64,000 bases of DNA from a virus, in the IMG/VR virus record IMGVR_UViG_3300045125_000165; one strand, written 5' to 3'. Both the position numbers and the translations under genes were made by a program. Numbering within the stretch: the stretch's first letter is position 1; the number at the start of each line of letters is the position of its first letter. Positions 1 through 64,000 of this stretch are shown here, piece after piece. The notes beneath the pieces are model-generated. The model was given only the letters and a program-made list of their open reading frames with translations, searched no databases and was not told where the DNA came from.

Positions 1-68
1 TGGCATTGGTTTTACTTCCTTTCTTATGGCGATCGCCTATCAATCAAATAACAGGCGATCGCAATGGG

Positions 69-1196
69 TTAAACAGTTTCAGTTAGAACTTGAGCGTCAA
101 GGGTGTCCCAATCGTCATCATTGGCAACTTCGGGAGTGACAGGAGTGGCGATCGTTTCAGTTGCTACAGGTTTAGGATTGATTTTGTTGGCAATTTTTTG
201 TGCGACCTCCGAAATCTGGTCAATGGGGATTAGATTAGCGTTGCCTTTGCCATGCTTCTCGCCTTTGTAGCCCATGCTCCACAACTCTTTGCCGATTGTT
301 GCGCCATGTACTGAAGTATCGATTTTTAGCGCTTGCAGTTCAGCCATGAATGCCTCTTTTACTGTTGGCTCTTGAGATGGGGCGATCGCTGGTCTAGGTT
401 CTGCTGATCCCAAGATTTGATGCTCCACCCTGCCAGAAATAGGAATAGATGCAGTGCCAATGGCTTCGACAATTGTATAAAGCCGTCTTTCTAGCGCTTG
501 ATTAAGCTTCTTCTGAAGCATTGGATGTAGTGATAGACCTAGTAGGCTTTCTTCGCCCCTAGAGCTTATCCCGTTGATGGTTTTGGTGATTATTCTGGTT
601 TCACGATACAGAATTAATGGAGTCCCCGCAAAGGAAGATTGATATTAGCAAGGGTTTGTTGGATCTCGGTTAGGCGATCGCGTAAATAGGAAATGTCATG
701 GATAGAATTAGTGGTAAGTTCAACAATTCCGTCGTAGCCCCATTGCTCAAGCTCAAACACCTTAAATTTGAGGAGGTCTGAAGCCTTGCAAGAGCCGCAG
801 CCTTTAGGGTTGTTTGGCGCACGACAGGGTTTAGGCTTGTCGGTTTGGAATACATTTCCGTTCTTTTCGTCTCGCCATTCTACGATTTGAGATCCGTTGC
901 ATTTTGTCTTTAAGCCAGACTTACCAAATTCGCAGAACCATTCATTAAGATTCCACTCAATATTTTCGTAGGGAAAGGAAATAGCAACCTCTCTTGGTTC
1001 ACCAGCGTAAAACTTGTTCCAAACCTCTTGCACTTCTTGAGAGTTGCGACCTTTAGCTTCAAAGCGAAAGTAGTCTAGGTTCTTGCCAACTTTTCCATTA
1101 TTTTTTGGCGCACCCTTAAAGATCTTGCCGATGATATTTGTGGTAGGGCTCGCGATCGCCCGATTGTTTTGCTTGTTGTAGTTTAAGAATTGCCAT
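69..1196 (-). CDS. Gp3-like / recombination directionality factor family protein (frameshifted; joins ORFs 614-1033 and 69-521)
   Basis: ATG at 1196. After a frameshift it reads GKIFKGAPK..GKNLDYFRF, then CxG..C..C zinc-like motifs and LTTNSIHDI, resembling the phage Gp3-like family. Confidence 0.5.
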
Positions 1197-1228
1197 GATT
1201 TTTAATGTTTTAAAGGTTTTGTTGGTTT

Positions 1229-1555
1229 CTAAGAGTTTCTTAGTCTTGCCCATTTCGTCTCATCTTCAAGCTTTGCCTGTCTTCGTCTTTCAACGTTCTC
1301 AGGCTTCTTGAGATAGGCGGCGATCGCGTCAATCGTCAATGGTTTAGCGATCGCTGCGGGTGCTGGTGTTTTAGGCTTTGTTGATGGCATGGGAGGGGCT
1401 TTATACTCGTTCCCACGCTCATCAATGACAATGCAGTACATTCCATCTTCCAAAAGCTGGTCTAACCTGTGAAGGATTAGAGATAGTCTTGCAAAGCTTC
1501 CTAGCCTGATTTCATCGTTTTCGATGTATTTCAATCGATATAAGTTAGTGGTCAT
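1229..1555 (-). CDS. hypothetical phage protein
   Basis: 108-aa ORF with ATG, in the leftward operon. Confidence 0.6.
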   Translation of the reverse strand: MTTNLYRLKYIENDEIRLGSFARLSLILHRLDQLLEDGMYCIVIDERGNEYKAPPMPSTKPKTPAPAAIAKPLTIDAIAAYLKKPENVERRRQAKLEDETKWARLRNS

Positions 1556-1564
1556 TGTGAACGG

Positions 1565-1921
1565 TCAAGCAGGGAGGATTGGATGGGTATTGCGTCCTTG
1601 GATCTGCACAGGATCTAGGATCTTGTGAATAACCATATACCGTAATTGGGAAACAAAGACTAATAAATGGCTTACCTTGTTGCTAATAGGGTTTGCGTTG
1701 CTTCCTTGATTAATCGCGATCGCGTCATCATGAAGCAAAGATGGAATACCCTGAGAAGTTAGCCACTGATTTAGAAACATTGGATAGCTCAGCGCATCCT
1801 TAATGTGTTCTGGCTTTGGATGTGCTTGGACGAAGCGGATAGCGATGTCTTCCATCAAAAATACTCCTCTTTGTAACGACTGGCTTTTTCGATCAGTTCT
1901 GGGGTTGTCAAGCGATCGCAT
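1565..1921 (-). CDS. hypothetical protein
   Basis: ORF in the same leftward operon; start uncertain. Confidence 0.4.
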   Translation of the reverse strand: MRSLDNPRTDRKSQSLQRGVFLMEDIAIRFVQAHPKPEHIKDALSYPMFLNQWLTSQGIPSLLHDDAIAINQGSNANPISNKVSHLLVFVSQLRYMVIHKILDPVQIQGRNTHPILPA

Positions 1922-1974
1922 TGTTCGCGAATAGCCGCCACTCGCTTGTTATTGGCGGCTATTTCCTGCGCTTC

Positions 1975-2256
1975 TTAGGCGATATTTGGGTCATAAAACC
2001 CCGTCTTCAAACCGATTGGGGCTTTATTGCCAGTATCCTTGGTTAGCTCAAAACCGTTGGCGGTAAATGTGATGTAGCCAACACGACGGAGCCAAAAGAT
2101 ATAGCCTTGAATTTCTTGTACTGTGAGATTGAGATGGGCGGCGATCGCGTCAAGTGTAAAGGTTTTGACTTCTCTGATCGCTTGCCAGATTTGAGATGCA
2201 AGGCTTTGCTCAGCCTTGTTCATCGCAGTTCTGGAAAATGGTAATTTGGATTGCAT
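1975..2256 (-). CDS. winged-helix DNA-binding protein
   Basis: TLDAIAAHLNLTVQEIQGYIFWLRRVGYI wHTH pattern. Confidence 0.6.
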   Translation of the reverse strand: MQSKLPFSRTAMNKAEQSLASQIWQAIREVKTFTLDAIAAHLNLTVQEIQGYIFWLRRVGYITFTANGFELTKDTGNKAPIGLKTGFYDPNIA

Positions 2257-2411
2257 ATATAATGTCCCTTGAGTGACTGTTGGTTACTTCGGAAGGCGAT
2301 CGCTCTTGGTTTTCCAGACTTAGGGTGCGATCGCCTTTCCTTGTCTCTTAATATAAACCATGTGTTTATAGTTTGTCAACTATTAATTTATAGATTGCAA
2401 ATTATAAAATT

Positions 2412-2699
2412 ATGGATTATGATCGTAAACACGTTCTATATTTAAGGAGTCCCATGAATAAGTCCCCGTTTATGCGTGTTCGCAGGGTTCAAGAGGTTGA
2501 AATTGAAGGTCTAGAGCAAGCTTTGCTTGAAGCGCGTGAAAAGTCTCGAAAGTCGCTTGCCTCTATTTGTAGAGAGGTTGGTATCACTCCTGTCTATTGG
2601 TACAAGCTTGTTTCTGGTAAACAGGACTCAATACCAGAAGAAACCCTAAACAAGCTTGGCAATGCTCTAGACATTCAGTTTGAGATTGTTTTTGACTAG
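2412..2699 (+). CDS. XRE/Cro-CI-like HTH regulator
   Basis: SLASICREVGITPVYWYKLVSGK HTH. Divergent from the leftward operon, as in an immunity switch. Confidence 0.75.
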   Translation: MDYDRKHVLYLRSPMNKSPFMRVRRVQEVEIEGLEQALLEAREKSRKSLASICREVGITPVYWYKLVSGKQDSIPEETLNKLGNALDIQFEIVFD

Positions 2700-2862
2700 G
2701 TAGGCGATCGCCTCTAAGTTCGCCACAAAGATTTTACGTCAGTTATTTCCATTTACTGTAAATGGTTTCCTAAAAGCGGAAATTATTAAAAACAAAAAAA
2801 ACGGCTTCGCGATGTCTTCAGCATCCAAGCCAGTACACCTAAACCTTGAGGACAGGTACACC

Positions 2863-3714
2863 ATGTCTAATCTACAGCTATTCGCTTTCAACAATCAATC
2901 TATTCGCGTTGTAACTATTAAGGGTGAGCCTTGGTTTGTCGCCAAGGATGTTTGCCAAGTTTTGACTATTGCAAACATTGGTGATGCTTTAGGTCGATTG
3001 GATAGTGACGAAAAGGATGAGTTAACAGGAGAAAGCCTCATCGGTTTAACCGATGATCTAAATACAGTAAGGCTTTCAGTTATTTCAGAGTCTGGGCTAT
3101 ATTCTTTGACCTTAAGCTCTCGCAAGCCTCAAGCCAAAGAGTTTAAGCGATGGGTTACCCATGAAGTACTACCCGCTATCCGTAAAACTGGCAAGTATGA
3201 AATTAAGTCTCAATTCACCCCATCATTGCCCCAAGATTACGAAGAAGCAGTAGTCGCATTACTTGGACAAATCCGAGAGAAGAAAGCACTTGCCGCAGCG
3301 AACCAACAGCTTGAGCAAGAAAAGCAAGAACTAACTACAGCGATCGCCATTGTTAAACCTAAAGCAGAGTTTTATGACATCTACGTTAGCCGTGACGGAT
3401 GGCTCACAGGAGAACAGATTGCTAAACAGCTTTCAGTATCTACTCGCAAGATGTTTGATGTTTTGCGTGGTGAAAAGGTGATTTATTATCGCTCTGGTAA
3501 AAACTTTCCTTGCGCTGATTGGGTAAACAAAGGATGGGCAACTATGCGTCCTGTCCGTTGCCACGACGAAATCATGCGAAATAATTTGGTGTTTTCCCAC
3601 AAAGTTATTATGCAAATTTTTGACCTATTGCAAAACAAGGGACTCATCGACAAGGATCGTCAGTACAACATTCATTTTCAAACCGATGAGCCAAGGCGTT
3701 TGAAAATGGCATAG
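2863..3714 (+). CDS. BRO-N + antirepressor (ANT/KilAC) protein
   Basis: FAFNNQSIRVV..EPWFVAKDVC..ISESGLYSL..SRKPQAKEFKRWVTHEVLPAIRKTG, followed by the ANT C-terminus KPKAEFYD. Confidence 0.9.
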   Translation: MSNLQLFAFNNQSIRVVTIKGEPWFVAKDVCQVLTIANIGDALGRLDSDEKDELTGESLIGLTDDLNTVRLSVISESGLYSLTLSSRKPQAKEFKRWVTHEVLPAIRKTGKYEIKSQFTPSLPQDYEEAVVALLGQIREKKALAAANQQLEQEKQELTTAIAIVKPKAEFYDIYVSRDGWLTGEQIAKQLSVSTRKMFDVLRGEKVIYYRSGKNFPCADWVNKGWATMRPVRCHDEIMRNNLVFSHKVIMQIFDLLQNKGLIDKDRQYNIHFQTDEPRRLKMA

Positions 3715-3775
3715 CGATCGCCCCTCTCCTTTCGCCAAAAAAATCACGCAACTTATCCCCAATTTCCGTAAATGG

Positions 3776-3814
3776 AAAAAGCCCCACAAAGCTAGATGCG
3801 ATGTGGGGCTTTTT
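3776..3814. terminator. bidirectional intrinsic terminator
   Basis: AAAAAGCCCCACA...TGTGGGGCTTTTT between convergent genes. Confidence 0.8.
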
Positions 3815-3828
3815 AGATAGATTAAATC

Positions 3829-4524
3829 TTAAACCCGAATATATCGCGCCGCCTTCTTCATAGCGGACTCAATATCAAGGTAATCAACCATGACGTAATC
3901 AGCAACCAACTCCTCAAACTTGGCAACCCTGCGAAGAAAAGCGTCATTTAAGGTATTTCGATAACCAGTATCTTTATGCTCAGCCTTGTAAGCTTTGTAA
4001 TCTGACTCAAGACCGCAAGCCCTGTAGGTCTGCAAGGTGATGTAGCCATAGTTCAACTCATGCCCACGATCAATCAACACCTTGACGGCATCAGTAAGCG
4101 ACCTACGGTAAAACTTGCCTTCCTGACGTTCTTTAAGCCAGTTTTGACGATCAATCTCTTCAAACTTAATCCCAAAAGCATCGCAAAACAGTTGATACAA
4201 CCCAAGCCCTACCAAACTTCTTTGCAATGAGATGGCAGATTGGTTCCCACGCAAAGCGAGTTCAAGCGTAACAATCTCAAACTGCGGTAGCGTCAAAATA
4301 TTTACCGCTTTTGGGTGTAGTTCGGATTTGGTCTTGGCGAATTGAAAATCTTTGCCCAGTAAAGCTTTCATGTCTCTAGAGGCATGATCTTTGGCGAATT
4401 GAAACAGGTTTGCAACTTGTGGAGCCGCGATCGCAAAACTGCCATCTGGCATCATCAACCCGTCAATGGTGAGATGTCCGATCTGGACTTTGGCGACAAC
4501 AGCCTTTATAGTAGTATTTGTCAT
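3829..4524 (-). CDS. P63C-like phage regulatory DNA-binding protein
   Basis: N-terminus IKAVVAKVQIGHLTIDGLMMPDGSF, paralogous to 51513-51917. Confidence 0.5.
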   Translation of the reverse strand: MTNTTIKAVVAKVQIGHLTIDGLMMPDGSFAIAAPQVANLFQFAKDHASRDMKALLGKDFQFAKTKSELHPKAVNILTLPQFEIVTLELALRGNQSAISLQRSLVGLGLYQLFCDAFGIKFEEIDRQNWLKERQEGKFYRRSLTDAVKVLIDRGHELNYGYITLQTYRACGLESDYKAYKAEHKDTGYRNTLNDAFLRRVAKFEELVADYVMVDYLDIESAMKKAARYIRV

Positions 4525-4621
4525 TTGTCTAGGTTAGATAGATAAGTGATTAAGTCTGATCGCCTCTTTGTATTTCGCGATCAGCTATTAATATTTTACC
4601 AGTTTCGGTAAACGGAAAACC

Positions 4622-4654
4622 AAAAAGCGCCATACGTGTTGTATGGCGCTTTTT
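4622..4654. terminator. intrinsic terminator
   Basis: AAAAAGCGCCATAC-GTGTT-GTATGGCGCTTTTT. Confidence 0.8.
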
Positions 4655-4662
4655 GGTTGAGG

Positions 4663-5151
4663 TTAAGTGCGATCGCCTATGACCAATAAAAAAATCGCCT
4701 CGTTGGTTTGCAAAGTTGGGAGGCGATCATTTTGCGCGGGTGCTTGCATTGCGATGTCAAGTAGCAGCGTCCTGACTTGTTTAGCTACTTCAGAATCTCG
4801 TAGCAACATACCAAGGCGTAAAGCGGCGCGTGGTGTCCAAATAGTCAGAGACGGGGTTTTTGATGTTGTGTCAACCAAAGACACAACATCCTTCAACTCT
4901 TTACCCTTCACAACTTTCAGTCCATCAGATACAAATTCATCACGGTTGTTTTTGATGGCACTTTGTACAGTGTCTTCCGAGACTTCATAGTAATCAGCCA
5001 ATTGCTGCGTAGTCGCCACACCCGTTCCTTGCCACATTGCCATGACTAAAGATTTAGCCTTGTTTAAATGGTCAAGAGCAGCATCTTGAGTGATGCTAGA
5101 CAGCTTTTCGTTACGGGCGGAGACGCTTTCAAGTAAAATAAGATCGTTCAT
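4663..5151 (-). CDS. ORF6N-like antirepressor-type DNA-binding protein
   Basis: TTQQLADYYEV...NNRDEF..DG..WTPRAALRLGMLLRDSEVAKQVR. Confidence 0.55.
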   Translation of the reverse strand: MNDLILLESVSARNEKLSSITQDAALDHLNKAKSLVMAMWQGTGVATTQQLADYYEVSEDTVQSAIKNNRDEFVSDGLKVVKGKELKDVVSLVDTTSKTPSLTIWTPRAALRLGMLLRDSEVAKQVRTLLLDIAMQAPAQNDRLPTLQTNEAIFLLVIGDRT

Positions 5152-5289
5152 GTTGCCTACCCTATTTAGGTAATATGTGAATAAAGCCCGATCGCCGCTT
5201 CAAAACTTGCGATCGGCTACCTAATATTTTACCATTTTCGGCAACTGGGAATTATGATATAATCGCGCCTAGATGTTCAGTACAAAACG

Positions 5290-6216
5290 ATGTCCAGTGC
5301 AGTCTTAGATCGCATTCTCGCTATCCCTGATTTTGACGATCGCCCTCAGATGGGATTGTCGCGATCGGGACTTGCTGCATTGGTTGAACGTGGCGGTATT
5401 ACCAAGGATGGCACTAAGGCTAAATCATCGGTTTTGGAGCGTGCAGGGATTAAAGGCGATCGCCCATTACCATCCTTGTCAATGGACACAAAAGGATTAA
5501 GCAAGAGAGAAACCAAGAAAAAGACAGGGAAACTGCTTAGAGATATTCGTAACAATAAAGTCGCGATCGCCACGATACAAGGCAAAGGTAAACGGGCTTA
5601 TACTCGCGTAAAAGGAGAGAAAACCCTTCTCCAAAAACGCGCCATGACCGATCGCGACATCGCTAGAAATGCTGGGATTGCAGCAGCAAAACTTGAATCT
5701 CAAGGTCAAATCAATTTGTTTAATCAGCCTAAGCCATCGGCGGCAGCGATCGCGCCTGATACTGCGAAGAAAGTTAAACGTGCGATCGCGGGTGTGAAGG
5801 GCGGTAAGGTTACTAAGGGACAAAAGCCAGTATCAGGGCGTGTGGTTGAGTCTGGTAAAACTGGTAAAGACGGGTTTACTAAGGCGTTTGTATCTATTCC
5901 ATTGCAAAGCCGTAAAAATAAATCTGGGGTAGCGTTAGGAGAACCGATGAAAGGAGAAAAGATTGGCGATTACCTTGTTTCAGGTGATTCTAAATATGGC
6001 TATTCTGTAACTCATATCCCTTCAGGGTTTTCCGTTTTAAATTCCAGCATCTTAAAAGGTGAGCTAGGCAGTGACAATAAAGAAACAGCTAAATTAGCAG
6101 CCAAAAAGCTTAACGAAGCTAAAATTCCATTACCAAAAACTTTCCACAAAATGAAAAACTCTAAGCAGCCTAAAATTCAAGAACTAGGGCGCAAAGTCTT
6201 GACTGCCATCAAATAA
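5290..6216 (+). CDS. highly basic hypothetical protein
   Basis: Intact 308-aa Lys/Arg-rich ORF downstream of TATAAT at 5258. Confidence 0.7.
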   Translation: MSSAVLDRILAIPDFDDRPQMGLSRSGLAALVERGGITKDGTKAKSSVLERAGIKGDRPLPSLSMDTKGLSKRETKKKTGKLLRDIRNNKVAIATIQGKGKRAYTRVKGEKTLLQKRAMTDRDIARNAGIAAAKLESQGQINLFNQPKPSAAAIAPDTAKKVKRAIAGVKGGKVTKGQKPVSGRVVESGKTGKDGFTKAFVSIPLQSRKNKSGVALGEPMKGEKIGDYLVSGDSKYGYSVTHIPSGFSVLNSSILKGELGSDNKETAKLAAKKLNEAKIPLPKTFHKMKNSKQPKIQELGRKVLTAIK

Positions 6217-6257
6217 AAAGCTCCCGATCGCCTTTCAACAACCACAAGGCGATCGCA

Positions 6258-7207
6258 CTAAACATTATCACCATTCTCAACCCAGCCACTAGCAATAAAA
6301 TCGGCGGCTAGGAGTTCTAAAACCTTACCCCATGCCACAGCCTCATTGTCATGGGTCACGCCCATCTGCTCTAAGATTTCTCTAGCTTGTGCGACAGTCT
6401 CAAAAGCATCGCTAGACATCACAACTTTAAACTTCACCCATTGAACGCGGGATGAAACTTGATTAACATCGTCAAGTCCATCTTCACCTTCAACCTCGCC
6501 ATCAAAGCTTCGTATAACTGCCATTGCTTTTTACTTAACTGCACATTTAGCGGATAAGTCACCAACGACTCATCAAACTCTACTTCCTCAATATCCCCAC
6601 TAACTTCCCTGCGATCGCGTTCCTTTAAAACCAAACTCTTAAGGCGATCGCCTATCTCCACATCATCATCAACCACAGGACTAAGCTTAAATCGCGATAG
6701 GAGGCGATCGCGTTCCTCGACAGCATAACCAGTCGCTTCAAGGTTAAGCTCATTCATACGGGCTAAAATCTTGGCAACTTTAGCTTCATCATCCTGACCG
6801 TCAGCAGTATTTAAAGCCATTAATATTATTTTGTGGTCGCGATCGCTTTTATCAATCACCAACACTGGTATCTGAAGCCAATACTTAGGCGCAAATCTAA
6901 CCTTAGCTTTGCTTAATTCATCCTCAGTAAGCTTGCCTTGATGGGCGTTGACATAGCGATCAAACTGCTCTTGAAACCATTCTTTCCCCTTCTGGACTAA
7001 ATACTCGCAAGCCATCACCCGACCATGTCCCCCTGAAAGCAATCCATTTCGCTTGTTAAACGTGGGTAACTTCTGCCAATCGTAATGCAATAGCCTAATT
7101 GCCAATGATGGGATATCGCCTTTATGGATTCTAGGATTATCAGGATCTAGGGCAGTCATTAGATCGGATAGCGATCGCTGCTCTACATTTGGTTTCGGTT
7201 TCGCCAT
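6258..7207 (-). CDS. ParB N-terminal-like protein 1 (frameshifted)
   Basis: DPDNPRIH...LLSGGHGRVMA ParB/Srx-like motif; continues into ORF 6258-6524. Confidence 0.6.
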
Positions 7208-7358
7208 AGGGAATCACGGTATTTATCAGAATTCTACCATTACCTGTTTTCGTAAGCGGTAATGGGATTGGATAGGCGATCGCTTACTAACTATCATTCA
7301 AAAGTTAAAACGCTTCTACGTTGCAGATTTCAAGGGCAAAATTAACTCAAGAAAATAG

Positions 7359-7388
7359 TTGACAAATTAGAATAATGTAAGTTATATT
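7359..7388 (+). promoter_or_regulatory. sigma70-type promoter
   Basis: TTGACA-N18-TATATT upstream of 7420. Confidence 0.75.
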
Positions 7389-7419
7389 AATAGAGTCAAA
7401 GGTTAAAGGAATTAAGGAA

Positions 7420-7662
7420 ATGACCGAACTAGAATTAGCGAAAGAAATCAACAGCACCGCAGAATATCATTTGAATTGCGCTAGAAAACAAGAGCTTTTA
7501 ATTGGTCAAACCAAGCTAGGTACATTGAGATTGAGCTACGAGAACAAGATTTATGAGTTGGTTCAATGTGGCAATCCATTGGTAGAACCTAGAGTTGTCG
7601 CTGCTGGGGCGAAGAAGATTGTAAAAGAAGCTCTGATGAACGCCTATCAAATTATTTTGTAA
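7420..7662 (+). CDS. small hypothetical early protein
   Basis: ATG preceded by AAGGA RBS, after a strong promoter. Confidence 0.7.
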   Translation: MTELELAKEINSTAEYHLNCARKQELLIGQTKLGTLRLSYENKIYELVQCGNPLVEPRVVAAGAKKIVKEALMNAYQIIL

Positions 7663-7746
7663 CTCAAAACTAAAATGCGATCGCCTTGACTGGAACTCAA
7701 GAGCGTTCGCCCCTTCCACTAGTAAACATTACCCAAGTAAAAAGCA

Positions 7747-7950
7747 ATGACCAAAGATGTTGAAACCCGCAAATTATACGAGGCGATCGCCGCCATGTTC
7801 AACTTAGAAGCCAGTGATATTGATGGTGACGAGTTTTCTGAAGCTTTCACCTTAGAGCAACTGGTAATTCTTCAAAAGAAATCACCAAGGCGATCGCGCG
7901 TAAAGTATTGGATTAAGCCTTTTATTCTCCCTACGATTACCAATTACTGA
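7747..7950 (+). CDS. hypothetical protein
   Basis: ATG ORF in the operon. Confidence 0.45.
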   Translation: MTKDVETRKLYEAIAAMFNLEASDIDGDEFSEAFTLEQLVILQKKSPRRSRVKYWIKPFILPTITNY

Positions 7951-7963
7951 AACGAGAAAAACC

Positions 7964-9450
7964 ATGTTTGAGCCAGAAAATCAGTTTTACCCAACACCCA
8001 AGGCTGATCGCGGAAAAGATGATCGCGCCATACATTAAAACTTATAGAGAACGTATTCATAATGATATTTTTGCTTCCACTAAATATCTGAGCATTAATT
8101 ACCCTGTATTAGAGCCAAGTGCGGGCAAAGGAGATCTTTTAGATTCAATCAAAGAGATCAATGACTCTAACCGTAGGAATCAGGGAGATTTGTACGCGAT
8201 CGAGCTAGATCCCGAATTGCGGATGATTCTCAACGAAAAAGGCTACACCGTATTGAGCGCTGATTTTCTAGCCTATGACGACCCTCTAGAGTTTGGGTTT
8301 ATCATCATGAACCCGCCTTTCAATGAAGCCGACAAGCATATCACCCATGCTTGGAAATTCCTTAAGGCTGGCGGCGAACTCGTAGCGCTGTGCAACTCTG
8401 AAACTGTGCGGAACCCATGCGACAAAACCCGTCAACTATTGGCTAACTTGATTGATGCTCATGGGACAGTGGAGCATTTAGGATCGTGTTTGCCGATGCC
8501 GATCGCCCCACGAATGTAGAAATTAGCTTGATTAGGTTAACTAAACCAGAGAAAGAACAAGAAGAAATTGAATTTGATGCTAGTGCATTTAAGCGTGACT
8601 ATATCACCGATGAAGAATTTAGCGCTAACCCATTAGCTCACGCTGACTACTTAACCGCCTTGGTTGCTCAGTACAAGAGTGCTGAGAAGTTAATCATTGA
8701 GCGTCAACGTCTTTCCAAACAGTTAGATTTTTATCTAAAGGGCATCAGTGATGACTATAGCTCGGACAAGAAGGCGATCGCCAAAGTACCATTGGAAGAC
8801 GAAATTTATAATCTCAAAGGTAGATTCTGGAACACGGTATTTACTAAGGCTAAGATTGCCTCAAAACTAACAGGCTCATTCAAGTCTGGTTTTGAGGACT
8901 TCCGTAGGCAACAGAAAAATATGGCTTTTTCTGTTGATAATATCAAGAAATGCTACTCATGTTTTTTGCCAACTATGAGCAAATTATACTTAATTGCTTA
9001 GTTGAGATCTTTGACAAACTCACGGCGTTCTGCGAAGAGAATAAAGTCCATGTGGAAGGATGGAAAACCAACAAGGGCTACAAACTCAACAGCAAGGTTA
9101 TCTATCCCTATGGGGTACGTTATGACACCTATGGAAAGTATGGATCGTTTAAATGCTATGGCACAAGCGAAATCCTAACCGATATCGACAAAACCCTTTG
9201 TTGGTTGGAGGGTAAGAAGTATGAAGAGATGGGGAACTGGGAGTGTACCTATTCTGCACTAGATCGTCAATGCGATCGCGCTAATCGTGGTGAAGTCAGC
9301 TATCAAGATAAATTCTACTCGCGATACTTTGAGATGCGTATGTATAAAAAAGGGACTTTACATCTAACTTTCCGAGATAAAAAGCTACTGAATGAGTTCA
9401 ACATCAAGGCGGCGCAAGGTAAAAAATGGATTGGAGGTGAAGGGTATTAA
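7964..9450 (+). CDS. N6-adenine DNA methyltransferase with DUF4942-like C-terminus (split into 3 ORFs)
   Basis: QFYPTP, VLEPSAGKG (motif I), IIMNPPF (motif IV), C-terminal YFEMRMYKKGTLHLTF. Confidence 0.8.
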
Positions 9451-9520
9451 CAAAAAGCGCGATCGCCTAGCAGTTGAAGAGAAACTAGGCGATCGCGCAA
9501 CCATCGGTCAAAGGTTATCA

Positions 9521-10394
9521 CTACTCCACTATACCAGCTTCCTTCTTGGCAAAACTCAAATCATCGGGAAAAGTCTCTTGCAACCCTTTCCAGAACGCAT
9601 CAGCATCCTTATCAATTCCGTTATCCTGCTTCCATTGCTTCCACTTTTTCCAATCAGCCCAAGGCAGGGCAAGATTTAAAATTTTGGGTACATACACTTC
9701 CTTAACTGGTAACTCATAATCATCATCAGAATCATCAAGATTTGAGACAGTAACGGGCATCTCTCCCTTGTACTCATCTTTATCCCTAACAGAATAATCA
9801 GTGGCATCAGGACGCTCAAAATATTGCTTGTCTTGATAATCGTTCTCGTTTGGGATATCGGCGGCATAGGTCGCGATCGCCTGTTTAACTTTGGCACTGA
9901 AACCAGCGATCGCTGCGATCGTCCTCATCTAGTCCAGCCAGCAATTTGTTAACCTTGTCAGGATCATCCACACCAAAAGCTTTTTCTGCGTTCAAACCCA
10001 AATTCATCGCAGCATGGTCATCTTCGATCAAGGTCGTGGCGATGATGCTCACCTGATTCCAATATAGCGGCGAGTACCTTTCTTCATCCGCTTGACTAAT
10101 GCCTTTCTCTTTGGCGAATTTTAGTTGTAAAGCAAACCAGTCAGGCGATCGCTCTGACAACCATTTAGCCGCCAATACTCTGCCATGACCATCGACAATG
10201 CGATTAAGTTTCTGGTTATAGGTAACGTGTTCGCACCATCCAAGGGCAAGCAGTCTCATCGCAAGGTCTTCTAAGTCGAGTTCTAGGCTATGAGATCGGG
10301 CGTTGTCTTCGTAGAATGCGTTGAGTGGGTCTTCTAGGGGTAGAAAACCTGTTTGGACTTTGGAGGATCGGGAGAGGGAATATATTTCTGGCAT
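9521..10394 (-). CDS. ParB N-terminal-like protein 2 (frameshifted)
   Basis: DNARSH...RIVDGHGRVLAA; paralog of 6258-7207. Confidence 0.65.
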
Positions 10395-10538
10395 AGAGGC
10401 GATCGCGTAATATATCAGGATTCTACCATTACCAGTTTTCGTAAGCGGTAATGAGGTTGGACGGGCGATCGTACACTAACTAAGTCAAAACGCCTCTACG
10501 ATGCAGATTTCAAGGGCAAAATTAGTTTTAAAAAGTAG

Positions 10539-10567
10539 TTGACAAACTAGAATAATATTGTTATAGT
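10539..10567 (+). promoter_or_regulatory. sigma70-type promoter
   Basis: TTGACA-N17-TATAGT with extended -10 TG. Confidence 0.8.
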
Positions 10568-10607
10568 TAAAAGTGTTAAAGGTTAATAAATTAAAGGAAT
10601 TAAGGTT

Positions 10608-10832
10608 ATGGCTACTACAAACGTTCTAGACAAGGTAAAAGCAAGGCTCACCACAAAAAGCGAGAAAGCGATTGCAGATAAGGCGATCGCGATCGGTTCA
10701 AAAGTTACTTTAAAAGGTGGTTCTGCACTTGTTCAAGATCTTTATCTAAACGAGTTCACTGGTGAATGGCAGATGGATATCTGGCTTAAAGGTACTTTCA
10801 TTAAAAACGTTTCTGTACTAAAAGCGGTTTAA
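10608..10832 (+). CDS. small hypothetical early protein
   Basis: ATG with RBS after the promoter. Confidence 0.65.
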   Translation: MATTNVLDKVKARLTTKSEKAIADKAIAIGSKVTLKGGSALVQDLYLNEFTGEWQMDIWLKGTFIKNVSVLKAV

Positions 10833-10966
10833 AAATAATGCTATTAAAAGCACTTCCAGAAAGCGCCATATATACCGATCAATATGGTCGCGATAGTTAC
10901 GCTTGAAGATGCCAGATTTGCGTATGTAGACAATTCAAAGTTTGAGCGATGCTATGTAACTGATTC

Positions 10967-11185
10967 ATGGGAATTGGTTACACCATCAAACCCAATCTAA
11001 AAATTACGTCTTGGTGTGGAGATTTCATGCTGATTAGCTATGACGCAACCATTGGCAACGCTAAAAGGCTTGCTGAAAGATGGAACACTGAAGAAGATAC
11101 ACCTATAGGTAGAATCATTACCCATCAAACCGACGAGAATGGTAATGCTTATAAAATCAGCGATCGCCAGTTCACTTTATTTTAA
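10967..11185 (+). CDS. hypothetical protein (probably the 3' part of a frameshifted gene)
   Basis: ORF in the rightward operon. Confidence 0.4.
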   Translation: MGIGYTIKPNLKITSWCGDFMLISYDATIGNAKRLAERWNTEEDTPIGRIITHQTDENGNAYKISDRQFTLF

Positions 11186-11555
11186 AAAATCCTGAATATT
11201 CTTTTTAGCTTCGGCGAATGTATATCCAATATATTCGCCGTTTTCTTCGTATGAAGCGAGGCGTATCAGGGAAAACATACCAACCTTTGCGCGGAATATA
11301 TCGTGCTTCCCAATTATAGTGAATTGGCTTTTTTATTTGATTTATTAGCTCGTTTAATTTTTGCGTTTGAGTCAACATCTAATCCTCAACATCAATAACA
11401 TCAGTGTCCACCGATCGCATGGCATTGTTAGCTCTAGCTTCAGGCAAGGATGCGATCGCATTCTGCAACTGGGAAACCAGAATCGACAACCAATTGTTTC
11501 AAAACATTTACCCCTAAAGTTGTTGTGCGCTCCTCTTGCATTGATAAAACTTGGA

Positions 11556-12169
11556 CTAAAAGCCTTTCAGTAAACCTAACTGCGAGTCCATCTGTGTTAA
11601 TCGTTCGGCTCTCTCGATGAGTGAGGTTGCTTGACTTACTAAACTTCCCCAACTGCGATCGTCATATCCCATCAACTTTAATCGCAGTTTCATTAAGTAC
11701 TCTTCATCGATCTCTCCCTCCTCAACCATAATCTTGCACATATCAAGAACCTTCCTGTCATTGAGAAACCAAGCTTGTCTAGTGCCATTTTGTGCTGATG
11801 TGTAATTATCCAAAATGCAAGCGTAAAACGCGCTTGCCATTTGACTAACGAGGTCATAGGGGTCAGCATTGCGGACGGTTTCATAGGTGATTTTGGTCTT
11901 ACCAACTAATCTTTCACCAAAGAGGTCTACCTTAAGTTTTCTCCCTCCATTGGTTCTAGGCTGACCATTAGCGGCGATCGCGCCCTGCCTGACCCTTTCT
12001 TTTGCCTCTGGTGTTTTTGCGCCCGTATTATTCCCCCGTGAAGGCGGCAAACCCCAACCCCGACGTGATTTGTGCCATGCCCTTTTACTTGAGTGCAGGG
12101 AGTCCCATCTTTCTTTCTAGCGCCACAATGCTTTTCTGGGTCGTACTCGACTTTTGTTCCTTTAATCAC
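11556..12169 (-). CDS. HGGxSTG-domain protein, probable terminase small subunit (frameshifted)
   Basis: CGARKKDGTPC...GVCRLHGG then NNTGAKTPE in the next frame. Confidence 0.6.
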
Positions 12170-12178
12170 AAGATCTCA

Positions 12179-12380
12179 CGCTGAAATGACGCTGAAACAC
12201 GCTAAAAAACCTATACATAGAAGGGATTCTAACCTATTGCGCGTGACGCTGAACACGCTAAATAACGCTGAAACCCTTATTTTAACGTGACGGTCATGAT
12301 TACAACTACGTCAAACCCTTGCTACGCTTGGCTTTTTTAGCGTGTTTTAGCGTGTTGATTTTGTTGATTTTGTTGATTTT
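12179..12380. repeat. cluster of short direct and inverted repeats upstream of putative terS
   Basis: ACGCTGAA x4, ACACGCTAA x2 plus the inverted TTAGCGTGT x2, TGTTGATTT x3. Confidence 0.7.
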
Positions 12381-12730
12381 AGGTGTGGCGATCGCACTCA
12401 TCTACATTTTTTGTAACTGGTAACACGCGATCGCCTCAACTGTATCGCGTTACAACGTCCCAAAATGCCCCCATGTTGTCCCTAGGGATATTTAATTTGT
12501 CCTTTGGGACATGGGGAGGCGATCGCTTTATAATTATTAGCGAATTGTGAGGCGATATCGCATGATTATCTGGGAACCAGAAGGAAATTATAGAAATTTG
12601 CTTCGCACATTTTGCACTATGCGCGATCGCGGTTTGCTTAATATTCAGTCTGTTGATTATCCAATAACAACTTACGAATTAGAAATTAAGTCGCGATCGC
12701 CTTACGTTTGTAAATGCTTTCAGGATTCAT

Positions 12731-13060
12731 TCAATCAACATCCAGTAAGTCTAAAATTTTCCCTGCGGAATCATGGGTACAATCAGTCAAAAATTCGACT
12801 ATCCCATCGGTCACAAATGAATGGCAGACAATCACTCCTTTGCTAGTCTCAGTACGAGTCAAGATGCTAGGCTTCAAAGTTGGCTTGTTAACATCGCCGT
12901 TCCAAGTCCAACACGGTGTACCTTTACGATCGCCTTTAGTAATTACAGGAATAATGCGATCGCTGATAGGACATGGCATACACAGCCGAATATGAGTGAC
13001 CTCATCTACTGAGCATGGGTGGTAAGTGCCATCAATTAGTTTTAGCGGTGCTGCTTTCAT
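12731..13060 (-). CDS. DUF6527-like protein
   Basis: WTWNGDVNKPTLKPSIL...CHSFVTDG..FLTDCTH. Confidence 0.7.
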   Translation of the reverse strand: MKAAPLKLIDGTYHPCSVDEVTHIRLCMPCPISDRIIPVITKGDRKGTPCWTWNGDVNKPTLKPSILTRTETSKGVIVCHSFVTDGIVEFLTDCTHDSAGKILDLLDVD

Positions 13061-13268
13061 AATTAATAAGGCGATCGCCTGTCTTTGTTGAAGAGAAGCA
13101 GATAGGCGATCGCGAAAGTGTAAATCATAAATCGAGCTTCTCCGCTTAAGTTTAACTTATTTACTGCTTACGGTAATTAGTAATGAGTGACAGGCGATCG
13201 CCCCAACAATCCCCACAAAAAATTCCCAGTCTCGAATTACCGAAACTGGGAATTTTTGATCTATACTA

Positions 13269-14288
13269 GTGTCACCGCTAATCAGAATTGAAATTGAGCC
13301 TTCAAGACTGATCTACTTGAAAAAGGGCGGAAATCCAACTGTCCTAAGCAGTCGAATGACACAAGTTTACCATAACTACACACAAATTTATACAGCGTTT
13401 TGCCAAAGTGAGAAATTACCTCACCTTGTAAAAGTGCTGTATTTGTTTTTGCGTTCATATGATAGGCAGTCATTCGTAGCAAAGGGCAAGAAGGGAGAGA
13501 AGGGCAAAGGTTCAGGAAAAGTAGTTTTAGACATACCAACGATCGCAGCCACTTTAAAACGCTCAGAAGCAACCATTAAAAAGAATTTACGCTTAGCACT
13601 GAAGTTAGGTGTTATCTGGATGCTTGAGATTAAAGGTAAATGCGTTCGCCTTGTTTATAACTCTTTCACCAAACTTTGCGCTCAGCTTGGGATCTCTAAT
13701 TTAGGTGCAATCCACGAAGAAAAGGCTACAAACCTTCATAACGTGCGATCACTTAATATCAGAGCAACCGTGGCTCAAAAACAACGCAATGCTCAACAAG
13801 GGGCAATTCGTAATACCAAGGAGGAGAATGAATTAAATAAAGGAAAAAATTAGCCAGACGGGTAGTAAAACCTAACAAACTTTTTAAAACTGCATCAATC
13901 CTAAGCGATCGCAATCTCCCAAAAGAAAAAAGAGAAAGCATCAGGTGTCAAAGCTTTTAGAAAGGTTCTTGGCAGTAGATTTTTACTGGTAAACCGTCAA
14001 TTTGTTCCCTATGGCGTTTCTCAAGAAACTATAGGTAAATTGGTTAATCGGACACCTCAAACAGTTCGGAAGCACCTTAAAGCAATTAATGGGCTACCAG
14101 AAGTTGAGTCATATCAGATTTGCTATCCATCCAATGACGCAATAAAAACCTCTCAATTTTGGCTTGACCATAATTTAGGGAAAAGCACTATATGCGTTTT
14201 AAAGGCGATCGCGAACTATATCAAGCCCACACCAATATCTATAACCTTGAAGATGACGCTAAAAATCTACTTGGCTGTGTTCGCTTAA
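13269..14288 (+). CDS. HTH-containing protein, possible replication initiator (frameshifted)
   Basis: IPTIAATLKRSEATIKKNL HTH and a second HTH-like segment near 14020-14090; directly upstream of the helicase. Confidence 0.4.
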
Positions 14289-14481
14289 GAAGAAGAGTAA
14301 GCAGGGCTGCCAGAAAACACCAGCTTAGCTCCCCTAGGGTGTGCAAGCTTAAGTAGATGCTACTTTTTGTCCCTCAAATAAGATCGCCGAAACACGCGAT
14401 CGCTTTGCCATGTCTTTCCACTTACCGAAACTAGCAAAATAAGCTATAATTAGCTCTAGGACTAAACAGCAGCAAAATAAA

Positions 14482-16813
14482 GTGCAACAAACCAAACTAG
14501 AACTAAGAGAATATCAAAAAGCCGCCATCCGAGAAATATACTCGCGATGGAAAGAAGGGCATAAGCGGGTAATGTTTCAACTACCAACAGGCGGCGGTAA
14601 GACATTTTTATTTAGCGCGATCGCCAAAGACTTATTGCAAGAACGAATCCTAGTATTAGTCCACAGAGAAGAATTAATCTATCAAGCCCAAGAATCGCTT
14701 GAGACGGCTTGCGGTGTGAGAGTAGGCATAATTAAAGCTGGGGTAGCTCCTGAGCCTCTATGCATGATTCAAGTTGCATCGGTGCAGACACTGGTTAGGC
14801 GATCGCTTCCTCCTGCGGGTTTGGTGATTGTAGATGAATGTTTCCCTGCGGGTACTTTGGTTGATGGGAAACCAATCGAGTCTTATCAAGTTGGCGACTA
14901 TGTGACCTCCTTTGATGAGAACACAGGGGCGATCGCAAAGAAGCGTGTAACCAGACTTTTTAAAAATCCACTAAAAGAACTTGTGAAAGTAGTTTTGTCG
15001 AATGGCGATGAAATTATTTGCACGCCTTCACATCCAATCTTTACTCCTGACGGGTGGAAACCTGCGATGGAGTTAGATCGCTTCGACATGATGTTGTTAA
15101 CTAATCAGGAGAAATCAAATGAAAACCAAAACAGCAACGTGCAAATTTTGCGAGAAAGAATTTGTTCAAGCGATCTACATCGGCAAAAATGGGAGGCAAC
15201 AAATAAGCAACAGGAAGACTTGCAGTACAGAATGCAATCGAGCGATCGCTTCATTAACTGCCGCCAATACGAATCGCAAGTACGCTTCGGAGCGAATGAC
15301 AGTAAACAACCCTATGCAAAAAGCCGAGTCTCGAAACAAGATGAAAGCGTCTCTAAAAGAGATGGGACACAAGCCACCGTCTCAAGGGGGCAATGGCAAG
15401 GGCTTGACAGTTCCGCAGTCGAATCTACTCCATGCTTTAGGGGATGGATGGATCGCGGAATACATTGTCAAGACAAGAGAGACAAATATTCATGGACTGG
15501 AAAAGCTACCCAATCATTACAAAATAGACATTGCAAATCCATCACTGATGATTGCAATAGAAGTAGATGGAGCCAGTCACCAGACACTAGAAAGGCAAGC
15601 TCAGGACAGGAAAAAAGAAACCTTTTTGACTGGATCGGGGTGGAAAGTGTTGAGGTTTACCAACCAAGAAGTACTGAACAATCTGGGTATGTGCCTCCAG
15701 AAAGTTATGTCTATAACCTAGAAGTCGAAGATTGGCACACCTATTTAGTTGATGGCGATCGCGGATCTTATGTAGTTCACAATTGCCATCATGCGACAGC
15801 CGATTCTTATCGCAAGATACTAGACGGCTACCCCGAAGCTTATGTCTTGGGCGTAACCGCTACTCCATGTAGAACGGATGGATCGGGCTTTGATGATTTA
15901 TTTGATGCCTTAGTAAGTGTAATTGGGGTCAAAGACCTCATCGCTCAAGGCAGTCTATGTAAGTACAAACTGTTTGCAGATCCAAACCCAATCAAAACCA
16001 AGGGAATTAAAACGACTGCGGGTGACTACAACCAAAAGGAACTTGCCCAAAGCGTCAATACCAGTATTCTGTCTGCGAACTTAGTCCAGACCTATCGCGA
16101 TCGCTGCCCTGATAAGCGCTGTGTCGTATTCGCGATCAATGTTGAGCATAGTATGGCGATCGCAGAACGCTACAAACAAGCAGGGATACCAGCAGAACAT
16201 TTGGATGGGGAAACACCATCAGGCGATCGCGAAGGCAATATTAGAAAGATTTAGAACTGGCGAAACATTGGTTATAAGCAATGTCGGAATCCTGACCGAA
16301 GGATTTAATCTGCCAAGTATTGAAGCGGTGCAATGCGCCCGACCAACAAAATCATTGAGCCTATGGTTACAGATGGTCGGGCGTGGCTTACGTCCATCGG
16401 CAGGGAAGGAATATGCCTTAATTCTTGATCACACTGAGAACTGGATGAAGCTTGGTATGCCCTGTGCTAAGCATATTTGGACTTTAGAGGGTGTTGAACC
16501 TGAAGAGAAAAAGCCTAGATTCCGCAAAACCAAAGATAACGAGGTTGTTGAGGATGGTTTCTTTGAGATCGAGGAGGGTGATGCCGAACTGGAAGAAATT
16601 GGAGAAGATGATGTCAAGGCGATCGCTATCCAATTAGAAATAGAACAGTTCAATAAGCTGCTGGAAATTGCTGAGCATCGGCAATATAAAAAGGCGTGGG
16701 CAGTCTATAAATTTCTTGAGATTGAACCAAGCTATGAGGCGTTGCTGGTCTGTGCTGGCATCATGGGGTATAAACCTCAGTGGGCTGCCATGAAGTATAA
16801 GGAATATGCTTAG
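14482..16813 (+). CDS. superfamily II DNA helicase (DExH), intein-containing (one frameshift near 16240)
   Basis: Walker A LPTGGGKT; DE|CHH rejoined after splicing; TAT; EGFNLP; QMVGRGLR. Confidence 0.93.
14839..15783 (+). mobile_element. intein (315 aa) in the helicase DExH motif
   Basis: Starts CFPAGT, block B CTPSHP, block F VYNLEVEDWHTYLV, ends VVHN before Cys+1. Confidence 0.95.
15119..15721 (+). CDS. DUF559/Vsr-like endonuclease nested in the +1 frame of the intein
   Basis: AGGAG RBS, CKFC/CSTEC zinc motif, YKIDIA..IAIEVDGASH..DRKKETFL..GWKVLRFTN. Confidence 0.9.
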   Translation: MKTKTATCKFCEKEFVQAIYIGKNGRQQISNRKTCSTECNRAIASLTAANTNRKYASERMTVNNPMQKAESRNKMKASLKEMGHKPPSQGGNGKGLTVPQSNLLHALGDGWIAEYIVKTRETNIHGLEKLPNHYKIDIANPSLMIAIEVDGASHQTLERQAQDRKKETFLTGSGWKVLRFTNQEVLNNLGMCLQKVMSIT

Positions 16814-16877
16814 GCGATCGCCTCTTCGAGATCGCCTAAATGACTCATCAATCAACAATATTGCCAAAGAGAAAAAC

Positions 16878-17141
16878 ATGAGTGCAGATATATTTAACGT
16901 AAATTTTGATCAGGAAATACATTGCGATTATTGCCAAGAAGTTACTCATTTTCACTTTGCCGATGAATGTCCTGTGTGCCACGTAAAACACGCAGGGACA
17001 GATCAATACTGCTCTGTTCATGACTGTATAAGCGATGGCGGTGTTTTTGAATGCCAATCATGTGAAACTAAATTTAAAATTTTGCAGTACGACTACTGCG
17101 ATGATCCAGAGGCAAGGATTGAAATTGTGAATGCGAGTTAA
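16878..17141 (+). CDS. small zinc-binding protein
   Basis: CDYC, CPVC and CQSC motifs. Confidence 0.6.
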   Translation: MSADIFNVNFDQEIHCDYCQEVTHFHFADECPVCHVKHAGTDQYCSVHDCISDGGVFECQSCETKFKILQYDYCDDPEARIEIVNAS

Positions 17142-17604
17142 CGCGATCGCCTATATCGACTCTCTCCAAATGGCTTGCTAATACTTTGCCATGTTTACCA
17201 ATTACCGAAAGTGGCGATCGCCTACCTGCTGATTGCATGAGGTCGTGTGCGGCGATCACGTTACCAATTTCTGAAATTAATAAACAAGGTGTTTTACCAT
17301 ATTGACTTATTTTTACTTCTATTGGTAATATAGGGAAAGGGTTAATTAGAGATTCGTTTGAAAGACTAATCAATTAGAGTAAAAAATGAATTACGAAGAC
17401 AGGAATAGCAATAATAAACGCTTGTGTGAAGTGTTCGTTAATGGCGTGTGGGAAAGTTTTGATGGACATGGGGTTGATACAGACAGTAGTCGCGAGTGGT
17501 ATAGCAAAAACTTTGTTCCATTCGCTCAAGGTTCTTTCCCCTGAGATATAACGGAGTGGTTAATTCGCCATCAGCCGAAAACTCGATTTTTTATAAAAGA
17601 CGCG

Positions 17605-17926
17605 ATGCCAGCACCTAACAAGAAAAACCCAGTTTGCCCGATCTGTGGCAAACTGTCGCGCCACAAGCGAACAAACAAAAACGGTCAAGAGATCTATGAT
17701 TGTACCTGTGGATGGTCTAACAGTTCTAAGCGATCGCCAGCGATCGCTGCTTAAGCGCAAAGAAATCAACGCGATCGCTATCTATGCCGCTATTCAGTAT
17801 TACCAACAAGAAACTTATCGAGGTTCGTTTGTTGATATATCTAAGGCGATCGGCGGCGAAAGATGGCTTTATAGCTGCGATCAACTTGTTAAAGATTTGA
17901 AGAAAATTATTGAGGATGGGAAGTGA
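17605..17926 (+). CDS. zinc-ribbon hypothetical protein (frameshifted)
   Basis: MPAPNKKNPVCPICG...CTC joins ORF 17645-17926. Confidence 0.4.
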
Positions 17927-18007
17927 TGCTAACAAATATTGGAAAAGCCGATCTAGAACGATACTTTAAAAATCGATGGCTTCGTGAAACCATGACGGAA
18001 GTTTTTA

Positions 18008-18343
18008 ATGCTGAGAGTGAGTCACAAAGGCAGAGAAAAGCGTTGCTATTTGTCGAAATTTGGAGTAATCAGCGAGTGGTGCAGATTAATGCCTAACCCC
18101 CTATCCCTCGCAGACCTAAAACGGATCGCGATCGCCAAGCATGGCGAAAACAGAGCGTGGTCACTGGCAATGCTGAATGGTAATCCCAATCATAAGAAAT
18201 CATGGCAAGAGGCGATCGCGCATCCAGTACAGACAGTCGAAGAAAAGCTAGATCATCAAATTTGGCAGGAGCAGGTTAAAGCCGATTTCAAAGCCAAGTG
18301 GGAGAACGGATTGAGACAACAATTTGAGGAAGGAAAACAATGA
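18008..18343 (+). CDS. hypothetical protein
   Basis: ORF coupled to the next gene by an ATGA overlap; start uncertain. Confidence 0.45.
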   Translation: MLRVSHKGREKRCYLSKFGVISEWCRLMPNPLSLADLKRIAIAKHGENRAWSLAMLNGNPNHKKSWQEAIAHPVQTVEEKLDHQIWQEQVKADFKAKWENGLRQQFEEGKQ

Positions 18344-18525
18344 CCAAACAAGAATTTGACGACAAGAACGAACAGCTAGAAGGCGAACTAGAAGAGGCTA
18401 GGGATTTACTGAGACAAGCCGAGGAAGACGGTAACAGGCGAATGATTAATCAAGCGCAAAACGAAATCTCACGGATTGTCAGGAAGATGAGCAACCTTAA
18501 AAGTAATTGGAACTTAGAACAATGA
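18340..18525 (+). CDS. small coiled-coil protein
   Basis: Overlapping start and stop codons on both sides. Confidence 0.6.
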   Translation: MTKQEFDDKNEQLEGELEEARDLLRQAEEDGNRRMINQAQNEISRIVRKMSNLKSNWNLEQ

Positions 18526-19273
18526 GTAAAATCGAATGGACAGACGAAACCGATAACCCTATCACCGTCAAAGGCGGCGGTCATTGGTGTCGCAAAATCT
18601 CGGAAGGCTGTGCTAATTGCTACGCCGAAGCGATAAACACTGGAAATCGCTTTGACTTCGCCAGTGGCTTGACTTACACAGGTAAAACACCAGAACTAGA
18701 ACTAAACTACAAAATGCTTGAAGGATGGGCGCGTAAGCGTGTTCCTAAGCGGCGCTTTGTTTGTTCGATGACTGATTGGTGCGGGAGTGGATACCTAGAG
18801 AGTGGCAATATGAAATGCTGCAAGCAATGAATCGCGCCGACAACCAAACGTTTATGTTGTTGACTAAGCGTGCAGATATTCTGATGGAAGTTTTGGATAC
18901 TTGGCTAAGAGGGACACGATATGCACCTCAAAATATTTGGCTTGGCGTATCTGTTGAGAATCAATCCACAGCTAATACTAGGCTCCCATATTTAGCAGAG
19001 ATTGGAGATAGACTAAAAGTCTATACTTTTGTCAGCTTTGAGCCACTGCTAGAACCTGTCTTGCTTGGTGATTACGCCAAATATATTGACCTTGCCATTG
19101 TTGGCGCTGAATCTGGTAAAGGTGCTAGACCGATGGATGAAGATTGGGTGCGATCGCTTCGTGATGAAGTCAAAGCTGCAAACAAGTCTTTCTTCTATAA
19201 GCAAAACGTTGTCAATGGTCGCAAGGTTTCTTTGCCTGAATTAGATGGGAAAGTGTGGAGTGAATTACCATGA
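18522..19273 (+). CDS. phage Gp37/Gp68 (DUF5131) radical-SAM-like protein (frameshifted)
   Basis: SKIEWTD, CRKISEGCANCYA, FVCSMTD, LLTKR, WLGVSVENQ, VSFEPLL, GAESG. Confidence 0.9.
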
Positions 19274-19599
19274 TCAATAACGACTGGCTATCCAATCTAA
19301 AAGCAGGCGATCGCGTATATATCAATCGCGGATCAAGCATTGGTTATAACCTCACCCCTGCGATCGTTGAGCGTACAACAAAGACAACGATCATTGTCAA
19401 TGACTCAAAATACCGCAAAAGTGACGGTGTAAAGCAAGGTAACTGGGATTATTTTACGCCGCAGTTATGCGAAGCAACTGAAGCGATAGACGCAAAATAT
19501 AGGGAGTATCAGTTGCGGAGAGATCTTGAGAAGGTTAACTTTAGCAAGTTGCGGATTGATCAGGTTGAGAGAATATTGGCGATCGTGAAAGAGGTATAA
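19270..19599 (+). CDS. hypothetical phage protein
   Basis: Coupled ORF, LKAGDRVYI...VERTTKT. Confidence 0.7.
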   Translation: MINNDWLSNLKAGDRVYINRGSSIGYNLTPAIVERTTKTTIIVNDSKYRKSDGVKQGNWDYFTPQLCEATEAIDAKYREYQLRRDLEKVNFSKLRIDQVERILAIVKEV

Positions 19600-19602
19600 C
19601 AA

Positions 19603-19965
19603 ATGACACAACTAGCGCTAATCCATCATCACGGCGACGACTATCCCTATTGGGATGACACTAAATACCTTGATGGCGAAATCATTGATTCCGATGAAAG
19701 TCACGCAACGCTTGAAGACCTTGTTAAATACTGCGATCACGATGCCGAAAGCTGTAACGCCCATGACTTTTGCGGCGCTCACAGATTGCTTGGCAGAGTG
19801 CTTTACGACCATGTTGGTAGAGCGAAAGCGACTGAGATCATGTTAGCGATCGCCAAAATGGAAGGATTGCAAGGCATGACAGGTGTAGAAAAAGATTTCG
19901 ACCATTATCAAACATTAAACGTAGGAATTGCAGGGCATGATTGGGATGAAAACTATGACGATTAA
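19603..19965 (+). CDS. hypothetical protein
   Basis: Acidic 120-aa ORF in the operon. Confidence 0.65.
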   Translation: MTQLALIHHHGDDYPYWDDTKYLDGEIIDSDESHATLEDLVKYCDHDAESCNAHDFCGAHRLLGRVLYDHVGRAKATEIMLAIAKMEGLQGMTGVEKDFDHYQTLNVGIAGHDWDENYDD

Positions 19966-20677
19966 ATCACCACCCATAGGCTTTACCGAGCCTAACTTTT
20001 GCGCGGTACTGCAAGGTACTAAAACAGAAACGCGCCGTCTTCTAACTTTAAAAGGTAGAACTCAGGAAGAAGTCAATGGCTTGACATCGTTTTGTCAGGA
20101 CGGTGATGGTAATTGGATTGGGCATTTCGGGAATACGTTTGGCGATTTGGCAGAGCTAGCTAAATTCACAAAAGCGGCTTATCCAAAGGGATCTAATAAA
20201 GGTATTAAGCCTAAATATAACGTAGGCGATCGCTGTTACCTTACAGAGCCAACACGGATTGACACAATATTTGCTCACGTTGCAGAAATTGATCATCGTT
20301 GGTATAAAGCTGAGAAAGTTGGTCACAAAATTACTGAGAATGACTTGGCGAAGATCAAGTCACGGAAAGGAGGAATGTACAAAGAAACTATTGCACGATT
20401 CATGCTCAAAAATTTTGCTCGATACCATGTTGAAATTACCAACGTGCGGATTGAGCGATTGATGGATATTACCGAAGAGTCTGCGATCGCGGAAGGGATT
20501 AAAACTCGTACTCTAGATGGAGTCACAACTTATTGGGATTACCTAGAGAATAGATTTGCTTTTACTTGTCCTAAGCGATCGTATATCTCAGAGATTGAGA
20601 TGCTGCATGGCAAGGCGATCGCGCAGTCAAACCCTTGGCTATGGGTCTACAAATTTAAACTGATTGGAGAAAACTGA
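19955..20677 (+). CDS. ASCH/PUA-like phage protein
   Basis: KTETRRL, EITNVRIERLMDITEESAIAEGI, NPWLWVYKF. Confidence 0.75.
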   Translation: MTIKSPPIGFTEPNFCAVLQGTKTETRRLLTLKGRTQEEVNGLTSFCQDGDGNWIGHFGNTFGDLAELAKFTKAAYPKGSNKGIKPKYNVGDRCYLTEPTRIDTIFAHVAEIDHRWYKAEKVGHKITENDLAKIKSRKGGMYKETIARFMLKNFARYHVEITNVRIERLMDITEESAIAEGIKTRTLDGVTTYWDYLENRFAFTCPKRSYISEIEMLHGKAIAQSNPWLWVYKFKLIGEN

Positions 20678-20953
20678 TGCTAGACGGTAAATTAGTTCGC
20701 ACTATTTCCGACATTTCAACCTGTGAAGGAAATGTCGAAGAGATTATCATTGATGCTGGTACTGAGTTTGTTTGGGATGACTCAACAATTGATCAAAACG
20801 TTGACGGAATATTGGTTTTCGTTGATCGCGATGAAGTGGAATTGGTTGAGGAATAATGAAAGTATCCCTCGAATATCTCTATCACTATCTATGCGATCGC
20901 TGCCAGAAGTGGTGGACATGCGCCGATATCAAGCCAGCGATCGGTAAGGAAGT

Positions 20954-21299
20954 ATGAAAATACCCAAAGCCAATTTCTACCCGATCAGAGTTTGTACTTA
21001 AAAGAGTATTAGAACGTCATGGATTTAAAGTCGCGCATAATGAAAAATTGCATGGCTACTATCCAGACCTGCGAATTGTCGGAACAAACATCTTGTTGGA
21101 AATCGATGGGGCAGTTCACCGTATCCCAGAGGTGCATGAGAGGGACAAACAACGCTCTAAGCATCTTAGGAAGCATGGCTATAAGATAATGAGATTCACT
21201 AATTATCAGGTGGCAAAAGACTGTAACAAAATTGTCGCTAAAGTATGCGATGAGATATTGAAGCAACAGCAGAAACGGAAGAAGAATATGATAAATTAA
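20954..21299 (+). CDS. free-standing DUF559 endonuclease (frameshifted at the 5' end)
   Basis: YYPDL..LLEIDGAVH..RDKQRSKHLRKHGYKIMRFTN. Confidence 0.75.
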
Positions 21300-21623
21300 A
21301 TATGCGATCGCCCAAGTCGTAGTCAAGGGCTAAAGGTACGAGGTTATTGATTTTTGATTGCTTATGGACTGCTTGCTACAGCGACGGTAATCTAAGTCAG
21401 TACAAACCTAATATTCAACTATTAGTAATCGCCAACGGGTTAGCTGTCCCGAAAACCTTTACTTGGGCGATCGCACCCCAATCAATCGCAGAAATGCACA
21501 CTTTAAGCCCTGCGGTGACAAATCCTAGATATGGTGCTAGGGATTGATTGAATCGCGATCGCCGAAACAGAGCAGGATAAGTCACCTGCATAATAATCCC
21601 CTTCTGCACTAAGCGATCGCACA

Positions 21624-21753
21624 TCAAGAGTGGCGAAAAAGCAGACGCTACGCGGGAAATCCCACCAGTAGAGACTAGACCTGTAAGCGAAGCAGTGGAC
21701 GGGTTTTGTTCTGGAAAATTAGACTCATGCAGGTTCGTATCCTGCCTCTTGAT
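21624..21753 (+). ncRNA. 130-nt tRNA-like RNA with the anticodon region replaced by an ~80-nt insert
   Basis: Acceptor TCAAGAG/CTCTTGA, U8-G9, D stem GCG/CGC, T arm GCAGG-TTCGTAT-CCTGC. Confidence 0.7.
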
Positions 21754-21832
21754 ACAATTCGCGATCGCCCTAAGCCTGAGATACACGCCCCGCGTATATT
21801 GTCGATGGCAGTGGACAAGCGATCGCGCCCAT

Positions 21833-21906
21833 CGCGGTGTAGAGGAGTGATCGTCCTCGTCTGGCTCATAATCAGAAGATCGTGGGTTTAAATCCCACCA
21901 CCGCCA
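21833..21906 (+). tRNA. tRNA-fMet(CAU), variant initiator
   Basis: Cloverleaf with C1xC72 mismatch, A11-U24, loop CTCATAA and A73; no encoded CCA. Confidence 0.85.
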
Positions 21907-22102
21907 TTAACAAGAGAGAAGGCGATCGCCGTTTATGCGATCGCCTTTAAATTAACAACTTTTTTACCCTTCTTACCCTTCTTCTCAGATTTCTCCATAG
22001 CAGGGGTTTCGTACTTTTCGCCTTTTTCTTCAGGCATTATTTTTGCCTTCAGTTTGGCTTTCATCTTTGGATTCATTTTCATGGTGTTTTCTCGCTCAGT
22101 AA

Positions 22103-22499
22103 CTAATCTAAGTCTAATCCATTTACCCTCGATCGCCCACTATTGCCTCCCCAAAGGAGCCATGCAATCCACCCCGCACTTGGGTTAGAATCGTTCCCCC
22201 AATAACCCCTAGACTCATCACCCTTAGCATCAGCATCATTAGCATGACGAGCGAAGTACGATCGCGATCCTCTTAACCGTATCAGCACTGACGCGACCAT
22301 TGGACAGATCCCTAGCTCTAGCCACACCCGATCCAATGCCTTGCTGCGATGCTTCTTTGATTGATAGTCCACCACGATTGAATTTCTTGCGTAGTTCTAA
22401 CCCCTTTGCGGCGGCTTTGCGGACATCTTCAGGTACAACATAACTGTCAGGCTTGATCGCTTTCCGTAATCGTTCCTTCATTCCCTGCTTTAGTTTCAT
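22103..22499 (-). CDS. conserved phage head-associated protein (GVARARDL..WLLWGG type; frameshifted)
   Basis: GSGVARARDLSNG..TVKR / RSYFARH..GWIAWLLWGG; I recall this motif from phage head and portal regions. Confidence 0.55.
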
Positions 22500-22794
22500 G
22501 GTTAACCTCAGTTCTAATTTTTTCCATATTAGCGATCTCCTGATATATCCAAGCATCCAAGGCGATCGCCACAAATCCTACAGCCAATACAATAAACACA
22601 GGCTCAATGTATTGCCTAGTAAATAGCACCACAACGACACATTCAATGCTTTGGCAGTAAACGCACTTGGTTAACTCTGCAAAAGGTGTATTGAGTAGAA
22701 AATCGCGAATAAAGCGTGTCTTTTTGTACTCGAATAGTAATTGACGTAAGCCAAGTGCGTAGAGCGTGACGAGGGCAAAATCAGGCAACTGCAT
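22447..22794 (-). CDS. DUF1360-like membrane protein (possible holin)
   Basis: Hydrophobic segments and ELTKCVYC. Confidence 0.5.
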   Translation of the reverse strand: MQLPDFALVTLYALGLRQLLFEYKKTRFIRDFLLNTPFAELTKCVYCQSIECVVVVLFTRQYIEPVFIVLAVGFVAIALDAWIYQEIANMEKIRTEVNHETKAGNEGTITESDQA

Positions 22795-23131
22795 AATGCT
22801 TTGCGATCGCCTCAGTAAATACATCCCAATGATCAAAGCTAATATCCTTGACCTTGCGAGTGTTGCCAGTGGCATCGGTTAGTTCGATTGAGATATATGG
22901 TTTGTCGGTTTTGTAACCATGTATTTTGAATTGGCGATCGCTTACCAGTGTAGGAAATACATTGGTTTTCTGAATGTTGGCAATGTGCTTTGATATCTGC
23001 TCAAATTCTCGCAACGTGAGAGGAAGTGAGCCTTGATAGTCGTCAGTAATTAATACGGGTTGCGATGGATCTTTCTCGTTAATTACGATGCTTGGACAGC
23101 ATGAGTTATTGCAGTATGCGATAATTTCCAT
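22781..23131 (-). CDS. hypothetical protein
   Basis: CNNSCCPS..VLITDDYQG. Confidence 0.55.
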   Translation of the reverse strand: MEIIAYCNNSCCPSIVINEKDPSQPVLITDDYQGSLPLTLREFEQISKHIANIQKTNVFPTLVSDRQFKIHGYKTDKPYISIELTDATGNTRKVKDISFDHWDVFTEAIAKHYAVA

Positions 23132-23134
23132 TTA

Positions 23135-23328
23135 TTTTTTGGAGCTTAGATTTTAGTTTGGCGATCGCCTTGGGGTTAAACTTCTTAGCGGTCTTGGCGG
23201 AATCGATGAAATCCTGTTCAGTTGGCGCACCTTCCGAGCCAACTTTACGCATCCTCTCTTTAGAGCCTTTCTCGATGCGTTTTCCGCTTGGCGTTGATGT
23301 TGTAATAGAGTCCTTTGGGTTCAGACAT
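23135..23328 (-). CDS. small basic conserved phage protein (not in the ORF track; frameshifted)
   Basis: MSEPKGLYYNINAKRK|RIEKGSKERMRKVGSEGAPTEQDFIDSAKTAKK. Confidence 0.55.
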
Positions 23329-23452
23329 GGCTTTTTTGGGATAGATTGGCGATCGCCACAATCACCGATTAACGGTGACGTTAACTTTTCTACTCATGGC
23401 AGATAGTCTGTAGCGATCGCTGTTTTATTTTACCTGTTTTGGTAAGTGGGTA

Positions 23453-24178
23453 TTACGAAACCTTAGCCAACTTTCCGTATTTACCTTGCAGATACTTATT
23501 GAGGTATTTCTGCTCATAAATCCCTTCAAGCCAATCGGAGAAAATGCCAAGTTCTGAGCTTGGATAGCAAGCAACAAATACAGGTGTTGAACAGTGAGGG
23601 ATTTTATAAAACGCTTCTTCCTTTGGTGCAGGCAACCCTAACTCTTTGCGATAGTTAGCCCATCGCTTGCCAATGCTGCCATCAAGAAGATCGAACTGGT
23701 CAATCGGATAACCAGCTTTCTCAACTTCCAACAACAGATGGTTACACTTTTCGATGACACACCAATGACCTTTTGGCTTAACCAAGTTTTTGCGAATGTC
23801 TGCCACGCGATCTGAGTAATAGGTGATCGCTTTCTTGGGTTCAGGTTTAACTTGGGTGATTACACCGCGCAAAACACTGTTAGCCCAAATCCGAAAAGGA
23901 ACACTACACCATTGAGCAAAATCAATAGCAATTTCAGGATGCGCCCATGTGCCGCGATTTTCGTTTCTGCCTGACGACTCGTTTACACGGATCAGCTTGT
24001 CTACGGTGATTCCCGTAGACCCCGAAAGACCTTCAAAATAAGCCTTTGAAGATGCAAGCCTCAGATAGTCATTAACTTTCTTCCCTGAAGCCTTAGCCAT
24101 ATCGGTAAGCGAAACATATCCGTCATATTCTTGGGAGACGATCGCACCGTTGTACGAATGTTTGATAATATCAGTCAT
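23453..24178 (-). CDS. KilA-N domain protein
   Basis: YNGAIV..DGYVSLTDMAKASGKKVNDYLRL..GTWAHPEIAIDFAQW. Confidence 0.9.
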   Translation of the reverse strand: MTDIIKHSYNGAIVSQEYDGYVSLTDMAKASGKKVNDYLRLASSKAYFEGLSGSTGITVDKLIRVNESSGRNENRGTWAHPEIAIDFAQWCSVPFRIWANSVLRGVITQVKPEPKKAITYYSDRVADIRKNLVKPKGHWCVIEKCNHLLLEVEKAGYPIDQFDLLDGSIGKRWANYRKELGLPAPKEEAFYKIPHCSTPVFVACYPSSELGIFSDWLEGIYEQKYLNKYLQGKYGKLAKVS

Positions 24179-24342
24179 GGGTTGATCACTGGGTGTTAGT
24201 GGTTGACTACGCGATCGCCTTTCCAAATCCGCGATCGCTATACCAATATTTTACCACTTTCCGAAACTGGCAATAGACGCTACAATAAGCTCACTGAGTG
24301 TATTTTTGCTTTGAATGTAATCAACAATATTGAGGTAAAAGC

Positions 24343-24687
24343 ATGAGCAGATATTTCCAAGAGTGGGATAAATGCGTCAAATCTGCCAACATAACTATTG
24401 ATGTTTTTTGTTTGCCTTCAGTCAGGCTTTTTAACTATTCTCACAATAAATTGCCTCATATTTCTGCAATTTATTTTGTCGTAAACACTGAGCAAAAAAT
24501 TGTTTATATTGGCTCTTCTATTGATTTAAGGCGGCGGTTTCAAAACCACTATTCACAAAAACATTTTTTTTGGGAAAATCAATACACTGTATTTTATTTA
24601 GAATCCGTTTTAACAGGAAAAAACGATCCTGTTGAAGCTGCTTTTATCCGTAAATACAGACCTTTTTATAACCGCAAAATAGCATAA
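24343..24687 (+). CDS. GIY-YIG nuclease
   Basis: AIYFVV...VYIGSS..LRRRF..H..E..YN. Confidence 0.8.
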   Translation: MSRYFQEWDKCVKSANITIDVFCLPSVRLFNYSHNKLPHISAIYFVVNTEQKIVYIGSSIDLRRRFQNHYSQKHFFWENQYTVFYLESVLTGKNDPVEAAFIRKYRPFYNRKIA

Positions 24688-24852
24688 TGCTCCCAACTAA
24701 GCCCCAAACCACGATCCGAGCGCACCAATCAAAACAAAGAAACCGCCCAAAGTACCAAAGGGGCAGTTAACCTTGTTTTAGCAGTTTGATTAAGCGATCG
24801 CACGGTATCGACAAATTTCTGTGCATCCTTTTCAGTCAACATCAAAACAGAA

Positions 24853-25044
24853 TTAAGCTTCAAAAATCTCCGCCCCATCTTCCCCGACGCTAAACTTAAA
24901 CCAGCTTTGCCCATCTACAGTAATCTCGCCAGTAAACTCGCCATTATCAGCAATAAGTTTACGAATTTGCGCGTTGTCAGGCACTTCCAAAGCCTCTCGG
25001 ATCGTCTTTTCAATATCTTCCAAAGCTTGCTTTACCGTTGCCAT
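24853..25044 (-). CDS. small hypothetical protein
   Basis: ATG ORF coupled to the upstream gene. Confidence 0.55.
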   Translation of the reverse strand: MATVKQALEDIEKTIREALEVPDNAQIRKLIADNGEFTGEITVDGQSWFKFSVGEDGAEIFEA

Positions 25045-25582
25045 TTTTCCCTCAGCTTCTTCTTAAGTCTCTGCACTGCATCAGCACCAATCTTACCACC
25101 CGTTCCAGATGTTTTAACCGCCACAGCATCACCTAAACCCATCACAGGCGCGATCGCCCCGACAGTTGTAGCGATCGCGCCATAGGCTAAATCACCAATG
25201 AATTGCTTCTCTAATTGGCGTTGGAATTTAGGCGATTTGAGATCAGAAATAAACTCAGCACCAGCATCTTTAGCAACCTTCATTAATGATTCGCCATTAG
25301 CTAAAGCTGTCTTCACCTTTTCCGATGTAGCGCGACTATAAGCTTTTTTGCCAACAGTAATCGCCGCCCTAGTAGTTGCAGAGGCAAGTGAACCAACGAC
25401 AGCACCACCGATCGCACCGCCAGCGACACCAGCCGCCACGACTGCTCCCTCGGTAGCGATTTTGGCTTTGTTGTTTTTGGCGATCGCCACACCTTTCTTT
25501 GCAAACCTCCCGATCCGTCCCTTGGATGCAGATTAGAAGCAAAAGCCTGCAATTTTGATTTTGCGGATTTAGATATTTGCAT
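25032..25582 (-). CDS. Ala/Gly-rich protein with an N-terminal NLHPR..G.F motif (frameshifted)
   Basis: MQISKSAKSKLQAFASNLHPRDGSG|RFAKKG joins ORF 25032-25490. Confidence 0.55.
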
Positions 25583-25585
25583 GGC

Positions 25586-25963
25586 TTACCCCAATGGCGT
25601 TTGATTGTTGCCCGAATCCATGCGAATCAAAATCCCTGTATAAGCATACAAAGCCTTATAGATCGCCGCCATATTCCGTTGCCATCGGAACGAATAACCA
25701 TCCTTATCGATTGGGCTTCTATCTAAATCAAAATTTGAATATTCAGCTAAAATGGCTGACACTCTGGTACTGCTGACAACATCCGTATCTAGTTGCGCGA
25801 TCGCCAACTCCAGTCTTTGCCTAATTGAATTATTCCCACCCGTAGGCAATGGGAACCCAGTGGGATAGCCTGTATTATCACCAGCAATTACCACATCCCC
25901 AGATGGCGGTACTTCGTAAATCTCTCTAAGTATTCCTTTCTCTGTATCTGTTAGCAGTGCCAT
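25586..25963 (-). CDS. putative virion head-completion protein
   Basis: First gene after late-leader motif F; function by context only. Confidence 0.45.
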   Translation of the reverse strand: MALLTDTEKGILREIYEVPPSGDVVIAGDNTGYPTGFPLPTGGNNSIRQRLELAIAQLDTDVVSSTRVSAILAEYSNFDLDRSPIDKDGYSFRWQRNMAAIYKALYAYTGILIRMDSGNNQTPLG

Positions 25964-25985
25964 ATCGCGATCGCCTTAATTGCAA

Positions 25986-26028
25986 CCCCACGAAAGGCAC
26001 TCCACAAAGGGACATCTTCATTTTAGCA
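25986..26028 (-). promoter_or_regulatory. late-gene leader motif copy F
   Basis: TG-C-TAAAAT, TCC/GGA hairpin, GAGTGCCTTTCGTGGGG. Confidence 0.8.
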
Positions 26029-27132
26029 TCAACGCCAATACCAACCCTGACCATAATCGCAGCCCAGATCTTGCCATATCTTGAGTTGAGTTTCTGTTTC
26101 GATGCACTCCGCGATCGCTTCTAGCCCCAGTCCATGCAGAATATTAATAAACTCAGCCATGACTAACTGAGTAGAGCGATCGCCTAAATGTTGGCTGAAC
26201 CAACCATCAATTTTGATTTTGAAAAATCCAGTGTGCAGATGGCCCAGCATTTGCAATAGCTGAATCAATGAGCTATGCCCTTGCCCGAAATCATCAAGTA
26301 AAACGCCATAGCCAAATAACTGCAACTTCTCAAGATAGGCAGAATCAAACGGTTTTCTCTCTGTGATTTCAAGATAAATTCGGGCGCGATCGCTAACCCA
26401 TCCAATCTCGGATAGTAACCCAAAGAACGTAGATGATTGCAGAGACAATGGCGAGATATTGACAGACACCCATGTATCGCGCCTACGAGCTTCTAACACG
26501 CCTTGCCTTACTACAAAAGAGCAGATCTGCGCCATTAAGCTCGGTTCTTCTTCACATGCTGGTATCCATTCCAAAGGAGCAATCCTACCCGTTGCGGATG
26601 CTGCCATCGGATTAGCCCTTCATGCCCTGCGATCGCGCCACTTTTCAAGCAAACAATCGGTTCATATTCTAAATAAAATTCTTTTTGTTGTAGCGCCAAT
26701 AAGATATCTGTTTTTAGCTCTGGCGTGAGTTTTAGATTGGCAACTTCTCGTAATTTTAGAAGCTCTGTAATGTCAACCGATTGGCTTAACAAAAACTGCA
26801 AAGCCCCATCGGGGTTGCGGATTGCAGCAACCATTTCATAGGCAGAGCATATATTCTGGTCTTTGCGGATATACCTTTTGTGTACCGAGAATTGATGGCG
26901 ATCGCCTCGTCGCAATATCAAATATCAATGCTGATTCTTGAAGTAAGTCTTCTGGATGTGTCAAATCTTGCCATCGGTAATTACAAAGCTCTTCTTCGGT
27001 ATAGCAAAGTGATTCGCACAATGAATTGTTGACCATTACAAACTTACCAGTAGTGGATACAATCGCAATCCCTATAGGTGAATTGATAAAAGTTTTCTTC
27101 CAGAGTTCACCTAAACGGTGTAGAGAGTTCAT
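26029..27132 (-). CDS. PAS-EAL c-di-GMP phosphodiesterase (2 frameshifts)
   Basis: PAS (SPIGIAIV..WQDLTHPED); EAL: YEP, EGLIRW, VSVNIS, LEITE, DDFG, KID, AECIET, GQG. Confidence 0.88.
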
Positions 27133-27194
27133 ATCTAGGTGAGAATAGAGTACACTAACGGAGGTTAAGATTGAGAGAAAACTAAGAGTAAATC

Positions 27195-27386
27195 ATGACT
27201 CAAAACTTTAAAAGCAATGACGATCTCGCAAAAGAACGGCGATACAAGATTGAAAAACAAGGAGCAAATCACCGTGCATTCACTCGTATCTACAATTACC
27301 CCAAAAACAACCCGTATCGTCCAGAATCGATAGAACATACATGGTTCGAGATTGGATACACAGCAGAAGAATTAATAAGCGGATAA
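27195..27386 (+). CDS. hypothetical protein
   Basis: 63-aa ATG ORF. Confidence 0.5.
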   Translation: MTQNFKSNDDLAKERRYKIEKQGANHRAFTRIYNYPKNNPYRPESIEHTWFEIGYTAEELISG

Positions 27387-27438
27387 TTCATGCAGCCACT
27401 ATTCCGTTTAGGCGACATCAGCGCAATATGCTTTGATT

Positions 27439-27965
27439 TTAACCGTTTTGCCGTTCTTTCATTTTTAATACTGTGAATATATCTTTTAATGTCGATTGAA
27501 CGGTTAGTAGATTCTCATTAATCCTTGCTAGTTCGTCTTTAATTGCAGCAATTTCTGCTTTTTGATCATAGACTACATCCCATAGTTGCTTGTTGTCATC
27601 CAAATGTTTTGCGACAAAAGTTCTAGATACTTCTTGAAGTTGATTAGAAGTCCGATCTAAGGTGCTAGCAACGATCTTGGAGTCATCTTTTGCCCGATCA
27701 ATAAAAAACTGAGAGAGCTTTTTTTGCTCTTCCAATTCTTGCTTTTGCTCTTCTAATTTTTGATCTACTTCTTTTTGCCTAGCATCGATCGCGCTATTCC
27801 CAAATCTCTCTAAAAGCTTTGAAACGACCGCCCAACCCCCGCGCTAACAACTAATCCACCCACGACAATACCGCCGCTTTCGGCGATCGCTGATGCCGAA
27901 GTCTTGTTAGGGTTTTCGGCGATCGTGGCTTTAGTTTCGGTAGTGTTTTGGGCAAAAAGTTGCAT
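27439..27965 (-). CDS. membrane-anchored coiled-coil protein (possible lysis accessory; frameshifted)
   Basis: MQLFAQN..GGIVVGGLVVSAGVG|WAVVSKLL transmembrane segment, then a coiled coil. Confidence 0.45.
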
Positions 27966-27967
27966 AA

Positions 27968-28426
27968 CTATTCCTCCAAATCGCTAAGTAGCACTGGTGT
28001 TAACCCATGATCGGCATAGGGCGGCTGATATACCGTAGGTTGCCAATTAGGATCAGGTTCTCCCGCGATTACTTCGGCGATCGCCGCCTCCAAAATAGTA
28101 ATTGTTGCGGGGCTTAATAAGAGGTTGTTATCCTTATCTACAGCCCCAACCAAATTATCAACGTCTAGCGCCACATCTTCTAATTGTCCTTTGCTAATAT
28201 TGGCAAGTAGGGATTCATAAGTTCCCTGTAGTTGATTTTGGATGATACTTCGATCTTTTCTTGCGATCGTTTTTGATGCTTCTGTGAAATTCACGCGCTT
28301 AGGTACTGTCGGTTGGGGTGCTGGGTTTGCGTGCAAGTATGGAGTATTTGCATACTCGACAATTTGTTGATCACTCCATTCAGGATGATCATTGCGAATC
28401 TGTACAATAAATTCTGTTTTGTTCAT
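27968..28426 (-). CDS. putative tail fibre assembly-type protein
   Basis: Follows fibre-like genes; C-terminal EPDPNWQP. Confidence 0.5.
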   Translation of the reverse strand: MNKTEFIVQIRNDHPEWSDQQIVEYANTPYLHANPAPQPTVPKRVNFTEASKTIARKDRSIIQNQLQGTYESLLANISKGQLEDVALDVDNLVGAVDKDNNLLLSPATITILEAAIAEVIAGEPDPNWQPTVYQPPYADHGLTPVLLSDLEE

Positions 28427-28428
28427 AA

Positions 28429-29247
28429 TTACCTCCTAGGTGGTTGTACATAATATGGATGCGTTGATATTAATGGGATTTTCCATCGCCATGCCCAAAT
28501 ACCCTCTATTAATTGCTGTGTATTGGTCGTGATTCCCCCTGCAATAATAGCTATTTCCCCAAATCGACAAACAGCAGGATAGCCAATTGTTGAAGGCGCG
28601 ACAAAAAGCTCAGCAAAAAGAATCCCCGAAAATGCGCTTGAGGGGAAACTCGTATCACTAGCAGTACTTATCAATACCCCATTTTGTGTAATCCTCCATC
28701 CTGTTGAATTTTTCTCGTAAACATGGATTACAGGGGTGTTTGGTATTACAGGAGAGCCATTACCTAGCCACACATCTGCATTAGTACCTCCCCATCCCAA
28801 TCCGTCAGAGGACAAACTCCCTTGGCTAAATACCCCCCATCTAATTCCAGAAGTATTGATAGATTGGTTTGATCCAAGTCCTGCTGCATATCTTCTATTG
28901 CCATCCGTGGCAGGTGTTGTTACCGCCATAAAAGTTATGTCTTGCTGCCCATTCAGCGCTGAGCAGAGAAACGACATAAATTTAGTTCCATCAGAATCAA
29001 CAGATCTATAGCCATTGATTCCCGAATTGTTTAGCGTTGGTTGAAATCCAGTAGTTGCTTGAACTAAATTTACACCGTTGCCACTGACATCATTTATTCC
29101 AGAAACGCCAGTGGCAAGACTGAAGCTCGAAACCCTAGCGGCATCAGGATGTAAGCTCCACCATGCAGCCAAAGAGGATGATGGCAATATATCTAAATCC
29201 CAAAGTCGAGAATTCCCTAATATAATTCGCTTTGTACTAGATCTCAT
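28429..29247 (-). CDS. LamG/ConA-like virion fibre protein
   Basis: LAAWW, NDVSGNGVNLVQAT..QPTL..GING, GEIAI, IEGIWAWRW. Confidence 0.7.
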   Translation of the reverse strand: MRSSTKRIILGNSRLWDLDILPSSSLAAWWSLHPDAARVSSFSLATGVSGINDVSGNGVNLVQATTGFQPTLNNSGINGYRSVDSDGTKFMSFLCSALNGQQDITFMAVTTPATDGNRRYAAGLGSNQSINTSGIRWGVFSQGSLSSDGLGWGGTNADVWLGNGSPVIPNTPVIHVYEKNSTGWRITQNGVLISTASDTSFPSSAFSGILFAELFVAPSTIGYPAVCRFGEIAIIAGGITTNTQQLIEGIWAWRWKIPLISTHPYYVQPPRR

Positions 29248-30330
29248 CTAAGCCTCGATCGCCATCGCGGTAATTGTTGCAGTCTCAGAGTTGGCTGTCG
29301 GAACCCATGTCCCCTCTGTAACTAAATAGCCAAATAACGACGTGCCACTTAGTTTGTAAAGCCTATTAATATTAGGGAGAGCTAGTACCAACGACCCACC
29401 ACCATTAGCACGCGCTGGTGTCCCCAACGAAATACCCGCAGGAGTGAGGATTGAAGCGCGATCGCCACTTGGCACGGAAAAAGCACCGTTGTCCGCAACC
29501 GCGCTGGGAGGTGTGACATTGTAAAGGAACAGTCTTAGATTCCCAATCCCTGATGGTAAATAAGTGATATTCATCAAAAAATGAATATCAGTAAGGAATA
29601 TAAAGCCTCCGTTATTACCAATATTTTGAAGCTCAAACGCTCCAAAAATTACGTCATTTGCGGCATAGGTAGTGGTGTTTGCCGCACGAGTCAACGTTGC
29701 AGAACTTTGGAAGGCATTGGATTTTTGCGTGACAGGTGCTGCAAGGCTGACAGGTTGCGTCACCCCACTGCCATCAACAGACAATCGATTAGAGATAACT
29801 GTCAGTCCTGATGGAAGCTTGGCATTGATTCCTGCGAGATTTCCACCTGATTCGAGCGCCAATAACGAGGTGTTTAAATTTACGCCTGCATTTGCTGTAA
29901 ATGAAGTATTGGTAAAAGTAAGATTTGGTACTGTGCCAATGTTTACCGTAGGAGTTGAAGCAAATGCAGGAAGGAATCCGCTAATACCAAAGCTGCTATT
30001 CGTGATTGCCCCGATCGCATTAGTACCCGCAGGAAGCGCCGTAGTAATCGACACATTAGAAGAAGAATTTACGCTCCCTAAATCCGATGGGTTTGGCGTT
30101 GCGATTACTGTGGCAGTTGTCGCATTGTAATATTCGGGTGGATTTGGCGAAATTTGCCGAAGGATAATAATATCGTTTGTGCTATATCCCGTACCATTGG
30201 CGATCGCCTTGAATATAGCAAGGGGAACAGTGCTACTGCCACCTGATCCAGAAGTCCTTAAAACACCATTACCCGCATCATAGACTTTATCAAGGATATC
30301 TCGCAGTCTTTGGATATTTAATCCTGCCAT
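29248..30330 (-). CDS. putative virion fibre / beta-rich structural protein
   Basis: Thr/Ser/Asn-rich; LPAGTNAIG and TRAANTTTYAANDV motifs. Confidence 0.6.
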   Translation of the reverse strand: MAGLNIQRLRDILDKVYDAGNGVLRTSGSGGSSTVPLAIFKAIANGTGYSTNDIIILRQISPNPPEYYNATTATVIATPNPSDLGSVNSSSNVSITTALPAGTNAIGAITNSSFGISGFLPAFASTPTVNIGTVPNLTFTNTSFTANAGVNLNTSLLALESGGNLAGINAKLPSGLTVISNRLSVDGSGVTQPVSLAAPVTQKSNAFQSSATLTRAANTTTYAANDVIFGAFELQNIGNNGGFIFLTDIHFLMNITYLPSGIGNLRLFLYNVTPPSAVADNGAFSVPSGDRASILTPAGISLGTPARANGGGSLVLALPNINRLYKLSGTSLFGYLVTEGTWVPTANSETATITAMAIEA

Positions 30331-30332
30331 TT

Positions 30333-30713
30333 TTATGCCCCCGTTGTTTCTTCGGAAGTAGTTTCAACATTCGCAGCAGAAAGCGTGATTTGAGTCCGTA
30401 AATCCATCCAGCTAATATCAGGAATTTTGTTAATCAAGTCTGGTAGATCGGCATAAGGTCTAGCTGCAATAATCTTCTTCGCGATCGCCACACCGACATT
30501 TGGTAACGACTGCAACTCTTTGATCGAAGCATTATTGATATCGATAGAGCCAGTTAGCTCAGTTAAATTTGCCAATGGTGAGGCGATCGCTTCCTGTACT
30601 TGATTGGGAGGATTAGTCGAGTACCCTTGGCGCAAATAATCGCCAATATAAGATCCAAAAACTTGTACGGGTTGCCCATCAAGAGAATATAAAATTGCCA
30701 TTGTTTTTACCAA
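30333..30713 (-). CDS. helix-hairpin-helix (ComEA-like) protein
   Basis: IDINNASIKELQSLPNVGVAIAKKII. Confidence 0.8.
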   Translation of the reverse strand: MVKTMAILYSLDGQPVQVFGSYIGDYLRQGYSTNPPNQVQEAIASPLANLTELTGSIDINNASIKELQSLPNVGVAIAKKIIAARPYADLPDLINKIPDISWMDLRTQITLSAANVETTSEETTGA

Positions 30714-30722
30714 AAAAATACT

Positions 30723-30759
30723 AAAAAGGATGGTAGACGCATAATGCGTCTACCATCCT
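30723..30759 (-). terminator. terminator after the capsid gene
   Basis: 16-bp inverted repeat AGGATGGTAGACGCAT/ATGCGTCTACCATCCT followed by a T run. Confidence 0.85.
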
Positions 30760-30767
30760 CAAACCTC

Positions 30768-32095
30768 TTACGCAGTAAGCAATAGACAGCCCTTTCTATG
30801 GTCTGAGAACTTAGCACCAAGGAGACTGTGGTAAGAAACAATCTGGCTCAAGGTTTTGTTGTCGTAAGCACCCTTGATTACAGAAATAGCGATCTTGGTA
30901 ACAGGATCAACTTGAGTTGCGCCAACAGCACCAGAATTAGCTTGAGGTAATGCAATTTCGCGAGAAGAAAGTAATAGCCCTTCCTTGTGAGAGGCAACGT
31001 TAACTGAGCCGATCGCAGGAATACGCAATTTGTCGTTAGCAACAAAGTCAGCAGCAGTCATCAAGATACCCGCAGGGCTATAGGGTACACCAGTGATAAC
31101 AGGTGCAGTTGTACCAGCGCTAGTGATTCGTAGAATTACCAAGTGAGCCTTGGGTACGTTGCCAGAGGAACGGATTTGTGCGATTTGACCAACTGCAACA
31201 CCACCAACACCAACGTTTAAAGCTGTACCAGCAGTAAGAGTGAAGTCAACCGCACCCAAAGCGGTAGTAGCAGATTTAGCGCTATCAAAGAACTTGGAAG
31301 TGTCTTGTGCGATCGAGGCAACGGGAAGCTCACCCTGAACACTTGTAGCCGTATCCATATCTGCAACTGCTTGCTGACCGTTGACGGTATTACAAGCTCC
31401 AGCATTGAATCCGTACACAGGCGCAAAAGTGTTATTCGCTAAGCCGTCAATAATCAGACGACCAGATCCTTCTTGTGCCGCCGCAAAACCAGTAACGCGA
31501 ACTGCATCACCTAAGAATGCGTTCTTCGCAACTGAACTCATAACGATGTAGCGATCGCTTGCAGGAACATTGGCAGTATCAAAAACCTGACCAGCGTTGC
31601 GAACTACTTGGTTGTCAAATGCAACGAAGTTGCCAGTTGCGTCAACGTTTGCCACAATCTGTACAGGAGCATTAGCAAAGTACTGAACTGCGCCGCTAGT
31701 GGCGGGAACTGTGCGGTATTTGCCATACATGTAGGCATCGTTGGGGACTGCAATACCTTTGGCAACTTGATCGCCAGTTTCTACGATGTACTTAGCAACA
31801 GCAGCAGGAGCGTCATGGCTGTAGATAGGAAAACCTTCAGTCCATAGACGTTCGAGAACTACGGTATCCGTTGCGTAGCTACCTTCGGTATAAGTGAATC
31901 CACCGCTATGGGATCAAAATCTTGCGCTAACTTGGTACGAGCAATACGAATTGTGACTTGTTCCCCCTGTTCAAATGAACCATTCTCATAATCGGTTGTG
32001 GCGATTAGAGGGAAGATTGACATTAAATTGAGAGTGGTTAATGCTTTGGCTGCAATACTTTGTTGCAGCAGTGCCGATGTGATAGGCGTAGCCAT
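30768..32095 (-). CDS. major capsid protein, P22-coat-like (frameshifted)
   Basis: About 440 aa when joined; GEQVTIRI, Ala/Gly/Val/Thr-rich body, C-terminal VSYHSLLGAK; next to a scaffold gene. Confidence 0.7.
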
Positions 32096-32120
32096 AGAGA
32101 TGCCAGTTCGCTTTTTTGTT

Positions 32121-32184
32121 CCCCACGAAAGGCACTCTCAAAATTTTGAGCAGCTTGAGACGCACTGCTCTACTAAATATAGCA
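32121..32184 (-). promoter_or_regulatory. late-gene leader motif copy A (capsid)
   Basis: TG-C-TATATT, P1 GAGCAG/CTGCTC, P2 TCTCAA/TTGAGA, then the box. Confidence 0.85.
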
Positions 32185-32288
32185 AATTTATTACCAATTA
32201 CTAAAACTAAAAACAAAAACTAGGTTTTTCAATTACCAAAACTGGTAAAACCTTGTAGGATATAGCTACAGACCTACGTTATAAGTGT

Positions 32289-33152
32289 ATGGCAACGACA
32301 AAAGAAGAAGACAACAACAATTATGTTACGCTTCCGCAACTAGAAGATCTTCTTGAAAGATGTATGCGCGATCGCGGGAAGATACAACTAGGGAAGTAAA
32401 TGGGGCGATCGCAGCCAATATCAACCCATTAACAAAAAGCCTTTCAGATATTTCTAAACAGCTTGAATCTTTTAAGGATCTATCCACTAAAGTTGAATCA
32501 ACTGATGCTCGTATGGCGGAAATCTTTACTGCTTTGCAAGCCCCTGACGATGAGCCGAATCAATCAACCGCCCCACAAGCTGTTGATGTTGAAACAATCA
32601 AGGCGCAAATTAAAGCGGAATTAGAAGAGTCGAACGCTAAGCAGTATTCCGATCGCATTCAAAGTTTGGAAAAGGCGATTGAGACCGAACGACAAGAGAA
32701 GGAGACTATCAGGACAGCAACAGATCGAAAGCGATCGCCGCAACAATCTGCTAGGAACACTGAAAAAGATTGCCCCTGAGTTAAATCTATTTCCAGATCA
32801 TGAAGAGATGGTCATGGAGAAACTAGCTAAGGACGGTGTTCTTAAGGTTGGTGAGGATGGTACATCATGGTTAGCCAAAACAAAACGTCCCGATCCTTTC
32901 ACTAAGCAAGTTGAGGAAGTAATCGTACCTGTTACCCCCGATATCCTGAAGTCAATCATTGCGGAGGGCTATTCCTACTATCAGCAACCTCGTGCTGGTG
33001 CTGGTGTTAATGCTGCCCCAACTCAGTCGTACTCGCCAACAAATCGCAAAGTTACGGATGCAACTACAGCAACGGATATTCAAGATGCCTTTAAGAAAGG
33101 TGATGACGCGATGTTGAATGAGATTGCGTCTTTGATTGTTCAAGGGGCTTAG
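32289..33152 (+). CDS. capsid scaffolding protein (frameshifted)
   Basis: Acidic coiled coil with C-terminal RAGAGVNAAP; divergent from the capsid gene. Confidence 0.6.
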
Positions 33153-33160
33153 TTTATAAC

Positions 33161-33206
33161 AAAAAGAGGTGCGATCGCCATAACAAGCGATCGCACCTCT
33201 CTTTTT
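33161..33206. terminator. bidirectional terminator built on two HIP1 sites
   Basis: AAAAAGAGGTGCGATCGC-N8-GCGATCGCACCTCTCTTTTT. Confidence 0.8.
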
Positions 33207-33207
33207 G

Positions 33208-33396
33208 TTATTCAGATTCAGTTGGCGAATGTTCAATTGGTTCAGGTTTAGCTTCAGTCGATCCAACTTCTTCGAGGTGGTCGATTAGGTCATAGGCTAT
33301 TACATCATCAGGATTGAGAGTAATCAACTCGCCTACAACCACAGGACGAAACCATTCAAGGGCGAAAGGCTCTAACACTTTGTACTGCACTTTCAT
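33208..33396 (-). CDS. small virion-associated protein
   Basis: Coupled to 33396-33785. Confidence 0.5.
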   Translation of the reverse strand: MKVQYKVLEPFALEWFRPVVVGELITLNPDDVIAYDLIDHLEEVGSTEAKPEPIEHSPTESE

Positions 33397-33785
33397 CAGC
33401 TATTTGCCCTCGCATCACCCGCCAAAGTATAGAAAACATCCAGATTAAGTGTGGAGCTAGTGCCAACGGTCTTAGGCGTGCCACCTGCGGCGATGGTAAA
33501 CGGTGCGGTCGTGGCAGACGCTAGATCTGTAGGATCATAGGTTGATGCTGCCAATGCTGAGTAATCGAGTTCAGCGATCGTTAATACTAGGTTCCCACCA
33601 GCATAGCCAGATGGGGTAATCAAAAAGCGTTTTTCTAGTCGGAGCGCAGAGTTTACCGTCGCGTAAACATCGAAGACAAAACGACCGTTTGCGGTGTCGT
33701 CGTATAGTTTTCCAGTTTGCGCGATCGCTTCGTTTAAGGTTGTTGCAGCTTTGGGACGCACCCAGTTAGCGGATGATAAAGCCAT
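33396..33785 (-). CDS. putative virion structural protein
   Basis: Thr/Ala-rich 129 aa after leader motif B. Confidence 0.55.
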   Translation of the reverse strand: MALSSANWVRPKAATTLNEAIAQTGKLYDDTANGRFVFDVYATVNSALRLEKRFLITPSGYAGGNLVLTIAELDYSALAASTYDPTDLASATTAPFTIAAGGTPKTVGTSSTLNLDVFYTLAGDARANS

Positions 33786-33812
33786 TTAGAGATACCAATT
33801 CGTTTCTTTGTT

Positions 33813-33877
33813 CCCCACGAAAGGCACTCTCAAAATTAGTAAGCAGTTTGAGACGCACTGCTGATTTAAATATACCA
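33813..33877 (-). promoter_or_regulatory. late-gene leader motif copy B
   Basis: TG-G-TATATT, P1 AGCAG/CTGCT, P2 TCTCAAA/TTTGAGA, then the box. Confidence 0.85.
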
Positions 33878-33907
33878 AATTTTGAGTTACGGGAATTGGT
33901 GATTTTT

Positions 33908-33972
33908 TGCTACAATCTACAAAGCAATGTGTCTCAGATTGCTTTGTTTTACTGAGAGTGCCTTTCGTGGGG
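33908..33972 (+). promoter_or_regulatory. late-gene leader motif copy G (tail tube)
   Basis: TG-C-TACAAT, P1 AAAGCAAT/ATTGCTTT, P2 TCTCAG/CTGAGA, then the box. Confidence 0.85.
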
Positions 33973-33995
33973 ATTTAGAATCACAGGCATCTCCC

Positions 33996-34788
33996 ATGAC
34001 TGAGTTATACGCAAATAGAATATGGAAACCACAAATTTCAGGGTTTTCCGTTTACTACAACAACACTTTGCGAGTATGTGGATACTCCCAAAAGTGCAGA
34101 ATTAGATTTTGGATTTAAAGAACTTGTCCGCAGTTCGACTTCTTCTCAAGGTGTTGAAGTTGATGTTAGCCGCGAGATTCAGGCAGAAAAACCCAAGTTC
34201 ACCGTTGAAATGGGTGGATTAACTGAAGAAGTATGGGAAATTATGTCGGGTCGCCTATGGCAAGATTCGGCTTCTGTTGCCACTTTCTACGGTCGCAACC
34301 GTGATGCACTTAACAAAACATCGTGGTCTGCTGATGCTGCGGGTTTTGAAGGCTATGGCATTGTTGCTGATGCTGTTGGCTATGCTGCCATTTTTAAGAA
34401 TGGGCGATCAATCCCACTGACTCAGCAAACCTATGGCACATTCAACCCAAGCACTTTGTTGTCCTTTGCCGTTGGCGCGAACGGCGCAATGTTGTTCAGT
34501 GATGATACTTTGGCATATCAGAAGTCTTGGAAGGTTCCCCAGAATTTAAGCAATGTGCGTACCATGAGTTCTACTAGGGTTGCCAACGTTGGGGTAATCC
34601 TAAACATCATTGATGCTTCGCTTTATGTTTATCGTTTTTCTGCTCCAAATTGTCAAACAATCGTCGATTCCGCCTCAATTGCGTTCAACAGCGAGACCGT
34701 AAAAATACCTATGGCTGTACAGTTTGATGGATCTAGCTGCCGTCCGTATGACCTAGTAGCAACTGGTTTGAAAGTCACCCCATGTTAA
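33996..34788 (+). CDS. putative major tail tube protein (frameshift near the 5' end)
   Basis: MTELYANRIW... joins ORF 34078; beta-rich ~260 aa followed by a chaperone-like gene. Confidence 0.55.
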
Positions 34789-34810
34789 TTTCGTTTTAAT
34801 TAAGCACAAT

Positions 34811-34840
34811 AAAAAAGCAGTCAAATTTGACTGCTTTTTT
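34811..34840 (+). terminator. intrinsic terminator
   Basis: AAAAAAGCAGTCAAATTTGACTGCTTTTTT. Confidence 0.8.
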
Positions 34841-35222
34841 ATTGTTTTGAGTTTCGGAAAGTGGTAAAATATAAAGGATTCGCGGTACTATCTTCAATGG
34901 CTACCAGCAAGAGAGAATGTATCCAAAAGCAATAAACTCACGATCTCCGACGCTCAAAAGCTAACACCGCACCAGAAAAGCTTGCTAGCGATCGCCAGCC
35001 TAAAGCCCAAACGGTTAAGCAAAGTAATTTAACCAAAAGGCGATCGCTATGATGGGCGATCGCCTTTTTTGTTGGGTTTATCAATCAAAACGATAACAAG
35101 CAAATCCTTATTATCGTTTTTGGCGTATTTTCGATAATAGCGATCGCCTTCTGCATATCAATTTCAATTCCCGAAAGTGGTAAAATACGCTTGCAGTATT
35201 AACTTGAGAAACAGGTCTAACA

Positions 35223-35390
35223 ATGGCTAATAGAGGTAAAAGCGAATCAATAAAACTGTCAAAGAAAACCACCTTTAGGGTAAATGATGTTGAAAGACGG
35301 CTTATCGAAGATGCTGCACAACAAAATGATATGACACTAAGTGAATACCTTCGTGCCGTACTTGCCCCCTATCTTCCGCCACAATGCTAA
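35223..35390 (+). CDS. 55-aa ribbon-helix-helix DNA-binding protein (not in the ORF track)
   Basis: KKTTFRVNDVERRLIEDAAQQNDMTLSEYLRAVL: beta strand plus two helices, MobC/CopG/Arc pattern. Confidence 0.7.
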   Translation: MANRGKSESIKLSKKTTFRVNDVERRLIEDAAQQNDMTLSEYLRAVLAPYLPPQC

Positions 35391-35951
35391 TCGAATACCT
35401 AAATCACAACCAAGAAACCTACAAAATAGCGATCGCCGCCGAAGCCTCAGCACTCGATCATGAATTAGTCATGCAGCTATGGCTCAAACTGCAAACCATT
35501 GAGGTTACTAATCACAGGGCTAAAATATTAGTACAGGCGATCGCTAACTTGTTACCACGCAGAGACATCCAAGGCAAAGGATTTAGTATCGAAGGATTGA
35601 GTGACGAGCAAATTACAGCATTGTTTTATGGTGAAAACTGCGAATTTATCAAAGAACATACTCCCAAATTAGAGCCACAGCAAAGCAAGATCGGCATGGC
35701 TCCGATACCATCTACAGGCAATGCGACATCAGATCTCACTTGCCCAACTTACAAGGCAATTTGAGGGGAGATTTACTGAAGCTTATGCTCTTGCCGAGAG
35801 GTTGAGCTTTAATGCTCTTGATGCTTTTCAAAGAACCTATGCCGAAGTGTGCCGCGATCCTGATGAACGGAATAGAGAATATATTTTAAAAGCCTATAAT
35901 AGACAAATGGAAACCGATCCAGCATTTAAGATGATGGCTCTAGGGATGTAA
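35384..35951 (+). CDS. putative tail assembly chaperone (two ORFs, probably one gene)
   Basis: Position after the tail tube; ORFs overlap in shifted frames. Confidence 0.4.
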
Positions 35952-35956
35952 AAAAA

Positions 35957-36268
35957 ATGACAATCGCAGAACGCCTTGCATTAAACGGATTACTTGCTAA
36001 CAAACAGTATTACAGCGCGATCGCCTCCAAACCCACGAACACAGACACAGGTACAGTAATGGGTCTTGATGGCGCAACGGGACGGACATTTGTTGTATCA
36101 GGGGATGGGATAGCAAGAACAAATAGCATTGCGAGTTCATCACAGTTTGCGATTACTAGTCCGTTTGTGAGGGGTGCGGGGGCAATGCTGGGTTTAATGA
36201 TGGTCAAACGGTATAATCTTCTAATGCCTCATAATCTTCAAGAGTTAAATAGATGTCTATATTTTTAA
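35957..36268 (+). CDS. hypothetical tail-region protein
   Basis: ATG ORF. Confidence 0.5.
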   Translation: MTIAERLALNGLLANKQYYSAIASKPTNTDTGTVMGLDGATGRTFVVSGDGIARTNSIASSSQFAITSPFVRGAGAMLGLMMVKRYNLLMPHNLQELNRCLYF

Positions 36269-37454
36269 TTTGTCCTAATGCATCATTTTTGCATAAACAG
36301 TTGTGCAACTTTAGCTGTAGTAATATCTTGATCGGTTGTTTTAATTGAGCACCTACCAGAACTAATTGCGATTGTCAATACCTCCAGACAGAACAGCAAA
36401 CAGTGCATCTCCAACCAAAGAGCTTGGGAAATTTAAGAAGCTGTTCCCATTGTAGGTAGGTATTTTGACAACAGTGTAAGTACCATCGCTTAGATACAAG
36501 CGCCAATCAGAACCAACTTTTACTAATTGTGTTTCCTGATTCCAACCTTGGATCAAATCCAAAGGCTTATAAGTCCCCCGTTGGGAGGGGAGGACTATCG
36601 TTGTTGATGTTGCCTTGCGAAACATATTGAATAGATGCTGTGGATGCTGTTATTAGAGCATTTCTGCTAGGGGATATAGGAAGGCTTATTGATTGTGTAG
36701 CAGAATTAGAAAGAAAAATCAAGGGGATTCAAGGGATCGCAAACCCTGTATTTGATGGTGTGTTAAAGCTAGCATAAGCTCCCGCCATTTTCGGGAGATT
36801 TAGAGTAAATTCCATCCTTGTTAAAAAACCAACCGTTTCGCATTTTAAATGAGTTATTCGGACTGTCAAATACAAGCCCAAACAAAATACTTCTTAATTG
36901 ATTTACTTTTAAAACATTTTGAGCGAATTCACCACTAGGGATGCTTGGGATTTGAACTGATCCCCTACTCTTAATGAATAGCCTGAGAACGGATTTGACA
37001 AACCTGCATCGGATAGCGATCGCCAGAAATAGCGTTACTAGAGATTGAGGTTAATATACTCTCAGCATTTAGTCTTACTACGTAAAACCCATCAGGATCT
37101 AAAGCTGTATTGTAAAAACTACCATTTACAACTCTTGCTGTGCGGCTATAAGACCATACTCCAGTAGAAGTCGTATCATAGGTTTCTTCAACACTAATTA
37201 ACCCTAATTCAGTGGGAACACCAGACTGGATTTCGCTAAGGACAAATGAAACTAAAAACTTTTGCCCCGTATAAACCGTTCCGTCTGCTAATAAATTCCA
37301 CTAGATAGAAACTGATAGAACTGTTCGCCGTAGTGGTTTGGAATATTTGTCCATTGACAAATAGGGTTGGATCTTCTAAATAAATATCGATGATAGTACT
37401 TAGCAGCAATCTATCAAGTATTGTTTTTTTGTTGATATTGTTTGTAATATCCAT
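36262..37454 (-). CDS. AT-rich fragmented tail-region gene
   Basis: ORF pieces 37236-37454 and 36362-36625 on the same strand, with intervening frameshifts. Confidence 0.35.
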
Positions 37455-37565
37455 TCATCCTGCCCTGTTCCTAATGTTGTTAAATAGGCATCAGAGGTTA
37501 CATAGCCATTAGGACTGCGTAAATATTAATTCAGGTTCAGGACGATCGCCGCAATATAAATCTTG

Positions 37566-37928
37566 TTAAGTGTTGTACTTGAAGACCCTTGGATAAAGCT
37601 TGATTGGCGTGATTAGTAATGGCTCTTCCGCAACCACTCTACGGCGTTCCTCCCTCTCCCTCTTCCTATTCCTGTGATCTAACGCAATACCGCCATTACC
37701 ATTGCCTAGCGCTCTAACAAAGCCATCTTGCGGTGACGCTTGGTTAAAGGTTTTGATGCCATTGCTAGTTATGCCGCCATCTTGACGCAGAATTTGATAA
37801 CGTCCAGTCGTACCGTCGCGATCGCCTATTCGCACTGATTCGGACTCATCCTTGTTTAGTCGAGCTTTAAAATACTGATCCTCAGACAGAGCTTTAATTA
37901 ATTCGGAGCGTTCCTTATAGCTAGGCAT
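37566..37928 (-). CDS. minor tail-region protein
   Basis: In the tail operon. Confidence 0.55.
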   Translation of the reverse strand: MPSYKERSELIKALSEDQYFKARLNKDESESVRIGDRDGTTGRYQILRQDGGITSNGIKTFNQASPQDGFVRALGNGNGGIALDHRNRKREREERRRVVAEEPLLITPIKLYPRVFKYNT

Positions 37929-37930
37929 AG

Positions 37931-38641
37931 TTAAGCTGTTGTAGTCGAGGTTGGCACTAACAATCTAAACGTAAAGGTAAGTTGATCGGCTTGCCCTGCG
38001 GGTAGCACTTTCAATGCTGTGAGTGTCGTATAGTCCACAGGTGTACCAGTTGTATCGCCGATCGCTGTAGAACCGCCGCGAATCACTAATAATGCATTAA
38101 AACTAAGCGGATTAGTGCCAGAGGCATTAGTCAAAACAACGCTTGCAGTCAAAGTTACATAGGTTAAAGCAGTGACGGGATCTACAGCGATTACAGGTGT
38201 ACCCACTGGAGTGATTACAGGTCTGATTGATTGCCCTTGGTAATTGGTCAACTCTTGCCTTGTGTAGTCCACCACATTTTCCAATGTCTGATCTAGAGCT
38301 TTATCGCTGATAATTAAAGTACCCGTTCCCGTCGTAGTAATGTTGATTACAGAACCACCACGAGTTAAGCTCAATTGCCCTGTAGTAGAGCTTAAGCGCT
38401 GCCAATAATAGGTAGTATTTTTAAGTAATGGGCTAGGCAATAAGCCCCCGCCTGAAGCTGTGACCGTGACTCTGGTTTGGTCTGTAAAAGTATTTGTAGC
38501 AGTAGTGATAACATCAGTACCTGTATTAAGACTAAAGTTATAGGTTGACCTTACAGAGTCGTCAATCAGCGCGACTTGGAAGGTGTTGCCCACATAGCGA
38601 GCGTTGACAATTTCTTTCTGTTCGTAGGTACAAGTTGCCAT
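37931..38641 (-). CDS. minor tail / fibre protein
   Basis: Thr-rich; LPSPLLKNTTYY motif common in fibre proteins. Confidence 0.6.
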   Translation of the reverse strand: MATCTYEQKEIVNARYVGNTFQVALIDDSVRSTYNFSLNTGTDVITTATNTFTDQTRVTVTASGGGLLPSPLLKNTTYYWQRLSSTTGQLSLTRGGSVINITTTGTGTLIISDKALDQTLENVVDYTRQELTNYQGQSIRPVITPVGTPVIAVDPVTALTYVTLTASVVLTNASGTNPLSFNALLVIRGGSTAIGDTTGTPVDYTTLTALKVLPAGQADQLTFTFRLLVPTSTTTA

Positions 38642-39800
38642 TAGATAAATGCTCCATTATTCCAAAGTAAATTCCGTTGATTTGAATCGAGTTCAAGGTT
38701 ATAAGCACGAATCTGATCGACAACCCCTACAATTTGGTTTCCAGATTCCGATTGTCCGACAATCATGGCGTTTGAGGTCTGAAAATCTCCTGTAATCGCA
38801 GTGTAAACAATACTGCTCAATCCCGTACTATCACCAACTTGCAGAGACATCACCCTAGGACTCTTAACTGTAAAAGCTACAGGCATAGTGGCAATAATCA
38901 ACAAGTCTGTACTATAAGCATTTGTTACAGCAACAGTCGCAGTAAATACCCCCGCACCCGTTCCACCTGTTTCTATTGAGAATTGAATATGCGTTGAATC
39001 AATTGCGCGAATTGCGTAGGTATATTTAGTTGAGTCCGAACTCCATTTTTGACTAATAATTGGCTGTGTCCCACTAGATAGATTTACTAAAAAAGCAAAG
39101 CCTAGGGTGTCTGCAAAACTAATAGTTGTAGGGGATAACGGAGCGTCAGATTGAGATAGCTGATAGTTTGCGGTTGCATTGTTAAAATTTGCTGCACTAG
39201 TTCCAGCAATCAACCCTGTAGTAAAAGTTATTGATGCTGATCCTGTGTCAGACAAATCTCTACCTCCGATATAATCACCAAGAGGATACAAAGATGTATT
39301 AAAATCCCAAAAAGACATCAAACCTTGCAGTATGCCATTAAAAATATCGGTAGTAGGGCAAACCCATCCAAGCGTAGAACCAGCATAAATGAGCTTTACA
39401 TGCTTATCTTTCGTAAAATAAGCGTCAACACGGTATAAGCCGTTGATTGTTTTACCAAATTCGCTCTTAACTTTGCCCGTATTAATAGCAATAAAGCTAA
39501 GGGAAGTGCCATTAATGGGGCTAGCTGGATAGGTGAGAGTAATATCGGTTCCACTGTTCACCACGTAATCCCCAAAGGGGAAGCCGTAAAACTGGTGGTT
39601 TTGATTTCGGACAAACCAACTCCAGACAACCTAAACCAACGCCCCGATCCTACGTCAGGAGGATATCCTCCTGTAGTGGCGGTTGAGTCGTATTGATACC
39701 ATGAATCATTTTTAACAAGTCGTGGGGACTCATCTACGAGCGTCGTCACATCAACGGCTAGCAAGTCAGCGAGAGTATTGTAGGAATAGAGAACAGCCAT
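38641..39800 (-). CDS. tail fibre / receptor-binding protein with a LamG-like C-terminus (frameshifted)
   Basis: DITLTYPASP shoulder; LMSFWDFN; GVVDQIRAYNLELD..LWNNG. Confidence 0.65.
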
Positions 39801-39804
39801 AGAT

Positions 39805-42316
39805 TTAAGGTGCTAATATGTCGAGTTCAGGAGTGGTCAAAGCATCTAGCTCTGCAAGGGTCAATTCATCAATCTTTTTGAGAGGCGTAAACGAAACCTT
39901 AGTACTATCGATCAGTGTACTCACAGCAGCGACGGGGGCAGGGAGTCCACCCAAGAAGCCGACTGAAGTAGATAAGCCAATATCGACATTAATCTTGATG
40001 GTTTCGCTGGTAATAGCAACGGGGATGGGAGCCGCCGCAACCACGATACTGAAAGTAGTTGAATCGGTAGCCAACAAAGCATCAGTTACAGTCACCGTCA
40101 CCGATGTAGTTCCGATCGCTGTTGGTGTTCCCGTCAGCACTCCACCCGAACTCAAAGATAAGCCTAGTGGGTAACGTAGTAGACGAGTAGGTGTATGGCG
40201 ATTGACCTCCTGAGCTATTAAAAGTAATTGGCGCGATCGCCACACCTTGCACAAAATTTTGAGTGGAAGCATCCCCAATATTAAGAGTACTGATTAGCAC
40301 TGGTGGATAGGGTAATGGTGGTGGTGCTATTTCTGGGATAGAACCTGTTTTATTGCCAATAGAATCTTCGACAAATTGCCACGCATCACCATCACGATTA
40401 AGAGATACGCCAAAGCGATCTCTTATGTACCGCCCATTACCTGCATCCACACCTTGGAACGGGGCATAGTTTAGGGTTGTGCCAAAACCACTAGCTAATT
40501 CACGTCCATAGTATCGCTGCCATTTTATTTGCCCTAAATACCTTGCATAGCGATCGCACTCCGCCTTAGTAGTAAGAGTACTTGCGCTCTCAAATTCTTT
40601 ATTCTGCACAAAGGGAGATATCCCTGCATAGCCTGTTTCTACTGTTGCGAGCAAGGGTCGTTGAATAACAGGATAAGGAGGTGGACGGTAGGTGATTTCT
40701 GGTATTGATGTTACGTCTTGCTCGGTGATTGTATTGCTATAGAGATAGCCCTGATTAGTTGTGGATTGCCCCTTGTTTTGAAAGAACTCTTTGCGCTCTG
40801 TCCAATGCCCCTGACATTGCTTTGTGTATGTAGTGATTGTTTTTTCGCTTGGAGCGAAGTTGGCTGAATTGAAGGGAATGTATTCGCAGGGTTCTTTTGA
40901 AGTACACAACCTCTTTTAGTTCAGTGATTTTCTTGATCTCATAGAGCCGTTGCCCTGTCTGGACAATAATATCGTCACGGACAATCTCGACATACTCATA
41001 GGTTGTGGTCGTGCGCTCAGTAATGCGTCGGGAGTCGTTGACATTGACTACGAACCATTCGCTAACACCAAAATATTGCAAACCATCGGGGTATTTTGCC
41101 CAAGGTTCAGATCGGGTGATTACGCGACTTAGAATCTTGGATGGATTTTGAGAATCGATTGGAATATTCTCGTAGGTTGTGATGTCGGTTTCATCTAGTA
41201 AATAACTGGTTTGTGTCCAGTCGTAATAAAAACTAATAGAGTCAGGGAAAGTTCCCTTTGTATAAAGATAGATAAACTCAAAACCACCAGCCTGATTAGG
41301 CTTTGTTGCTTTCCATCCCTTAACTTCAGGAGGATTGCCAGTCAGCTTTCCGTAAGCCCCAATCACGCCGCCAAACAAAACCAGCATAGGATTGCCGATC
41401 AGTTGTTTTGTTAGCTTATAAATATAGCCATCGGTAATAATCTTGTCGCGAGTTTCGATTGATTGCAAAAACAAGTATCTTTGCCCAATCCCTTCAGTGG
41501 TATTTGTTGATAGACCTGCACTGACATAGGTATAAATCTTTTTAGGATAGACTTCGTTACAAGTATCAATATCCTCATGGGTAGCACTGACAGTGACTTG
41601 CTGCTTTACAGGATCTAAGCCTTGCTGCCTTGTAAACGTTAGCAACTCTCTACGCGATTTGCGCCATACGATGTTATTCGCGTTGGCAGGGTATTCTGCC
41701 CATTTGATAGTTTCTTTGTCGCTCCACATCCAATAGCCGCGTTCACCAGCCATTTTTTGAGCTTCTTTGATGTAGCTGCCATTGACCGATCGCGGTACAC
41801 GGTAAATTCCACCAATGCCATAGGGGGAGTCTCGACAGTTACCGTAGTTCCCATGATCGCCGCTTGTTTTTTAATCAAAGCTACAGCTAGATCATTCCAG
41901 TAATTATTTCCACCTGTTTTAAATTCGGGAGTATCAGCGCTAGAGGCATAGCTATCTAAGATACCGATGATATCGGTAATTTCGATTTCAGCCTGTCCGT
42001 TGTCTTGGTTGTAGCGATATCCCGATGGCTTGATCCTGAAGCGTTGCCACCATGTCCCATTAAAATAAACGTCAATTGGTTGCAACCCTGATAGCCATCG
42101 GGAAGGATTGGCTTCATCATCAAAGAATGATCGCGGATGACCAGATCTAGCAGGGAACATCTCAATAGTACCTGTCCAGATTAGTGGTGTAGATGGTTCC
42201 GCGAGAGGGTGGTGAAACGAATAGCCAACTACAGCCTCACTGATATCTTCGCTGCCGATGAAGACTTGAAACTGGGGAACTTTAAGGCTGTATCTGGTCA
42301 TATTACACAGCCTCAA
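39805..42316 (-). CDS. large minor tail / central hub protein with an Ig-like (He_PIG) domain (several frameshifts)
   Basis: Joins 41639-42316, 40755-41753, 40082-40909 and 39805-40278; GLSLSSGGVLTGTPTAIG..VTVTVTD. Confidence 0.6.
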
Positions 42317-42791
42317 TAAATTTCAAGCCTTTAAGTAGCCACAAATCGCCGCCTTGGAACGTAACAAATTGCGGTGTTTCGATCTTGAGGTAAGTATTGA
42401 AAACGTAATAGCCAAGCGTTGCACCACTCAATGTAATTGTTGAGTCTGGGACGAGAGTGCGTGGATGGAATGAGGCTTCTGTACTGTCTAGATACTCATT
42501 TTCGTCTTGAAGCCAAAAAATCCTTGATGAGTCTTGTTTGTAAGCAGCTATATATCTACCTAGCAATGCTCGATCAGCACTGGTTATTAATGAGTTTGGC
42601 TCCCACAGGTATGTTGATTTAAAGTTGAGATTCCCTTTGTCAGCTATCCCCCCTGTCGCGTTCCTTTCCCCTGCATTGGGATAATCTGCGGGTTCTCTGT
42701 TACATAGCTTCTCCCCTGCAGGCACTTTATCCAAAAGCAAATTTGGAAAGCCTGATGTGCCTAAAGTGATTTTTCTGGTGGGACAGGTCAT
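42303..42791 (-). CDS. putative distal-tail-like protein
   Basis: First gene after leader C, heading the tail-tip operon. Confidence 0.45.
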   Translation of the reverse strand: MTCPTRKITLGTSGFPNLLLDKVPAGEKLCNREPADYPNAGERNATGGIADKGNLNFKSTYLWEPNSLITSADRALLGRYIAAYKQDSSRIFWLQDENEYLDSTEASFHPRTLVPDSTITLSGATLGYYVFNTYLKIETPQFVTFQGGDLWLLKGLKFIEAV

Positions 42792-42816
42792 CTCAAGAGA
42801 GATCTATTCTGCGTTT

Positions 42817-42880
42817 CCCCACGAAAGGCACTCTCAAAAATTTTGACAGCCTGAGACGTGCTGTTGGTCTAATCATACCA
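42817..42880 (-). promoter_or_regulatory. late-gene leader motif copy C
   Basis: TG-G-TATGAT, P1 ACAGC/GCTGT, P2 TCTCA/TGAGA, then the box. Confidence 0.85.
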
Positions 42881-43087
42881 TTTTTGGTAATTGGTAATAG
42901 GCGATCGCTACCATATTCCTGATGTCAGGGGGAAGGTGCGATCGCTGCCAATATTTACCATTTACTAGAACTGGCAATAGGAGCTATTATTAGGGTGCGA
43001 TCGCTATTTATCACTGCGATCGCGAAAACAACCTATAGGAGTAGGCTATATGTCTGACAGCGTTGTATCTATAAGTGGCGATCGCAA

Positions 43088-43357
43088 ATGAAAGAGAAAA
43101 CACTTTTTGATTACACCTATCAAGAATTGTTTCTTGCGATTCGATTTCATTTGCGAAACGATATTGAGGGATTTGTTGAGCAGTTGCTATTTAATCAGCA
43201 ATGGTACAGAAAAAAGAAAGGCGGTAAATGGAATCTGCTTTGTCACAACAAAGATATATTTTGGAGTCCTGAAAGTCGCTTTGTCGAAGATATGGCTGAG
43301 TTCGGCGCGATCGTTGATGTAATTAAAACGGAGGATTGGACTAATGGGAGAGGCTAA
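43088..43357 (+). CDS. hypothetical protein
   Basis: ATG ORF. Confidence 0.55.
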   Translation: MKEKTLFDYTYQELFLAIRFHLRNDIEGFVEQLLFNQQWYRKKKGGKWNLLCHNKDIFWSPESRFVEDMAEFGAIVDVIKTEDWTNGRG

Positions 43358-43825
43358 AAGACGGAAGCTGCTTGATCCTAATTACGGAAAAGTTCCTAAG
43401 GCAAATTCAAGTATTGATGAGCTTAAAGCTCAATTTATCAAATATTCAAGTATTGCATCGTATTTGCAATACTTTATTGAGATCGCTATAATGTGCCTGA
43501 CGATGTAAAACCTTATGAATCTTGGGTTTTAAATCGTTTGAGGGCTAGGGCTGATGAGCTAAGGAAAGTTAACCCGTCATCTATAAAAGAGATTTTACAT
43601 ACACATGGGCATAACACTGAATGCCAATCTACGTTTTTAGTTCTTGGACTCTCGGCTATTTGTGACGGCTTGTTTTCTTATATCAATGAATTAATCGCAA
43701 ATTTCCCAAGCGTTGAGTCTTTGATTAGATCTTTCGATGTATCAGAAGCAGAAAAAGTTGTCGCAAATGCTGAAAAGTATCAAGAACAGCAAGGCTTATG
43801 GTTAGATGTTTTTTCTAATATGTAA
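43344..43825 (+). CDS. hypothetical protein (frameshifted)
   Basis: MGEAKRRKLLDPNYGK start, typical of cyanobacterial small proteins; continues into 43493-43825. Confidence 0.45.
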
Positions 43826-43913
43826 GCTATAATAAAAACAACAAAACCCGCCAAGCCTCTCAACGATGCTGAAACTGGCGGGTTACTTTCAACCAATAGC
43901 CCACAATGTTCTT

Positions 43914-44004
43914 GGCGCGGTACGGTCTAGCTAGGCGCGGAGTGGCAGTGTTCGGCGGGGTCGGGCGGGGTTCGGATTGGTCTGGAAAGGCTTGGCATGG
44001 ATGG
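43914..44004 (+). repeat. 5-nt periodic (GGNNN)18 array
   Basis: GG at 43914, 43919, 43924 ... 43999 in exact 5-nt phase (AG and TG at two positions). Confidence 0.9.
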
Positions 44005-44034
44005 AAAGCACATTAGGAAACTAATGTGCTTTCC
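44003..44034. terminator. perfect 14-bp hairpin with a GAAA loop
   Basis: GGAAAGCACATTAG-GAAA-CTAATGTGCTTTCC at the tape measure stop. Confidence 0.75.
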
Positions 44035-47000
44035 TATTGGTTAACCCTCAGCAATTGCTGCTGTAGTCGGTACATTTGAAGATCGGGACGCTCAACATTA
44101 TTGAATACAGGGCTTAGCACCTGATTAGGTCTACTCAAGCGATCGCCGATCTGACTCAACAAACTATTTTGTAATTTCATTTCTGCTAATAGCTCAGTAT
44201 TACTAAACCGCAAAGCCGAAGCGATCGCGCCAAAGTTCAAGTTAGGCAAATTACCAGAATCAAACACACCTAGCGATCCAAGCTGTTTAGTTTCCGAGGC
44301 ATTGTGTACCCATGAAGGGGCATCAAATTCGATTGTGCGCTCTCCATTGGGTAAAAGTGTAGTCTCTAACGTTTGCAGATTTGTAACAGCTTCCTGACCC
44401 TTTTCGTTGACAGTTACGGGGGTATCTGTGGGGGCTAGTCCACCAGTAAATAAACCGAGTGGATTTCTTGCTGCTCTACGTTGTGCATCCTGACTGCGAT
44501 TAACCCTAACTGCATAAGCCTTAGCCTCTGCTCCGTTTGGATTATCGATAATTTTGGCGTACAGGTCATCGGAATTAGTCGCAGGATCTTGATTGCGTAG
44601 GTTCTCGATCTGTCCTTGGCGATCGGCATTTTTACCTGCATCGCTATTATTAGCGATCGCCTATCCACTACACCAAAAATCTGATTTTGCTTTGCGATGT
44701 TGGCATTTTTAGCTGTGGTTGCAGCATTAAATCCCTTGATTGCAGCATTTTCGTTATCGACTTGTTGGGGGATATTGGCTTTTTGTGTGGATTGCTGTTG
44801 CGCTTGTTGCTGTGCCTGCACTGCTTCAGCTTGTTTCTGTTTAGCAGCTTGCTCCTCACGTGATTTAAAGATTGGGTTTTCGCTAAGTTTTTTGGCTTGG
44901 GCAATGACTTCCTGTAACCCTGCTTTGGTTGCCTTGAGTGAGTCTGGTAAGGATGCAAAATTATCCTTAATTTGCTGACTGGTGTTCTCAAAGCCACCGC
45001 GCCATCAGCAACACTGGCTAGATCTTGTTTGCGATCGTCCAATACTTTTTGGACTTCTTCGGGACTCTTTGCTTCGGCAAGTTTTTTCTCGGCTTCAGAG
45101 TTTTTAGCGATCGCAGGTGTAGCTACTTCCTTAGCTTTAATGGCTTCAGAGGATTGCAGCCCAACCAAACCTTTGTCTGCACCCTCAATTCGACTCTTGA
45201 AGGCAGCACTACTTTGCTCTTGGTTAAATGTTTCACGCTCTGATTTTTGGGTTTCTTTCAAGGTTTGACGTTGCAAAGCGCCAATTTGCTTATTATTTTT
45301 GACCTGCTCATCGGTAAGCGCTACCAACTCTAAGGCACTGGCGATCGCCTCTTTATTGCCAGACTCCTTAGCTCGAATCAGTGCGATCTTCGCTTCAATT
45401 TGTAGCTGTCTATCCCTGATTTGCGATTGCTGGATCTGTACTTCAAGTTCACGTTTAGCATTGGCTTGATCTTGCTCAAATTTACGGGCTTTGAGTTCCA
45501 AGACCTTTTGTTCTTGATCGTAAATTTGACGGGCAAGGCTTAGCTCACTTTGCCCCGCACTGACACCTAGCTCTGCCAATCTTTGACGGGTGAGACGTTC
45601 TTTCTCTTTGTCAATGGCTGCCTGTTCAGCTGCTTTCGCTTGTTCGGCGGCGGCATCTTCGGCGGCGAACTGTGCCTCTTTTTGCTTTTTAGCTTCCTCA
45701 TCCAATCCTTTAAGCTGAGTTTTGCGTTGTGCATCCCTCTGTTTTTGTTCCTCAGCAAGCGATTTTTCGCGACCAGCCCTCAACAATTCATCAACTTCTT
45801 TCAATGCTGACAATCGATTTTCTGCACCCTTCAACTGTGCATCAGCGATCGCGCTTTGCAACTTAACCTGTGCATTGAGTAATGAGTTCTGTGATTCGAG
45901 TAATTTAACTACGCGCTCGCTGGTGGTTTTCTCGATTTCCAGCGCATTGATCTTTTGCTCATACAGGATTTTATTTCGGGCGATCAGGTTGTCAGTCGCA
46001 TCGAGGTTTAGTTTGGCGATATCTGCCTCTTGACTGCCAATCTTGAGAATTAGCTCCTCACGCTCTTTCTGGGAACCAACAAAGTTAGCTAGATTCGTTT
46101 TGTCGAACTCTAAAACGCGCCGCTTATCTGCCAGTTCGCTCTCGATGGTCTGCTTTTTGATTAGCAGGGTTCGCTCTTCAAGTTGGCGATCGTTCTCAAA
46201 GCCGCCTAGCTTCAATGCTTGGATGCCCGCCTGTGTCGCTAGTTCGGCTTTCTTGCGGAGGTCTGCGTTGGCTGATAACTCGCGATCGAGTCCTGCTCGT
46301 AGCGCGGCTACTTGCTTCTGGATCTCCTCAGTTTGGATTTTGGAAAGTTCTGCTACAGCTTTTTTGCGCTGAGTAATCAGATCACGTTCAACATCAGAAC
46401 CTGCGATCGCAAACTCCCAGCTTTTCATCAATGCCTTTAATTTCGAGGTTTTTGGCTTCCTCCTTGAGCGCTGGAAGTCTTTTTAATGCCATCAATTTCA
46501 GATAAAGATCCAGCTTCAATTTGAGCTTGAATAGCAGCTTGCTTGGTGTTATTACTGTCGGCTTGGGCTTTGTTTTCTTTGTCAATGATCGCTGTAGCAG
46601 CCTTTGCAGCAGCAACGCGATCCTCCTTGAGTAAAAATTCTCCCTCACTAATCTCTTTGAGTCGCTTCAAACCTTCTTCTTTGCTTCGAGCGCCTAACTC
46701 AATCTCTTCTTGAAGTACGCCCACAAAGGTTTTTGCTTGCGTGACTGCACGGTTTGTCCCTTTCTTGAACTCATCATAGTAATTGTTGCTTACAGTATTA
46801 AACTGCTCTTTAAGAGTGCCTTGGTTCGCCGCCTTTTGACCTGCGATCGTGGTTTCATCAAGATTGTTTACAATGTCTTGTAGGAACTGTTTAAGTCGCT
46901 TGATTTCTTCCTTGGCTTCATCTTCATTGAGTTTAAAAACAGCAAAAGATTTATTGTTGTCAACAGCATCCTGTAAATCCTTGATCTGCCTTGGAATATC

Positions 47001-49004
47001 TGTCGCCGTTTCAGCCAACAGTTTTTTGTAACCTTCAAGCTGTTTTCTACCTTCTTCTGTAATAGTTCCAGCCTTTTGCTGATTTTGTAGTTCCTTTAGC
47101 CTTTTAGTGAATCTGCCAATAGTTGAACCCGTATTATCGACACTGTTTTTCCAAGCGTCTACAGTTTTCTTGGAAGCGTCAACAGCTACGGTGAAAGCCA
47201 CTACAGCCCCGATCGCCGCCACAGCAGCCAAAGCAACAAATGCAGCATTAACACTCAGTAAGGCGGCGCGAAGCGCTGCTAATGCACTACCCGCACTGGA
47301 AACCGAAGCGGCAAATTGAACTTGCAAGATTGAGATAAACGCCCGAATACTACCGATCAATCCAGATGCGATCGGATCTACAAATCCCATTCGGAAAGCC
47401 AACAATGTAAAGGCTGTAGTTGCACCATTTACAGCTAAGGCTAGTAAACCCACCGTAACAACAAAACGCCCCGCACCCGTATTTAGCCCTTGCAGCAAAG
47501 GAACTATAGTTACATTTAAGATTGCGGCGATCGCAGACAACGCAAGTAACACCCCATTCAAGGCAACCCCTAGCAATGGCACAGATGTTTGAGCGATCGT
47601 GCCTATGGCAGTAAATAGCCCTTGAATCGTGGGATAAACTGAGCTAAAACAGTCCCAACCTGTGTTGAGATAGCAACAAGTCCAGAGCTTAGATTAGAAA
47701 CAAAAGCTTCAATCTGAGGTTGTGCCGCAGTTAGGCTGTCATAAACTTTTGTCAATTGCTCAACTACAGGAGGTAAAACAACCTTACCAAAGCTTTCTTG
47801 TAATCTCTGGAAAAGCTCAACGATATTACTGGTGACACCCCCAAAAGTTTTAGCCATCAGAGATTGGGCTGAAGTTAGGGCTTCCGTTTTCTTTAACAAG
47901 AATTCTACAAGAGTACCTTTCGCTTTTTCTTGCTGTATCTGGGTGTTAGTAATGGCGAGACTCTTTGCCAAAGCTGAGTTTTGGTCGATAGTTCCCTGAA
48001 GAATAGATGTAATTTCTTGTCTGGCTCCCGCCAACCTCCGCAAGAAAGCCGAGGGCAGACCCAATGCACTGAATGAGCCGCCGAACGCCTTGGTTAGTTT
48101 TGCGGCATCGTCTAAGCTAGCCCCGATATTCCCGATTTCACCTGAAATTATGAAAAACGAATTTAATAGGTCGTCAGATGTGATATTTGCAAGTTCGAGG
48201 CTATCGCGTCTTACTTGAGCTGATCGCCTTGTTAACTGAAGGTGCTAACTTATTAATTTTTTCTAGTGGGTCAGCAATGCTTTTGCCTCCAACCTGAATA
48301 TCATTAGTGGCGACTAAAGCTCCCCGAATACTGATTAGCTGCTGTTCTAGCTGGATCGAACTACCAACTAAACTTTGAAAAGTGCTATTTGCTATTCCTG
48401 CAAAATTCTGGACAGAAAATACTAAGTTATTAAATCCAAAAGCGATTCCTTGAATACCACCTAATAAGCTTTTGCTAGAGGCTTCTTGCTGTTGTGCGGA
48501 TTGTTTTGTGGCGTTAGCTACTCTTGCTTCCAGCCACTTCTCGCTGAGCAGTTGCCTTAAGAATATTTTCATTAGCGATCGCAACCTTAGCCGCATCAAC
48601 TTGTTGTTGAGCGACTGATTTTTGAGTGGCTTGAGCTAGTTTTTCCTGAAAAGTTTGAGTCTGCGCGATCGCCTGTGCAATTTTTTGCTGAGAGACGACT
48701 TGTTGATCCGCCGATTTTTGTTGTGTTGCCGCCCGACCAATCGCAGCTTGTTCTAGTTGCTGCTCTTTGATCAGGGTTTTCGCCGCTTCTTGGTTCGCTC
48801 TTTCTTGAGTAATTTGAGTTTTGGCGATCGCCTGTGCCAACTTCTCTTGCTCAATTGCAACTTTAGAGAAGCCAGAAGTCAGCGAGACATTAAAAACTGT
48901 CGCAGTTTTCGCAAGCTGATTTAACTCGTTGAGGAGGCTTGTTAAATCATTTTTAGCTGCGAAGCGTCTGCGGAAAGCTTTAATTCGAGTTTACGATCTG
49001 CCAT
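44034..49004 (-). CDS. tail tape measure protein (split into about 7 ORFs)
   Basis: Start MADRKLELKLSADAS; Ala-rich coiled coils, central hydrophobic region, TFGGVTSNI motif; about 1650 codons. Confidence 0.85.
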
Positions 49005-49027
49005 TGGTGAGAACCATGCTTAGGCTT

Positions 49028-49069
49028 CCCACGAAAGGCACTCGCAAAACTTGCGACTAGACTATTTTA
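49028..49069 (-). promoter_or_regulatory. late-gene leader motif copy D (tape measure)
   Basis: TAAAAT, TCGCAA/TTGCGA hairpin, GAGTGCCTTTCGTGGG. Confidence 0.8.
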
Positions 49070-49101
49070 CGTTAAAATTCTGGTAAGACTAGGAGATCTT
49101 T

Positions 49102-49491
49102 ATGAAACGCAGAGATTTTGTAATTGGGTTAGTAGCGGCGATCGCGTTGTCTAGTTGTGGTCTGGGTAAACACCCTCTTGTTGGTAAATGGCAATGTGTT
49201 AATCCAAAAGGCTATGTTGCGAGTACAACAGAATTTTTAGCTGACGGTACACAAATTCAGGTCGCAGAATATGTTAGCCGTCCTCCTTTTATGAAAGAGC
49301 CTTACATGAGTGATGCTGAATGGGAAACAAAGAAAAGTCAAAAAACAACCTTAACAACTACTTGGAAAGCTATCGAAGGCGATCGCATCTCAGTAACTAA
49401 CCAAGGCAAAATAGCCATCTTCACTTACAAAATAACTGGCAACTCATTGCAGCTAGATCCGCCTGATGGCATCAAATGCGATCGGATATAA
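49102..49491 (+). CDS. lipoprotein (moron-like)
   Basis: MKRRDF.. signal peptide with lipobox LSS-C; AGGAG RBS; downstream terminator 49492-49528. Confidence 0.75.
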   Translation: MKRRDFVIGLVAAIALSSCGLGKHPLVGKWQCVNPKGYVASTTEFLADGTQIQVAEYVSRPPFMKEPYMSDAEWETKKSQKTTLTTTWKAIEGDRISVTNQGKIAIFTYKITGNSLQLDPPDGIKCDRI

Positions 49492-49524
49492 AAAAGGTGG
49501 AAGTTAAATTAGCTTCCACCTTTT

Positions 49525-50090
49525 TTATATATCTAGGCTTAATTGTATAGGGGTAGACTCTTGTTTGGCTTCAATCTGTACTGGTAAATCAGGATGATCG
49601 CCCCATAGAATCCTAATTGCGTCATTGGGTATATCCGCCCATGAAGTTAATTTGTACCCAGTCCATCCTTTATAGGATTTCCCATTACGGATTATCAAAG
49701 AGAATTTGTGGCGTTGCCCTTCGATCTTAAAGCCCATTTCAGTAGCAAATTGAGAGGGGATATCGGAAACGTATATTATTCCTTCAGGAGAGATGTAAAT
49801 AATTGGATCTGATTTAGTTCCCAATGATTTTAATCGTAAAGACAAGGAAAGGCTTGCTGCATTTTTCAGCTTAACACCTTGATCTTGTTTAGCACTTTCC
49901 CTGAGCTTTTGTTGATCAACTACGGCTAATTCTTGGTATGGCGCTAAATCAGGGCGATCGCCTCTCTATAGTCAGCACTACCTTTTGGCATAAATTGCCC
50001 TCCCTGTGGATGCCCAGTAGGATATCTGGGATGCAGATTTGGATCGAATGCTGCTTTTAGTTTTTGCTTTTGGACTGGGGATATTTTCAT
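49525..50090 (-). CDS. protein with an N-terminal NLHPR..GGQF motif and a NUMOD-like C-terminus (frameshifted)
   Basis: MKISPVQKQKLKAAFDPNLHPRYPTGHPQGGQF; C-terminal ..RNGKSYKGWT. Confidence 0.45.
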
Positions 50091-50155
50091 GGGGATAGGC
50101 GATCGGTTGCCTTAATTTTACCAGTTACCGTAACTGGCAGGAATCTATAAAGCTC

Positions 50156-50769
50156 TCAAGGGTTAGCTTTGATTTTTGCCGCCTTACCCACGATCGCCAG
50201 TTCCCTACAACCAGTAGAAGTACCAAGCAGTAAAGCCTGATTGGTGACAGTCTTTTCTATGCCATTGCGAACATCGCGACATAGGCAACGACCTCTAGGA
50301 GCGTAATCAATAATTTCCCAGTTACCAAACCGATCGCCTATCTTAACTTTACGCTCAATAACCTTGGGGCGATCGCTAAAACTCCTACCATTGCTTTCCA
50401 CAATCTCAGAGATCCGCTTAAAGCTAACCTTCAAGGATTTGGCTATTTCTTGGTAAGTACAGTCATTATCAAATAACTTTAGTATCTCAGCCTCTTTTTG
50501 GGGTGTAAGCGGTCTAGGGGGACTCTATGGCTATTTGTCTGCTTAATCGCTAGATGAGGCGTTTCCATCAGTATTTTGTGGACATACTGACGCGATACTT
50601 TTACGCCGTTGCTGGTGAATAGATCGGCGATCGCGCTACAGCTATTTGTTTTATATAGAGCGTGCATTAGTGGGACTTGAATCTCTGGATTGTTTACTAG
50701 ATTTTCGGGCGGATTGGTTTTTAAAAGCTTCTCGACATAGGCGATCGCTTTTTTAGTGACTTTAGGCAT
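50156..50769 (-). CDS. HTH / homing-endonuclease-accessory-like protein (probably one frameshifted gene)
   Basis: VSRQYVHKIL HTH; KIGDRFGNWEII..CLC. Confidence 0.4.
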
Positions 50770-50910
50770 AGCTGTTACTGAGTACTGTTTTTATTAGTGT
50801 AACTGCATTGTTGTGGTTTGTCTATGGGGCTGTGGGGATGTGTGGCGACAAAAAAACTGGCGTATCCATTGTGGATACGCCAGTTAAAGGATGGGAAATA
50901 GCGCGATTGC

Positions 50911-51306
50911 TTATTTTTTGTAGGCTTTCTTAATAGCTTGAGTTAACTCATGGCGATCGCTTTTCTTTACCCCGTCTGAAAATATAATTTCTAAGCCGTT
51001 GTTTTCAATCCAGACATGGATAAAGTGATTCTCTACGCACTTATCCAACCCGTGAAACTCAAAATAACTGTCTTTAATTTTGGTTGCTTGGTATCTATTG
51101 TTGAGCAGTAAAACCTCTTTAGATGGAAGCGCTTTAACCGCTTGTGGTTTATTTGTATCCCCACCCGAAACCCAGATTTTACCAGTACCAGAACACTCAA
51201 AGCAGATCCCGCCTTCAATATGAACAAAGGGAGTCATCCCAGATCCGATACATTTAGGACAAATTCCTTCGATTTTTTGTACTCGCTTTGCCAGTAAAAC
51301 TTCCAT
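50911..51306 (-). CDS. zinc-finger phage protein
   Basis: CPKCIGSG..HIEGGICFECSGTG. Confidence 0.7.
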   Translation of the reverse strand: MEVLLAKRVQKIEGICPKCIGSGMTPFVHIEGGICFECSGTGKIWVSGGDTNKPQAVKALPSKEVLLLNNRYQATKIKDSYFEFHGLDKCVENHFIHVWIENNGLEIIFSDGVKKSDRHELTQAIKKAYKK

Positions 51307-51342
51307 TTCTTTAATCTTTTTTAATTACCTTTGACACTTTTA

Positions 51343-51372
51343 ACTATAATTCTAATTATTCTATTTTGTCAA
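51343..51372 (-). promoter_or_regulatory. sigma70-type promoter (third copy of the early promoter block)
   Basis: TTGACA-N18-TATAGT, sharing TTGACAAAnTAGAATAAT with 7359 and 10539. Confidence 0.75.
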
Positions 51373-51512
51373 CTACTTTCTTAAAATAGATTTAGCCTAA
51401 ATGCAGAGCGCCCGATCGCCCGTTCCTAGTTTCGGAAAATGGTAAAATATTTATAGCGATCGCAGTTTTGAAGGGTGCGATCGCGTAACACAATTACTGA
51501 ACAGGAGTAATC

Positions 51513-51917
51513 ATGTCCATAAATACTATAAAGGCAATTAGAGCCGAAGTTAATCTTGGAGATTTTTCGTTTGATGCTTACGAACTGCCAAGTGGCGAAA
51601 AGAGGATAGGTTTTGCGGGTGCAGCTAATATACTTGGCTACGAAAAGAACTGGCTAGGGGCGTTACCAAAACGCAGTCCAAAACAGTTGAAAGAGTTGCA
51701 GGGTATGGGTTACACAGGGTTACCGATTGAGGTTAGTGTTTGGGAGAGATCTCAGGGTGGTGGCGGAAAATCCAGCACGATCTCAATTCGCGATTTCACC
51801 AAACTTGCAGCTTTTGAAGCGATCAAGAAAAAGAGTAAAGGGGCAAAGGCGGCGATCAATGTGATTGCGAACTACATGAACATTAAACAGGAAGACAGGA
51901 AATTAGAATGGCTATGA
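51513..51917 (+). CDS. P63C-like phage regulatory protein
   Basis: IKAIRAEVNLGDFSFDAYELPSGE; AGGAG RBS. Confidence 0.55.
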   Translation: MSINTIKAIRAEVNLGDFSFDAYELPSGEKRIGFAGAANILGYEKNWLGALPKRSPKQLKELQGMGYTGLPIEVSVWERSQGGGGKSSTISIRDFTKLAAFEAIKKKSKGAKAAINVIANYMNIKQEDRKLEWL

Positions 51918-53279
51918 ATGAGAATAAAATTCAGCAGATTCAAAATAATTATGTAGCGGCGATCGCCGCAGTGAATCAAATCGGCGAAGCACTTGGCTTG
52001 ACTCGCAACAAAGATTTGACCACGATTTTACAGGCGATCGCCGATCTTAAAGTCCAAAACAGTGCCAATGCCAATTTAGCGGAACACTGCGATCGTTGCA
52101 TCCAAAAATAGCACCCAAAGCATTGAAGTGATCGCCGCCCAACTTGGAATCGACTTTAATGGGAATACTGAGCAGATCCATGAGGCGATCGAGGATCTTC
52201 AAAGAGAACCAAACAGAGTAGAACATTTAAAGCTGCTAAATGAACTCAAGGATGTTGATGATTTTTTGGCAGATCTCTCTAGGCAATTAAAATTATCCCG
52301 TCCAAAAAATCGTGAAGCAATAGTTGAAGCGATCGCAGAGTTGCAAGTCAAGGCGAAATTTAAGCCAAATGATGAAGAAAAAACGGAGCTAATTAATGAG
52401 ATCCGAGAAGCTAATGAATTGATTGCCGCGATCGCCATTGAACTCAATCTAAAAGACGATTTTGAAAGCATTGATTTAATCCGACAAGTCAAAGCTGAGC
52501 GACAGGCTAAAGAATGTGCGATGCTTGCTGCTAAAGAAAGGGGCGCAAGTTTAGACGCGATCGCGGAACAGTTGGGAGTTAGCTTTGATGGTGATGCAGC
52601 CAAGATTTATGACGCGATCGCTTATCTCAAGGATTCCAATCTAAAAATGCTTAAAGATAGGGTTAAGCCTGTGAAGATCAATGTCTTGCCTTATTTATTG
52701 GGAGAAGCGCTTAACCTTGGCAATGTTTTTGATGATGACGACGTACTAGAGGCGATCGCTAATCTCAAGCACTCGTTACAACTTAGCCAAAAGGAAGTTG
52801 ATGAACTGCAAGAAAAATCGCGGGACAGAGAAATCGTATTGTTACACTTGAAGATGAGTTAGCGATCGCTTAGAAATCGCCCTATTCCTCAAAAAAATTA
52901 ATTGGTCAGGTTAAAACTTTAAAGACGGAATTAGAGGCGATCGCTAATCAGCTTGGTTTTAATACATTTCATTCTGGACAAATATCTGATTGGATAAAAA
53001 GAATTGCAAGGAAAGCCTCAATCATCGAAAACACCGATATTGGCGAACTGCGCTCCGGAGCGTGATCATTATCGCGATATTCTGGACAAACTTTGCGATC
53101 GGCTAAACGTATCAAATATTGAAGCACTAGAACACGCTGCCAAGTATCAAGAAATGGATTTAGATTTTACCGCACAGCATAGTGAAGATTTGCGCGGTAA
53201 GTTGGTATCCTCACAGGCAATGAACCTCACATACTTGAATCGCATTGTTGAGCTTGAGAATGAGGTCGCGATCGCTTAA
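51908..53279 (+). CDS. helical repeat / coiled-coil protein (frameshifted)
   Basis: Repeats IAxQLGxxFxG..IxEAIxxL every ~45-50 aa across three ORFs. Confidence 0.6.
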
Positions 53280-53487
53280 GGAGCCTCAACCAACTACTGT
53301 TGCTAGAAGGCGATCGCCATGAATACAAAATTAAATTCCTTGAAAATGGTGAAATTGTCCGAGCCAAACTTGGCGAACCTTTTCCCGATGAAGATCAAGA
53401 AGTATGTGGCGATCGGCCTAACCAATGCCGAGCTTATCCAAATCATCGCGATCGCTGATCAAGCCTTAATTCTTAACCGTTTTTCTG

Positions 53488-54003
53488 TTAGGCTTCGTCT
53501 TCTGGTTCAGTCTCAACAGAAGCTTGGAGTTCATCTATGAAGTTATCGCGATCGCTATCGGGTAGCATTGAAGTTAGTCGCCAGACGGCATCTTCGTGGT
53601 ATAGCTGGCGATCGCCCAACATATTACCAGTCGCCAAGTCTTGATATTCTTCTTGAGCCTCAACGCCGCCTTTAATGCATTGCTGAGCCAGATTGAAATT
53701 ATCCGTTGCCAAGTCTTTGATAATCTCAACCTCAGTGGCTCCGATTACACCATCTTCGATATTGCCAAGGTCAAAATATTCTCTAGTTACTGGTACATCG
53801 CCAAATAGGTGCTTAATTCGTTCTCCAATGGTATCGACTGCTTCGACTAGTGCTTTGTACTCAACGTCAAGGACTAATTCGTGCAAGGCGGCAAAGTTAA
53901 TCCCCTTTGTGTTTTGGTGGTACTGATGGGTTTTTAACTGTAATAGCGCTGTATTGGCGGCGATCGGGCGCAAAATTTCAACTACGGGACTTGGTTTAGG
54001 CAT
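53488..54003 (-). CDS. dps: Dps / ferritin-like protein
   Basis: KTHQYHQN..G.NFAALHEL..E....VDTIGERI; ferroxidase His/His/Asp/Glu retained. Confidence 0.85.
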   Translation of the reverse strand: MPKPSPVVEILRPIAANTALLQLKTHQYHQNTKGINFAALHELVLDVEYKALVEAVDTIGERIKHLFGDVPVTREYFDLGNIEDGVIGATEVEIIKDLATDNFNLAQQCIKGGVEAQEEYQDLATGNMLGDRQLYHEDAVWRLTSMLPDSDRDNFIDELQASVETEPEDEA

Positions 54004-54253
54004 TGTTTTGTTTGAATAGAGATTTGTTGAATACTACTGTTATGACTGGTGCTATTACCTCAAACACCTCAATCCGATCTGCTTCTTTATCCGATCGCGT
54101 AGGCTCACCCAAGCCTAGTTTGATTTTTGTGGGGTGTTGGCAGATTCAATACGCGATCACCATTACTGATTTTTAATTGAGGCATTGCTTTGTAAGCGAG
54201 AGGACTGCTTATATTATTACCTGTTCCGGGAAGAGGAACACAAAAATCGATTC

Positions 54254-56818
54254 TCAGATAATGCTAGGTAGCGCACGTTGCGAGTGATGAGCAATCTGCT
54301 TAGGGACAAATATTTGGTAAACCATATAACCAAAGGCATCGGATAGATGCGATCGCGAGACTATCCGTTTTGTCGATACCTTGATCTTTATCCCAAGACA
54401 ACTGCTCCAAATCTTTAGTAAGTTCAGGCACAACATCCATCGCAAGGAAGCAACGATTATTTTTGAATATCAAATTGACTGCATGAGTCCGATGGCGCAC
54501 AGGGGGTTAGCATCGGGGATATGCTTATGGATTGACATACCCAAAGGCTTCAACTCTTCAAAGATGATTTGCCATGCAGACATCTTCGAGACAGCGCTCT
54601 TGGCCCTGCCTGACGCATCACCGTACAGATGGATATCCATATTGTTAGGCTTACCAGCTTTGATAAAATCACGAATATCGACAATCAACTCCCATAAATC
54701 AGCATCAAGCATGAAAAATTCCTTGAATACATGAAGTTCGTTCGCTCTCTTTTGAGCCAATACTGCAACACATGGGGCGGCGTTGAAGTCGAATGCGATG
54801 TGTAATGGGAGATTAGGATCGTAGGCGATCGCCTCTGCATCAATGCCAACAAGCGTGTGATTATTGCGACTAAAGTATTTGTAAATCTTGCCACTTGCCG
54901 CATCAATAAACGCCCCTTCAAGTTCCTGTTGCGCCATTTCATCGGTATAATTTGCCTTTAGACCCGCAACATAGGACTCATCTAAGTGAGTGTTTTCTAA
55001 ACTTAGGAAGTTCAGCATCCAATAGAAGTTTTTAATCTCTTCTGTTCTCGCGGGATCGCCAAATCGGTAATACAGCCAATTAAAGCCATTGGGTGAAGTC
55101 GTGATAATCCCTTGGCATTTTTGACCGTTTGAGCTTCGCATACGACCATCCACAACTTGAAACGCTGATTCTGGTGCATACGCCGCTTCATCTGCCCATA
55201 TCCTTTGAAATTCTGCACCCCGACCTGTTTGCGATTTTCCCAAATATGCAGACATACTGGAAACATGCCAGAGCATTCGGTTTTCGCCTAGATAGAAATA
55301 TCTGTTTTGCGAATTTGCGATCTTTACCGCAGTTAATTCGACAGAGCCATGCCACGGATCGACGGGAATGTTGTATTCAACACAGGCTTTAAATAATCCG
55401 ACTAATGTTGATTTCCATAATTGTTGAAACGAGTTGGAAACTATTAAGCCTTGACAAACATCTGCATACCAAAAAGATTGTAATATCGTCCAGATTGCGC
55501 CACTGTGGGTTTTGCCGCTATTATGATGCCAAATTCCATTAGCTAAATAATGGTTTCCTTTTGGTACATGAAGGTCATAAAAATCATCGTATCTAACATA
55601 TTCGATCGCCTCAATTACATCCCAATATGAGTTAGAATTAGAGTAATTACCACTGTTTACGGATGACCAAATAGATGAGTTTAGATTTACGTTTTTCGAG
55701 GGAAGAGTGGATTCAGATGATGAGTGATCATTCGAGTATTCGCTCAATAGCAAGGTCTTTAGGAGTTCAACATGGGAGTGTATCTCGCGTACTTGAAAAG
55801 CTTGGTCTTCACGTTGCGAAAGCAAACATTGCAGCGAGAAAAGTAGATTACAAAGCGATCGCTGAACATTACTTGAAAACAAAGAACCTTGGTCAAACAG
55901 GGCAGTTTTTTGGGGTAGATGATAGAACCGTTTCAAAGGCTTGCAAAGAAGTTGGGATAACCCCAAAAGATTTTGTTCTTGAGAGCAAAAATCAATTTGG
56001 TTTGCCAATGAACGAGATAATTCAGCGCTACAAAGATGGAGAAACTTGTATAGAGCTTGGTAAAGCTTTTGGTGTTGACGATGAGGTGATTCGCCGTAGG
56101 TTGGTGAGGAGAGGTGTCGAGATGCGAAGTGTCGGCTGCCGCACCCCTGAGCTAAACTCGCAATGGGCTGGCGGCAAAGGGTATCCTGATGAGCATAAAA
56201 AAGTGAGAAAGATTGTTGAATCCATTCTTGGGAGAAAACTGAAATCGGTCGAGGTAATACATCACCACAATGAGAATCCCCTTGACCACGACTTAGACAA
56301 TCTTTGGATATTCCCTTCCCCTTCGCATCACGCTCGTTATCATGGCAAGCTACGAGCGATCCGCAACCAAGGTGTCGAAGTTGATGCCAGCCAGTGGGCG
56401 AAAGCATTTGATGCTGTTCCGTTACGATCACTGATTTCCCGATCGCAAAGTCACACGATAAAGATTTGCTTGCCCTTTGACATACGCAGGAGTAGCCCAA
56501 GTTTCGCCTATCAATGTCTGTACTTTGATAGGCGATCGCGGTAAGGTCTTTTACTGGAATCCCGTTGATTTCAGTCTCACCCGCCAAACATCCAATTCCC
56601 CCAATTGCACTCAACCATCGTGGGGGCGGCATTTCGGGCTTTTCTTCTTGCAGTGGAAACCAAGTAAAGAATTGGGTTTGCCCCCTACCAGTTGGCTTAA
56701 ATCCTTTTTCTGGATCAAATAAGCAATGCTCAAGATTCTCAAGTTTTTGCGCTTGCAAGAGATCTTGCGCGCGATCGCCTCGTATTCGAGTAAAGCCCCC
56801 ATTTGACCATAAACGCAA
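54254..56818 (-). CDS. terminase large subunit, intein-containing (start uncertain; 3' frameshifts)
   Basis: Walker A GGIG|SGKT, Walker B WADEA, ITTSP, EN..L..Y, ELEGAF, DFN, YGDASG, DAFGY. Confidence 0.93.
55520..56590 (-). mobile_element. intein (~357 aa) in TerL Walker A
   Basis: Starts CLAGET, block B VTEQH, block F FYDLHVPKGNHYLANG, ends WHHN before Ser+1. Confidence 0.95.
55717..56544 (+). CDS. HNH endonuclease with HTH repeats, nested antisense inside the TerL intein
   Basis: Several HTH-like segments, NSQWAGG, EHKKV..ILGRKL..EVIHHHNENPLDHDLDNL..H..YH. Confidence 0.88.
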   Translation: MMSDHSSIRSIARSLGVQHGSVSRVLEKLGLHVAKANIAARKVDYKAIAEHYLKTKNLGQTGQFFGVDDRTVSKACKEVGITPKDFVLESKNQFGLPMNEIIQRYKDGETCIELGKAFGVDDEVIRRRLVRRGVEMRSVGCRTPELNSQWAGGKGYPDEHKKVRKIVESILGRKLKSVEVIHHHNENPLDHDLDNLWIFPSPSHHARYHGKLRAIRNQGVEVDASQWAKAFDAVPLRSLISRSQSHTIKICLPFDIRRSSPSFAYQCLYFDRRSR

Positions 56819-56838
56819 AATGCCCTTGTGTGATTACT

Positions 56839-56881
56839 CCCCACTAAAGGCACTCGCGGCGATCGCGACACTTCTATATTA
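56839..56881 (-). promoter_or_regulatory. late-gene leader motif copy E (terminase)
   Basis: TAATAT, TCGCG/CGCGA hairpin, GAGTGCCTTTAGTGGGG. Confidence 0.8.
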
Positions 56882-56884
56882 AAC

Positions 56885-57463
56885 TCATCGGAATAACGAT
56901 CGCGCTTCTTTTTCAAGATGGATTGTATTAAGCTCACTCACCGTTGCATATTTGACGGGATTTCTCCCCGTGATCGCCTGTAGATAAAACTCTGGGTCGT
57001 GAAACAGTACTGGCTTTACAGCGCAGCTTTCGCCATGCACAATCGGGAAAGGAATATCAAGCCATAACTTATCTGCTTGTCTGACGATATCATGGGCAAG
57101 ATGGATTGTTTTATTGGAATTAACATAGCGATCAAAAACAGAGATGTATTTCCAATGCTTTGCTGACAGCTTTATTAATTCCTCTGTGTGCGAATCTTCC
57201 CACTTCTCAGTCCAAATGGTATTAAAGATACACATATCGGCATCGTCGATAACAATGCCATTTAAAGCCCGCCCTCTAAGCCTGTAAGTTTTAAATTCAT
57301 GGAAGCTTAAGTTGATCGGGATATCAATCTGCATGGCTTTGAGTCGGCGAACTTCTTGTTGATGGCAGCAGACAAAAGCATATTGGTTTTCTTGCGCGAT
57401 CGCCAGTAATTCGGTTGTCTTACCTCGACCGCGACCTTTTGCAATTATTTTCATTGGCATCAT
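56885..57463 (-). CDS. P-loop NTPase-like protein
   Basis: GRGRGKT (Walker A) and IVIDD (Walker B). Confidence 0.6.
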   Translation of the reverse strand: MMPMKIIAKGRGRGKTTELLAIAQENQYAFVCCHQQEVRRLKAMQIDIPINLSFHEFKTYRLRGRALNGIVIDDADMCIFNTIWTEKWEDSHTEELIKLSAKHWKYISVFDRYVNSNKTIHLAHDIVRQADKLWLDIPFPIVHGESCAVKPVLFHDPEFYLQAITGRNPVKYATVSELNTIHLEKEARSLFR

Positions 57464-57562
57464 TGATTGTTGCTTGCTTTAATTATTACTGTTTTTTGTC
57501 GCTCTGATTACCAATTCCTGAAACTGGAAAGCTATAATTTCTAAAACATTGAGGCGATCGCC

Positions 57563-57808
57563 ATGCAAACCTGTGAACACTGTGGAGTTGAGAAGCACGG
57601 ATTATTGTTTATGACGGACTGCGATCGCCGCAACGGTACAACAAGCTCACCAGACTTCGTGCGTACCAGAATTTACAGAAATTTGAATCATAAACATTGC
57701 TTAAATGCCAATGGCAATATTCAAAAAGATTTGGATTACAACAATCAGGGGATTACTACTGAGCAATGGCTAGAGACTGCTAAGGCGATCGCGGAAAAGC
57801 GATTTTAA
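57563..57808 (+). CDS. small Cys-rich protein
   Basis: CEHC; after the operator and TATAAT; terminator at 57830-57875. Confidence 0.6.
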   Translation: MQTCEHCGVEKHGLLFMTDCDRRNGTTSSPDFVRTRIYRNLNHKHCLNANGNIQKDLDYNNQGITTEQWLETAKAIAEKRF

Positions 57809-57979
57809 TAAACGGATTTAGGCGATCGCAAATAAAAAAGAAGTTGCTACAATTCGGAGCAACTTCTTTTTTATTTTTTCTTTTAGCTTTCTGTACCGCC
57901 GCTTTTTGTTTTGGGCTTTTGTGTCGATGATTATTACAGTAATCACCTTTAGCCTGTGGAGCTAGTTTTTTACCACAGG

Positions 57980-58396
57980 CTAAACAGACTTTCCCCGCAG
58001 ATCCGCCAGATCTTGTGGATCGTCATCAAAGCAATGCTCTCTCTCTTGTATCTGGAGGAGAGTATTTCGATAATCATTTACGGAGCCGAAGCAAAGTGGC
58101 TCGGCAAATTTTACAGCGTCTTCAAAGCTCCATTCTCCCGCCATTGGCAAAGAGCCATCAGGATAAATAGCAGTCATCGCTTCGCCACCAATACTGACGG
58201 TTTCAGTACGACCGTTTACTCCTGCCAATGACCAACTTACCAAATGCTCTCGCAATGACACCCCGCCGAATCCGCCACTCCACCCAGTAACTAAATACTG
58301 AACTGAGTTGGCAAATGCGGCTTTGTGCGCGATCGATGCTTCTGGCTTGTTTTCTTTAGCCCAAGCCATAGCTTTTAAAAGTATTTCGTCGTTCAT
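57980..58396 (-). CDS. hypothetical phage protein
   Basis: ATG with GGAGG RBS. Confidence 0.65.
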   Translation of the reverse strand: MNDEILLKAMAWAKENKPEASIAHKAAFANSVQYLVTGWSGGFGGVSLREHLVSWSLAGVNGRTETVSIGGEAMTAIYPDGSLPMAGEWSFEDAVKFAEPLCFGSVNDYRNTLLQIQEREHCFDDDPQDLADLRGKSV

Positions 58397-58479
58397 TAGT
58401 ACCTCCAAAACTTACGAACAATATAAGCGGCAAGAATACCGCACCCTGCGCCTAACAGGGATTCAAGAATAATATTCAT
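58396..58479 (-). CDS. 27-aa hydrophobic peptide whose RBS was displaced by the IS
   Basis: MNIILESLLGAGCGILAAYIVRKFWRY; TAATG coupling to the next gene; GAGGTGAA lies beyond the other IS end. Confidence 0.65.
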   Translation of the reverse strand: MNIILESLLGAGCGILAAYIVRKFWRY

Positions 58480-58562
58480 AAAAATAATACGGTAAGTGGG
58501 AAACTCAGCGTCTTCAGACCTGAGAGGGAAACGAGCGAGGCAATTTATTGCCCTTAATCTTT

Positions 58563-58970
58563 TTAGTTAGAAGCGTGGTGAGGATCTTCTATATATTTTC
58601 TCACCGCTTCTGAACTAATATTACCAGCCGTACTAACAAAATAGCTGCTAGTCCAAAGGGAAGGCATTCTGCAAAGCTCTGGAAACTCTTGACGCAAATA
58701 TCGACTAGAACGCCCCTTAAAAGCTTTGACAACCAAATGGGGTGTATCAGTAGGCTTAACGCTTACAAATAGATGCACATGATCGGGCGCTATTTCAAGA
58801 GCCAAAATATCCCATTCTTTTTCTATTGCCAACTCCAAAAATATCTGTCTTAACCTAGTTGCTACATTACCAATTAAAACTCGCTTTCTGCGTTTTGGAA
58901 TAAAGACGAAATGGTAATTAACCAAGAATTTAACATGATTGTGAGTTTTATAATCTTCCTGAATTAGCAT
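58563..58970 (-). CDS. tnpA: Y1 HUH transposase
   Basis: YHFVFIPKRR, DHVHLF, LWTSSYF, KYI. Confidence 0.95.
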   Translation of the reverse strand: MLIQEDYKTHNHVKFLVNYHFVFIPKRRKRVLIGNVATRLRQIFLELAIEKEWDILALEIAPDHVHLFVSVKPTDTPHLVVKAFKGRSSRYLRQEFPELCRMPSLWTSSYFVSTAGNISSEAVRKYIEDPHHASN

Positions 58971-59051
58971 AATATTTCAGTTGATGGCGTTGTAATATCT
59001 ACTATTATAGATTATAATAAAGAAGTTAAAAAAACATTGTGAGTCGAGGCA

Positions 59052-60337
59052 ATGGCGAAACTTAAAAATTTGATGGGAGTACAGCAATGCCTGATAACTC
59101 CTGATAAAGATTTAAAAGCAATTGTGGAATATATTTGCTCAGAGTCTAATAAGTTACATAATTGTGCTGTCTACTACGCTCGACAAATCTGGTTTAAGAC
59201 TAGAAAGTTTGTTACAGGTTTTGACCTTGTTAATGAGCTTGGCTCTAATAGACACTTTTCTGCATTGCCATCTGAGGCAGCAGTACAAACCTGTTTGTCG
59301 GTTGGTGAGTCGGTTAAGTCGTTCTCTGAGTTGCTTAAAAAGTTTTTAAAGGTGAATTAGAGCAAAAGCCAAAATTCCCTAAGTATCGAAAACAAGGCTA
59401 TCAATTAGTTGCGTTCCCCAAAAGAGCGCTGAGATTAGTTGACAACACGATCCGTTTTCCGTTAGGTCTACAGGTTAAAGCATGGTTCGGACTTAAAGAG
59501 TTCTTTCTACCAATGCCATCAAATCTTGATTTTGACTTACTCAAAGAAGTTAGAATCTTGCCTAGAAATGGCGCTTTTTACGCTGAGTTTGTCTATCCAA
59601 AAGCCAGTATTAAAGCTGAGTTAGATCCTGATAAATGCTTAGGTATAGATCACGGTTTAAACAATTGGCTAACCTGTGTTAGCAATGTTGGCACAAGCTT
59701 TATTGTTGACGGGTTGCATCTAAAATCACTTAACCAGTGGTACAACAAACGCACATCAGTTTTGATGGATGGCAAGCCTAACGGGTACTGGACTAAACGA
59801 TTAGCCAATATTACTGAGAAGCGTAATCGTCAAATGCGTGACGCTGTAAATAAGGCAGCTCGTATTGTGGTTAACCATTGCCTAGCTAATGGTATTGGCA
59901 CTATCGTTTTTGGCTGGAATAAAGGGCAAAAAGACTCAGCTAACATGGGAGCAAAAACTAATCAAAAGTTTGTGCAAATTCCCACCGCTAGGCTAAAAGA
60001 AAGGATTAAGCAGCTATGCGAAATTTACGGTATTCAGTTTATAGAAACTGAAGAAAGTTACACATCTAAGGCTAGTTTCTTAGACTCAGATATAATCCCT
60101 GTCTACGGTGAAAAACCCGAATTGTGGAAAGAATCTGGTAAGCGTATAAAACGTGGTCTGTATCGTACTGCTAAAAATATTTTGATTAATGCAGACTGTA
60201 ACGGTGCTGCAAATATTGCTAGAAAAGTAGCGGCAACACTAGGCTTAGATCTAGATGGAGTCAGTAGAGGCGCTTTGACTATGCCTCTGAAGTTCAATCT
60301 TTGGACTATTCAGGAATCTCAGTCGCTTCAGCGCTGA
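59052..60337 (+). CDS. tnpB: RNA-guided nuclease TnpB (frameshifted)
   Basis: LGIDHGLNN (RuvC-I), EESYTS, INADCNGAANI (RuvC-III). Confidence 0.93.
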
Positions 60338-60412
60338 GAGTGTCAATTCACCTCAGTACGGGGAGTTAAGCCACCCGTAGACCATTGCCCCAAAGGGCTA
60401 GGTTTCGATTGG

Positions 60413-61979
60413 CTAGTAAAGCAAATTAGCTTGTTCAAGTGCAGCGATTACACTTTCCTTGATTGAGTAATCCGCCGATTGATTACCAGCCTTGTAAAAC
60501 TGGTTAATCGACTTGCCTTGTACCTCAACGGTGTGGGTAAGTATGCCATGCTCACGCACTGCAAAGATAATTGAACGACCATTCTTAATTGCGTTGCCAT
60601 AGCCGCCAACACAATGACGTTGAGACTCACCCCAATATTTGAGAGTGGCGACTCGCTTGGGTAGCTCAATCTCCCACTCGCCATTAACTGAGCAAAGTCC
60701 ATCGACTCGCTCCCATCCTGTAGCAATAGGTAGAGCCTCATCTGGCAGATGGCGAACGTACTCAGACGCAAGTGTTTCATGTACACTGAACCAGCAACGA
60801 ATCCGCCCTAGGTCGGGCTTTACTGCTAACTGATTCCAGAGGTAGCCAGTATCACGGACGTGATCTGTGCTAATCGGGTGAATCACACCACGATATTTAA
60901 AAGTGAGAGTTCCTAGCAGTCTGATACGTGACTGCATAGGAAGAGATAGCAAGAAGGCGATCGCATCAGGCTGATAGCTAACACACTCATCTAAATTGAG
61001 AATTTTTTGCACAGCATCAGCGTCACCATAGGCAAGCGATTTAGCCCAATTCCAGCGATCGCAATCTGAGCCTTGGAAAGCTTTGATAGTTGCCTTACCA
61101 GCAACTCCGAATAGAGTTTGGCAAGCGATCGCGGGTGAGGCGTATTGGACAATTGCCTCTTGAATCGCTTCGATAGTTACCTCTTTGGGTAACTCGATCA
61201 ATCCATAAGGCAAGCTAAGTGACTCGCCTAAGAAAGATGCCCAACGTTTTGCGCCCCAATTAAGTGAGCGTTCAAGATTTAAACCCCATTCGCATTGCTC
61301 AAGTAAAGAATTAGACTCTAGGGCTTGAAGCACAAGCCAAAATGACTCAACCTGTTCGCCTTGAGAAAGTTGGCGATATTCAGGATCTTCCACCCATGTA
61401 TCGCGATAGTGCCACGCGATCGCCGCCAACATTCTCATGCGTGGCGATAACTTTGCCGATCTTCTCGGCAACGCGCTTAGGAAACTGCGCCCATTTCCAT
61501 GCTTTGACACATGGGATGAGTCGCCAAATATTCCCAATGCGATCGCCGCCGATTTGAGCGCTATCAGGTGCTTTCATTAAACCTTCGCGTACCCATTGAG
61601 GTAGTCGATTGTAGTTAGGGGTTAGCGAGATCGCTTTTACTCGGTCTTGATTGACTTGGCAGGAGCTAGCCCATACACGGCTCTTATCCATGACTTCGCG
61701 GTAGAGGCTATAAAATCTTTGAGCTTCTACCGCCCATTTGATGCCAAGACGGCGTAAATCGCCAACAGAAGCGCCGATCTCGCGCAGTTGTTCGGGTGAT
61801 AGCGCCCCCTTAATGTTTCTGTGGGCGAACCAGTCATGCGTCAACTGGTAAAGATCAGGACTCGCGCCCGATCTAATACGAGACGCGATGTAGATCGCGC
61901 CTCTTGATTTACCTTGGTTTTGAAGCTTGGCTACAAACTCTTCATAAGTTTGGTTGGCTTGGCTTGAAGGCGATCGCAT
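60413..61979 (-). CDS. PcfJ-like domain protein (frameshifted)
   Basis: C-terminal LKYWGESQRHCVGGY..IIF..THTVEV. Confidence 0.75.
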
Positions 61980-62378
61980 CTGCTTCCTCTTGGGACAATT
62001 CCCAATAGTTGAGATCTAGCAGACCGTCTAAATAATTGCGAATCTCAAAATCTGCTTCGCGATTAGCGATCGCGGATTGTTGAGCGTTGCGGGGAGGTGA
62101 CGAGTGCGAGTAGCCATTGCTTTAACCGCGATTGATTTACTAGAATATAGACTAGCAAATCAATCAAGCGGTTGTCAAGCGGTTTAAGAAATATTAAGAA
62201 TAGCCACACAAAAAAAGTACCTAATGTTAGGCGCTTTTTTTGTGTGGCTATTTGGTTTTAAATGGTCTGCCCTTCGGGCGATCGCCACACCTAAAAACAG
62301 GTTTGCATTAAAGCACTTTGCGGGGATTGATATTCAGTGCAAATAGTGTACTATTGACTAAAATAATTAGTGAATAAT

Positions 62379-62697
62379 ATGTACGCAAAATCAGCCGTTT
62401 TGACCCGTAACATGATATTAAACGATACATCGTTTAAAACCTTCTGTATGTCGCCCTCACAGTTTTGCGAAAAATGGATACCCATTCTATATAATATTTC
62501 TCCCGAGCAAAAGAGGTTATAAAGCTGCTTGTATAAGAGAGTTGCAAGCGGTAACGGGGCTTACTGAACGCACGGTTAAGAGTTGGGGCGCTGATATGTC
62601 TGATTATCCTGATTCTGTAGGAAATACACTTAAGTTTGCAAATATGGCTTATGGGGTTAAGTACGCGATCGGGATAAGACCTAATCAAGAAATTTAA
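62379..62697 (+). CDS. small HTH-like hypothetical protein (frameshifted; not in the ORF track)
   Basis: ..SPSQFCEKW..|RGYKAACIRELQAVTGLTERTVKSWG. Confidence 0.45.
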
Positions 62698-62792
62698 TAG
62701 TACATAAAATGCACTAAAACTATTGCGCTCTTAGGGGCGTTTATTTTATGCTCATTTTTAATTAATGCGGCATTAATAAAACTATTAATGCG

Positions 62793-63447
62793 GTGATTAT
62801 GCTTACACAAACACAAATCGCTGTAGCCGTTGGACTTGAACTAAGGCAAACCCAGAATTACCTAGCAGTTGCTGTCAACGAAGTTAGACGAAAGAAATTG
62901 TTAGCCTCTGATGAGGTCTTAGTTCAGACCATAGGCAGAAAGGATTTTTATCATCCAATCGTAATTGAAGAAATAAAACAGGCTATTGATTATGTCCAAA
63001 GAACCCGTTACGAACGCAGCCTCCGCACCAGAAGGGAGTCAGAGCGCTTACGACAATCTGGGCAAAGCTCCCAAAAGTCAGCGCACTGTTAGAACAAAAG
63101 CTGAAAAGATTCCCCCAACAGAAAAGCAAGAGAACTCTCTAACCCTTGCTGTGCAACTAGCTCAAGAAAAGACCCGTAATGCTAAAGCCGCTATTGTTCG
63201 CGATGCGTCAACAGCTATCGCGGGTGAAATCTTGCAAGACATTCAAAACGCAACTGCGATGGAATTGGTTGTGGGGCTGTCGAACACTTTAACTGGTGAA
63301 CGTGGCGCAGGGACAGTGTTACGCGGTTTTTTGTCTACTACCACACTGTCTACCTTCCAGCCCTTAGACGAAGTAGCAAAACTGGAAACAACTCAGCCAA
63401 TCGCGCTGCAAATGTTTCAGGAAATGAAGTTAATCGAAGCCGCCTAA
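62793..63447 (+). CDS. HTH-containing hypothetical protein (frameshifted)
   Basis: TQTQIAVAVGLELRQTQNYL; continues in ORF 62986-63447. Confidence 0.5.
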
Positions 63448-63461
63448 ACCTAGCAAACTCT

Positions 63462-63833
63462 ATGAAACCACGCAAAATACTCAATACTATTGGCTCTATG
63501 GCGATCGCATGGATGGCGGGTTTTACGGTAACTTCAATTGCTTTCAACAGTTTTGAGGGGTTCCGTAATCATCGAGCAATCATTGGATACGGCGGGGCTG
63601 TAGTAGCTGTAGTACTTGTAGGTACAAAAGAGTTGCTTGATCGGCGCGAAATTGACCCGTTGGCTATTAAACAGGCGATCGCCACAGAGCTATCAATTAG
63701 AGGCGCTGACTCAACTTTGTCTCTGGAGGATAAAGAAGCCCTTGAAAAAGCGGCGGCTGTCTTTGAGGGTGATGTGCAACGCCTGCAAGGGCAAGCCAAA
63801 ACCCAGTTATCCACGCTAAACCAACTATTTTGA
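63462..63833 (+). CDS. two-TM membrane protein
   Basis: Two hydrophobic segments in the N-terminal half. Confidence 0.55.
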   Translation: MKPRKILNTIGSMAIAWMAGFTVTSIAFNSFEGFRNHRAIIGYGGAVVAVVLVGTKELLDRREIDPLAIKQAIATELSIRGADSTLSLEDKEALEKAAAVFEGDVQRLQGQAKTQLSTLNQLF

Positions 63834-64000
63834 GGGTTATGCAAATGACCATAACCACTGAAAATCCTACTGGTTCAAAGCCAAATCCCTCCCCAGAAAC
63901 CACGCCTAACCAGATTCCATCGGTTCCAGCCTATGACTTTTCTTGGTTAGACGACCTTGACTCTGATGATACGGAAGAACCAAAAGAGGCGATCTCCGAT

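What the first reader, a model, noticed from the sequence alone, without database searches (positions are those of the whole stretch)
14839..15783. Helicase intein with a DUF559 endonuclease nested in the +1 frame
Seen: the 315-aa intein (CFPAG...VVHN|C) interrupts the DE|CH motif. Inside it an ORF with its own AGGAG RBS (15119-15721, +1 frame) encodes a zinc-finger plus DUF559/Vsr-like nuclease, while the intein frame stays stop-free over all 603 nt. With the TerL case, both inteins here use out-of-frame nucleases of different families and orientations. Inference: repeated capture of free-standing nucleases by mini-inteins.
Basis: partly seen in the sequence, partly recalled or inferred. Interest (0 to 1): 0.8.

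Follow-up and report, generated by a model that had tools for sequence, protein, structure and literature searches.

The report
Helicase intein with hidden +1-frame nuclease gene
A phage helicase gene carries a self-splicing protein insert (intein) whose mobility nuclease is a separate gene read one base out of step inside the same DNA; this layout recurs in many phages, including cultured ones where the nuclease is not annotated, and it is a new variant of a recently described class of odd inteins.

Summary
Observation confirmed. A 315-aa class-1 intein (14839-15783) splits helicase motif II as DE|CH. A 200-aa ORF (15119-15721, +1 frame, AGGAG 7 nt before its ATG) encodes a zinc ribbon plus a DUF559/Vsr-like nuclease. 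It is not an assembly artefact. Every intein-borne out-of-frame relative examined (about 30 loci, including Vibrio phage CP-T1, Pseudomonas phage MR14 and Corynebacterium phage phi673) sits in the same +1 phase, and the host frame stays open. Each of 21 distinct loci has 0 host-frame stops against 4.6-19.6 expected from synonymous shuffles. Four free-standing relatives carry 15-28 stops in that frame. Nested genes use NNT:NNC at 0:442 before AA/AG/GA. Three metagenome assemblies of ~92% relatives show no indel in the intein. Only the nuclease frame shows purifying selection. The host-frame read-through is a ~170-aa low-confidence linker between two well-predicted HINT halves. One family member is fused in frame, in a UvrD intein. 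The "repeated capture" idea is only partly supported: intein and nuclease are co-inherited as one old unit that also sits in SNF2 and clamp-loader genes. Out-of-frame and antisense intein nucleases were described in 2025 (bioRxiv 10.1101/2025.01.02.630785), but not this type. This scan earlier found an antisense nuclease in this window's TerL intein (e1-5356598). The window's helicase has a private 1-nt insertion at 16231.

The parts
14482..14838 (+). N-extein: SF2/ResIII helicase, motifs I to the DE of motif II
   Evidence: Pfam ResIII 90.2 bits, residues 5-120, profile positions 1-134
14839..15783 (+). Class-1 intein, 315 aa: Cys1, block B T62-x-x-H65, terminal His-Asn, followed by +1 Cys at 15784
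   Evidence: Alignment A2 has invariant C1, T6, H65, H314, N315 and nearly invariant T62. Extein junction reads DE|CH
14839..15108 (+). N-terminal HINT splicing half (intein residues 1-90)
   Evidence: AlphaFold2 pLDDT 89-96, beta-rich
15107..15111 (+). Shine-Dalgarno-like AGGAG, 7 nt before the nuclease ATG; TAA closes the nuclease frame at 15098-15100
   Evidence: No promoter-like site upstream inside the intein. No significant RNA structure around the start (z 0.32)
15119..15721 (+). Nested +1-frame gene, 200 aa: zinc ribbon, helical putative DNA-binding region, C-terminal DUF559/Vsr-like nuclease. It keeps all 16 family-invariant residues, including K135, D137, E148, D150, H154, D163, K166
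   Evidence: Pfam DUF559 E 4.8e-12. 197 relatives at E<=1e-10. Invariant columns. Model pLDDT 89.2. Best structural matches 3HRL and 3R3P
15109..15624 (+). 'Shadow' linker: intein-frame read-through of the nuclease gene (intein residues 91-262), hydrophilic and predicted disordered
   Evidence: Block-mean pLDDT 36-58, with residues 93-257 almost all below 50. Rich in R/S/G/E and poor in F/M/Y/W. Substitution pattern shows no constraint in this frame beyond stop avoidance
15625..15783 (+). C-terminal HINT splicing half (intein residues 263-315)
   Evidence: Beta strands 263-274, 290-296, 301-305 and 310-314. Block-mean pLDDT 90, 74, 65, 94, 92, 92. Conserved VYNLEVE...VHN block
15625..15721 (+). 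About 32 codons where folded parts of both proteins share the DNA (nuclease residues ~170-200 and intein residues 263-294)
   Evidence: A crude per-position conservation test for double constraint was inconclusive
15784..16813 (+). C-extein: helicase motif II CH onward and the Helicase_C domain, broken by a 1-nt insertion at 16231 inside a GCGATCGC (HIP1) site. Frame 1 stops at 16254 and the rest reads in the frame of ORF 16121-16813
   Evidence: Three ~92% relatives in metagenome runs of three studies all lack one base at 16231

Best explanation
This is a composite mobile element. A class-1 intein sits between the E and the C of the helicase Walker B / motif II box DECH. The place where inteins normally carry an in-frame homing endonuclease domain is instead filled by an independent gene in the +1 frame. 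That gene encodes a zinc-ribbon plus DUF559/Vsr-like nuclease. Ribosomes translating the helicase read straight through the nuclease gene in frame 0. This makes a ~170-residue unstructured linker between the two halves of the HINT fold, which then associate, excise the intein and ligate DE to CH. The nuclease is made separately by internal initiation at its own AGGAG-ATG on the helicase message. It most likely cuts intein-less helicase alleles near the DECH codons, so that repair copies intein plus nuclease (homing). The intein insertion destroys the target and so protects the carrier. The host frame is kept open purely by synonymous choices in the nuclease gene: NNC instead of NNT before AA/AG/GA. 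This costs the nuclease no amino acid. Shown: anatomy, conservation, selection for the open frame, folds, co-inheritance. Inferred: translation of the nuclease, splicing activity, the cleavage target and homing.
For: Anatomy in the window. Recurrence. In 24 of 26 loci found through the nuclease, it lies in the same relative frame inside a large ORF that stays open. The same holds in L034 and L036 and in four cultured phages, where the frame offset is 1 from the annotated helicase CDS. In all 40 phage records with the nuclease, only a helicase or hypothetical CDS is annotated over it. Host genes are ResIII helicases, SNF2 helicases (L003, L026) and a clamp-loader-like AAA ATPase (L023), each with split Intein_splicing or HINT hits. 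Junctions read DE|CH in 22 of 23. Selection. There are 0 host-frame stops in each of 21 distinct loci against 4.6-19.6 expected, with P<=0.004 each, and the third frame has 6-28 stops. The natural control is four free-standing relatives, which have 15-28 stops in that frame. NNT:NNC before AA/AG/GA is 0:442 in nested genes against 80:38 in free-standing ones. Which frame is selected. Pairwise identity at nuclease codon positions 1/2/3 is 0.55/0.58/0.37 in nested genes, the same as in free-standing ones. Folds. The nuclease model has pLDDT 89.2. Its top matches are 3HRL (DUF559) and 3R3P (I-Bth0305I), both with probability 1.0; profile E-values are 1.3e-8 and 3.9e-3. In the intein model the two halves are confident and the linker block means are 36-58. 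Independent initiation. A stop in the nuclease frame lies 0-30 nt before the chosen start in 19 of 27 nested loci. Not an assembly error. Contigs of three runs from three studies span 14794-16813 at ~92% identity with no indel inside the intein. Co-inheritance. The intein tree and the nuclease tree share the clades L010/11/13/17/21 and L027/28/30. A known homing function for this fold rests on I-Bth0305I (PMC3239194) and the Vsr-like genes of fractured genes (PMC2677866).
Against: There is no peptide, ribosome-profiling or splicing data for any member. SD-like motifs before the nested start are not universal, and my choice of start codon in other loci is provisional. The window's own helicase is frameshifted at 16231. 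If that base is real, this particular copy may sit in a broken host gene. The cleavage target is inferred only from the insertion site. The nuclease is nearer to generic DUF559 than to the one characterised homing enzyme. The test for double constraint in the 32-codon overlap was inconclusive.
Confidence: 0.75

Rival explanations
1. Sequencing or assembly artefact. The nuclease is really an in-frame endonuclease domain of a canonical intein, put out of frame by two compensating indels.
For: The window record does carry one apparent 1-nt insertion nearby, at 16231. In-frame versions of this nuclease exist in UvrD inteins (L024/L025).
Against: About 30 independent loci and cultured phage genomes show the same phase. 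Three independent assemblies at ~92% identity have no indel in 14839-15783. The nuclease frame is closed by TAA 18 nt before its own ATG and has its own SD and stop. NNT is completely avoided at risky sites, 0:442, which errors cannot produce.
Confidence: 0.01
2. Decaying relic in this phage. The architecture is real in the family, but the window's copy is non-functional because the helicase is a pseudogene, so the intein and nuclease are drifting.
For: A 1-nt insertion at 16231 separates the Helicase_C domain from the rest. Three relatives lack it.
Against: Intein catalytic residues and all 16 family-invariant nuclease residues are intact, and the host frame over the nuclease is still stop-free. 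The insertion lies in a GCGATCGC site and may be a record error. A phage with a broken replicative helicase would be expected to lose out quickly.
Confidence: 0.12
3. The nuclease is made as a fusion with the intein N-half by programmed +1 ribosomal frameshifting, or the locus works as a split intein with trans-splicing, rather than by independent initiation and cis-splicing.
For: The closest described arrangement, fractured genes, uses split inteins around Vsr-like genes, and the endonuclease end overlaps the downstream intein part by 6-69 bp (PMC2677866).
Against: No stop interrupts the host frame in any of the nested loci, so there is no N-fragment end. A stop in the nuclease frame lies just upstream of the nested start in most loci, which blocks a frameshift fusion. 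No fractured version was seen among the 37 loci examined.
Confidence: 0.03
4. The nested nuclease is not a homing enzyme. It serves the phage in another way, for example by degrading competitor or host DNA, and merely uses the intein as a safe harbour.
For: DUF559 proteins are common stand-alone bacterial genes of unknown role, such as L031 in a Rufibacter mobile region. Relatives sit as free genes upstream of intein-less helicases, a layout also typical of marker-exclusion nucleases.
Against: There is strict co-inheritance with one intein family at one site type. The same composite occurs in three different P-loop host genes that share DE|CH. This is what site-specific homing predicts.
Confidence: 0.08

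Closest known systems
Non-canonical actinobacteriophage inteins (Gosselin, Arsenault and Gogarten, bioRxiv 10.1101/2025.01.02.630785), and the earlier antisense LAGLIDADG inteins of Synechocystis DnaX and the Chloroflexus SpoVR-like protein cited there
   Same: A contiguous intein whose homing nuclease is a separate ORF in another reading frame or strand. The in-frame read-through has no recognisable fold. The proposed origin is invasion of an intein by a free-standing endonuclease gene. The nucleases are missed by annotation.
   Different: That work reports antisense LAGLIDADG, antisense VSR-like and a frame-3 endonuclease VII-like nuclease, in DNA polymerase, minor capsid, terminase and thymidylate synthase. 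It reports no same-strand +1 DUF559/Vsr-like nuclease and no helicase, SNF2 or clamp-loader host. It states that VSR-like nucleases were otherwise known only with split inteins. The family here is found mostly outside actinophages: cyanophage, Vibrio, Pseudomonas and many uncultured viral contigs.
Fractured genes (Dassa et al. 2009, PMC2677866)
   Same: A Vsr-like free-standing endonuclease gene lies at the endonuclease position of an intein in phage DNA-metabolism genes, on the same strand. The nuclease 3' end overlaps the start of the C-terminal intein part.
   Different: There the host frame ends and restarts, giving a split intein, trans-splicing and three ORFs. Here the host frame runs on and is selected to stay open, giving one precursor and cis-splicing. 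That paper's model has no out-of-frame contiguous state.
I-Bth0305I / EDxHD homing endonucleases (Taylor et al. 2011, PMC3239194; PDB 3R3P)
   Same: A Vsr-like catalytic fold at the C-terminus with an N-terminal DNA-binding region. The fold match has probability 1.0 and target-normalised TM 0.67.
   Different: The sequence profile is nearer to DUF559 3HRL (E 1.3e-8) than to 3R3P (E 3.9e-3). The N-terminus is a zinc ribbon plus helices, not NUMOD2 helix-turn-helix repeats. I-Bth0305I lies in a group I intron.
Hidden out-of-frame HNH in a phage methylase (ShiLan element; Arsenault et al. 2025, PMC11855218)
   Same: An endonuclease gene is nested out of frame in a host ORF that stays stop-free.
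   Different: That element has no splicing domain; the read-through stays in the host protein as a loop. Here HINT halves flank the nested gene and should remove it.

Membership tests
Class-1 intein (HINT fold) | N-terminal Cys/Ser nucleophile directly after the extein | tested here: met
   Cys at 14839 after ...VDE. Invariant C1 in 17 relatives
Class-1 intein (HINT fold) | Block B T-x-x-H | tested here: met
   T62 nearly invariant and H65 invariant in alignment A2
Class-1 intein (HINT fold) | C-terminal His-Asn followed by a Cys/Ser/Thr +1 extein residue | tested here: met
   ...VVHN|C at 15778-15786. H314 and N315 are invariant
Class-1 intein (HINT fold) | Profile match and HINT fold of the two halves | tested here: met
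   Pfam Intein_splicing 47.2 bits against a 35.8 cut-off. Both halves are predicted as beta-rich with block-mean pLDDT mostly 89-96 (65-74 in two blocks of the C half). The model was not itself compared with solved inteins
Class-1 intein (HINT fold) | Protein splicing activity | not testable with these tools
   Needs expression of the precursor and detection of ligated exteins
DUF559 (PF04480) / Vsr-like nuclease superfamily | Profile match above the curated cut-off | tested here: met
   46.2 bits against 20.6, E 4.8e-12. 195 of the 197 relatives also carry PF04480
DUF559 (PF04480) / Vsr-like nuclease superfamily | Conserved acidic/His active-site residues on the restriction-endonuclease-like core | tested here: met
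   K135, D137, E148, D150, H154, D163 and K166 are invariant in 41 sequences. Fold match to 3HRL has target-normalised TM 0.71; 3R3P and 1VSR are also listed
EDxHD homing endonuclease family (I-Bth0305I) | Composite E-D-x-H-D catalytic motif and close sequence kinship | tested here: inconclusive
   Profile hit to 3R3P is only E 3.9e-3. In that alignment I-Bth0305I has N opposite D150 and no His opposite H154. Residue correspondence was not resolved
EDxHD homing endonuclease family (I-Bth0305I) | N-terminal NUMOD2 helix-turn-helix repeats | tested here: not met
   No NUMOD family in Pfam at E<=0.1. The N-terminus is a four-Cys ribbon
Homing endonuclease (functional class) | Site-specific cleavage of the element-free allele and biased inheritance | not testable with these tools
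   Inferred from position in the intein, co-inheritance and constant DE|CH junctions
Fractured gene (split intein plus free-standing endonuclease) | Host ORF ends before and restarts after the endonuclease gene | tested here: not met
   The host frame is uninterrupted in the window and in all nested relatives
Intein with out-of-frame or antisense endonuclease (non-canonical intein) | Contiguous splicing domain plus a conserved nuclease ORF in another frame within the endonuclease slot | tested here: met

The most novel reading that the evidence does not exclude
The out-of-frame nesting is a stable, selected end-state rather than a passing stage. On this reading a single composite (Walker-B-site intein plus +1-frame DUF559 nuclease) has spread by homing among unrelated P-loop NTPase genes (ResIII and SNF2 helicases, clamp loader) that share the DE|CH codons. 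The +1 phase is favoured by the genetic code itself: every risky NNT codon has an NNC synonym, whereas the other same-strand phase would leave a median of 2 unavoidable stops. With its free-standing relatives next to intein-less helicases and its in-frame relatives in UvrD, the family would give a living series for how inteins acquire endonucleases. It could be tested in cultured phages.
Probability: 0.45. Interest if true: 0.65.

Novelty: new variant of a known kind. Interest (0 to 1): 0.55.

Why it matters
How inteins and their homing endonucleases came together is an old question. The leading idea is that splicing came first and a free-standing endonuclease gene invaded later. This family shows three states of one nuclease lineage: free-standing beside an intein-less target gene, nested out of frame in a contiguous intein, and fused in frame. 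The free-standing copies provide a built-in control, since they have 15-28 stops in the frame that nested copies keep at zero. The family occurs in cultured, tractable phages (Vibrio cholerae phage CP-T1, Pseudomonas phage MR14, Corynebacterium phage phi673). Translation of both frames, splicing with a ~170-residue junk linker, and homing could therefore all be tested directly. In practice, every one of the 40 phage records found annotates only the helicase or a hypothetical protein. A nuclease gene is thus systematically missed, and these inteins would be misread as having a decayed or unknown middle domain.

Tried and rejected
1. The whole genome of the window is not held, so no own-genome search was possible.
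2. The promoter scan found no sigma-70-like site upstream of the nested start inside the intein. The RNA fold around the SD/ATG is no better than shuffles (z 0.32). There is thus no sign of the regulatory hairpins described for fractured genes.
3. Foldseek E-values for the whole nuclease model were weak (0.017), because only the C-terminal ~100 residues match. I relied on probability, target-normalised TM and the sequence profile instead.
4. The nuclease tree has an unresolved backbone, with 14 of 29 inner branches open. It cannot count captures or escapes. The apparent interleaving of free-standing and nested copies is not forced by starred branches. No AU test was run.
5. The test for double constraint in the 32-codon overlap was inconclusive. 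Third-position identity is 0.39 in nested and 0.41 in free copies, with only four free sequences.
6. SD-like motifs before the provisional nested starts are present in many relatives but not all.
7. A metatranscriptome run (X3) holds 100%-identical contigs over extein parts only (14595-14796, 15800-15975). An RNA library can hold DNA, so this shows neither transcription nor its absence. All holders carried small shares of the sampled words (<=0.19), so no habitat claim is made.
8. Two named bacterial proteins (P0015 Ktedonobacter, P0119 Paracoccus) could not be placed in context because they were not on record.
9. No look-alike of the nuclease exists in earlier notes of this scan.
10. Literature searches for DUF559 or Vsr-like nucleases nested in helicase inteins found nothing beyond the papers cited. 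The library lacks most subscription journals.
Full report
OBSERVATION

The window holds one long ORF, 14482-16254 (+), with ResIII/DEAD helicase motifs. After ...VIVDE it continues as CFPAGT... (14839) and returns to helicase sequence after ...YVVHN with CHHAT... (15784). The 315 residues between give a split Intein_splicing hit (47.2 bits, cut-off 35.8) and a PT-HINT hit. Inside, ORF 15119-15721 lies one base downstream of the intein frame. AGGAG sits at 15107-15111 and a TAA in the ORF's own frame at 15098-15100. The ORF encodes 200 aa with a DUF559 hit (46.2 bits, cut-off 20.6). The intein frame has no stop over the nested ORF and the third frame has 19. Synonymous shuffles expect 10.6 intein-frame stops, and none of 5000 shuffles was stop-free.

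IS IT REAL OR AN ARTEFACT?

I searched for the nuclease in genome and viral contig collections and got 26 loci at 32-57% identity.

- In 24 of them the nuclease lies in the same relative phase inside a large ORF that stays open across it. In the other two (L024/L025) it is in frame with the large ORF.
- The large ORFs are ResIII helicases with the intein after profile position 134, two SNF2 helicases, one clamp-loader-like AAA ATPase, and a UvrD helicase for the in-frame pair.
- A tblastn of the phage collection found 40 records, including Vibrio phages CP-T1, 24 and Rostov M3, the Nahant Vibrio phages, Pseudomonas phage MR14 and Corynebacterium phage phi673. In every one the only annotated feature over the match is the helicase or a hypothetical protein. 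In the four I opened, the match is offset by one base from the annotated CDS.
- Two metagenome loci where a gene caller had called the nuclease separately (L034, L036) also turned out to have an uninterrupted host frame.
- Contigs from three runs of three different studies cover 14794-16813 at about 92% identity with no insertion or deletion inside the intein.

SELECTION ON THE TWO FRAMES

Each of 21 distinct nested genes has zero host-frame stops where synonymous shuffles expect 4.6-19.6 (P<=0.004 each). The third frame has 6-28 stops.

Four free-standing relatives serve as a natural control. They carry 15-28 stops in the corresponding frame. In nested genes, codons ending in T never precede AA, AG or GA (0 T against 442 C), while elsewhere T and C are used 1023:860. 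Free-standing genes use T freely at such sites (80:38).

Pairwise identity at nuclease codon positions 1/2/3 is 0.55/0.58/0.37 in nested genes and 0.56/0.59/0.37 in free ones. The nuclease frame is therefore under ordinary purifying selection. The host-frame reading of the same DNA is constrained only to lack stops. Apparent motifs in the linker, such as S-L-Q-N/D-R, are the shadow of the nuclease motif HYKIDIAN.

In the observed phase every dangerous codon has a synonym, so openness costs the nuclease nothing. In the other same-strand phase a median of 2 stops (Met followed by an A-initial codon) could not be avoided. This phase preference is not absolute, because a frame-3 case is published.

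THE TWO PROTEINS

The nuclease, modelled with 41 sequences, is confident (mean pLDDT 89.2). It has an N-terminal beta ribbon with four conserved Cys, a helical middle, and a C-terminal alpha/beta core. Its best solved matches are the DUF559 protein 3HRL and the catalytic domain of the homing endonuclease I-Bth0305I (3R3P), both with probability 1.0 and target-normalised TM 0.71 and 0.67. Vsr is also listed. The sequence profile gives E 1.3e-8 and 3.9e-3 respectively. The window's copy keeps all 16 invariant residues.

In the intein model, residues 1-90 are confident (block means 89-96). From residue 263 the C half is confident in most blocks (block means 90, 74, 65, 94, 92, 92). Residues 91-260 have block-mean pLDDT 36-58. 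The linker is rich in R, S, G and E and poor in aromatic residues. About 32 codons (15625-15721) encode folded parts of both proteins. A crude test for double constraint there was inconclusive.

EXPRESSION

No promoter-like site lies upstream within the intein, and there is no significant RNA structure at the start. A stop in the nuclease frame lies 0-30 nt before the chosen start in 19 of 27 nested loci. Independent internal initiation on the helicase message is therefore the most likely route. This is inferred, not shown.

EVOLUTIONARY SETTING

Extein junctions read DE|CH in 22 of 23 loci, including the clamp loader and one SNF2 gene. L003 is shifted by two residues, to DEGH|CY.

Relatives of the nuclease also occur in other settings:
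- as free genes directly upstream of intein-less ResIII helicases whose motif II reads DESHH or DEVHH (L033, L035, L037);
- as a free gene in a bacterial mobile region (L031);
- fused in frame in a UvrD intein.

The nuclease tree and a tree of the intein splicing halves share their two well-supported clades, and both place the window nearest L004. Intein and nuclease thus travel as a unit. The backbone of the nuclease tree is unresolved, so the number of captures or escapes cannot be counted.

COMPARISON WITH WHAT IS KNOWN

- Dassa et al. 2009 described Vsr-like free-standing endonuclease genes between the halves of split inteins ('fractured genes'). Their model has no contiguous out-of-frame state.
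- Taylor et al. 2011 showed homing-type cleavage by a Vsr-fold enzyme, I-Bth0305I.
- Gosselin, Arsenault and Gogarten (bioRxiv 2025) reported actinophage inteins with antisense LAGLIDADG, antisense VSR-like and frame-3 endonuclease VII-like nucleases in polymerase, capsid, terminase and thymidylate synthase genes. They noted that such inteins are probably overlooked.
- Arsenault et al. 2025 reported an out-of-frame HNH nuclease in a methylase without any splicing domain.

The present case belongs to that recently described kind. It differs in four ways: the nuclease type and phase (same strand, +1, DUF559-like with a zinc ribbon), the host genes (Walker-B site of helicases and a clamp loader), the breadth of distribution outside actinophages, and the free-standing controls that make the selection measurable. 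Earlier work in this scan reached a parallel verdict for the antisense HNH gene in this window's TerL intein (e1-5356598). I re-checked only its Pfam content.

THE WINDOW'S OWN COPY

Homologous helicases align in frame 1 up to about 16251 and from about 16232 in the next frame. The sequence reads ...GDRE then one extra base inside a GCGATCGC site. All three ~92% relatives lack one base at 16231. This is either a record error or a private frameshift. It does not affect the intein or nuclease region, but it leaves open whether this copy's host gene works.

VERDICT

The 'repeated capture' interpretation is partly supported. The feature is a new variant of a known kind, of moderate interest, mainly because it is widespread, unannotated and experimentally tractable.

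Noticed in passing
window 16231 (within 16224-16232, GCGATCGC-G): A one-base insertion relative to three ~92% relatives from three metagenome studies splits the helicase into 14482-16254 and 16121-16813. It lies in a HIP1 palindrome. It is either a record error or a private frameshift.
   Followed up: partly
L006:1218-4730: This helicase appears to carry two inteins: an upstream one with an in-frame HNH_3 hit (residues 331-358), and the DE|C-site intein with the nested +1 nuclease.
   Followed up: no
L033:3501-5430, L035:3501-5560, L037:3501-5855: Free-standing relatives of the nuclease sit immediately upstream of, or overlap by a few bases, intein-less ResIII helicase genes whose motif II is DESHH or DEVHH rather than DECHH. 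These look like free-standing homing genes beside their target gene. L037 has a second DUF559 gene at 1-540.
   Followed up: partly
L024:1891-4401 and L025: A UvrD-type helicase carries an intein with the same nuclease lineage fused in frame (DUF559 at residues 454-520 inside the Intein_splicing span 263-563), inserted at DE|CQD.
   Followed up: partly
L023:2025-4121: A clamp-loader-like AAA ATPase (DNA_pol3_delta2 hit) carries the same intein subfamily and a nested +1 nuclease at ILDE|CH. This suggests a jump between P-loop genes through the shared Walker B codons.
   Followed up: partly
L016:2133-5378: The helicase carrying the nested-nuclease intein is fused to an N6/N4 DNA methylase domain (residues 797-1055).
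   Followed up: no
NC_019457.1 6842-9823 (L027), MT104474.1 32056-34629 (L028), NC_042354.1 31833-34343 (L029), MG592563.1 43311-46013 (L030): Cultured phage genomes annotate a single long helicase or 'coil containing protein' CDS. Neither the intein nor the nested nuclease gene is annotated.
   Followed up: yes
window 54470-56818 (-) and 55675-56544 (+): TerL has an Intein_splicing hit. The antisense 289-aa ORF has helix-turn-helix hits and a weak HNH_3 hit (E 0.002). This agrees with the earlier scan finding.
   Followed up: partly
window 14595-14796 and 15800-15975: A 2025 aquatic metatranscriptome run holds 100%-identical short contigs over the extein parts of the helicase. This cannot distinguish RNA from carried-over DNA.
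   Followed up: no

What the first reader, a model, noticed from the sequence alone, without database searches (positions are those of the whole stretch)
21624..21753. 130-nt tRNA mimic: intact acceptor, D and T arms, with an ~80-nt domain replacing the anticodon arm
Seen: a 7-bp acceptor (8 bp if A21623-T21753 pairs), U8, a class-II-like D arm and a canonical-length T arm with tRNA spacing. Between them lies an insert with its own helices (GGG-AAAU-CCC; CCAG/CUGG; GAGAC/GUUUU; CUG/CAG) and no 7-nt anticodon loop. It sits 80 nt upstream of tRNA-fMet. Knowledge: T4 makes stable non-tRNA RNAs of similar size from its tRNA cluster. Inference: an RNase P-processed mimic, such as a decoy for anticodon nucleases, a synthetase or EF-Tu ligand, or a protein scaffold.
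Basis: partly seen in the sequence, partly recalled or inferred. Interest (0 to 1): 0.72.

Follow-up and report, generated by a model that had tools for sequence, protein, structure and literature searches.

The report
Anticodon-less tRNA-shaped RNA gene in cyanophage
A 130-base gene in the tRNA gene array of an uncultured cyanobacterial virus has the ends and top half of a tRNA, but a conserved ~80-base folded insert sits where the anticodon should be, so it is a non-decoding tRNA look-alike of unknown role, like the 50-year-old unexplained "species 1 RNA" of phage T4.

Summary
Positions 21624-21753 (+) form a 7-bp acceptor helix (8 bp with 21623:21753), a 3-4-bp D stem and a 5-bp/7-nt T arm. 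These enclose a small hairpin, a 50-nt hairpin and a 14-nt single strand. There is no anticodon loop. ARAGORN (default settings) and Rfam miss it.

It is tRNA-derived, not chance. Related phages carry homologues with almost the same acceptor and T arm but anticodon loops of 6, 9 or 34 nt, and one scores 46.6 bits on Rfam tRNA.

It is a discrete, selected unit. Two further variants exist. In one with homologous flanks, the element is 97% identical against about 77% for the flanks (p about 1e-7). In the other the downstream flank is unrelated and the upstream leader only about 60% alike. High identity starts and stops at the tRNA-like ends, 88 nt are invariant, and the small hairpin carries a compensatory G-C to U-A change.

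It sits in a variable tRNA cassette slot beside a DUF559 homing-endonuclease-like gene.

Best reading: a stable, non-decoding, tRNA-scaffolded RNA processed like a tRNA. Its function is unknown. The closest known relative is T4 species 1 RNA (rnaC).

This scan has flagged the same kind of RNA in other phages. It is a new variant of a known but unexplained kind, of moderate interest.

The parts
21535..21622 (+). Upstream leader with promoter-like boxes (GATTGATTGAAT at 21542-21553; CATAAT at 21589-21594; HIP1 GCGATCGC at 21613-21620)
   Evidence: Partly homologous (about 60% identity, with indels) to the leader of the same element in L243 and L200. The L243 and G003 versions read TTTTATGATAAATTAA. 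The consensus promoter scan found no + strand site, so promoter function is inferred only.
21623..21623 (+). Position -1 (A), able to pair with U21753 as an 8th acceptor pair
   Evidence: A-U in the window and L200, G.U in L243. Not conserved in the type B relatives.
21624..21630 (+). 5' acceptor strand UCAAGAG
   Evidence: Pairs with 21746-21752. Invariant in 3 variants. Relatives have UCGAGAG, CCGAGAG or CCGAGAA with G3.U70.
21631..21648 (+). U8, G9 and the D arm (GCG - 10-nt loop - CGC); the loop lacks G18G19
   Evidence: Two loop positions vary among variants and the stem is invariant.
21649..21664 (+). Variable linker plus small hairpin (GGG-AAAU-CCC; GAAA-capped in the other two variants)
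   Evidence: This is the only strongly variable part. It carries one compensatory G-C to U-A change and a 1-nt indel. The 11-mer AAATCCCACCA (21657-21667) is identical to the T arm/acceptor junction of the neighbouring tRNA-Met at 21890-21900 (2 of 1000 shuffles).
21665..21714 (+). 50-nt hairpin CCAG...CUGG with internal loops and a 14-nt apical loop
   Evidence: Invariant except AC>UU (21674-21675) in L200. Its ends and middle resemble a tRNA-Met-like unit of relative G003 (CCAGUAGAG, ACCUGUA, AGCAGU; 36 of 1000 shuffles, plus my reading).
21715..21728 (+). 14-nt single-stranded segment AAAAUUAGACUCAU
   Evidence: Unpaired in all folds and invariant in 3 variants. No antisense target in the window beyond chance.
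21729..21745 (+). T arm GCAGG-UUCGUAU-CCUGC (U54 U55 C56 present, U at position 58)
   Evidence: Pair 2 is C-G here and U-A in type B, L039 and L243-upstream, a compensatory change.
21746..21753 (+). 3' acceptor strand CUCUUGA plus discriminator U; no encoded CCA
   Evidence: High identity with L243 ends 1-2 nt after this point.
21754..21831 (+). Spacer and leader of tRNA-Met, with the conserved motif ATTGTCGATGGCAGTGGA (21798-21815)
   Evidence: 80% identical to L200. The same leader precedes a different tRNA in L039, and a decayed tRNA in L036 and L229.
21832..21907 (+). tRNA-Met(CAU), the next cassette of the array
   Evidence: ARAGORN and Rfam at 53.5 bits. 100% identical in L200.
21919..21947 (.). 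HIP1-based hairpin acting as a bidirectional terminator at the end of the array
   Evidence: Stems conserved in L200 and L237.
21048..21299 (+). DUF559 (Vsr-like) homing-endonuclease-like ORF flanking the array
   Evidence: Pfam PF04480, E = 1e-11, profile positions 42-107 of 109. DUF559 genes also flank the array in L237, L238 and L243.

Best explanation
The element is a discrete gene for a tRNA-derived, non-decoding structured RNA. It is one cassette in a variable tRNA gene array at the end of a + strand operon of an uncultured, HIP1-rich cyanophage whose contig is at least 102 kb. Shown: it keeps the tRNA top half (acceptor helix stacked on a T arm, plus a D stem). It has no anticodon loop. 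Its ~80-nt insert is under purifying selection. High conservation begins and ends at the tRNA-like termini. Inferred: it is transcribed from its own leader. The host tRNA machinery then cuts it out (RNase P at the 5' end, RNase Z and the CCA-adding enzyme at the 3' end, as for the CCA-less tRNA-Met beside it). This would yield a stable ~130-nt RNA in which the tRNA frame acts as a processing and stability scaffold. The invariant insert (a GNRA-capped mini-hairpin, a 50-nt hairpin and a 14-nt single strand) would be the working part. It most likely binds or titrates a host or phage factor and does not take part in decoding. The insert appears to have been assembled from fragments of neighbouring tRNA genes by recombination in this array, which lies next to a homing-endonuclease-like gene.
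For: Fold. Homology to tRNA-like genes: the type B element in relatives G003, G004 and G006 has acceptor UCGAGAG/CUCUUGA and canonical D and T loops, and scores 46.6 bits on Rfam tRNA with 34-36 nt in place of the anticodon loop. L039 has a 74-nt tRNA with the same acceptor and T arm. Local alignments of the element to both beat all 1000 shuffles. A model built from the element alone recovers genuine tRNAs at 20-28 bits. Selection: against L200 the element has 4 differences in 131 columns, while spacer plus downstream have 49 in 214 (binomial 1.6e-10, Fisher 1.4e-7). The insert alone gives p = 1.8e-6. Cassette behaviour: in L243/L244 the element (144 bits) lies between different tRNA genes. 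Its downstream flank is unrelated, and its leader is only about 60% identical with indels. There is one compensatory G-C to U-A change, and a GAAA tetraloop in 2 of 3 variants. A 1-nt indel (L200) and a 2-nt indel (L243) exclude coding. The slot is variable: L237 has DUF559 then tRNA-Met with nothing between, and L242 has tRNA-Pro then tRNA-Met. No decoding: ARAGORN with introns allowed at its default threshold finds nothing.
Against: There are no expression data. Only three close variants exist, so most helices never vary and covariation rests on a single pair. The AC>UU change in L200 breaks one predicted pair in the long hairpin. The D loop lacks G18G19 and the T loop has U58, so a canonical tRNA elbow is doubtful and efficient RNase P, CCA-enzyme or EF-Tu recognition is not assured. 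Because the cassette moves between arrays, part of its high identity could reflect recent spread and not selection. No partner protein was found in the window: no Ro60/TROVE and no RtcB. No antisense target was found.
Confidence: 0.65

Rival explanations
1. A non-functional chimeric pseudo-tRNA. On this reading it is a recombination scar made of tRNA fragments in an array churned by a homing endonuclease. It would look conserved only because the cassette spread recently among related phages.
For: The insert contains pieces resembling the T arm of the neighbouring tRNA-Met and a tRNA-Met-like unit of G003. The array holds other decayed or aberrant tRNAs. The elbow nucleotides are degenerate. 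The cassette occurs in unrelated contexts, so it is mobile. DUF559 genes flank the array.
Against: Differences are strongly non-uniform. Between the window and L243, 88 nt are invariant while about 10 changes fall in a 17-nt patch that keeps its hairpin through a compensatory change. The element's own homologous leader has diverged to about 60% with large indels, and the L200 flanks to 77%. So the cassette is not simply young. All stems are intact in all variants.
Confidence: 0.2
2. A DNA-level site and not an RNA gene, for example an integration site (attP) copying a host tRNA, or a homing-endonuclease recognition or repair tract.
For: tRNA-like sequence next to an endonuclease gene. Sequence-level invariance with little covariation.
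Against: No tyrosine integrase was found in the window ORFs scanned or in 5 related records, 4 of them at least 90% complete. No representative bacterial genome, cyanobacterial or other, carries the T arm plus acceptor 21-mer together with a matching 5' acceptor strand and a comparable insert. An attP needs only the 3' half of a tRNA, whereas here both acceptor strands are kept and pair. The block boundaries coincide with the RNA ends.
Confidence: 0.06
3. A decoding tRNA interrupted by an intron, for example ARAGORN's 'tRNA-His(GUG) with a 38-nt intron and 8-bp acceptor'.
For: ARAGORN -i at a 90% threshold makes this call. Three of the four L200 differences fall in the proposed intron. Position -1 pairs with position 73, as in tRNA-His.
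Against: The same ARAGORN setting makes about 12 calls per shuffled 64 kb and 17 in the window, so the call is at noise level. At the default threshold with introns allowed, nothing is found. The model needs A33, a G.G mismatch and a 24-nt unstructured variable region. Position -1 is A in two variants. 38-80 nt is far below group I intron size (my knowledge), and Rfam finds no intron family. In type B relatives, my reading of the sequence finds no contiguous deletion that restores a normal loop.
Confidence: 0.03
4. Part of a protein-coding gene on the minus strand (ORF 21415-21786, 123 aa).
For: An open frame exists, and gene callers have called similar frames in public data.
Against: No Pfam or PHROG hit. 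The 1-nt and 2-nt indels between variants break the frame. L200 has no minus-strand ORF of 40 aa or more across the element. Identity to the L243 ORF covers only the element.
Confidence: 0.01

Closest known systems
Bacteriophage T4 species 1 RNA (rnaC, NC_000866 70908-71046), with species 2 RNA (rnaD)
   Same: A ~130-140-nt non-tRNA RNA gene inside a phage tRNA cluster that also holds a homing endonuclease gene (segB in T4, DUF559 here). rnaC folds with a canonical T arm stacked on a terminal acceptor-like helix and long hairpins in place of the D and anticodon arms. The model built from the window element hits rnaC weakly (18.4 bits). As far as I know, its function is still unknown.
   Different: There is no real sequence homology. 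T4 rnaC lacks a D arm and has U.U mismatches in its terminal helix. The window element keeps a D stem but has a degenerate T loop. Hosts are unrelated. Stability and processing are shown experimentally for T4 only (my knowledge).
Engineered 'tRNA scaffold' RNAs (Ponchon and Dardel; see PMC3753655)
   Same: A foreign RNA is placed where the anticodon arm would be, so the chimera is processed and protected like a tRNA. This is the mechanism proposed here.
   Different: That system is artificial, with a canonical elbow retained. Here the arrangement is natural, the elbow nucleotides are degenerate, and processing is untested.
tmRNA tRNA-like domain
   Same: Acceptor plus T arm with the anticodon arm replaced. 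The type B relatives share the G3.U70 alanine identity pair. Rfam tmRNA gives a weak hit (22 bits) to a neighbouring fragment in G003.
   Different: The window element has A3-U70 and no tag reading frame. ARAGORN -m and Rfam find no tmRNA. At 130 nt it is far shorter than the 374-position Rfam tmRNA model.
Bacterial Y RNAs (YrlA) with Ro60/Rsr
   Same: A tRNA-mimicking module combined with a protein-binding helix.
   Different: In YrlA the RNA ends form the Ro-binding stem at the anticodon side, which is the opposite topology (my knowledge). There is no Rfam Y RNA hit and no TROVE/Ro60 or RtcB among the window ORFs scanned.
Aberrant-loop tRNA-Ala-like genes of the same phage group (type B 97 nt; L039 74 nt; L243-upstream 71 nt)
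   Same: True homologues. They share the acceptor consensus [U/C]C[A/G]AGA[G/A] and the T arm G[C/U]AGG...CC[U]G/AC. The motifs GGG-AAA-CC-ACCAGU and AUUAG are shared with type B.
   Different: They keep G3.U70, G18G19 and A58, and their anticodon loops are 34, 9 and 6 nt. The window element has A3-U70, degenerate loops and an extra ~45-nt hairpin.

Membership tests
Canonical tRNA (Rfam RF00005) | Cloverleaf with a 5-bp anticodon stem and a 7-nt loop | tested here: not met
   No RF00005 hit even at E<=10. ARAGORN at default settings finds none, with or without introns. No 7-nt loop appears in any fold.
Canonical tRNA (Rfam RF00005) | 7-bp acceptor helix stacked on a 5-bp T stem with a 7-nt loop, and tRNA spacing (U8, D stem) | tested here: met
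   A model of the element recovers real tRNAs.
Canonical tRNA (Rfam RF00005) | Elbow nucleotides G18, G19, U54, U55, C56 and A58 | tested here: not met
   The D loop is AAAAAGCAGA with no GG. The T loop UUCGUAU has U at position 58. This is so in all three variants.
T4 species 1-type stable RNA of phage tRNA clusters | Non-decoding RNA gene of about 120-140 nt located in a phage tRNA array, with tRNA-like T arm and terminal helix | tested here: met
   Array context. T4 rnaC fold. Weak model hit.
T4 species 1-type stable RNA of phage tRNA clusters | Accumulates as a stable RNA cut out of the tRNA precursor | not testable with these tools
   No transcript data are available.
tmRNA | G3.U70 alanine identity pair and a tag reading frame | tested here: not met
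   The pair is A3-U70. ARAGORN -m finds nothing. No Rfam tmRNA hit on the element.
Y RNA / YrlA with Ro60 | Ro-binding stem formed by the RNA ends, and a Ro60 (TROVE) gene nearby | tested here: not met
   No Rfam hit. No TROVE among 54 window ORFs scanned against Pfam.
Group I intron-containing tRNA | Intron of about 200 nt or more with a P1-P9 core in the anticodon loop, flanked by exons that form a normal anticodon arm | tested here: not met
   The insert is about 80 nt. There is no Rfam intron hit. The ARAGORN intron call is at noise level only.
Phage attP copy of a host tRNA | Integrase gene in the phage and an identical 3' tRNA segment in host genomes | tested here: not met
   No PF00589 in 5 relatives or in the window ORFs scanned. 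No matching tRNA was found in representative genomes. Serine recombinases were not specifically tested.

The most novel reading that the evidence does not exclude
The element and its aberrant-loop relatives belong to a broad, undescribed class of phage 'anticodon-less' tRNA-scaffolded RNAs. In this class the constant tRNA top half hijacks host tRNA processing and stability. The fast-evolving insert is an effector that sequesters a host factor, for instance a tRNA-targeting defence nuclease, a tRNA-modifying or repair enzyme, or a translation factor. If so, this would give a function to the class first seen as T4 species 1 RNA.
Probability: 0.15. Interest if true: 0.8.

Novelty: new variant of a known kind. 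Interest (0 to 1): 0.5.

Why it matters
Phage tRNA clusters have been known since the 1970s to hold stable non-tRNA RNAs (T4 species 1 and 2) whose function was never found. This cyanophage element is an independent, sequence-unrelated example with clear signs of selection. It has exact tRNA-like boundaries and moves between arrays like a cassette. It also has homologous relatives whose anticodon region ranges from 6 to about 80 nt. That series suggests a route by which a tRNA gene (probably tRNA-Ala-like) becomes a non-decoding RNA, and it offers a small, tractable family for asking what such RNAs do. Default ARAGORN and Rfam miss the element, so such genes may go unreported in phage genomes.

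Tried and rejected
(1) Rfam at the gathering threshold and at E<=10 gave no family for the element.

(2) ARAGORN for tmRNA found nothing. The low-threshold intron call 'tRNA-His(GUG)' was rejected as noise after shuffle controls.

(3) blastn against cultured phages and plasmids matched only the tRNA-Met. tblastn with the TerL (large terminase) and with a 587-aa protein found no close cultured relative.

(4) Relatives found through the phrog_874 and KilA-N neighbour proteins had no copy within 6 kb.

(5) 5'-anchored pattern scans of viral and genome collections returned only unrelated sequences.

(6) The T-arm 17-mer and 21-mer scans mostly returned ordinary tRNAs or chance matches. They yielded L200, the type B copies and L039.

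(7) The genome search with model R1 on five related records found nothing, but it also missed the known type B copy, so that answer is uninformative.

(8) No second copy of the insert occurs in the window, so it is not a repeated mini-element there.

(9) An antisense target for the 14-nt single strand was at chance level.

(10) The Ro60/Y-RNA lead from earlier scan notes was tested: no TROVE, RtcB or other evident RNA-partner family appeared among the window ORFs. A Phage_ProQ_C-like protein lies 2 kb upstream, but nothing links it to the element.

(11) Literature searches found no description of this family.

(12) No whole genome is held for this window.

Full report
**Setting.** The window is phage DNA. 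It holds a ResIII/DEAD helicase with an intein, a DUF5131 protein, a Phage_ProQ_C-like protein, a KilA-N/BstA-like protein, Bro-N/ANT, an EAL domain protein and an IS605 OrfB. It is dense in the cyanobacterial HIP1 palindrome GCGATCGC. No whole genome is held for it. Its contig is 102.5 kb. It has no close cultured relative. On the + strand, genes end near 20950. A DUF559 (Vsr-like) endonuclease ORF follows at 21048-21299. Then come about 320 nt of non-coding DNA, the element (21623-21756), a 78-nt spacer and tRNA-Met(CAU) at 21832-21907. A HIP1-based hairpin terminator at 21919-21947 faces a convergent minus-strand operon.

**Observation.** The acceptor helix, U8, D stem and T arm are present with tRNA spacing. 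They are recovered by the minimum-free-energy fold (z = -3.2) and by RNAalifold on three variants. Between the D and T arms lie five parts: a 5-nt linker, a 3-bp hairpin, a 50-nt hairpin closed by CCAG/CUGG, and a 14-nt single strand. No 7-nt anticodon loop exists. The D loop lacks G18G19, and the T loop is UUCGUAU, with U at position 58. Default ARAGORN and Rfam do not call the element. ARAGORN calls a 'tRNA-His(GUG) with a 38-nt intron' only at a 90% threshold with introns allowed. That setting makes about 12 calls per shuffled 64 kb, so I disregard the call.

**It is tRNA-derived.** The KilA-N neighbour protein led to related viral contigs. Searching their whole records with Rfam tRNA found a 97-nt 'type B' element in G003, G004 and G006. 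It has acceptor UCGAGAG/CUCUUGA, a canonical D loop (AGUGGUA) and T loop (UUCGAUU), discriminator A73 and the G3.U70 pair. In place of the anticodon loop it has 34-36 nt. It scores 46.6 bits.

- A complete relative, G007 (L039), has a 74-nt tRNA with the same acceptor and T arm and a 9-nt anticodon loop.
- L243 has a 71-nt member with a 6-nt loop.
- Local alignments of the window element to type B and to the L039 tRNA beat all 1000 shuffles.
- The second T-stem pair is C-G here and U-A in the relatives, a compensatory change.
- A covariance model built from the window element alone retrieves genuine tRNAs at 20-28 bits.

The element is therefore the most derived member of a small family of tRNA-Ala-like genes, none of which has a normal anticodon loop. 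Unlike its relatives it has A3-U70, so by established identity rules alanyl-tRNA synthetase should not charge it. This is inference.

**It is a selected, discrete unit.** Two further close variants exist.

(i) L200 is a 1.2-kb metagenome contig that shares the element, spacer, tRNA-Met, terminator and small-ORF layout.
- The element differs at 4 of 131 columns. The spacer and downstream region differ at 49 of 214, and the tRNA-Met at 0 of 76.
- The statistics are Fisher p = 1.4e-7 for the element and p = 1.8e-6 for the insert alone.
- One of the four differences is a 1-nt insertion, which excludes a coding explanation.

(ii) L243/L244 were found through a spurious ORF that gene callers place on the minus strand.
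- They carry the element (144 bits) between a different tRNA-like gene and tRNA-Gly(UCC).
- The downstream flank is unrelated. High identity starts at U1 and ends 1-2 nt after the discriminator.
- The ~90-nt upstream leader is homologous but only about 60% identical, with a large indel.
- Differences to the window cluster in the D loop (2) and in the 17-nt linker and small hairpin (about 10). There a G-C pair becomes U-A, and the loop becomes a GAAA tetraloop, as in L200.
- The 50-nt hairpin, the single strand, the T arm and both acceptor strands are invariant. These run from 21665 to 21752, which is 88 nt.
- Position -1 is A, A or G and can always pair with U73.

Other relatives that share the small ORF and terminator have nothing in this slot (L237: DUF559 directly followed by tRNA-Met), or tRNA-Pro before tRNA-Met (L242). 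The locus is thus a variable tRNA cassette array next to a homing-endonuclease-like gene. T4 has the same arrangement, with segB sitting inside its tRNA cluster.

**Origin of the insert.** The segment CGCGGG-AAAU-CCCACCA resembles the T arm and acceptor junction of the neighbouring tRNA-Met (CGUGGG-UUUAAAU-CCCACCA). An exact 11-mer is shared (2 of 1000 shuffles). The ends and middle of the 50-nt hairpin (CCAGUAGAG, ACCUGUA, AGCAGU, CUGG) resemble a tRNA-Met-like unit that lies upstream of type B in G003 (weaker, 36 of 1000 shuffles). Type B shares the motifs GGG-AAA-CC-ACCAGU and AUUAG (43 of 1000 shuffles). I infer that the insert was assembled from tRNA fragments by recombination within such arrays and was then fixed.

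**Mechanism.** The element cannot decode. The most economical reading is a tRNA-scaffolded stable RNA. The acceptor and T-arm stack, with its exact boundaries, would direct RNase P, RNase Z and CCA maturation, as for the CCA-less tRNA-Met beside it, and would protect the ends. The invariant insert would be the functional part. Every one of these steps is inferred; none is shown. What the insert does is unknown. I found:
- no antisense target in the window;
- no Ro60, RtcB, synthetase-like or integrase gene;
- no Rfam family.

The degenerate elbow argues against efficient use by EF-Tu or the ribosome. It also leaves open how well RNase P would recognise the RNA.

**Rivals.**
- A recombination scar that looks conserved because the cassette spread recently remains possible (about 0.2). 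It fits poorly with the strongly non-uniform pattern of change and with the diverged leader and flanks.
- A DNA-level site (attP or endonuclease target) is unlikely. There is no integrase, no host tRNA match was found, and both acceptor strands are kept.
- The intron-tRNA and coding readings are effectively excluded.

**Comparison.** The closest known object is T4 species 1 RNA (rnaC). In my fold it has a canonical T arm on a terminal helix, with long hairpins in place of the other arms. It lies in a tRNA cluster with a homing endonuclease gene. The window model hits it weakly. There is no real sequence homology, and the function of rnaC is, to my knowledge, unknown. Earlier notes of this scan describe the same kind of anticodon-less tRNA-shaped RNA in several other phages. 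This is therefore one more independent instance, not a singular oddity. I searched two literature queries and read two papers without finding this family described.

**Verdict.** The element is a real, conserved, non-decoding tRNA-shaped RNA cassette. It is a new variant of a known but unexplained kind, and I score its interest at 0.5.

Noticed in passing
L031:1500-1598; L039:2986-3059; L243:2035-1965 (minus): Relatives of this phage carry tRNA-Ala-like genes (G3.U70, canonical D and T loops) whose anticodon loops are 34, 9 and 6 nt instead of 7. It is a whole small family of apparently non-decoding or oddly decoding tRNAs. The L039 version has CGC in its loop; GCG is the first codon of in-frame HIP1.
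   Followed up: partly
L031:1320-1430: Upstream of type B in G003 lies a tRNA-Met-like unit (anticodon arm ACAGG-CUCAUAA-CCUGU, aberrant D and T arms). It is followed by an isolated T arm plus 3' acceptor fragment. Each unit is preceded by a repeated AT-rich promoter-like box (TTTTATGATAAATTAA). Rfam tmRNA hits the fragment at 22 bits.
   Followed up: partly
window 21048-21299 (+): A free-standing DUF559/Vsr-like endonuclease ORF matching only profile positions 42-107 of 109, so possibly N-terminally truncated. DUF559 genes flank the tRNA array in L237, L238 and L243 too.
   Followed up: partly
window 21754-21831; L039:2911-2981; L036:12620-12700: The 78-nt leader of the window tRNA-Met (motif ATTGTCGATGGCAGTGGA) is homologous to the leader of a different tRNA in L039 and of a decayed tRNA in L036/L229. 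Leaders and tRNA bodies recombine independently.
   Followed up: partly
L042:7925-8045 (minus): An AT-rich phage with 10 tRNA genes has an uncalled 89-119-nt tRNA-like element between tRNA-Ile and tRNA-His. It has an acceptor, a T arm and a long perfect hairpin. The same cluster has three tRNA-Asn(GUU) genes of 76-90 nt. L047, L180 and L184 also hold tRNA-Asn(GUU) genes with long variable arms.
   Followed up: no
L002:3073-3250: A high-GC viral contig has a tRNA with a 2-nt 'anticodon' call. It is followed directly by a 99-nt tRNA-like element with possible pseudoknot pairing (CTAGG/CCTAG and GGGG/CCCC).
   Followed up: no
L043, L044, L046, L034, L038, L094 (Pseudomonas prophage regions): A conserved ~160-nt GC-rich structured sequence ending in a canonical T arm plus CCTCTTGA. 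No tRNA is called by ARAGORN. It may be another tRNA-like RNA or an att site.
   Followed up: no
window 43847-43883 (+): Rfam abiF RNA motif at 49.3 bits (gathering threshold 37).
   Followed up: no
window 19270-19599 (+) and 19928-20677 (+): A Phage_ProQ_C-like protein and a phrog_874 protein with a weak ASCH (RNA-binding fold) hit lie 1-2 kb upstream of the RNA array. A link to the element is possible but untested.
   Followed up: no

Follow-up and report, generated by a model that had tools for sequence, protein, structure and literature searches.

A predicted promoter-plus-leader RNA element recurs ahead of virion genes in a cyanophage contig and of toxin modules in Pseudanabaena-order genomes

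What kind of element is the short, oriented word that stands ahead of unrelated genes of one uncultured virus, and at which level of gene expression might it act? The window analysed here, a stretch of 64,000 nucleotides from IMG/VR virus record IMGVR_UViG_3300045125_000165, contains seven exact matches to the 16-mer GAGTGCCTTTMGTGGG, where 0.05 are expected from shuffled sequences and none of 100 shuffles reached seven. The seven-copy repeat of a preliminary description is thereby confirmed, and the positions given there agree with those of a 17-mer, i.e., the 16-mer with an extra G. Every copy lies upstream of, and in the same orientation as, an open reading frame (7/7). As already described, an ATG follows closely in six of the seven copies, 23-28 nt after the 16-mer, and the TerL start is less clear, the long ORF beginning at TTG 56818 with the neighbouring ATGs out of frame. 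The repeated word, hereafter termed the box, is part of a leader of about 60-90 bases of predicted RNA, which has its own predicted promoter in each copy and comes in a long form (two helices at the 5' end) or a short form (one hairpin there):

25961-26025, minus strand: short-form leader unit (16-mer at 25987-26002) ahead of a 125-aa gene (25586-25963)
32093-32181, minus strand: long-form leader unit (16-mer at 32122-32137) of the major capsid gene, identified by phrog_283 and homologues
33783-33874, minus strand: long-form leader unit (16-mer at 33814-33829) ahead of a 129-aa gene of unknown function (33396-33785)
33911-33998, plus strand: long-form leader unit (16-mer at 33956-33971), divergent from the preceding unit
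42789-42877, minus strand: long-form leader unit (16-mer at 42818-42833) of an operon of tail-type genes, 42791 down to about 37566
49002-49069, minus strand: short-form leader unit (16-mer at 49028-49043) ahead of fragmented long coiled-coil ORFs, 49004 down to 44668
56808-56881, minus strand: short-form leader unit (16-mer at 56840-56855) ahead of the TerL gene with an intein (54470-56818, TTG start)

The genes behind the leaders had all been assigned morphogenesis functions, and these labels hold in part. Family matches support the capsid (phrog_283) and TerL (phrog_2, Terminase_6N plus intein), whereas family searches with the four ORFs labelled head completion, tail tube, virion protein and tape measure returned no match. 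The coiled-coil ORFs constitute a probable candidate tape measure, and the operon in L160 orthologous to 42791-37566 has a tail-fibre PHROG match. In the window, several of the first ORFs are cut short; their start codons are corroborated by homologues. A 1-nt deletion near 31910 breaks the capsid into 78 plus 320 aa (homologues comprise 442-453 aa), and the gene behind the plus-strand leader, 263 aa in an intact homologue, is split into 40 and 236 aa.

Five related uncultured phage contigs and seven genomes of the Pseudanabaena order yielded 24 further copies, bringing the total to 31; no relatives were found in the virus collection or in a 151-genome cyanobacterial sample. All seven window copies harbour a TAnnnT hexamer ahead of the box, at 17-20 nt in the short and 38-39 nt in the long forms, and five of them show an extended TG, exactly as had been claimed. 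Throughout the 31 copies the hexamer lies 17-20 or 31-42 nt from the box, with the TG present in 23. A -35 element is absent from all copies, and none appeared among the results of a -35/-10 scan. Judged by their sequence, the predicted promoters conform to the extended -10 class of sigma-70-type promoters, where TGnTAnnnT stands at a fixed distance from the transcribed element and a -35 is dispensable. A separate palindromic operator also recurs near the leader promoters.

The distance from the -10 hexamer to the UC that opens the first helix, P1, is exactly 7 nt in all six short forms, which is consistent with transcripts whose first base coincides with the foot of a 5'-terminal stem or lies no more than a few bases from it. 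The ompA leader is a messenger-stabilizing 5'-terminal stem-loop whose stem starts no more than a base or two from the 5' end. The phage leader shares with it a predicted terminal stem at a fixed distance from the -10 hexamer; yet a stabilizer alone would leave the invariant GCC and GUGGGG and the fixed distance to the AUG unexplained.

The arrangement is illustrated by the capsid leader (all minus strand):

32176-32181: -10 hexamer TATATT with extended TG
32164-32170 with 32148-32154: helix P2
32156-32160 with 32136-32140: helix P1
32121-32137: box
32107-32111: partner strand of P3b
32101-32104: partner strand of P3a
32093-32095: AUG

P2 is a covarying hairpin. Among 23 distinct sequences both sides have changed in five of its six pairs, and 94.8% of the cells are paired compared to 34-47% when the strands are slid against each other, values reached in none of 500 shuffles. 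In P1 the P2 loop pairs with bases immediately 5' of the box, and on geometry alone the long forms thus are H-type pseudoknots (P2 of 6-7 bp, L1 of 3-4 nt, P1 of 5 bp, L2 of 0-1 nt and L3 of 7-10 nt), both helices being 92-98% paired across the 23 sequences. The short forms, all six of which lack P2, retain P1 as a plain 5' hairpin made of six different complementary sequences. The helices previously listed for the window were recovered, namely P2 in four copies and the P1 variants UCUCA/UGAGA, UCGCAA/UUGCGA (the P2-less hairpin of 49002-49069), UCGCG/CGCGA (56808-56881, built on a HIP1 site) and UCC/GGA. The latter, of only 3 bp, belongs to 25961-26025 and is UCG/CGA in the orthologous L160 copy, while UCUCA/UGAGA has become UCUCU/AGAGA in two host copies.

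The third helix, P3, uses the box as its 5' strand and in the phage leaders closes 1-4 nt before the AUG, next to a pyrimidine-rich start region without a Shine-Dalgarno sequence. It consists of P3a (UGCC/GGCA), P3b (UUNGU/RCNAA) and an A-rich apical loop that starts with GGGG. P3 is 91-94% paired versus 35-55% when slid, covariation that comes from few and related sequences and from two alignments, one of them fitted to the model. The free box position N occurs paired in all four Watson-Crick forms (UA 4, CG 3, AU 2, GC 1, besides UG 1), and position 4 as UA or AU. Where the window capsid leader has UUCGU/GCGAA, relatives at 68-70% have UUGCG/CGCAA and UGCG/CGCA; relatives at 47% and 36% keep an 8-bp hairpin (GGGAUGCC/GGCAUCCC and GGAUGUCC/GGACAUCC) that ends 2-3 nt before the capsid AUG. 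Minimum-energy folds recover P3, with modest folding z-scores (two copies at -2.5 and -2.3, the others between 0 and -1.7). The helix is heterogeneous: the L168/L171 type and some host copies pair the pre-AUG tract with GGGG rather than with GAGAG/UGCC, the central four box bases of L168 and L171 are swapped as a block, and in L162 a hairpin is inserted inside the box, between GCC and UGGGAG.

Strong covariation in P2 and compensatory changes in P1 and in the box:pre-AUG helix bear out the view that the repeat is a structured RNA leader and not a bare DNA word. The box does pair with the region before the start codon, as suggested; however, it is not a free single strand, but mostly the 5' strand of the P3 hairpin. 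The proposed switch fared less well, since its only basis is the GA(GAG) shared between P1 and the base of P3, an overlap of 2-5 nt.

A DNA-level reading would turn these helices into incidental features of an asymmetric operator, similar to a stoperator-like roadblock, or of a promoter element recognized by a phage protein. Identity over 16-17 bp among non-orthologous copies, strict orientation and box variants shared within a genome would all suit such a site. We nevertheless deem it improbable: three helices show compensatory changes, and their G-U pairs are confined to the sense strand; the predicted start precedes the box by some 15-45 nt; host chromosomes that lack a phage of the family also conserve the element; and the recurrent palindrome already provides a separate operator. 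The stoperators of Cluster A mycobacteriophages, mentioned in PMC3203893, are likewise asymmetric, numerous in the genome, oriented with transcription and located in transcribed DNA, where the repressor of temperate phages uses them as DNA sites. The leader differs in its RNA-type covariation and its presence in host chromosomes without a detected prophage. A stoperator or DNA operator defined by the DNA word alone was rejected on the compensatory changes and sense-strand G-U pairs in P2, P1 and P3.

A formal likeness is also found in the SAS/ESAS elements of Cluster K mycobacteriophages (Pope et al. 2011, PMC3203893), which comprise an asymmetric word of unknown function that occurs in many copies and one orientation, is associated with start codons of genes unrelated to one another and is absent from most other phages. 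The 13-bp SAS lies 3-7 bp from the start, has an AGGAG core and accompanies non-structural genes; the inverted repeats of ESAS do not covary as RNA, and its authors leave open whether the reader is of host or phage origin, RNA or protein (PMC3203893). The leader shares the asymmetry, the copy number per phage genome, the single orientation and the link to starts of unrelated genes. In contrast to SAS, its word resides 23-28 nt from the AUG, lacks a canonical Shine-Dalgarno core, marks virion units, participates in covarying helices, comes with its own promoter per copy and occurs in host chromosomes as well. A Cluster K-type SAS was discarded because of this spacing, the missing AGGAG and the pyrimidines beside the AUG.

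We lean, somewhat beyond an even chance, towards a portable promoter-plus-5'UTR cassette that acts post-transcriptionally, through protection of the 5' end and occlusion of the start region. Transcription would begin at the extended -10 promoter, at or near the foot of the terminal stem, and this stem, either plain P1 or P1 made with the P2 loop, would shield the 5' end of the mRNA. P3 would fix the fold of the start region that lacks a Shine-Dalgarno sequence and thereby set the translation level of the first gene of each unit. The leader probably governs the stability and translation of its messages, and the invariant bases (G-UC...GA, GCC and GUGGGG) would then most likely be read in trans by a phage or host protein or by the ribosome itself. 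At -11 to -15 kcal/mol, a hairpin across the capsid start region should hinder translation, and therefore, we infer that an activator exists or that the fold is otherwise used; the window ORFs yielded no candidate for an RNA-binding regulator.

Structured start regions are familiar from phage translational operators and activators, such as Mu Com acting on mom mRNA or T4 genes 38 and 25, which are single-gene cases. There too, translation depends on a hairpin that contains or borders the start region, with access granted by a phage factor or by the fold itself; the leader differs in that the same fold serves seven units as well as host toxin genes. If correct, the cassette would add an uncatalogued structured RNA of clear anatomy (promoter, 5' stem or pseudoknot, hairpin around the start region), with which a freshwater cyanophage (Pseudanabaena-type) drives its whole morphogenesis module. 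It would provide a handle on late-gene control in cyanophages without a known late sigma factor or antiterminator, and bear on the initiation of messages without a Shine-Dalgarno sequence in cyanobacteria. Its narrow range (a single phage clade and, within one order, 7 of 71 genomes) limits its general importance.

The leader resembles no catalogued family, as had been noted: Rfam 15 at gathering thresholds detected only tRNA and abiF RNA in the whole window, and permissive Rfam scans gave nothing beyond chance-level matches far below gathering scores, either in 31900-34200 or in host locus L159 (6000-8000). Riboswitch and antitermination functions, both proposed earlier, gained no specific support, given that the leader contains no terminator, stops a constant 1-4 nt short of the AUG, does without P2 in its short forms and tolerates the L162 insertion. 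A riboswitch for a small molecule, e.g., a nucleotide second messenger, with the pseudoknot as aptamer, appears very unlikely to us. A compact pseudoknot with invariant unpaired bases, a GAGAG that may pair alternatively with the P2 loop or the pre-AUG tract and a phage gene with an EAL-domain match adjoining one leader would fit it; yet the short forms keep the box without P2, L162 carries a hairpin inside the box, known riboswitch models do not match, and capsid, terminase and tail genes and toxins follow no common metabolite logic. A riboswitch with a core conserved in all members was dismissed on the absence of P2 from six short forms, the L162 insertion and the L168/L171 block replacement.

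The put RNAs of HK022 are cis-acting pairs of stems that the nascent transcript forms immediately past a promoter, and each phage has more than one copy. They act on RNA polymerase, belong to early promoters, keep no fixed distance to a start codon and form no pseudoknot. The leader resembles them in its multiple copies and two predicted stems directly downstream of the promoter, and differs in its fixed distance to the AUG and the pseudoknot of its long forms. A processive antiterminator of this type, binding RNA polymerase as a nascent leader and causing terminator read-through in the virion operons, would explain why copies head long operons and how the genes behind a strong terminator-like hairpin after the capsid gene (30726-30760, minus strand), which lack a leader until 25987, are reached. 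Its chances are nonetheless poor: a leader end fixed at 1-4 nt from the AUG is needless for a polymerase-modifying RNA, in hosts the leader stands before operons of two genes or before one small gene, no Rfam sequence or model of any family matches, and capsid genes are commonly followed by partial termination with no dedicated antitermination.

The leader does not mark virion units only, contrary to the initial impression. Seven Pseudanabaena-order genomes carry one copy each of the phage-type leader, always ahead of a toxin module, be it a toxin-immunity or a toxin-antitoxin operon. Four kinds occur, namely deaminase plus Imm1, DUF4258 plus DUF2283, an ART-like pair and a small membrane peptide, and a single cis element thus might link late phage expression with toxin-antitoxin biology. 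Such contexts raise the prospect, unlikely but not negligible in our estimate, that the leader is the post-transcriptional response element of a late regulator of this cyanophage group, which would open or stabilize it late and turn on all virion units together. Pseudanabaena would have copied the leader onto its toxin modules, which infection would then trigger (abortive infection) or which would act as a titrating decoy; this would amount to a natural sensor of the late phage signal for abortive infection.

One leader before seven virion units and four unrelated kinds of host module speaks for such a regulator, and so do an occluding P3 and promoters that look constitutive, so that timing must come from elsewhere. 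Toxin and immunity genes share one operon behind the leader, however, and therefore, joint induction need not kill; no such regulator was identified, and a PADLOC search gave no family match. Box variants are common to whole sets of copies within one phage (GAGAGCC in L164 and L167, GCC-AUAA-GUGGGG in L168 and L171), which also favours this reading, but the variant copies, three per contig, lie within 1.8 kb and could be one inherited block or homogenized by gene conversion. Moreover, among the L160 copies box position 4 is either U or C and N either U or A, and thus these "specificity" positions are loose. In agreement with capture by the host, a search of the 71 genomes of the order revealed no prophage of the family. 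The host copies are retained in syntenic species pairs with compensatory changes, and accordingly, they are under selection without a capsid-bearing prophage of the family, which speaks for the portable cassette.

The box, GAGTGCCTTTMGTGGG, occurs in the window in seven mismatch-free copies (six minus-strand, one plus-strand), compared with an expected count of 0.05 in dinucleotide-preserving shuffles of the window. The preliminary description had this seven-copy word pointing at morphogenesis genes, and every copy does face an open reading frame (ORF). The distance between the 16-mer and the ATG is 23-28 nt in six of the seven copies, and at the seventh the long TerL frame starts at TTG 56818.

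The 31 leader copies, comprising the seven from the window and 24 from related phage contigs and genomes of the Pseudanabaena order, all carry a TAnnnT hexamer, whose distance to the box is two-valued (17-20 nt or 31-42 nt). An extended -10 TG is present in 23 of the 31 copies, and a promoter scan of the entire set detected no recognisable -35 element. In all six short forms, which lack the second hairpin P2, exactly 7 nt lie between the hexamer and G-UC at the foot of hairpin P1, a fixed spacing that fits a predicted transcript start at the stem. Public RNA runs yielded short, low-depth contigs that were uninformative as to transcript starts, and what had looked like a junction at the leader edge in P. 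minima proved to be a palindromic insertion located 5' of the leader:
L159 (host locus of Pseudanabaena minima Chao 2107), 7586-7675: 90-nt insertion in the old -10 region, forming a perfect hairpin of ~17 bp and supplying a new TATAAT

The abundance of this element in a metatranscriptome, at a depth of 29-113, marks it as repeated, MITE-like or highly expressed.

In the long forms, the UCUCA strand of the 5' stem P1 lies within the loop of P2, and the loop lengths of the H-type pseudoknot that results are workable. The structured leader RNA of the earlier proposal is supported by the covariation of P2. P2 is the best-supported helix: among 23 distinct sequences, five of its six pairs are altered on both sides, and 94.8% of the cells are paired vs 34-47% with the partner slid, values that no shuffle attains and that count cells in related sequences, not evolutionary events. 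Among the long forms, P1 varies only in two host copies, which have UCUCU/AGAGA, and in five others, which have a U-G pair; the short forms harbour six different complementary sequences at this stem. A self-cleaving ribozyme was rejected, as there was no model match and the pseudoknot is absent from the short forms.

Folding of the region from the box to the AUG recovered a common hairpin, P3, in most phage leaders, and the predicted pairing of the box with the region before the start codon is supported by compensatory pairs. P3 pairs GAG with CUC, UGCC with GGCA and UUNGU with RCNAA, its A-rich apical loop begins with GGGG, and the helix closes 1-4 nt short of the AUG. The free box position N and its partner occur as U-A, C-G, A-U, G-C or U-G, and at box position 4 the pair is U-A or A-U, a covariation in which one alignment had been fitted to the model. 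In the capsid leaders of relatives at 68-70% identity the box has diverged (GAAUGCC, four bases, then GCGGGA), and the inner helix differs from the window by three compensatory pairs. P3 varies more than P2 does: every copy of the type represented by the relatives L168 and L171 has AUAA in place of the central UUUN, and in this type, as well as in some host copies, the pre-AUG pyrimidine tract pairs with GGGG instead. Because the base of P3 and P1 compete, though for only 2-5 bases, the leader might possibly act as a switch between the two; a riboswitch is a possible reading, to which we assign low odds. RNase III usually needs about two helical turns, and P3, with ~12 bp only, was rejected as a site for this enzyme. 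Inspected by eye against the anti-Shine-Dalgarno sequence, the box offers the 3' end of 16S rRNA only GGGG/CCUC and no extended complementarity. The absence of a Shine-Dalgarno sequence was dismissed as a special mark of the leader genes, since many other genes here also lack one.

The covariation with sense-strand G-U pairs argues against a pure DNA word, and a DNA operator is possible at low probability. Fixed as they are relative to both the -10 hexamer and the AUG, the positions favour a function at the 5' end and in translation initiation over one in elongation; antitermination is a further possible, improbable reading. From its sequence, we read the element as a promoter-plus-leader cassette, which would protect the 5' end of the message and present the start region in a defined fold. 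The bases that never vary point to a putative reader; a phage or host factor or the ribosome could fill this role. Co-evolution is hinted at by box variants that every copy on a contig has in common, a hint weakened by the fact that the copies sharing a variant lie within 1.8 kb and that the relative L160 mixes variants.

Rfam searches at gathering and permissive thresholds revealed no relevant family match to the leader, in agreement with the initial view that it belongs to no known RNA family, and no published description of the element was found in the literature. Nearest in kind among published cases are the start-associated sequences of Cluster K mycobacteriophages, which differ from the leader in position, content and gene class and, unlike the leader, are devoid of RNA covariation (PMC3203893).

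Searches with a 20-mer and a structured pattern retrieved the element in Pseudanabaena-type genomes only. The previously suggested covariance-model search of cyanobacteria, performed with a model built on the long form (R1), found one copy each in seven of 71 genomes of the Pseudanabaena order, and across 151 evenly sampled cyanobacterial genomes it retrieved the element only in the reference genome G001, besides weak chance matches. Matches to the 16-mer in genome and virus collections were mostly single chance matches in unrelated phyla; the structured pattern was not found in scans of the virus collection, and its two matches in a metagenome scan were both due to chance in GC-rich DNA. Box matches with one mismatch in the Pseudanabaena order were rejected, as all fall in coding DNA without promoter or stem. 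A protein search was more productive and identified capsid homologues at 68-96% identity on uncultured contigs, the DNA of which bears the element at corresponding places (four copies in L160, three each in L164, L167 and L168, and one each in L165, L171, L169 and L170). The full element is absent in capsid relatives at 35-51% identity, some of which have a start-occluding hairpin only; in relatives more distant than those at 68-70%, an 8-bp hairpin alone is retained, with its 3' end 2-3 nt from the capsid AUG. A search of the 71 genomes of the Pseudanabaena order found no capsid homologue, and therefore, the host copies do not belong to resident prophages of the window's phage family.

Each host copy precedes a small toxin-type unit:
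MafB19-like deaminase and Imm1
DUF4258 and DUF2283 (two species, same locus)
119-aa protein and EF-Tu-domain-3-like partner (two species): L133 (host locus), 600-1482, minus strand, two-gene unit behind the leader, with an orthologue in the host locus L149
small hydrophobic peptide (two species)

Among the language-model neighbours of the 119-aa protein (L133) are ADP-ribosyltransferase toxins, EF-Tu-targeting ones included, which gives no more than a lead as to its function; its gene is followed by that of a 171-aa protein with a weak match to EF-Tu domain 3. The L133 unit may comprise a toxin and a target-mimic immunity protein. The host toxin genes gave no match in PADLOC. The leaders of syntenic host pairs differ in compatible or compensatory ways, which indicates, at the level of sequence comparison, that they are under selection in the host.

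The window itself looks like a cyanophage genome; it is rich in HIP1 sites and encodes a major head protein (phrog_283), Bro/ANT and KilA-N proteins and an IS200/IS605 element. Among the gene labels assigned initially, the head protein and the large terminase stood, and most others found no confirmation; searches of the window ORFs against Pfam and PHROGs identified no regulator. Features of the window include:
14482-16254, plus strand: helicase with intein splicing domain (Pfam PF14890, plus PT-HINT)
54470-56818, minus strand: TerL with intein splicing domain (Pfam PF14890)
about 31910, minus strand, and 7968-9450, 14482-16813, 26029-27132, 33996-34788 and 44668-49004: split genes
26535-26921, minus strand: EAL-domain match (c-di-GMP phosphodiesterase type); the gene is fragmented and lies immediately upstream of the leader at 25987
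30726-30760, minus strand: strong terminator-like hairpin (16 bp and a T run) immediately past the capsid gene
43847-43883, plus strand: abiF RNA motif (Rfam RF03085; 49.3 bits, gathering score 37)

Several genes of the window are frameshifted. The capsid gene carries a single 1-nt deletion (about 31910) compared with a 93% homologue, and the genes for a DUF4942 methyltransferase, the helicase, the EAL protein, a 263-aa product and the probable tape measure are likewise broken up, reflecting either assembly errors or a decaying genome. The head genes downstream of the hairpin at 30726-30760 need read-through, since they are without a leader of their own. The abiF motif, located between the leader of the tail operon and the end of the probable tape-measure gene, corresponds to the hairpin of a "small RNA unit" in the preliminary description, and the two ORFs upstream of it yielded no match to an Abi_2-type protein. 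Finally, a near-palindrome of ~23 bp (TTACCAnTT..GAAACTGGnAA type) recurs at >15 sites in the window (e.g., 4596, 5229, 10429, 17195, 24251, 32248 (minus strand), 33902 (minus strand), 42955, 50118 and 57508), several of which precede leaders by no more than about 100 nt; a phage regulator probably uses it as a DNA operator, distinct from the RNA leader.

What the first reader, a model, noticed from the sequence alone, without database searches (positions are those of the whole stretch)
55520..56590. TerL intein carries its HNH endonuclease as a separate antisense gene
Seen: the minus-strand intein frame stays open across the whole intein. Its middle is low-information sequence with no LAGLIDADG or HNH motif. 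The plus strand holds an ORF (ATG 55717) with HTH segments and an HNH motif (HHHNENPLDHDLDNL..H..H). About 800 nt are therefore coding on both strands, and the intein sits in Walker A (GGIG|SGKT). Knowledge: canonical inteins carry in-frame endonucleases. As I recall, alternate-frame ones were reported in actinobacteriophages; an antisense one is more unusual. Inference: a free-standing HNH gene invaded a mini-intein in inverted orientation and supplies homing. It needs its own promoter and would make antisense RNA to terL.
Basis: partly seen in the sequence, partly recalled or inferred. Interest (0 to 1): 0.88.

Follow-up and report, generated by a model that had tools for sequence, protein, structure and literature searches.

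The report
Terminase intein with antisense HNH gene
A phage DNA-packaging gene carries a self-splicing protein insert (an intein) whose mobility nuclease is a separate, conserved gene on the opposite DNA strand; the layout is real and common in environmental phages, but it is a new nuclease type within an already described class of odd inteins.

Summary
The minus-strand terL carries a 357-codon class-1 intein (55520-56590) in Walker A (GGIG|SGKT). A plus-strand ORF (55675-56544) inside it encodes three helix-turn-helix modules and an HNH nuclease. The terL frame has no stops across that ORF, against 12-16 expected (0 of 20,000 permutations).

The layout recurs in at least 30 diverged phage contigs, always in the same frame relation. 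Substitution patterns show selection on the HNH protein in the insert. In a 46-codon overlap that includes block B, selection is stronger on the intein's splicing (Hint) domain.

Nearly identical terL genes carry a mini-intein or no intein. The element is 87-94% identical between two phages whose flanking terL is only 63-72% identical. This indicates spread between diverged terL genes, as homing would give.

The window's own copy differs from relatives by six small indels, probably assembly errors. They break the canonical frames.

Antisense LAGLIDADG and Vsr-like nucleases in inteins are published. I found no paper on an antisense HNH. This scan has noted the same layout before on other DNA (41 notes, at least 32 genomes), but not this lineage. 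Expression, splicing and cleavage are untested.

The parts
54254..56810 (-). Full extent of terL as defined by relatives (canonical ATG 56808-56810 to TGA near 54254). In the window it is split over three frames by indels.
   Evidence: Alignments to L011, L029, L003 and L002. TerL families: Terminase_6N at 2.9e-11 and phrog_2 at 1e-24.
54470..56818 (-). terL ORF as written in the window (782 aa, nominal TTG start), including the intein.
55520..56590 (-). Class-1 intein, 357 aa, Cys1 ... His-Asn | Ser+1, inserted in Walker A at GGIG|SGKT.
   Evidence: One search gives the coordinates. Pfam Intein_splicing is below its cut-off (32.5 bits against 35.8; E 8.9e-8). Block alignment.
56336..56590 (-). 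Hint N-terminal splicing domain (intein residues 1-85; block A CLAGE, block B T-E-Q-H). Residues ~18-51 are out of register in the window.
   Evidence: The AF2 model of relative P0025 has pLDDT 78-92 for residues 1-85. Foldseek matches the Ssp DnaB mini-intein at 5.5e-6.
55634..56335 (-). Intein-frame insert, about 234 codons: stop-free, poorly conserved and not confidently folded. It is the reverse strand of the HNH gene.
   Evidence: Intein-frame aa identity is 10-41% here, against 29-63% for the HNH frame. pLDDT 30-55. The stretch is absent from the mini-inteins P0006 and P0017.
55520..55633 (-). Hint C-terminal splicing domain (blocks F and G: YWDVIEAIEYVRYDDFYDLHVP..NHYLANGIWHHN).
   Evidence: pLDDT 78-90.
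55675..56544 (+). HTH-HNH endonuclease ORF as written (289 aa). In relatives, and if the C-run at 56438-56440 has four Cs, it ends at TGA 56478-56480 (~268 aa).
   Evidence: AF2 mean pLDDT 76.7.
55699..56109 (+). Three helix-turn-helix DNA-binding modules of the HNH protein (residues 9-42, 59-92 and 112-145).
   Evidence: Pfam HTH_28, HTH_38 and HTH_23. Three-helix units in the model. VIA-align matches to the GcrA DNA-binding domain and a phage repressor, Z 6.7-6.9.
56185..56367 (+). HNH (beta-beta-alpha-metal) nuclease core: VIHHHNENPLDHDLDNLWIFP..H..YHGKL.
   Evidence: Invariant H196 H197 H198, N209, H219 and H223 across 8 members. HNH_3 in 8 of 8 members. Strands 194-197 and 210-213 followed by helix 216-231.
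56341..56480 (.). True dual-coding stretch. The HNH C-terminal ~46 codons lie opposite Hint N-domain residues 37-84, including block B.
   Evidence: Codon map in L010. Both frames are conserved here, the intein frame more so (44-84% against 33-69%).
55633..55638 (+). TAGAAT, a candidate -10 element for the HNH gene, 37 nt upstream of ATG 55675.
   Evidence: A TAnnAT (TAGAAT, TATCAT or TACAAT) sits at the same place just after CCCAATA in six other loci; L001 has only TATGAT in a shifted position. It fell below the consensus promoter scan. Inference only.
56438..56440 (.). C-run one base shorter than in relatives (frameshift 1 of the intein/HNH pair).
   Evidence: An RNA-library contig from run X21 is otherwise 100% identical over 189 nt and has the extra C.
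56539..56540 (.). One extra base next to the HIP1 site at 56532-56539. It restores the frame 33 codons later.
   Evidence: X1 contig.
56766..56800 (.). Two indels at the terL 5' end: an extra CG at 56766-56767 and a G-run (C-run on the plus strand) at 56796-56800 that is one base short. They put the canonical ATG out of frame.
54359..54505 (.). Two indels at the terL 3' end (-1 near 54504, +1 near 54360). The first leads to a stop at 54470.

Best explanation
This is a composite selfish element in the ATP-binding loop of a cyanophage terminase large subunit. It consists of a class-1 intein and a separate homing-endonuclease gene on the opposite strand.

Proposed mechanism:
1. terL mRNA is translated straight through the intein. 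That includes about 234 codons that are only the stop-free reverse complement of the nuclease gene and probably form a disordered linker.
2. The N- and C-terminal Hint halves fold together, splice the intein out, and rebuild GGIG-SGKT.
3. From the other strand, probably from a -10-like element at the edge of block F, a ~268-aa protein is made. It has three helix-turn-helix modules and an HNH nuclease.
4. This protein cuts or nicks intein-free terL alleles of co-infecting phages near the GGIG|SGKT codons. Recombinational repair then copies the whole element in.

Shown here: the anatomy, protein-level selection on the HNH frame, stop avoidance in the terL frame, and spread of the element between diverged terL genes. 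Inferred: transcription of the HNH gene, splicing, cleavage and the target site.

The copy in this window is probably intact in nature. As written it carries six small indels.
For: - Anatomy.
- Stop avoidance: 0 stops against 12-16 expected in the window. In 27 further loci, 0 stops against 2.3-13 expected, always in the same antisense frame (codon position 1 opposite position 1). The other two antisense frames hold 2-23 stops.
- Selection on the HNH protein: in 15 pairwise comparisons substitutions are most frequent at codon position 3 (1 > 2 as well in 14 of the 15), and HNH aa identity exceeds intein-frame identity in every pair.
- Dominance switches in the 46-codon overlap with the Hint domain.
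- Catalytic His, Asn and His residues are invariant, and HNH_3 matches 8 of 8 members.
- The Hint halves fold confidently and match solved mini-inteins, while the insert does not fold.
- Prevalence: of 28 IMG/VR loci with this intein, 22 carry the antisense HNH ORF and the other 6 are mini-inteins.
- Sporadic distribution: the window's C-extein is 99.1% identical to P0006 (mini-intein) and 89.7% to P0007 (no intein). L003 against intein-free P0009 is 96.9%. P0019 against mini-intein P0017 is 98.8%.
- Transfer: between the window and L003 the element is 87-94% nt identical, while the N- and C-exteins are 63% and 72%.
- The same intein with the same HNH sits at other sites or in other TerL families (L013, L022; Walker A of many TerL types).
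- No group I intron or any other Rfam family lies in the region.
Against: - No strand-resolved RNA, protein, splicing or cleavage data exist. The metatranscriptome contigs that match give no strand and could derive from DNA.
- The consensus scan found no plus-strand promoter, and the window's HNH start has no clear Shine-Dalgarno sequence.
- Pfam HNH_3 is below its gathering score in the window's protein (18.4 against 24.8 bits).
- Fold searches of the HNH model returned only HTH matches, and the PDB profile search found no HNH.
- As written, the window's copy has a scrambled Hint N-domain segment and a truncated TerL, so this copy could be dead.
- The identity step at the extein/intein borders could also arise from recombination without nuclease-driven homing.
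Confidence: 0.8

Rival explanations
1. The copy in this window is a dead relic. Real mutations, not assembly errors, have frameshifted the terL 5' end, the Hint N-domain, the HNH 3' end and the terL 3' end. On this reading the phage or prophage is decaying, and neither splicing nor homing happens here. This concerns only the state of this copy, not the family.
For: - There are six indels relative to close relatives in 2.6 kb.
- As written, the canonical ATG is out of frame and TerL stops about 70 aa early.
- The window also holds an IS605-type transposase and several series of overlapping same-strand ORFs.
Against: - The C-extein is 99.1% aa identical to P0006 at only ~88% nt identity, so purifying selection acted until very recently.
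- An otherwise identical contig in run X21 has the missing C at 56438-56440.
- Two of the indels are homopolymer-length changes (the other four are not), and four of the six lie within 5 nt of a (C)GATCG(C)/HIP1 site. Both patterns are typical of systematic base-calling errors.
- The indels have not produced a stop in the intein frame.
Confidence: 0.25
2. The antisense HNH protein is not a homing enzyme but a packaging accessory. It would resemble the HNH proteins encoded next to terminase genes that help cos cleavage, and it merely happens to be lodged in the terL intein.
For: HNH genes next to terminase genes are common in phages (abstract of PMC3592412, listed). The element is found almost only in terminase genes.
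Against: - TerL proteins 97-99% identical to HNH-carrying ones have no HNH, only a mini-intein or no intein. The HNH is therefore dispensable for that terminase.
- The element's sequence identity is decoupled from that of its host gene, as expected of a selfish element.
- The three sequence-reading HTH modules fit a site-specific homing enzyme.
- I did not check whether those relatives carry another HNH elsewhere in their genomes.
Confidence: 0.06
3. The plus-strand ORF is not expressed. It is a fossil of an old inversion of an in-frame HNH domain, and both frames stay open only through shared ancestry.
For: There is no direct expression evidence and no consensus promoter. All loci share one frame relation, so they are not independent origins.
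Against: - At 29-63% aa identity the ORF is still intact in about 30 loci.
- Substitutions follow the 3 > 1 > 2 codon-position pattern of a translated gene in 14 of 15 pairs.
- The catalytic residues are invariant.
- A fossil would have lost its frame, because only the terL frame would be under selection.
Confidence: 0.04

Closest known systems
Inteins with an antisense LAGLIDADG endonuclease: Synechocystis DnaX, Chloroflexus SpoVR-like and some actinobacteriophage inteins (Gorbalenya 1998; Gogarten 2002; both as cited in bioRxiv 10.1101/2025.01.02.630785)
   Same: The endonuclease ORF lies on the strand opposite the intein, between the splicing blocks. The intein frame stays open but encodes nothing recognisable.
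   Different: The nuclease here is HTH-HNH, not LAGLIDADG. The host gene is a cyanophage-type TerL. The HNH 3' end also overlaps block B of the Hint domain.
[quoted passage not shown]
   Same: A non-canonical, separately translated nuclease gene nested in an intein, often in TerL. The proposed origin is invasion of an intein by a free-standing nuclease gene.
   Different: That survey lists HNH only as an in-frame domain. An antisense HNH is not among its four architectures. The family here is large, with 22 of 28 IMG/VR relatives carrying the ORF, whereas the survey calls such cases rare.
[quoted passage not shown]
   Same: An HNH nuclease associated with an intein, also in cyanophages.
   Different: In those the HNH is part of the intein polypeptide. 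Here it is a separate protein read from the other strand.
Terminase P-loop inteins of mycobacteriophages (Kelley et al. 2016, PMC5050341)
   Same: Inteins inserted in the Walker A motif of TerL, sporadically distributed and horizontally spread.
   Different: Those sit between or next to the Lys and Thr of GK[ST], and no antisense HNH is mentioned in the passages that my term search of that paper returned. This one sits one step earlier, at G|[STC]GK[ST].
Fractured genes: split inteins with a free-standing endonuclease gene between the halves (Dassa et al. 2009, PMC2677866, listed)
   Same: A free-standing nuclease gene sits within an intein locus and is translated separately.
   Different: There the host gene and the intein are split into two ORFs. 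Here the intein stays contiguous because the reverse strand of the nuclease gene is kept stop-free.

Membership tests
Class-1 intein (Hint domain) | N-terminal Cys/Ser (block A) and block B T-x-x-H | tested here: met
   Cys1 in CLAGETE and VTEQH in the window; both are invariant in 9 aligned inteins.
Class-1 intein (Hint domain) | C-terminal His-Asn followed by a Ser/Thr/Cys +1 nucleophile (blocks F and G) | tested here: met
   ...NHYLANGIWHHN|SGKT. The same ending occurs in 28 IMG/VR loci with S, T or C at +1.
Class-1 intein (Hint domain) | Hint fold | tested here: met
   AF2 model of relative P0025: residues 1-85 and 321-357 have pLDDT 78-92. Foldseek matches Ssp DnaB, Npu DnaB and Mtu RecA mini-inteins at E 5e-6 to 1e-4, probability 1.00. 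The window's own copy was not modelled because of its frame-shifted segment.
Class-1 intein (Hint domain) | Protein splicing activity | not testable with these tools
   Needs expression of a precursor.
HNH (beta-beta-alpha-metal) endonuclease | Match to HNH family profiles | tested here: inconclusive
   PHROG HNH-endonuclease families match at 1e-9 to 1e-4. Pfam HNH_3 matches all 8 family members at E <= 0.01, best 1.4e-5, but the window's protein scores 18.4 bits, below the 24.8-bit cut-off. No HNH was found in the PDB by sequence profile.
HNH (beta-beta-alpha-metal) endonuclease | Conserved His ... Asn ... His catalytic and metal-binding residues on a beta-beta-alpha unit | tested here: met
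   H196-H198, N209, H219 and H223 are invariant. Two strands followed by a helix at residues 194-231 in the model.
HNH (beta-beta-alpha-metal) endonuclease | Structural match to a solved HNH | tested here: inconclusive
   Foldseek and VIA-align on the whole model returned only HTH matches. The HNH part was barely tested.
Homing (mobile) intein | Sporadic presence or absence among closely related host genes | tested here: met
   Exteins 97-99% identical carry the HNH-intein, a mini-intein or no intein.
Homing (mobile) intein | Element phylogeny decoupled from host-gene phylogeny | tested here: met
   Element 87-94% nt identical against exteins 63-72% between the window and L003. The same element occurs in unrelated TerL families and at other sites.
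Homing (mobile) intein | The endonuclease cleaves the intein-free allele at or near the insertion site | not testable with these tools
   Candidate empty sites are in L029 and L027.
Non-canonical inteins with an antisense endonuclease gene | Intact nuclease ORF on the opposite strand between the splicing blocks, with the intein frame kept open | tested here: met
Non-canonical inteins with an antisense endonuclease gene | Nuclease type as published (LAGLIDADG or Vsr-like) | tested here: not met
   The nuclease is HTH-HNH. The published survey lists HNH only as in-frame.
Group I intron with a nested endonuclease gene (alternative) | Ribozyme core detectable and host ORF interrupted | tested here: not met
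   No Rfam match at E <= 1 in 54200-57200. The host frame is continuous.

The most novel reading that the evidence does not exclude
The Hint domain and the HNH gene are physically interlocked. About 140 nt encode block B on one strand and the HNH C-terminus on the other. They arose as a pair once, since every locus uses the same frame relation. The pair then radiated as a unit across the Walker A loops of many unrelated terminase families. Beyond homing, transcription of the HNH gene runs head-on into terL. It would then act as a built-in antisense regulator that times terminase production or restricts HNH expression to a window of the infection cycle.
Probability: 0.2. Interest if true: 0.75.

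Novelty: new variant of a known kind. Interest (0 to 1): 0.58.

Why it matters
- **Annotation.** Gene finders call only the long terL ORF, so the nuclease gene is missing from annotation. In L009 and L010 only terL was called. Only 5 clusters of this HNH were found among 5.8 billion proteins, although 22 of 28 related IMG/VR loci encode it. A whole class of homing endonucleases with long, modular HTH reading heads is therefore under-counted.
- **Intein evolution.** The family gives a large natural sample of one route by which inteins could acquire nucleases: a free-standing gene nested in a splicing element, as the published "splicing first" model proposes. Published cases of this route were few.
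- **Overlapping genes.** It is a clean system for studying selection on antisense overlapping genes. In one segment only "no stops" is selected on one strand. In a second segment both strands encode conserved protein.
- **Applications.** The nucleases target the most conserved codons of phage terminases. They could be a source of new site-specific nicking or cutting enzymes.

Tried and rejected
- **Inversion hypothesis.** I first suspected that the odd Hint N-domain segment in the window was an inversion between two HIP1-like palindromes. BLAST and alignment showed colinearity with a -1/+1 indel pair instead.
- **Own genome.** None is held for this window.
- **GTDB genome contigs.** The scan with the HNH profile found no relative, so no host assignment came from a prophage copy.
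- **Metagenome contigs.** Only 4 weak partial hits.
- **Deposited phage genomes.** There is no close relative of the HNH (3 weak Staphylococcus-phage hits). TerL relatives are at most 26% identical.
- **Fold searches of the HNH model.** Foldseek against the PDB gave nothing at E <= 0.001. VIA-align gave only HTH domains. The PDB sequence-profile search also gave only HTH matches. The fold of the HNH core was therefore not independently confirmed.
- **Promoter and terminator scan.** No plus-strand sigma-70 consensus was found, and terminator-like sites were at chance level.
- **Second read-laying.** Runs X4-X7 had no coverage of the indel sites. Five of the six indels therefore remain unchecked in the same strain.
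- **Literature.** Searches for an antisense, opposite-strand or complementary-strand HNH in inteins found no description. The cyanophage Mic1 and CL131 papers describe in-frame nuclease domains only.
- **Synteny with L027.** It was too patchy to judge whether other genes of the window are also frameshifted.
- **Not run.** The complex-prediction tool and the 1.84-billion-protein search, because neither result would change the verdict.
Full report
**1. What is in the window**

The minus strand holds a 782-codon ORF (54470-56818). It matches terminase large-subunit families: Terminase_6N at 2.9e-11 and phrog_2 at 1e-24. It also matches the intein splicing domain.

The intein runs from Cys1 (CLAGETEING...) to ...NHYLANGIWHHN and is followed by Ser. 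It splits the Walker A motif as GGIG|SGKT.

On the plus strand an ORF runs from ATG 55675 to 56544 (289 aa), wholly inside the intein. It matches PHROG HNH-endonuclease families (phrog_7545 at 1e-9, and four more at 4e-8 to 8e-5). It also matches several helix-turn-helix families and, weakly, Pfam HNH_3. Apart from the splicing-domain and terminase matches, the intein frame has no domain hit.

The window has 190 copies of GCGATCGC (HIP1) against 0.72 expected. From my own knowledge this is the signature of cyanobacterial DNA and of their phages. The neighbouring genes give phage-type or no matches.

**2. Is the double open frame more than chance?**

Yes. I kept the HNH protein fixed and permuted its synonymous codons. 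The terL frame then acquired a mean of 12.2 stops. Shuffling codon order gave 16.3, and resampling codons from the window's own usage gave 13.2. None of 20,000 trials of any kind was stop-free. The other two antisense frames of the real sequence hold 10 and 17 stops.

**3. Relatives**

The HNH protein has few called homologues: 5 clusters at 44-89% identity. Gene finders call only the long terL ORF in such loci.

Fetching the contigs showed the same layout in L001-L010 and L012. Each has TerL, an intein at GG[IV]G|SGK[ST], an intact antisense HTH-HNH ORF, and an open terL frame.

A scan of IMG/VR with the intein alignment gave 28 loci. Of these, 22 have an antisense ORF that matches the HNH profile (E 4e-127 to 2e-7). 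The six without one are mini-inteins of at most 522 nt.

In all 28 loci tested (the window, L001/L003/L008/L009/L010, L013, L022 and 20 of the IMG/VR loci), the open antisense frame is the same one: codon position 1 opposite position 1. It has 0 stops against 2.3-13 expected.

The insertion site is nearly always G|[STC]GK[ST] of the Walker A motif, in very different terminases. L013 and L022 carry the element at other sites in other TerL types. In L022 the HNH domain comes first in the protein.

Short free-standing HTH-HNH genes related to the C-terminal half exist in other phages (L014-L021).

**4. Which strand is under selection?**

In 15 pairwise comparisons of six loci, substitutions were most frequent at HNH codon position 3 in every pair, and position 1 exceeded position 2 in 14 of the 15. 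HNH amino-acid identity (41-87%) exceeded the identity of the intein frame read from the same DNA (23-82%) in every pair.

Splitting the ORF shows a switch:

| Stretch | HNH-frame identity | Intein-frame identity |
|---|---|---|
| First ~220 HNH codons (the insert) | 29-63% | 10-41% |
| Last ~46 HNH codons | 33-69% | 44-84% |

The last ~46 codons lie opposite Hint (splicing-domain) residues 37-84, including block B.

So most of the intein's middle is a passenger frame selected only to lack stops. About 140 nt (window 56341-56480) encode conserved protein on both strands.

Structure prediction agrees:
- The HNH protein folds as three three-helix modules plus a beta-beta-alpha unit (mean pLDDT 76.7).
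- In the intein of relative P0025, residues 1-85 and 321-357 are confident (pLDDT 78-92) and match solved mini-inteins (Ssp DnaB at 5.5e-6).
- Residues 86-320 of that intein have pLDDT 30-55.

The catalytic His triplet, Asn and His residues are invariant. HNH_3 matches all eight aligned members.

**5. Evidence for mobility**

TerL relatives include intein-free alleles (P0007, P0009: GGIGSGKT) and mini-intein alleles at the same site (P0006, P0017).

C-extein identities:

| Pair | Identity |
|---|---|
| Window vs P0006 (mini-intein) | 99.1% |
| Window vs P0007 (no intein) | 89.7% |
| L003 (HNH-intein) vs P0009 (no intein) | 96.9% |
| P0019 (HNH-intein) vs P0017 (mini-intein) | 98.8% |

The two HNH-intein carriers, the window and L003, are only 75% identical in the C-extein.

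At the DNA level, window against L003:

| Segment | nt identity |
|---|---|
| N-extein | 63% |
| Hint N-domain | 93% |
| Insert / HNH | 87% |
| Hint C-domain | 94% |
| C-extein | 72% |

The sharp step at both intein borders is what transfer of the element between diverged terL genes would leave. No ribozyme or other Rfam family lies in the region.

**6. Expression signals**

The consensus scan found no sigma-70 promoter on the plus strand. In the window and six other loci a TAnnAT hexamer (TAGAAT, TATCAT or TACAAT) sits at the same position, directly after the reverse complement of the block-F YWD codons. L001 has only TATGAT in a shifted position. The window's copy is 55633-55638, 37 nt before the ATG. 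L013 also has an AGGAGG before its start.

The intein-frame residues opposite this hexamer (SNSNS) are conserved only in the large inteins, not in mini-inteins. This fits a signal on the plus strand. It remains an inference.

Two metatranscriptome runs hold contigs identical to the window at 54969-55338, 55520-55773 and 56352-56540. Contigs give no strand and could derive from DNA.

**7. State of the window's own copy**

Against close relatives the window has six indels:
- a G-run one base short at 56796-56800, and an extra CG at 56766-56767;
- an extra base at 56539-56540, and a C-run one base short at 56438-56440;
- one base missing near 54504, and one extra near 54360.

Their effects as written:
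- The canonical ATG (56810) is out of frame with the body.
- 33 codons of the Hint N-domain read TAIAYQSTDIDRR... instead of TRSPIKVQTLIGE...
- The HNH ORF overruns its normal TGA (56478-56480).
- TerL stops at 54470. The rest of its C-terminus is visible in two other frames.

I think these are mostly assembly errors, for three reasons:
- The C-extein is 99% identical in protein to P0006 at only ~88% DNA identity, so purifying selection acted until very recently.
- A contig otherwise identical over 189 nt has the missing C.
- Two indels are homopolymer-length changes, and four of the six lie within 5 nt of a (C)GATCG(C)/HIP1 site.

I could not check the other five sites in the same strain. A recently decayed copy remains possible; I put it at about 0.25.

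**8. Comparison with what is known**

Inteins with antisense LAGLIDADG genes (Synechocystis DnaX and others) have been known since 1998. [quoted passage not shown] It lists HNH only as an in-frame domain and calls these architectures rare (bioRxiv 10.1101/2025.01.02.630785).

TerL P-loop inteins are well described in mycobacteriophages, and the passages of that paper returned by my term search do not mention an antisense HNH (PMC5050341). Six literature searches found no description of an antisense HNH in an intein.

The present case is therefore a new nuclease type within a known class. It adds three points: it is the rule rather than the exception for the large inteins of this family, the frame relation is invariant, and the nuclease gene overlaps block B.

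Earlier notes of this scan report the same layout on other DNA: 41 notes in at least 32 genomes. None is a sequence look-alike of this locus. I treated these notes as leads only.

**9. Verdict**

The best explanation is a composite homing element: a class-1 intein plus an antisense HTH-HNH gene. My confidence is 0.8 for the anatomy and the selection on it. It is lower for the untested steps of transcription, splicing and cleavage.

Noticed in passing
window 14482-16254 (+), nested ORF 15119-15721 (+): A second non-canonical intein in the same phage. A ResIII/DEAD helicase ORF carries an intein (Intein_splicing 45 bits, PT-HINT 52 bits). A same-strand, out-of-frame ORF inside it matches DUF559/Vsr-like nuclease (46 bits). 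Both inteins of this phage thus keep their nuclease out of the intein frame.
   Followed up: partly
window 54359-54361, 56438-56440, 56539-56540, 56766-56767: Four of the six terL indels lie within 5 nt of a (C)GATCG(C)/HIP1 site. With one HIP1 per ~340 nt this is unlikely by chance. Possible causes are base-calling errors at methylated motifs or a HIP1-linked mutation process. Several other same-strand overlapping ORF series in the window (7968-9450, 40082-42316) may be split genes of the same kind.
   Followed up: partly
whole window: GCGATCGC (HIP1) occurs 190 times against 0.72 expected, about one per 340 nt. This points to a HIP1-rich cyanobacterial host, yet no relative was found in 185,579 GTDB species genomes.
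   Followed up: partly
L027 8691-9827, L028 135-1271, L009 13106-13834; window 59513-60337: IS605-family OrfB/TnpB (Cas12f-like) genes sit right next to terL in the intein-free relatives L027 and L028 and near terL in L009. The window has a transposase-like ORF (phrog_506) 2.7 kb from terL. Mobile elements of several kinds gather around the terminase gene in this phage group.
   Followed up: no
L045 2-6040 and L048 2-4768 (IMG/VR loci): The same intein with an antisense HNH ORF sits in very long ORFs (at least 2013 and 1589 aa, open-ended) at ...GDG|TGVGKG and ...NDG|SEAF. These may not be terminases, which would mean the element has jumped to other P-loop proteins.
   Followed up: no
L022 4646-7264 (-) / 5809-6690 (+): A high-GC terminase-like ORF has an intein that ends in ...LIQAQ|T instead of HN. 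Its antisense ORF has the HNH domain at the N-terminus and the HTH modules behind it, the reverse of the domain order in the window's family.
   Followed up: partly
window 53488-54003 (-): A Dps/ferritin-like DNA-binding protein gene (phrog_3636, 7.5e-16) lies directly downstream of terL. This is an unusual neighbour for a packaging gene.
   Followed up: no
Read laying record 10 of run X2, window 55494-55549: An 84-nt RNA-library contig maps partly to the minus and partly to the plus strand of the same 28-56 nt at the intein C-terminus (snap-back form). It is probably a library artefact, but it lies where sense and antisense transcripts would overlap.
   Followed up: no
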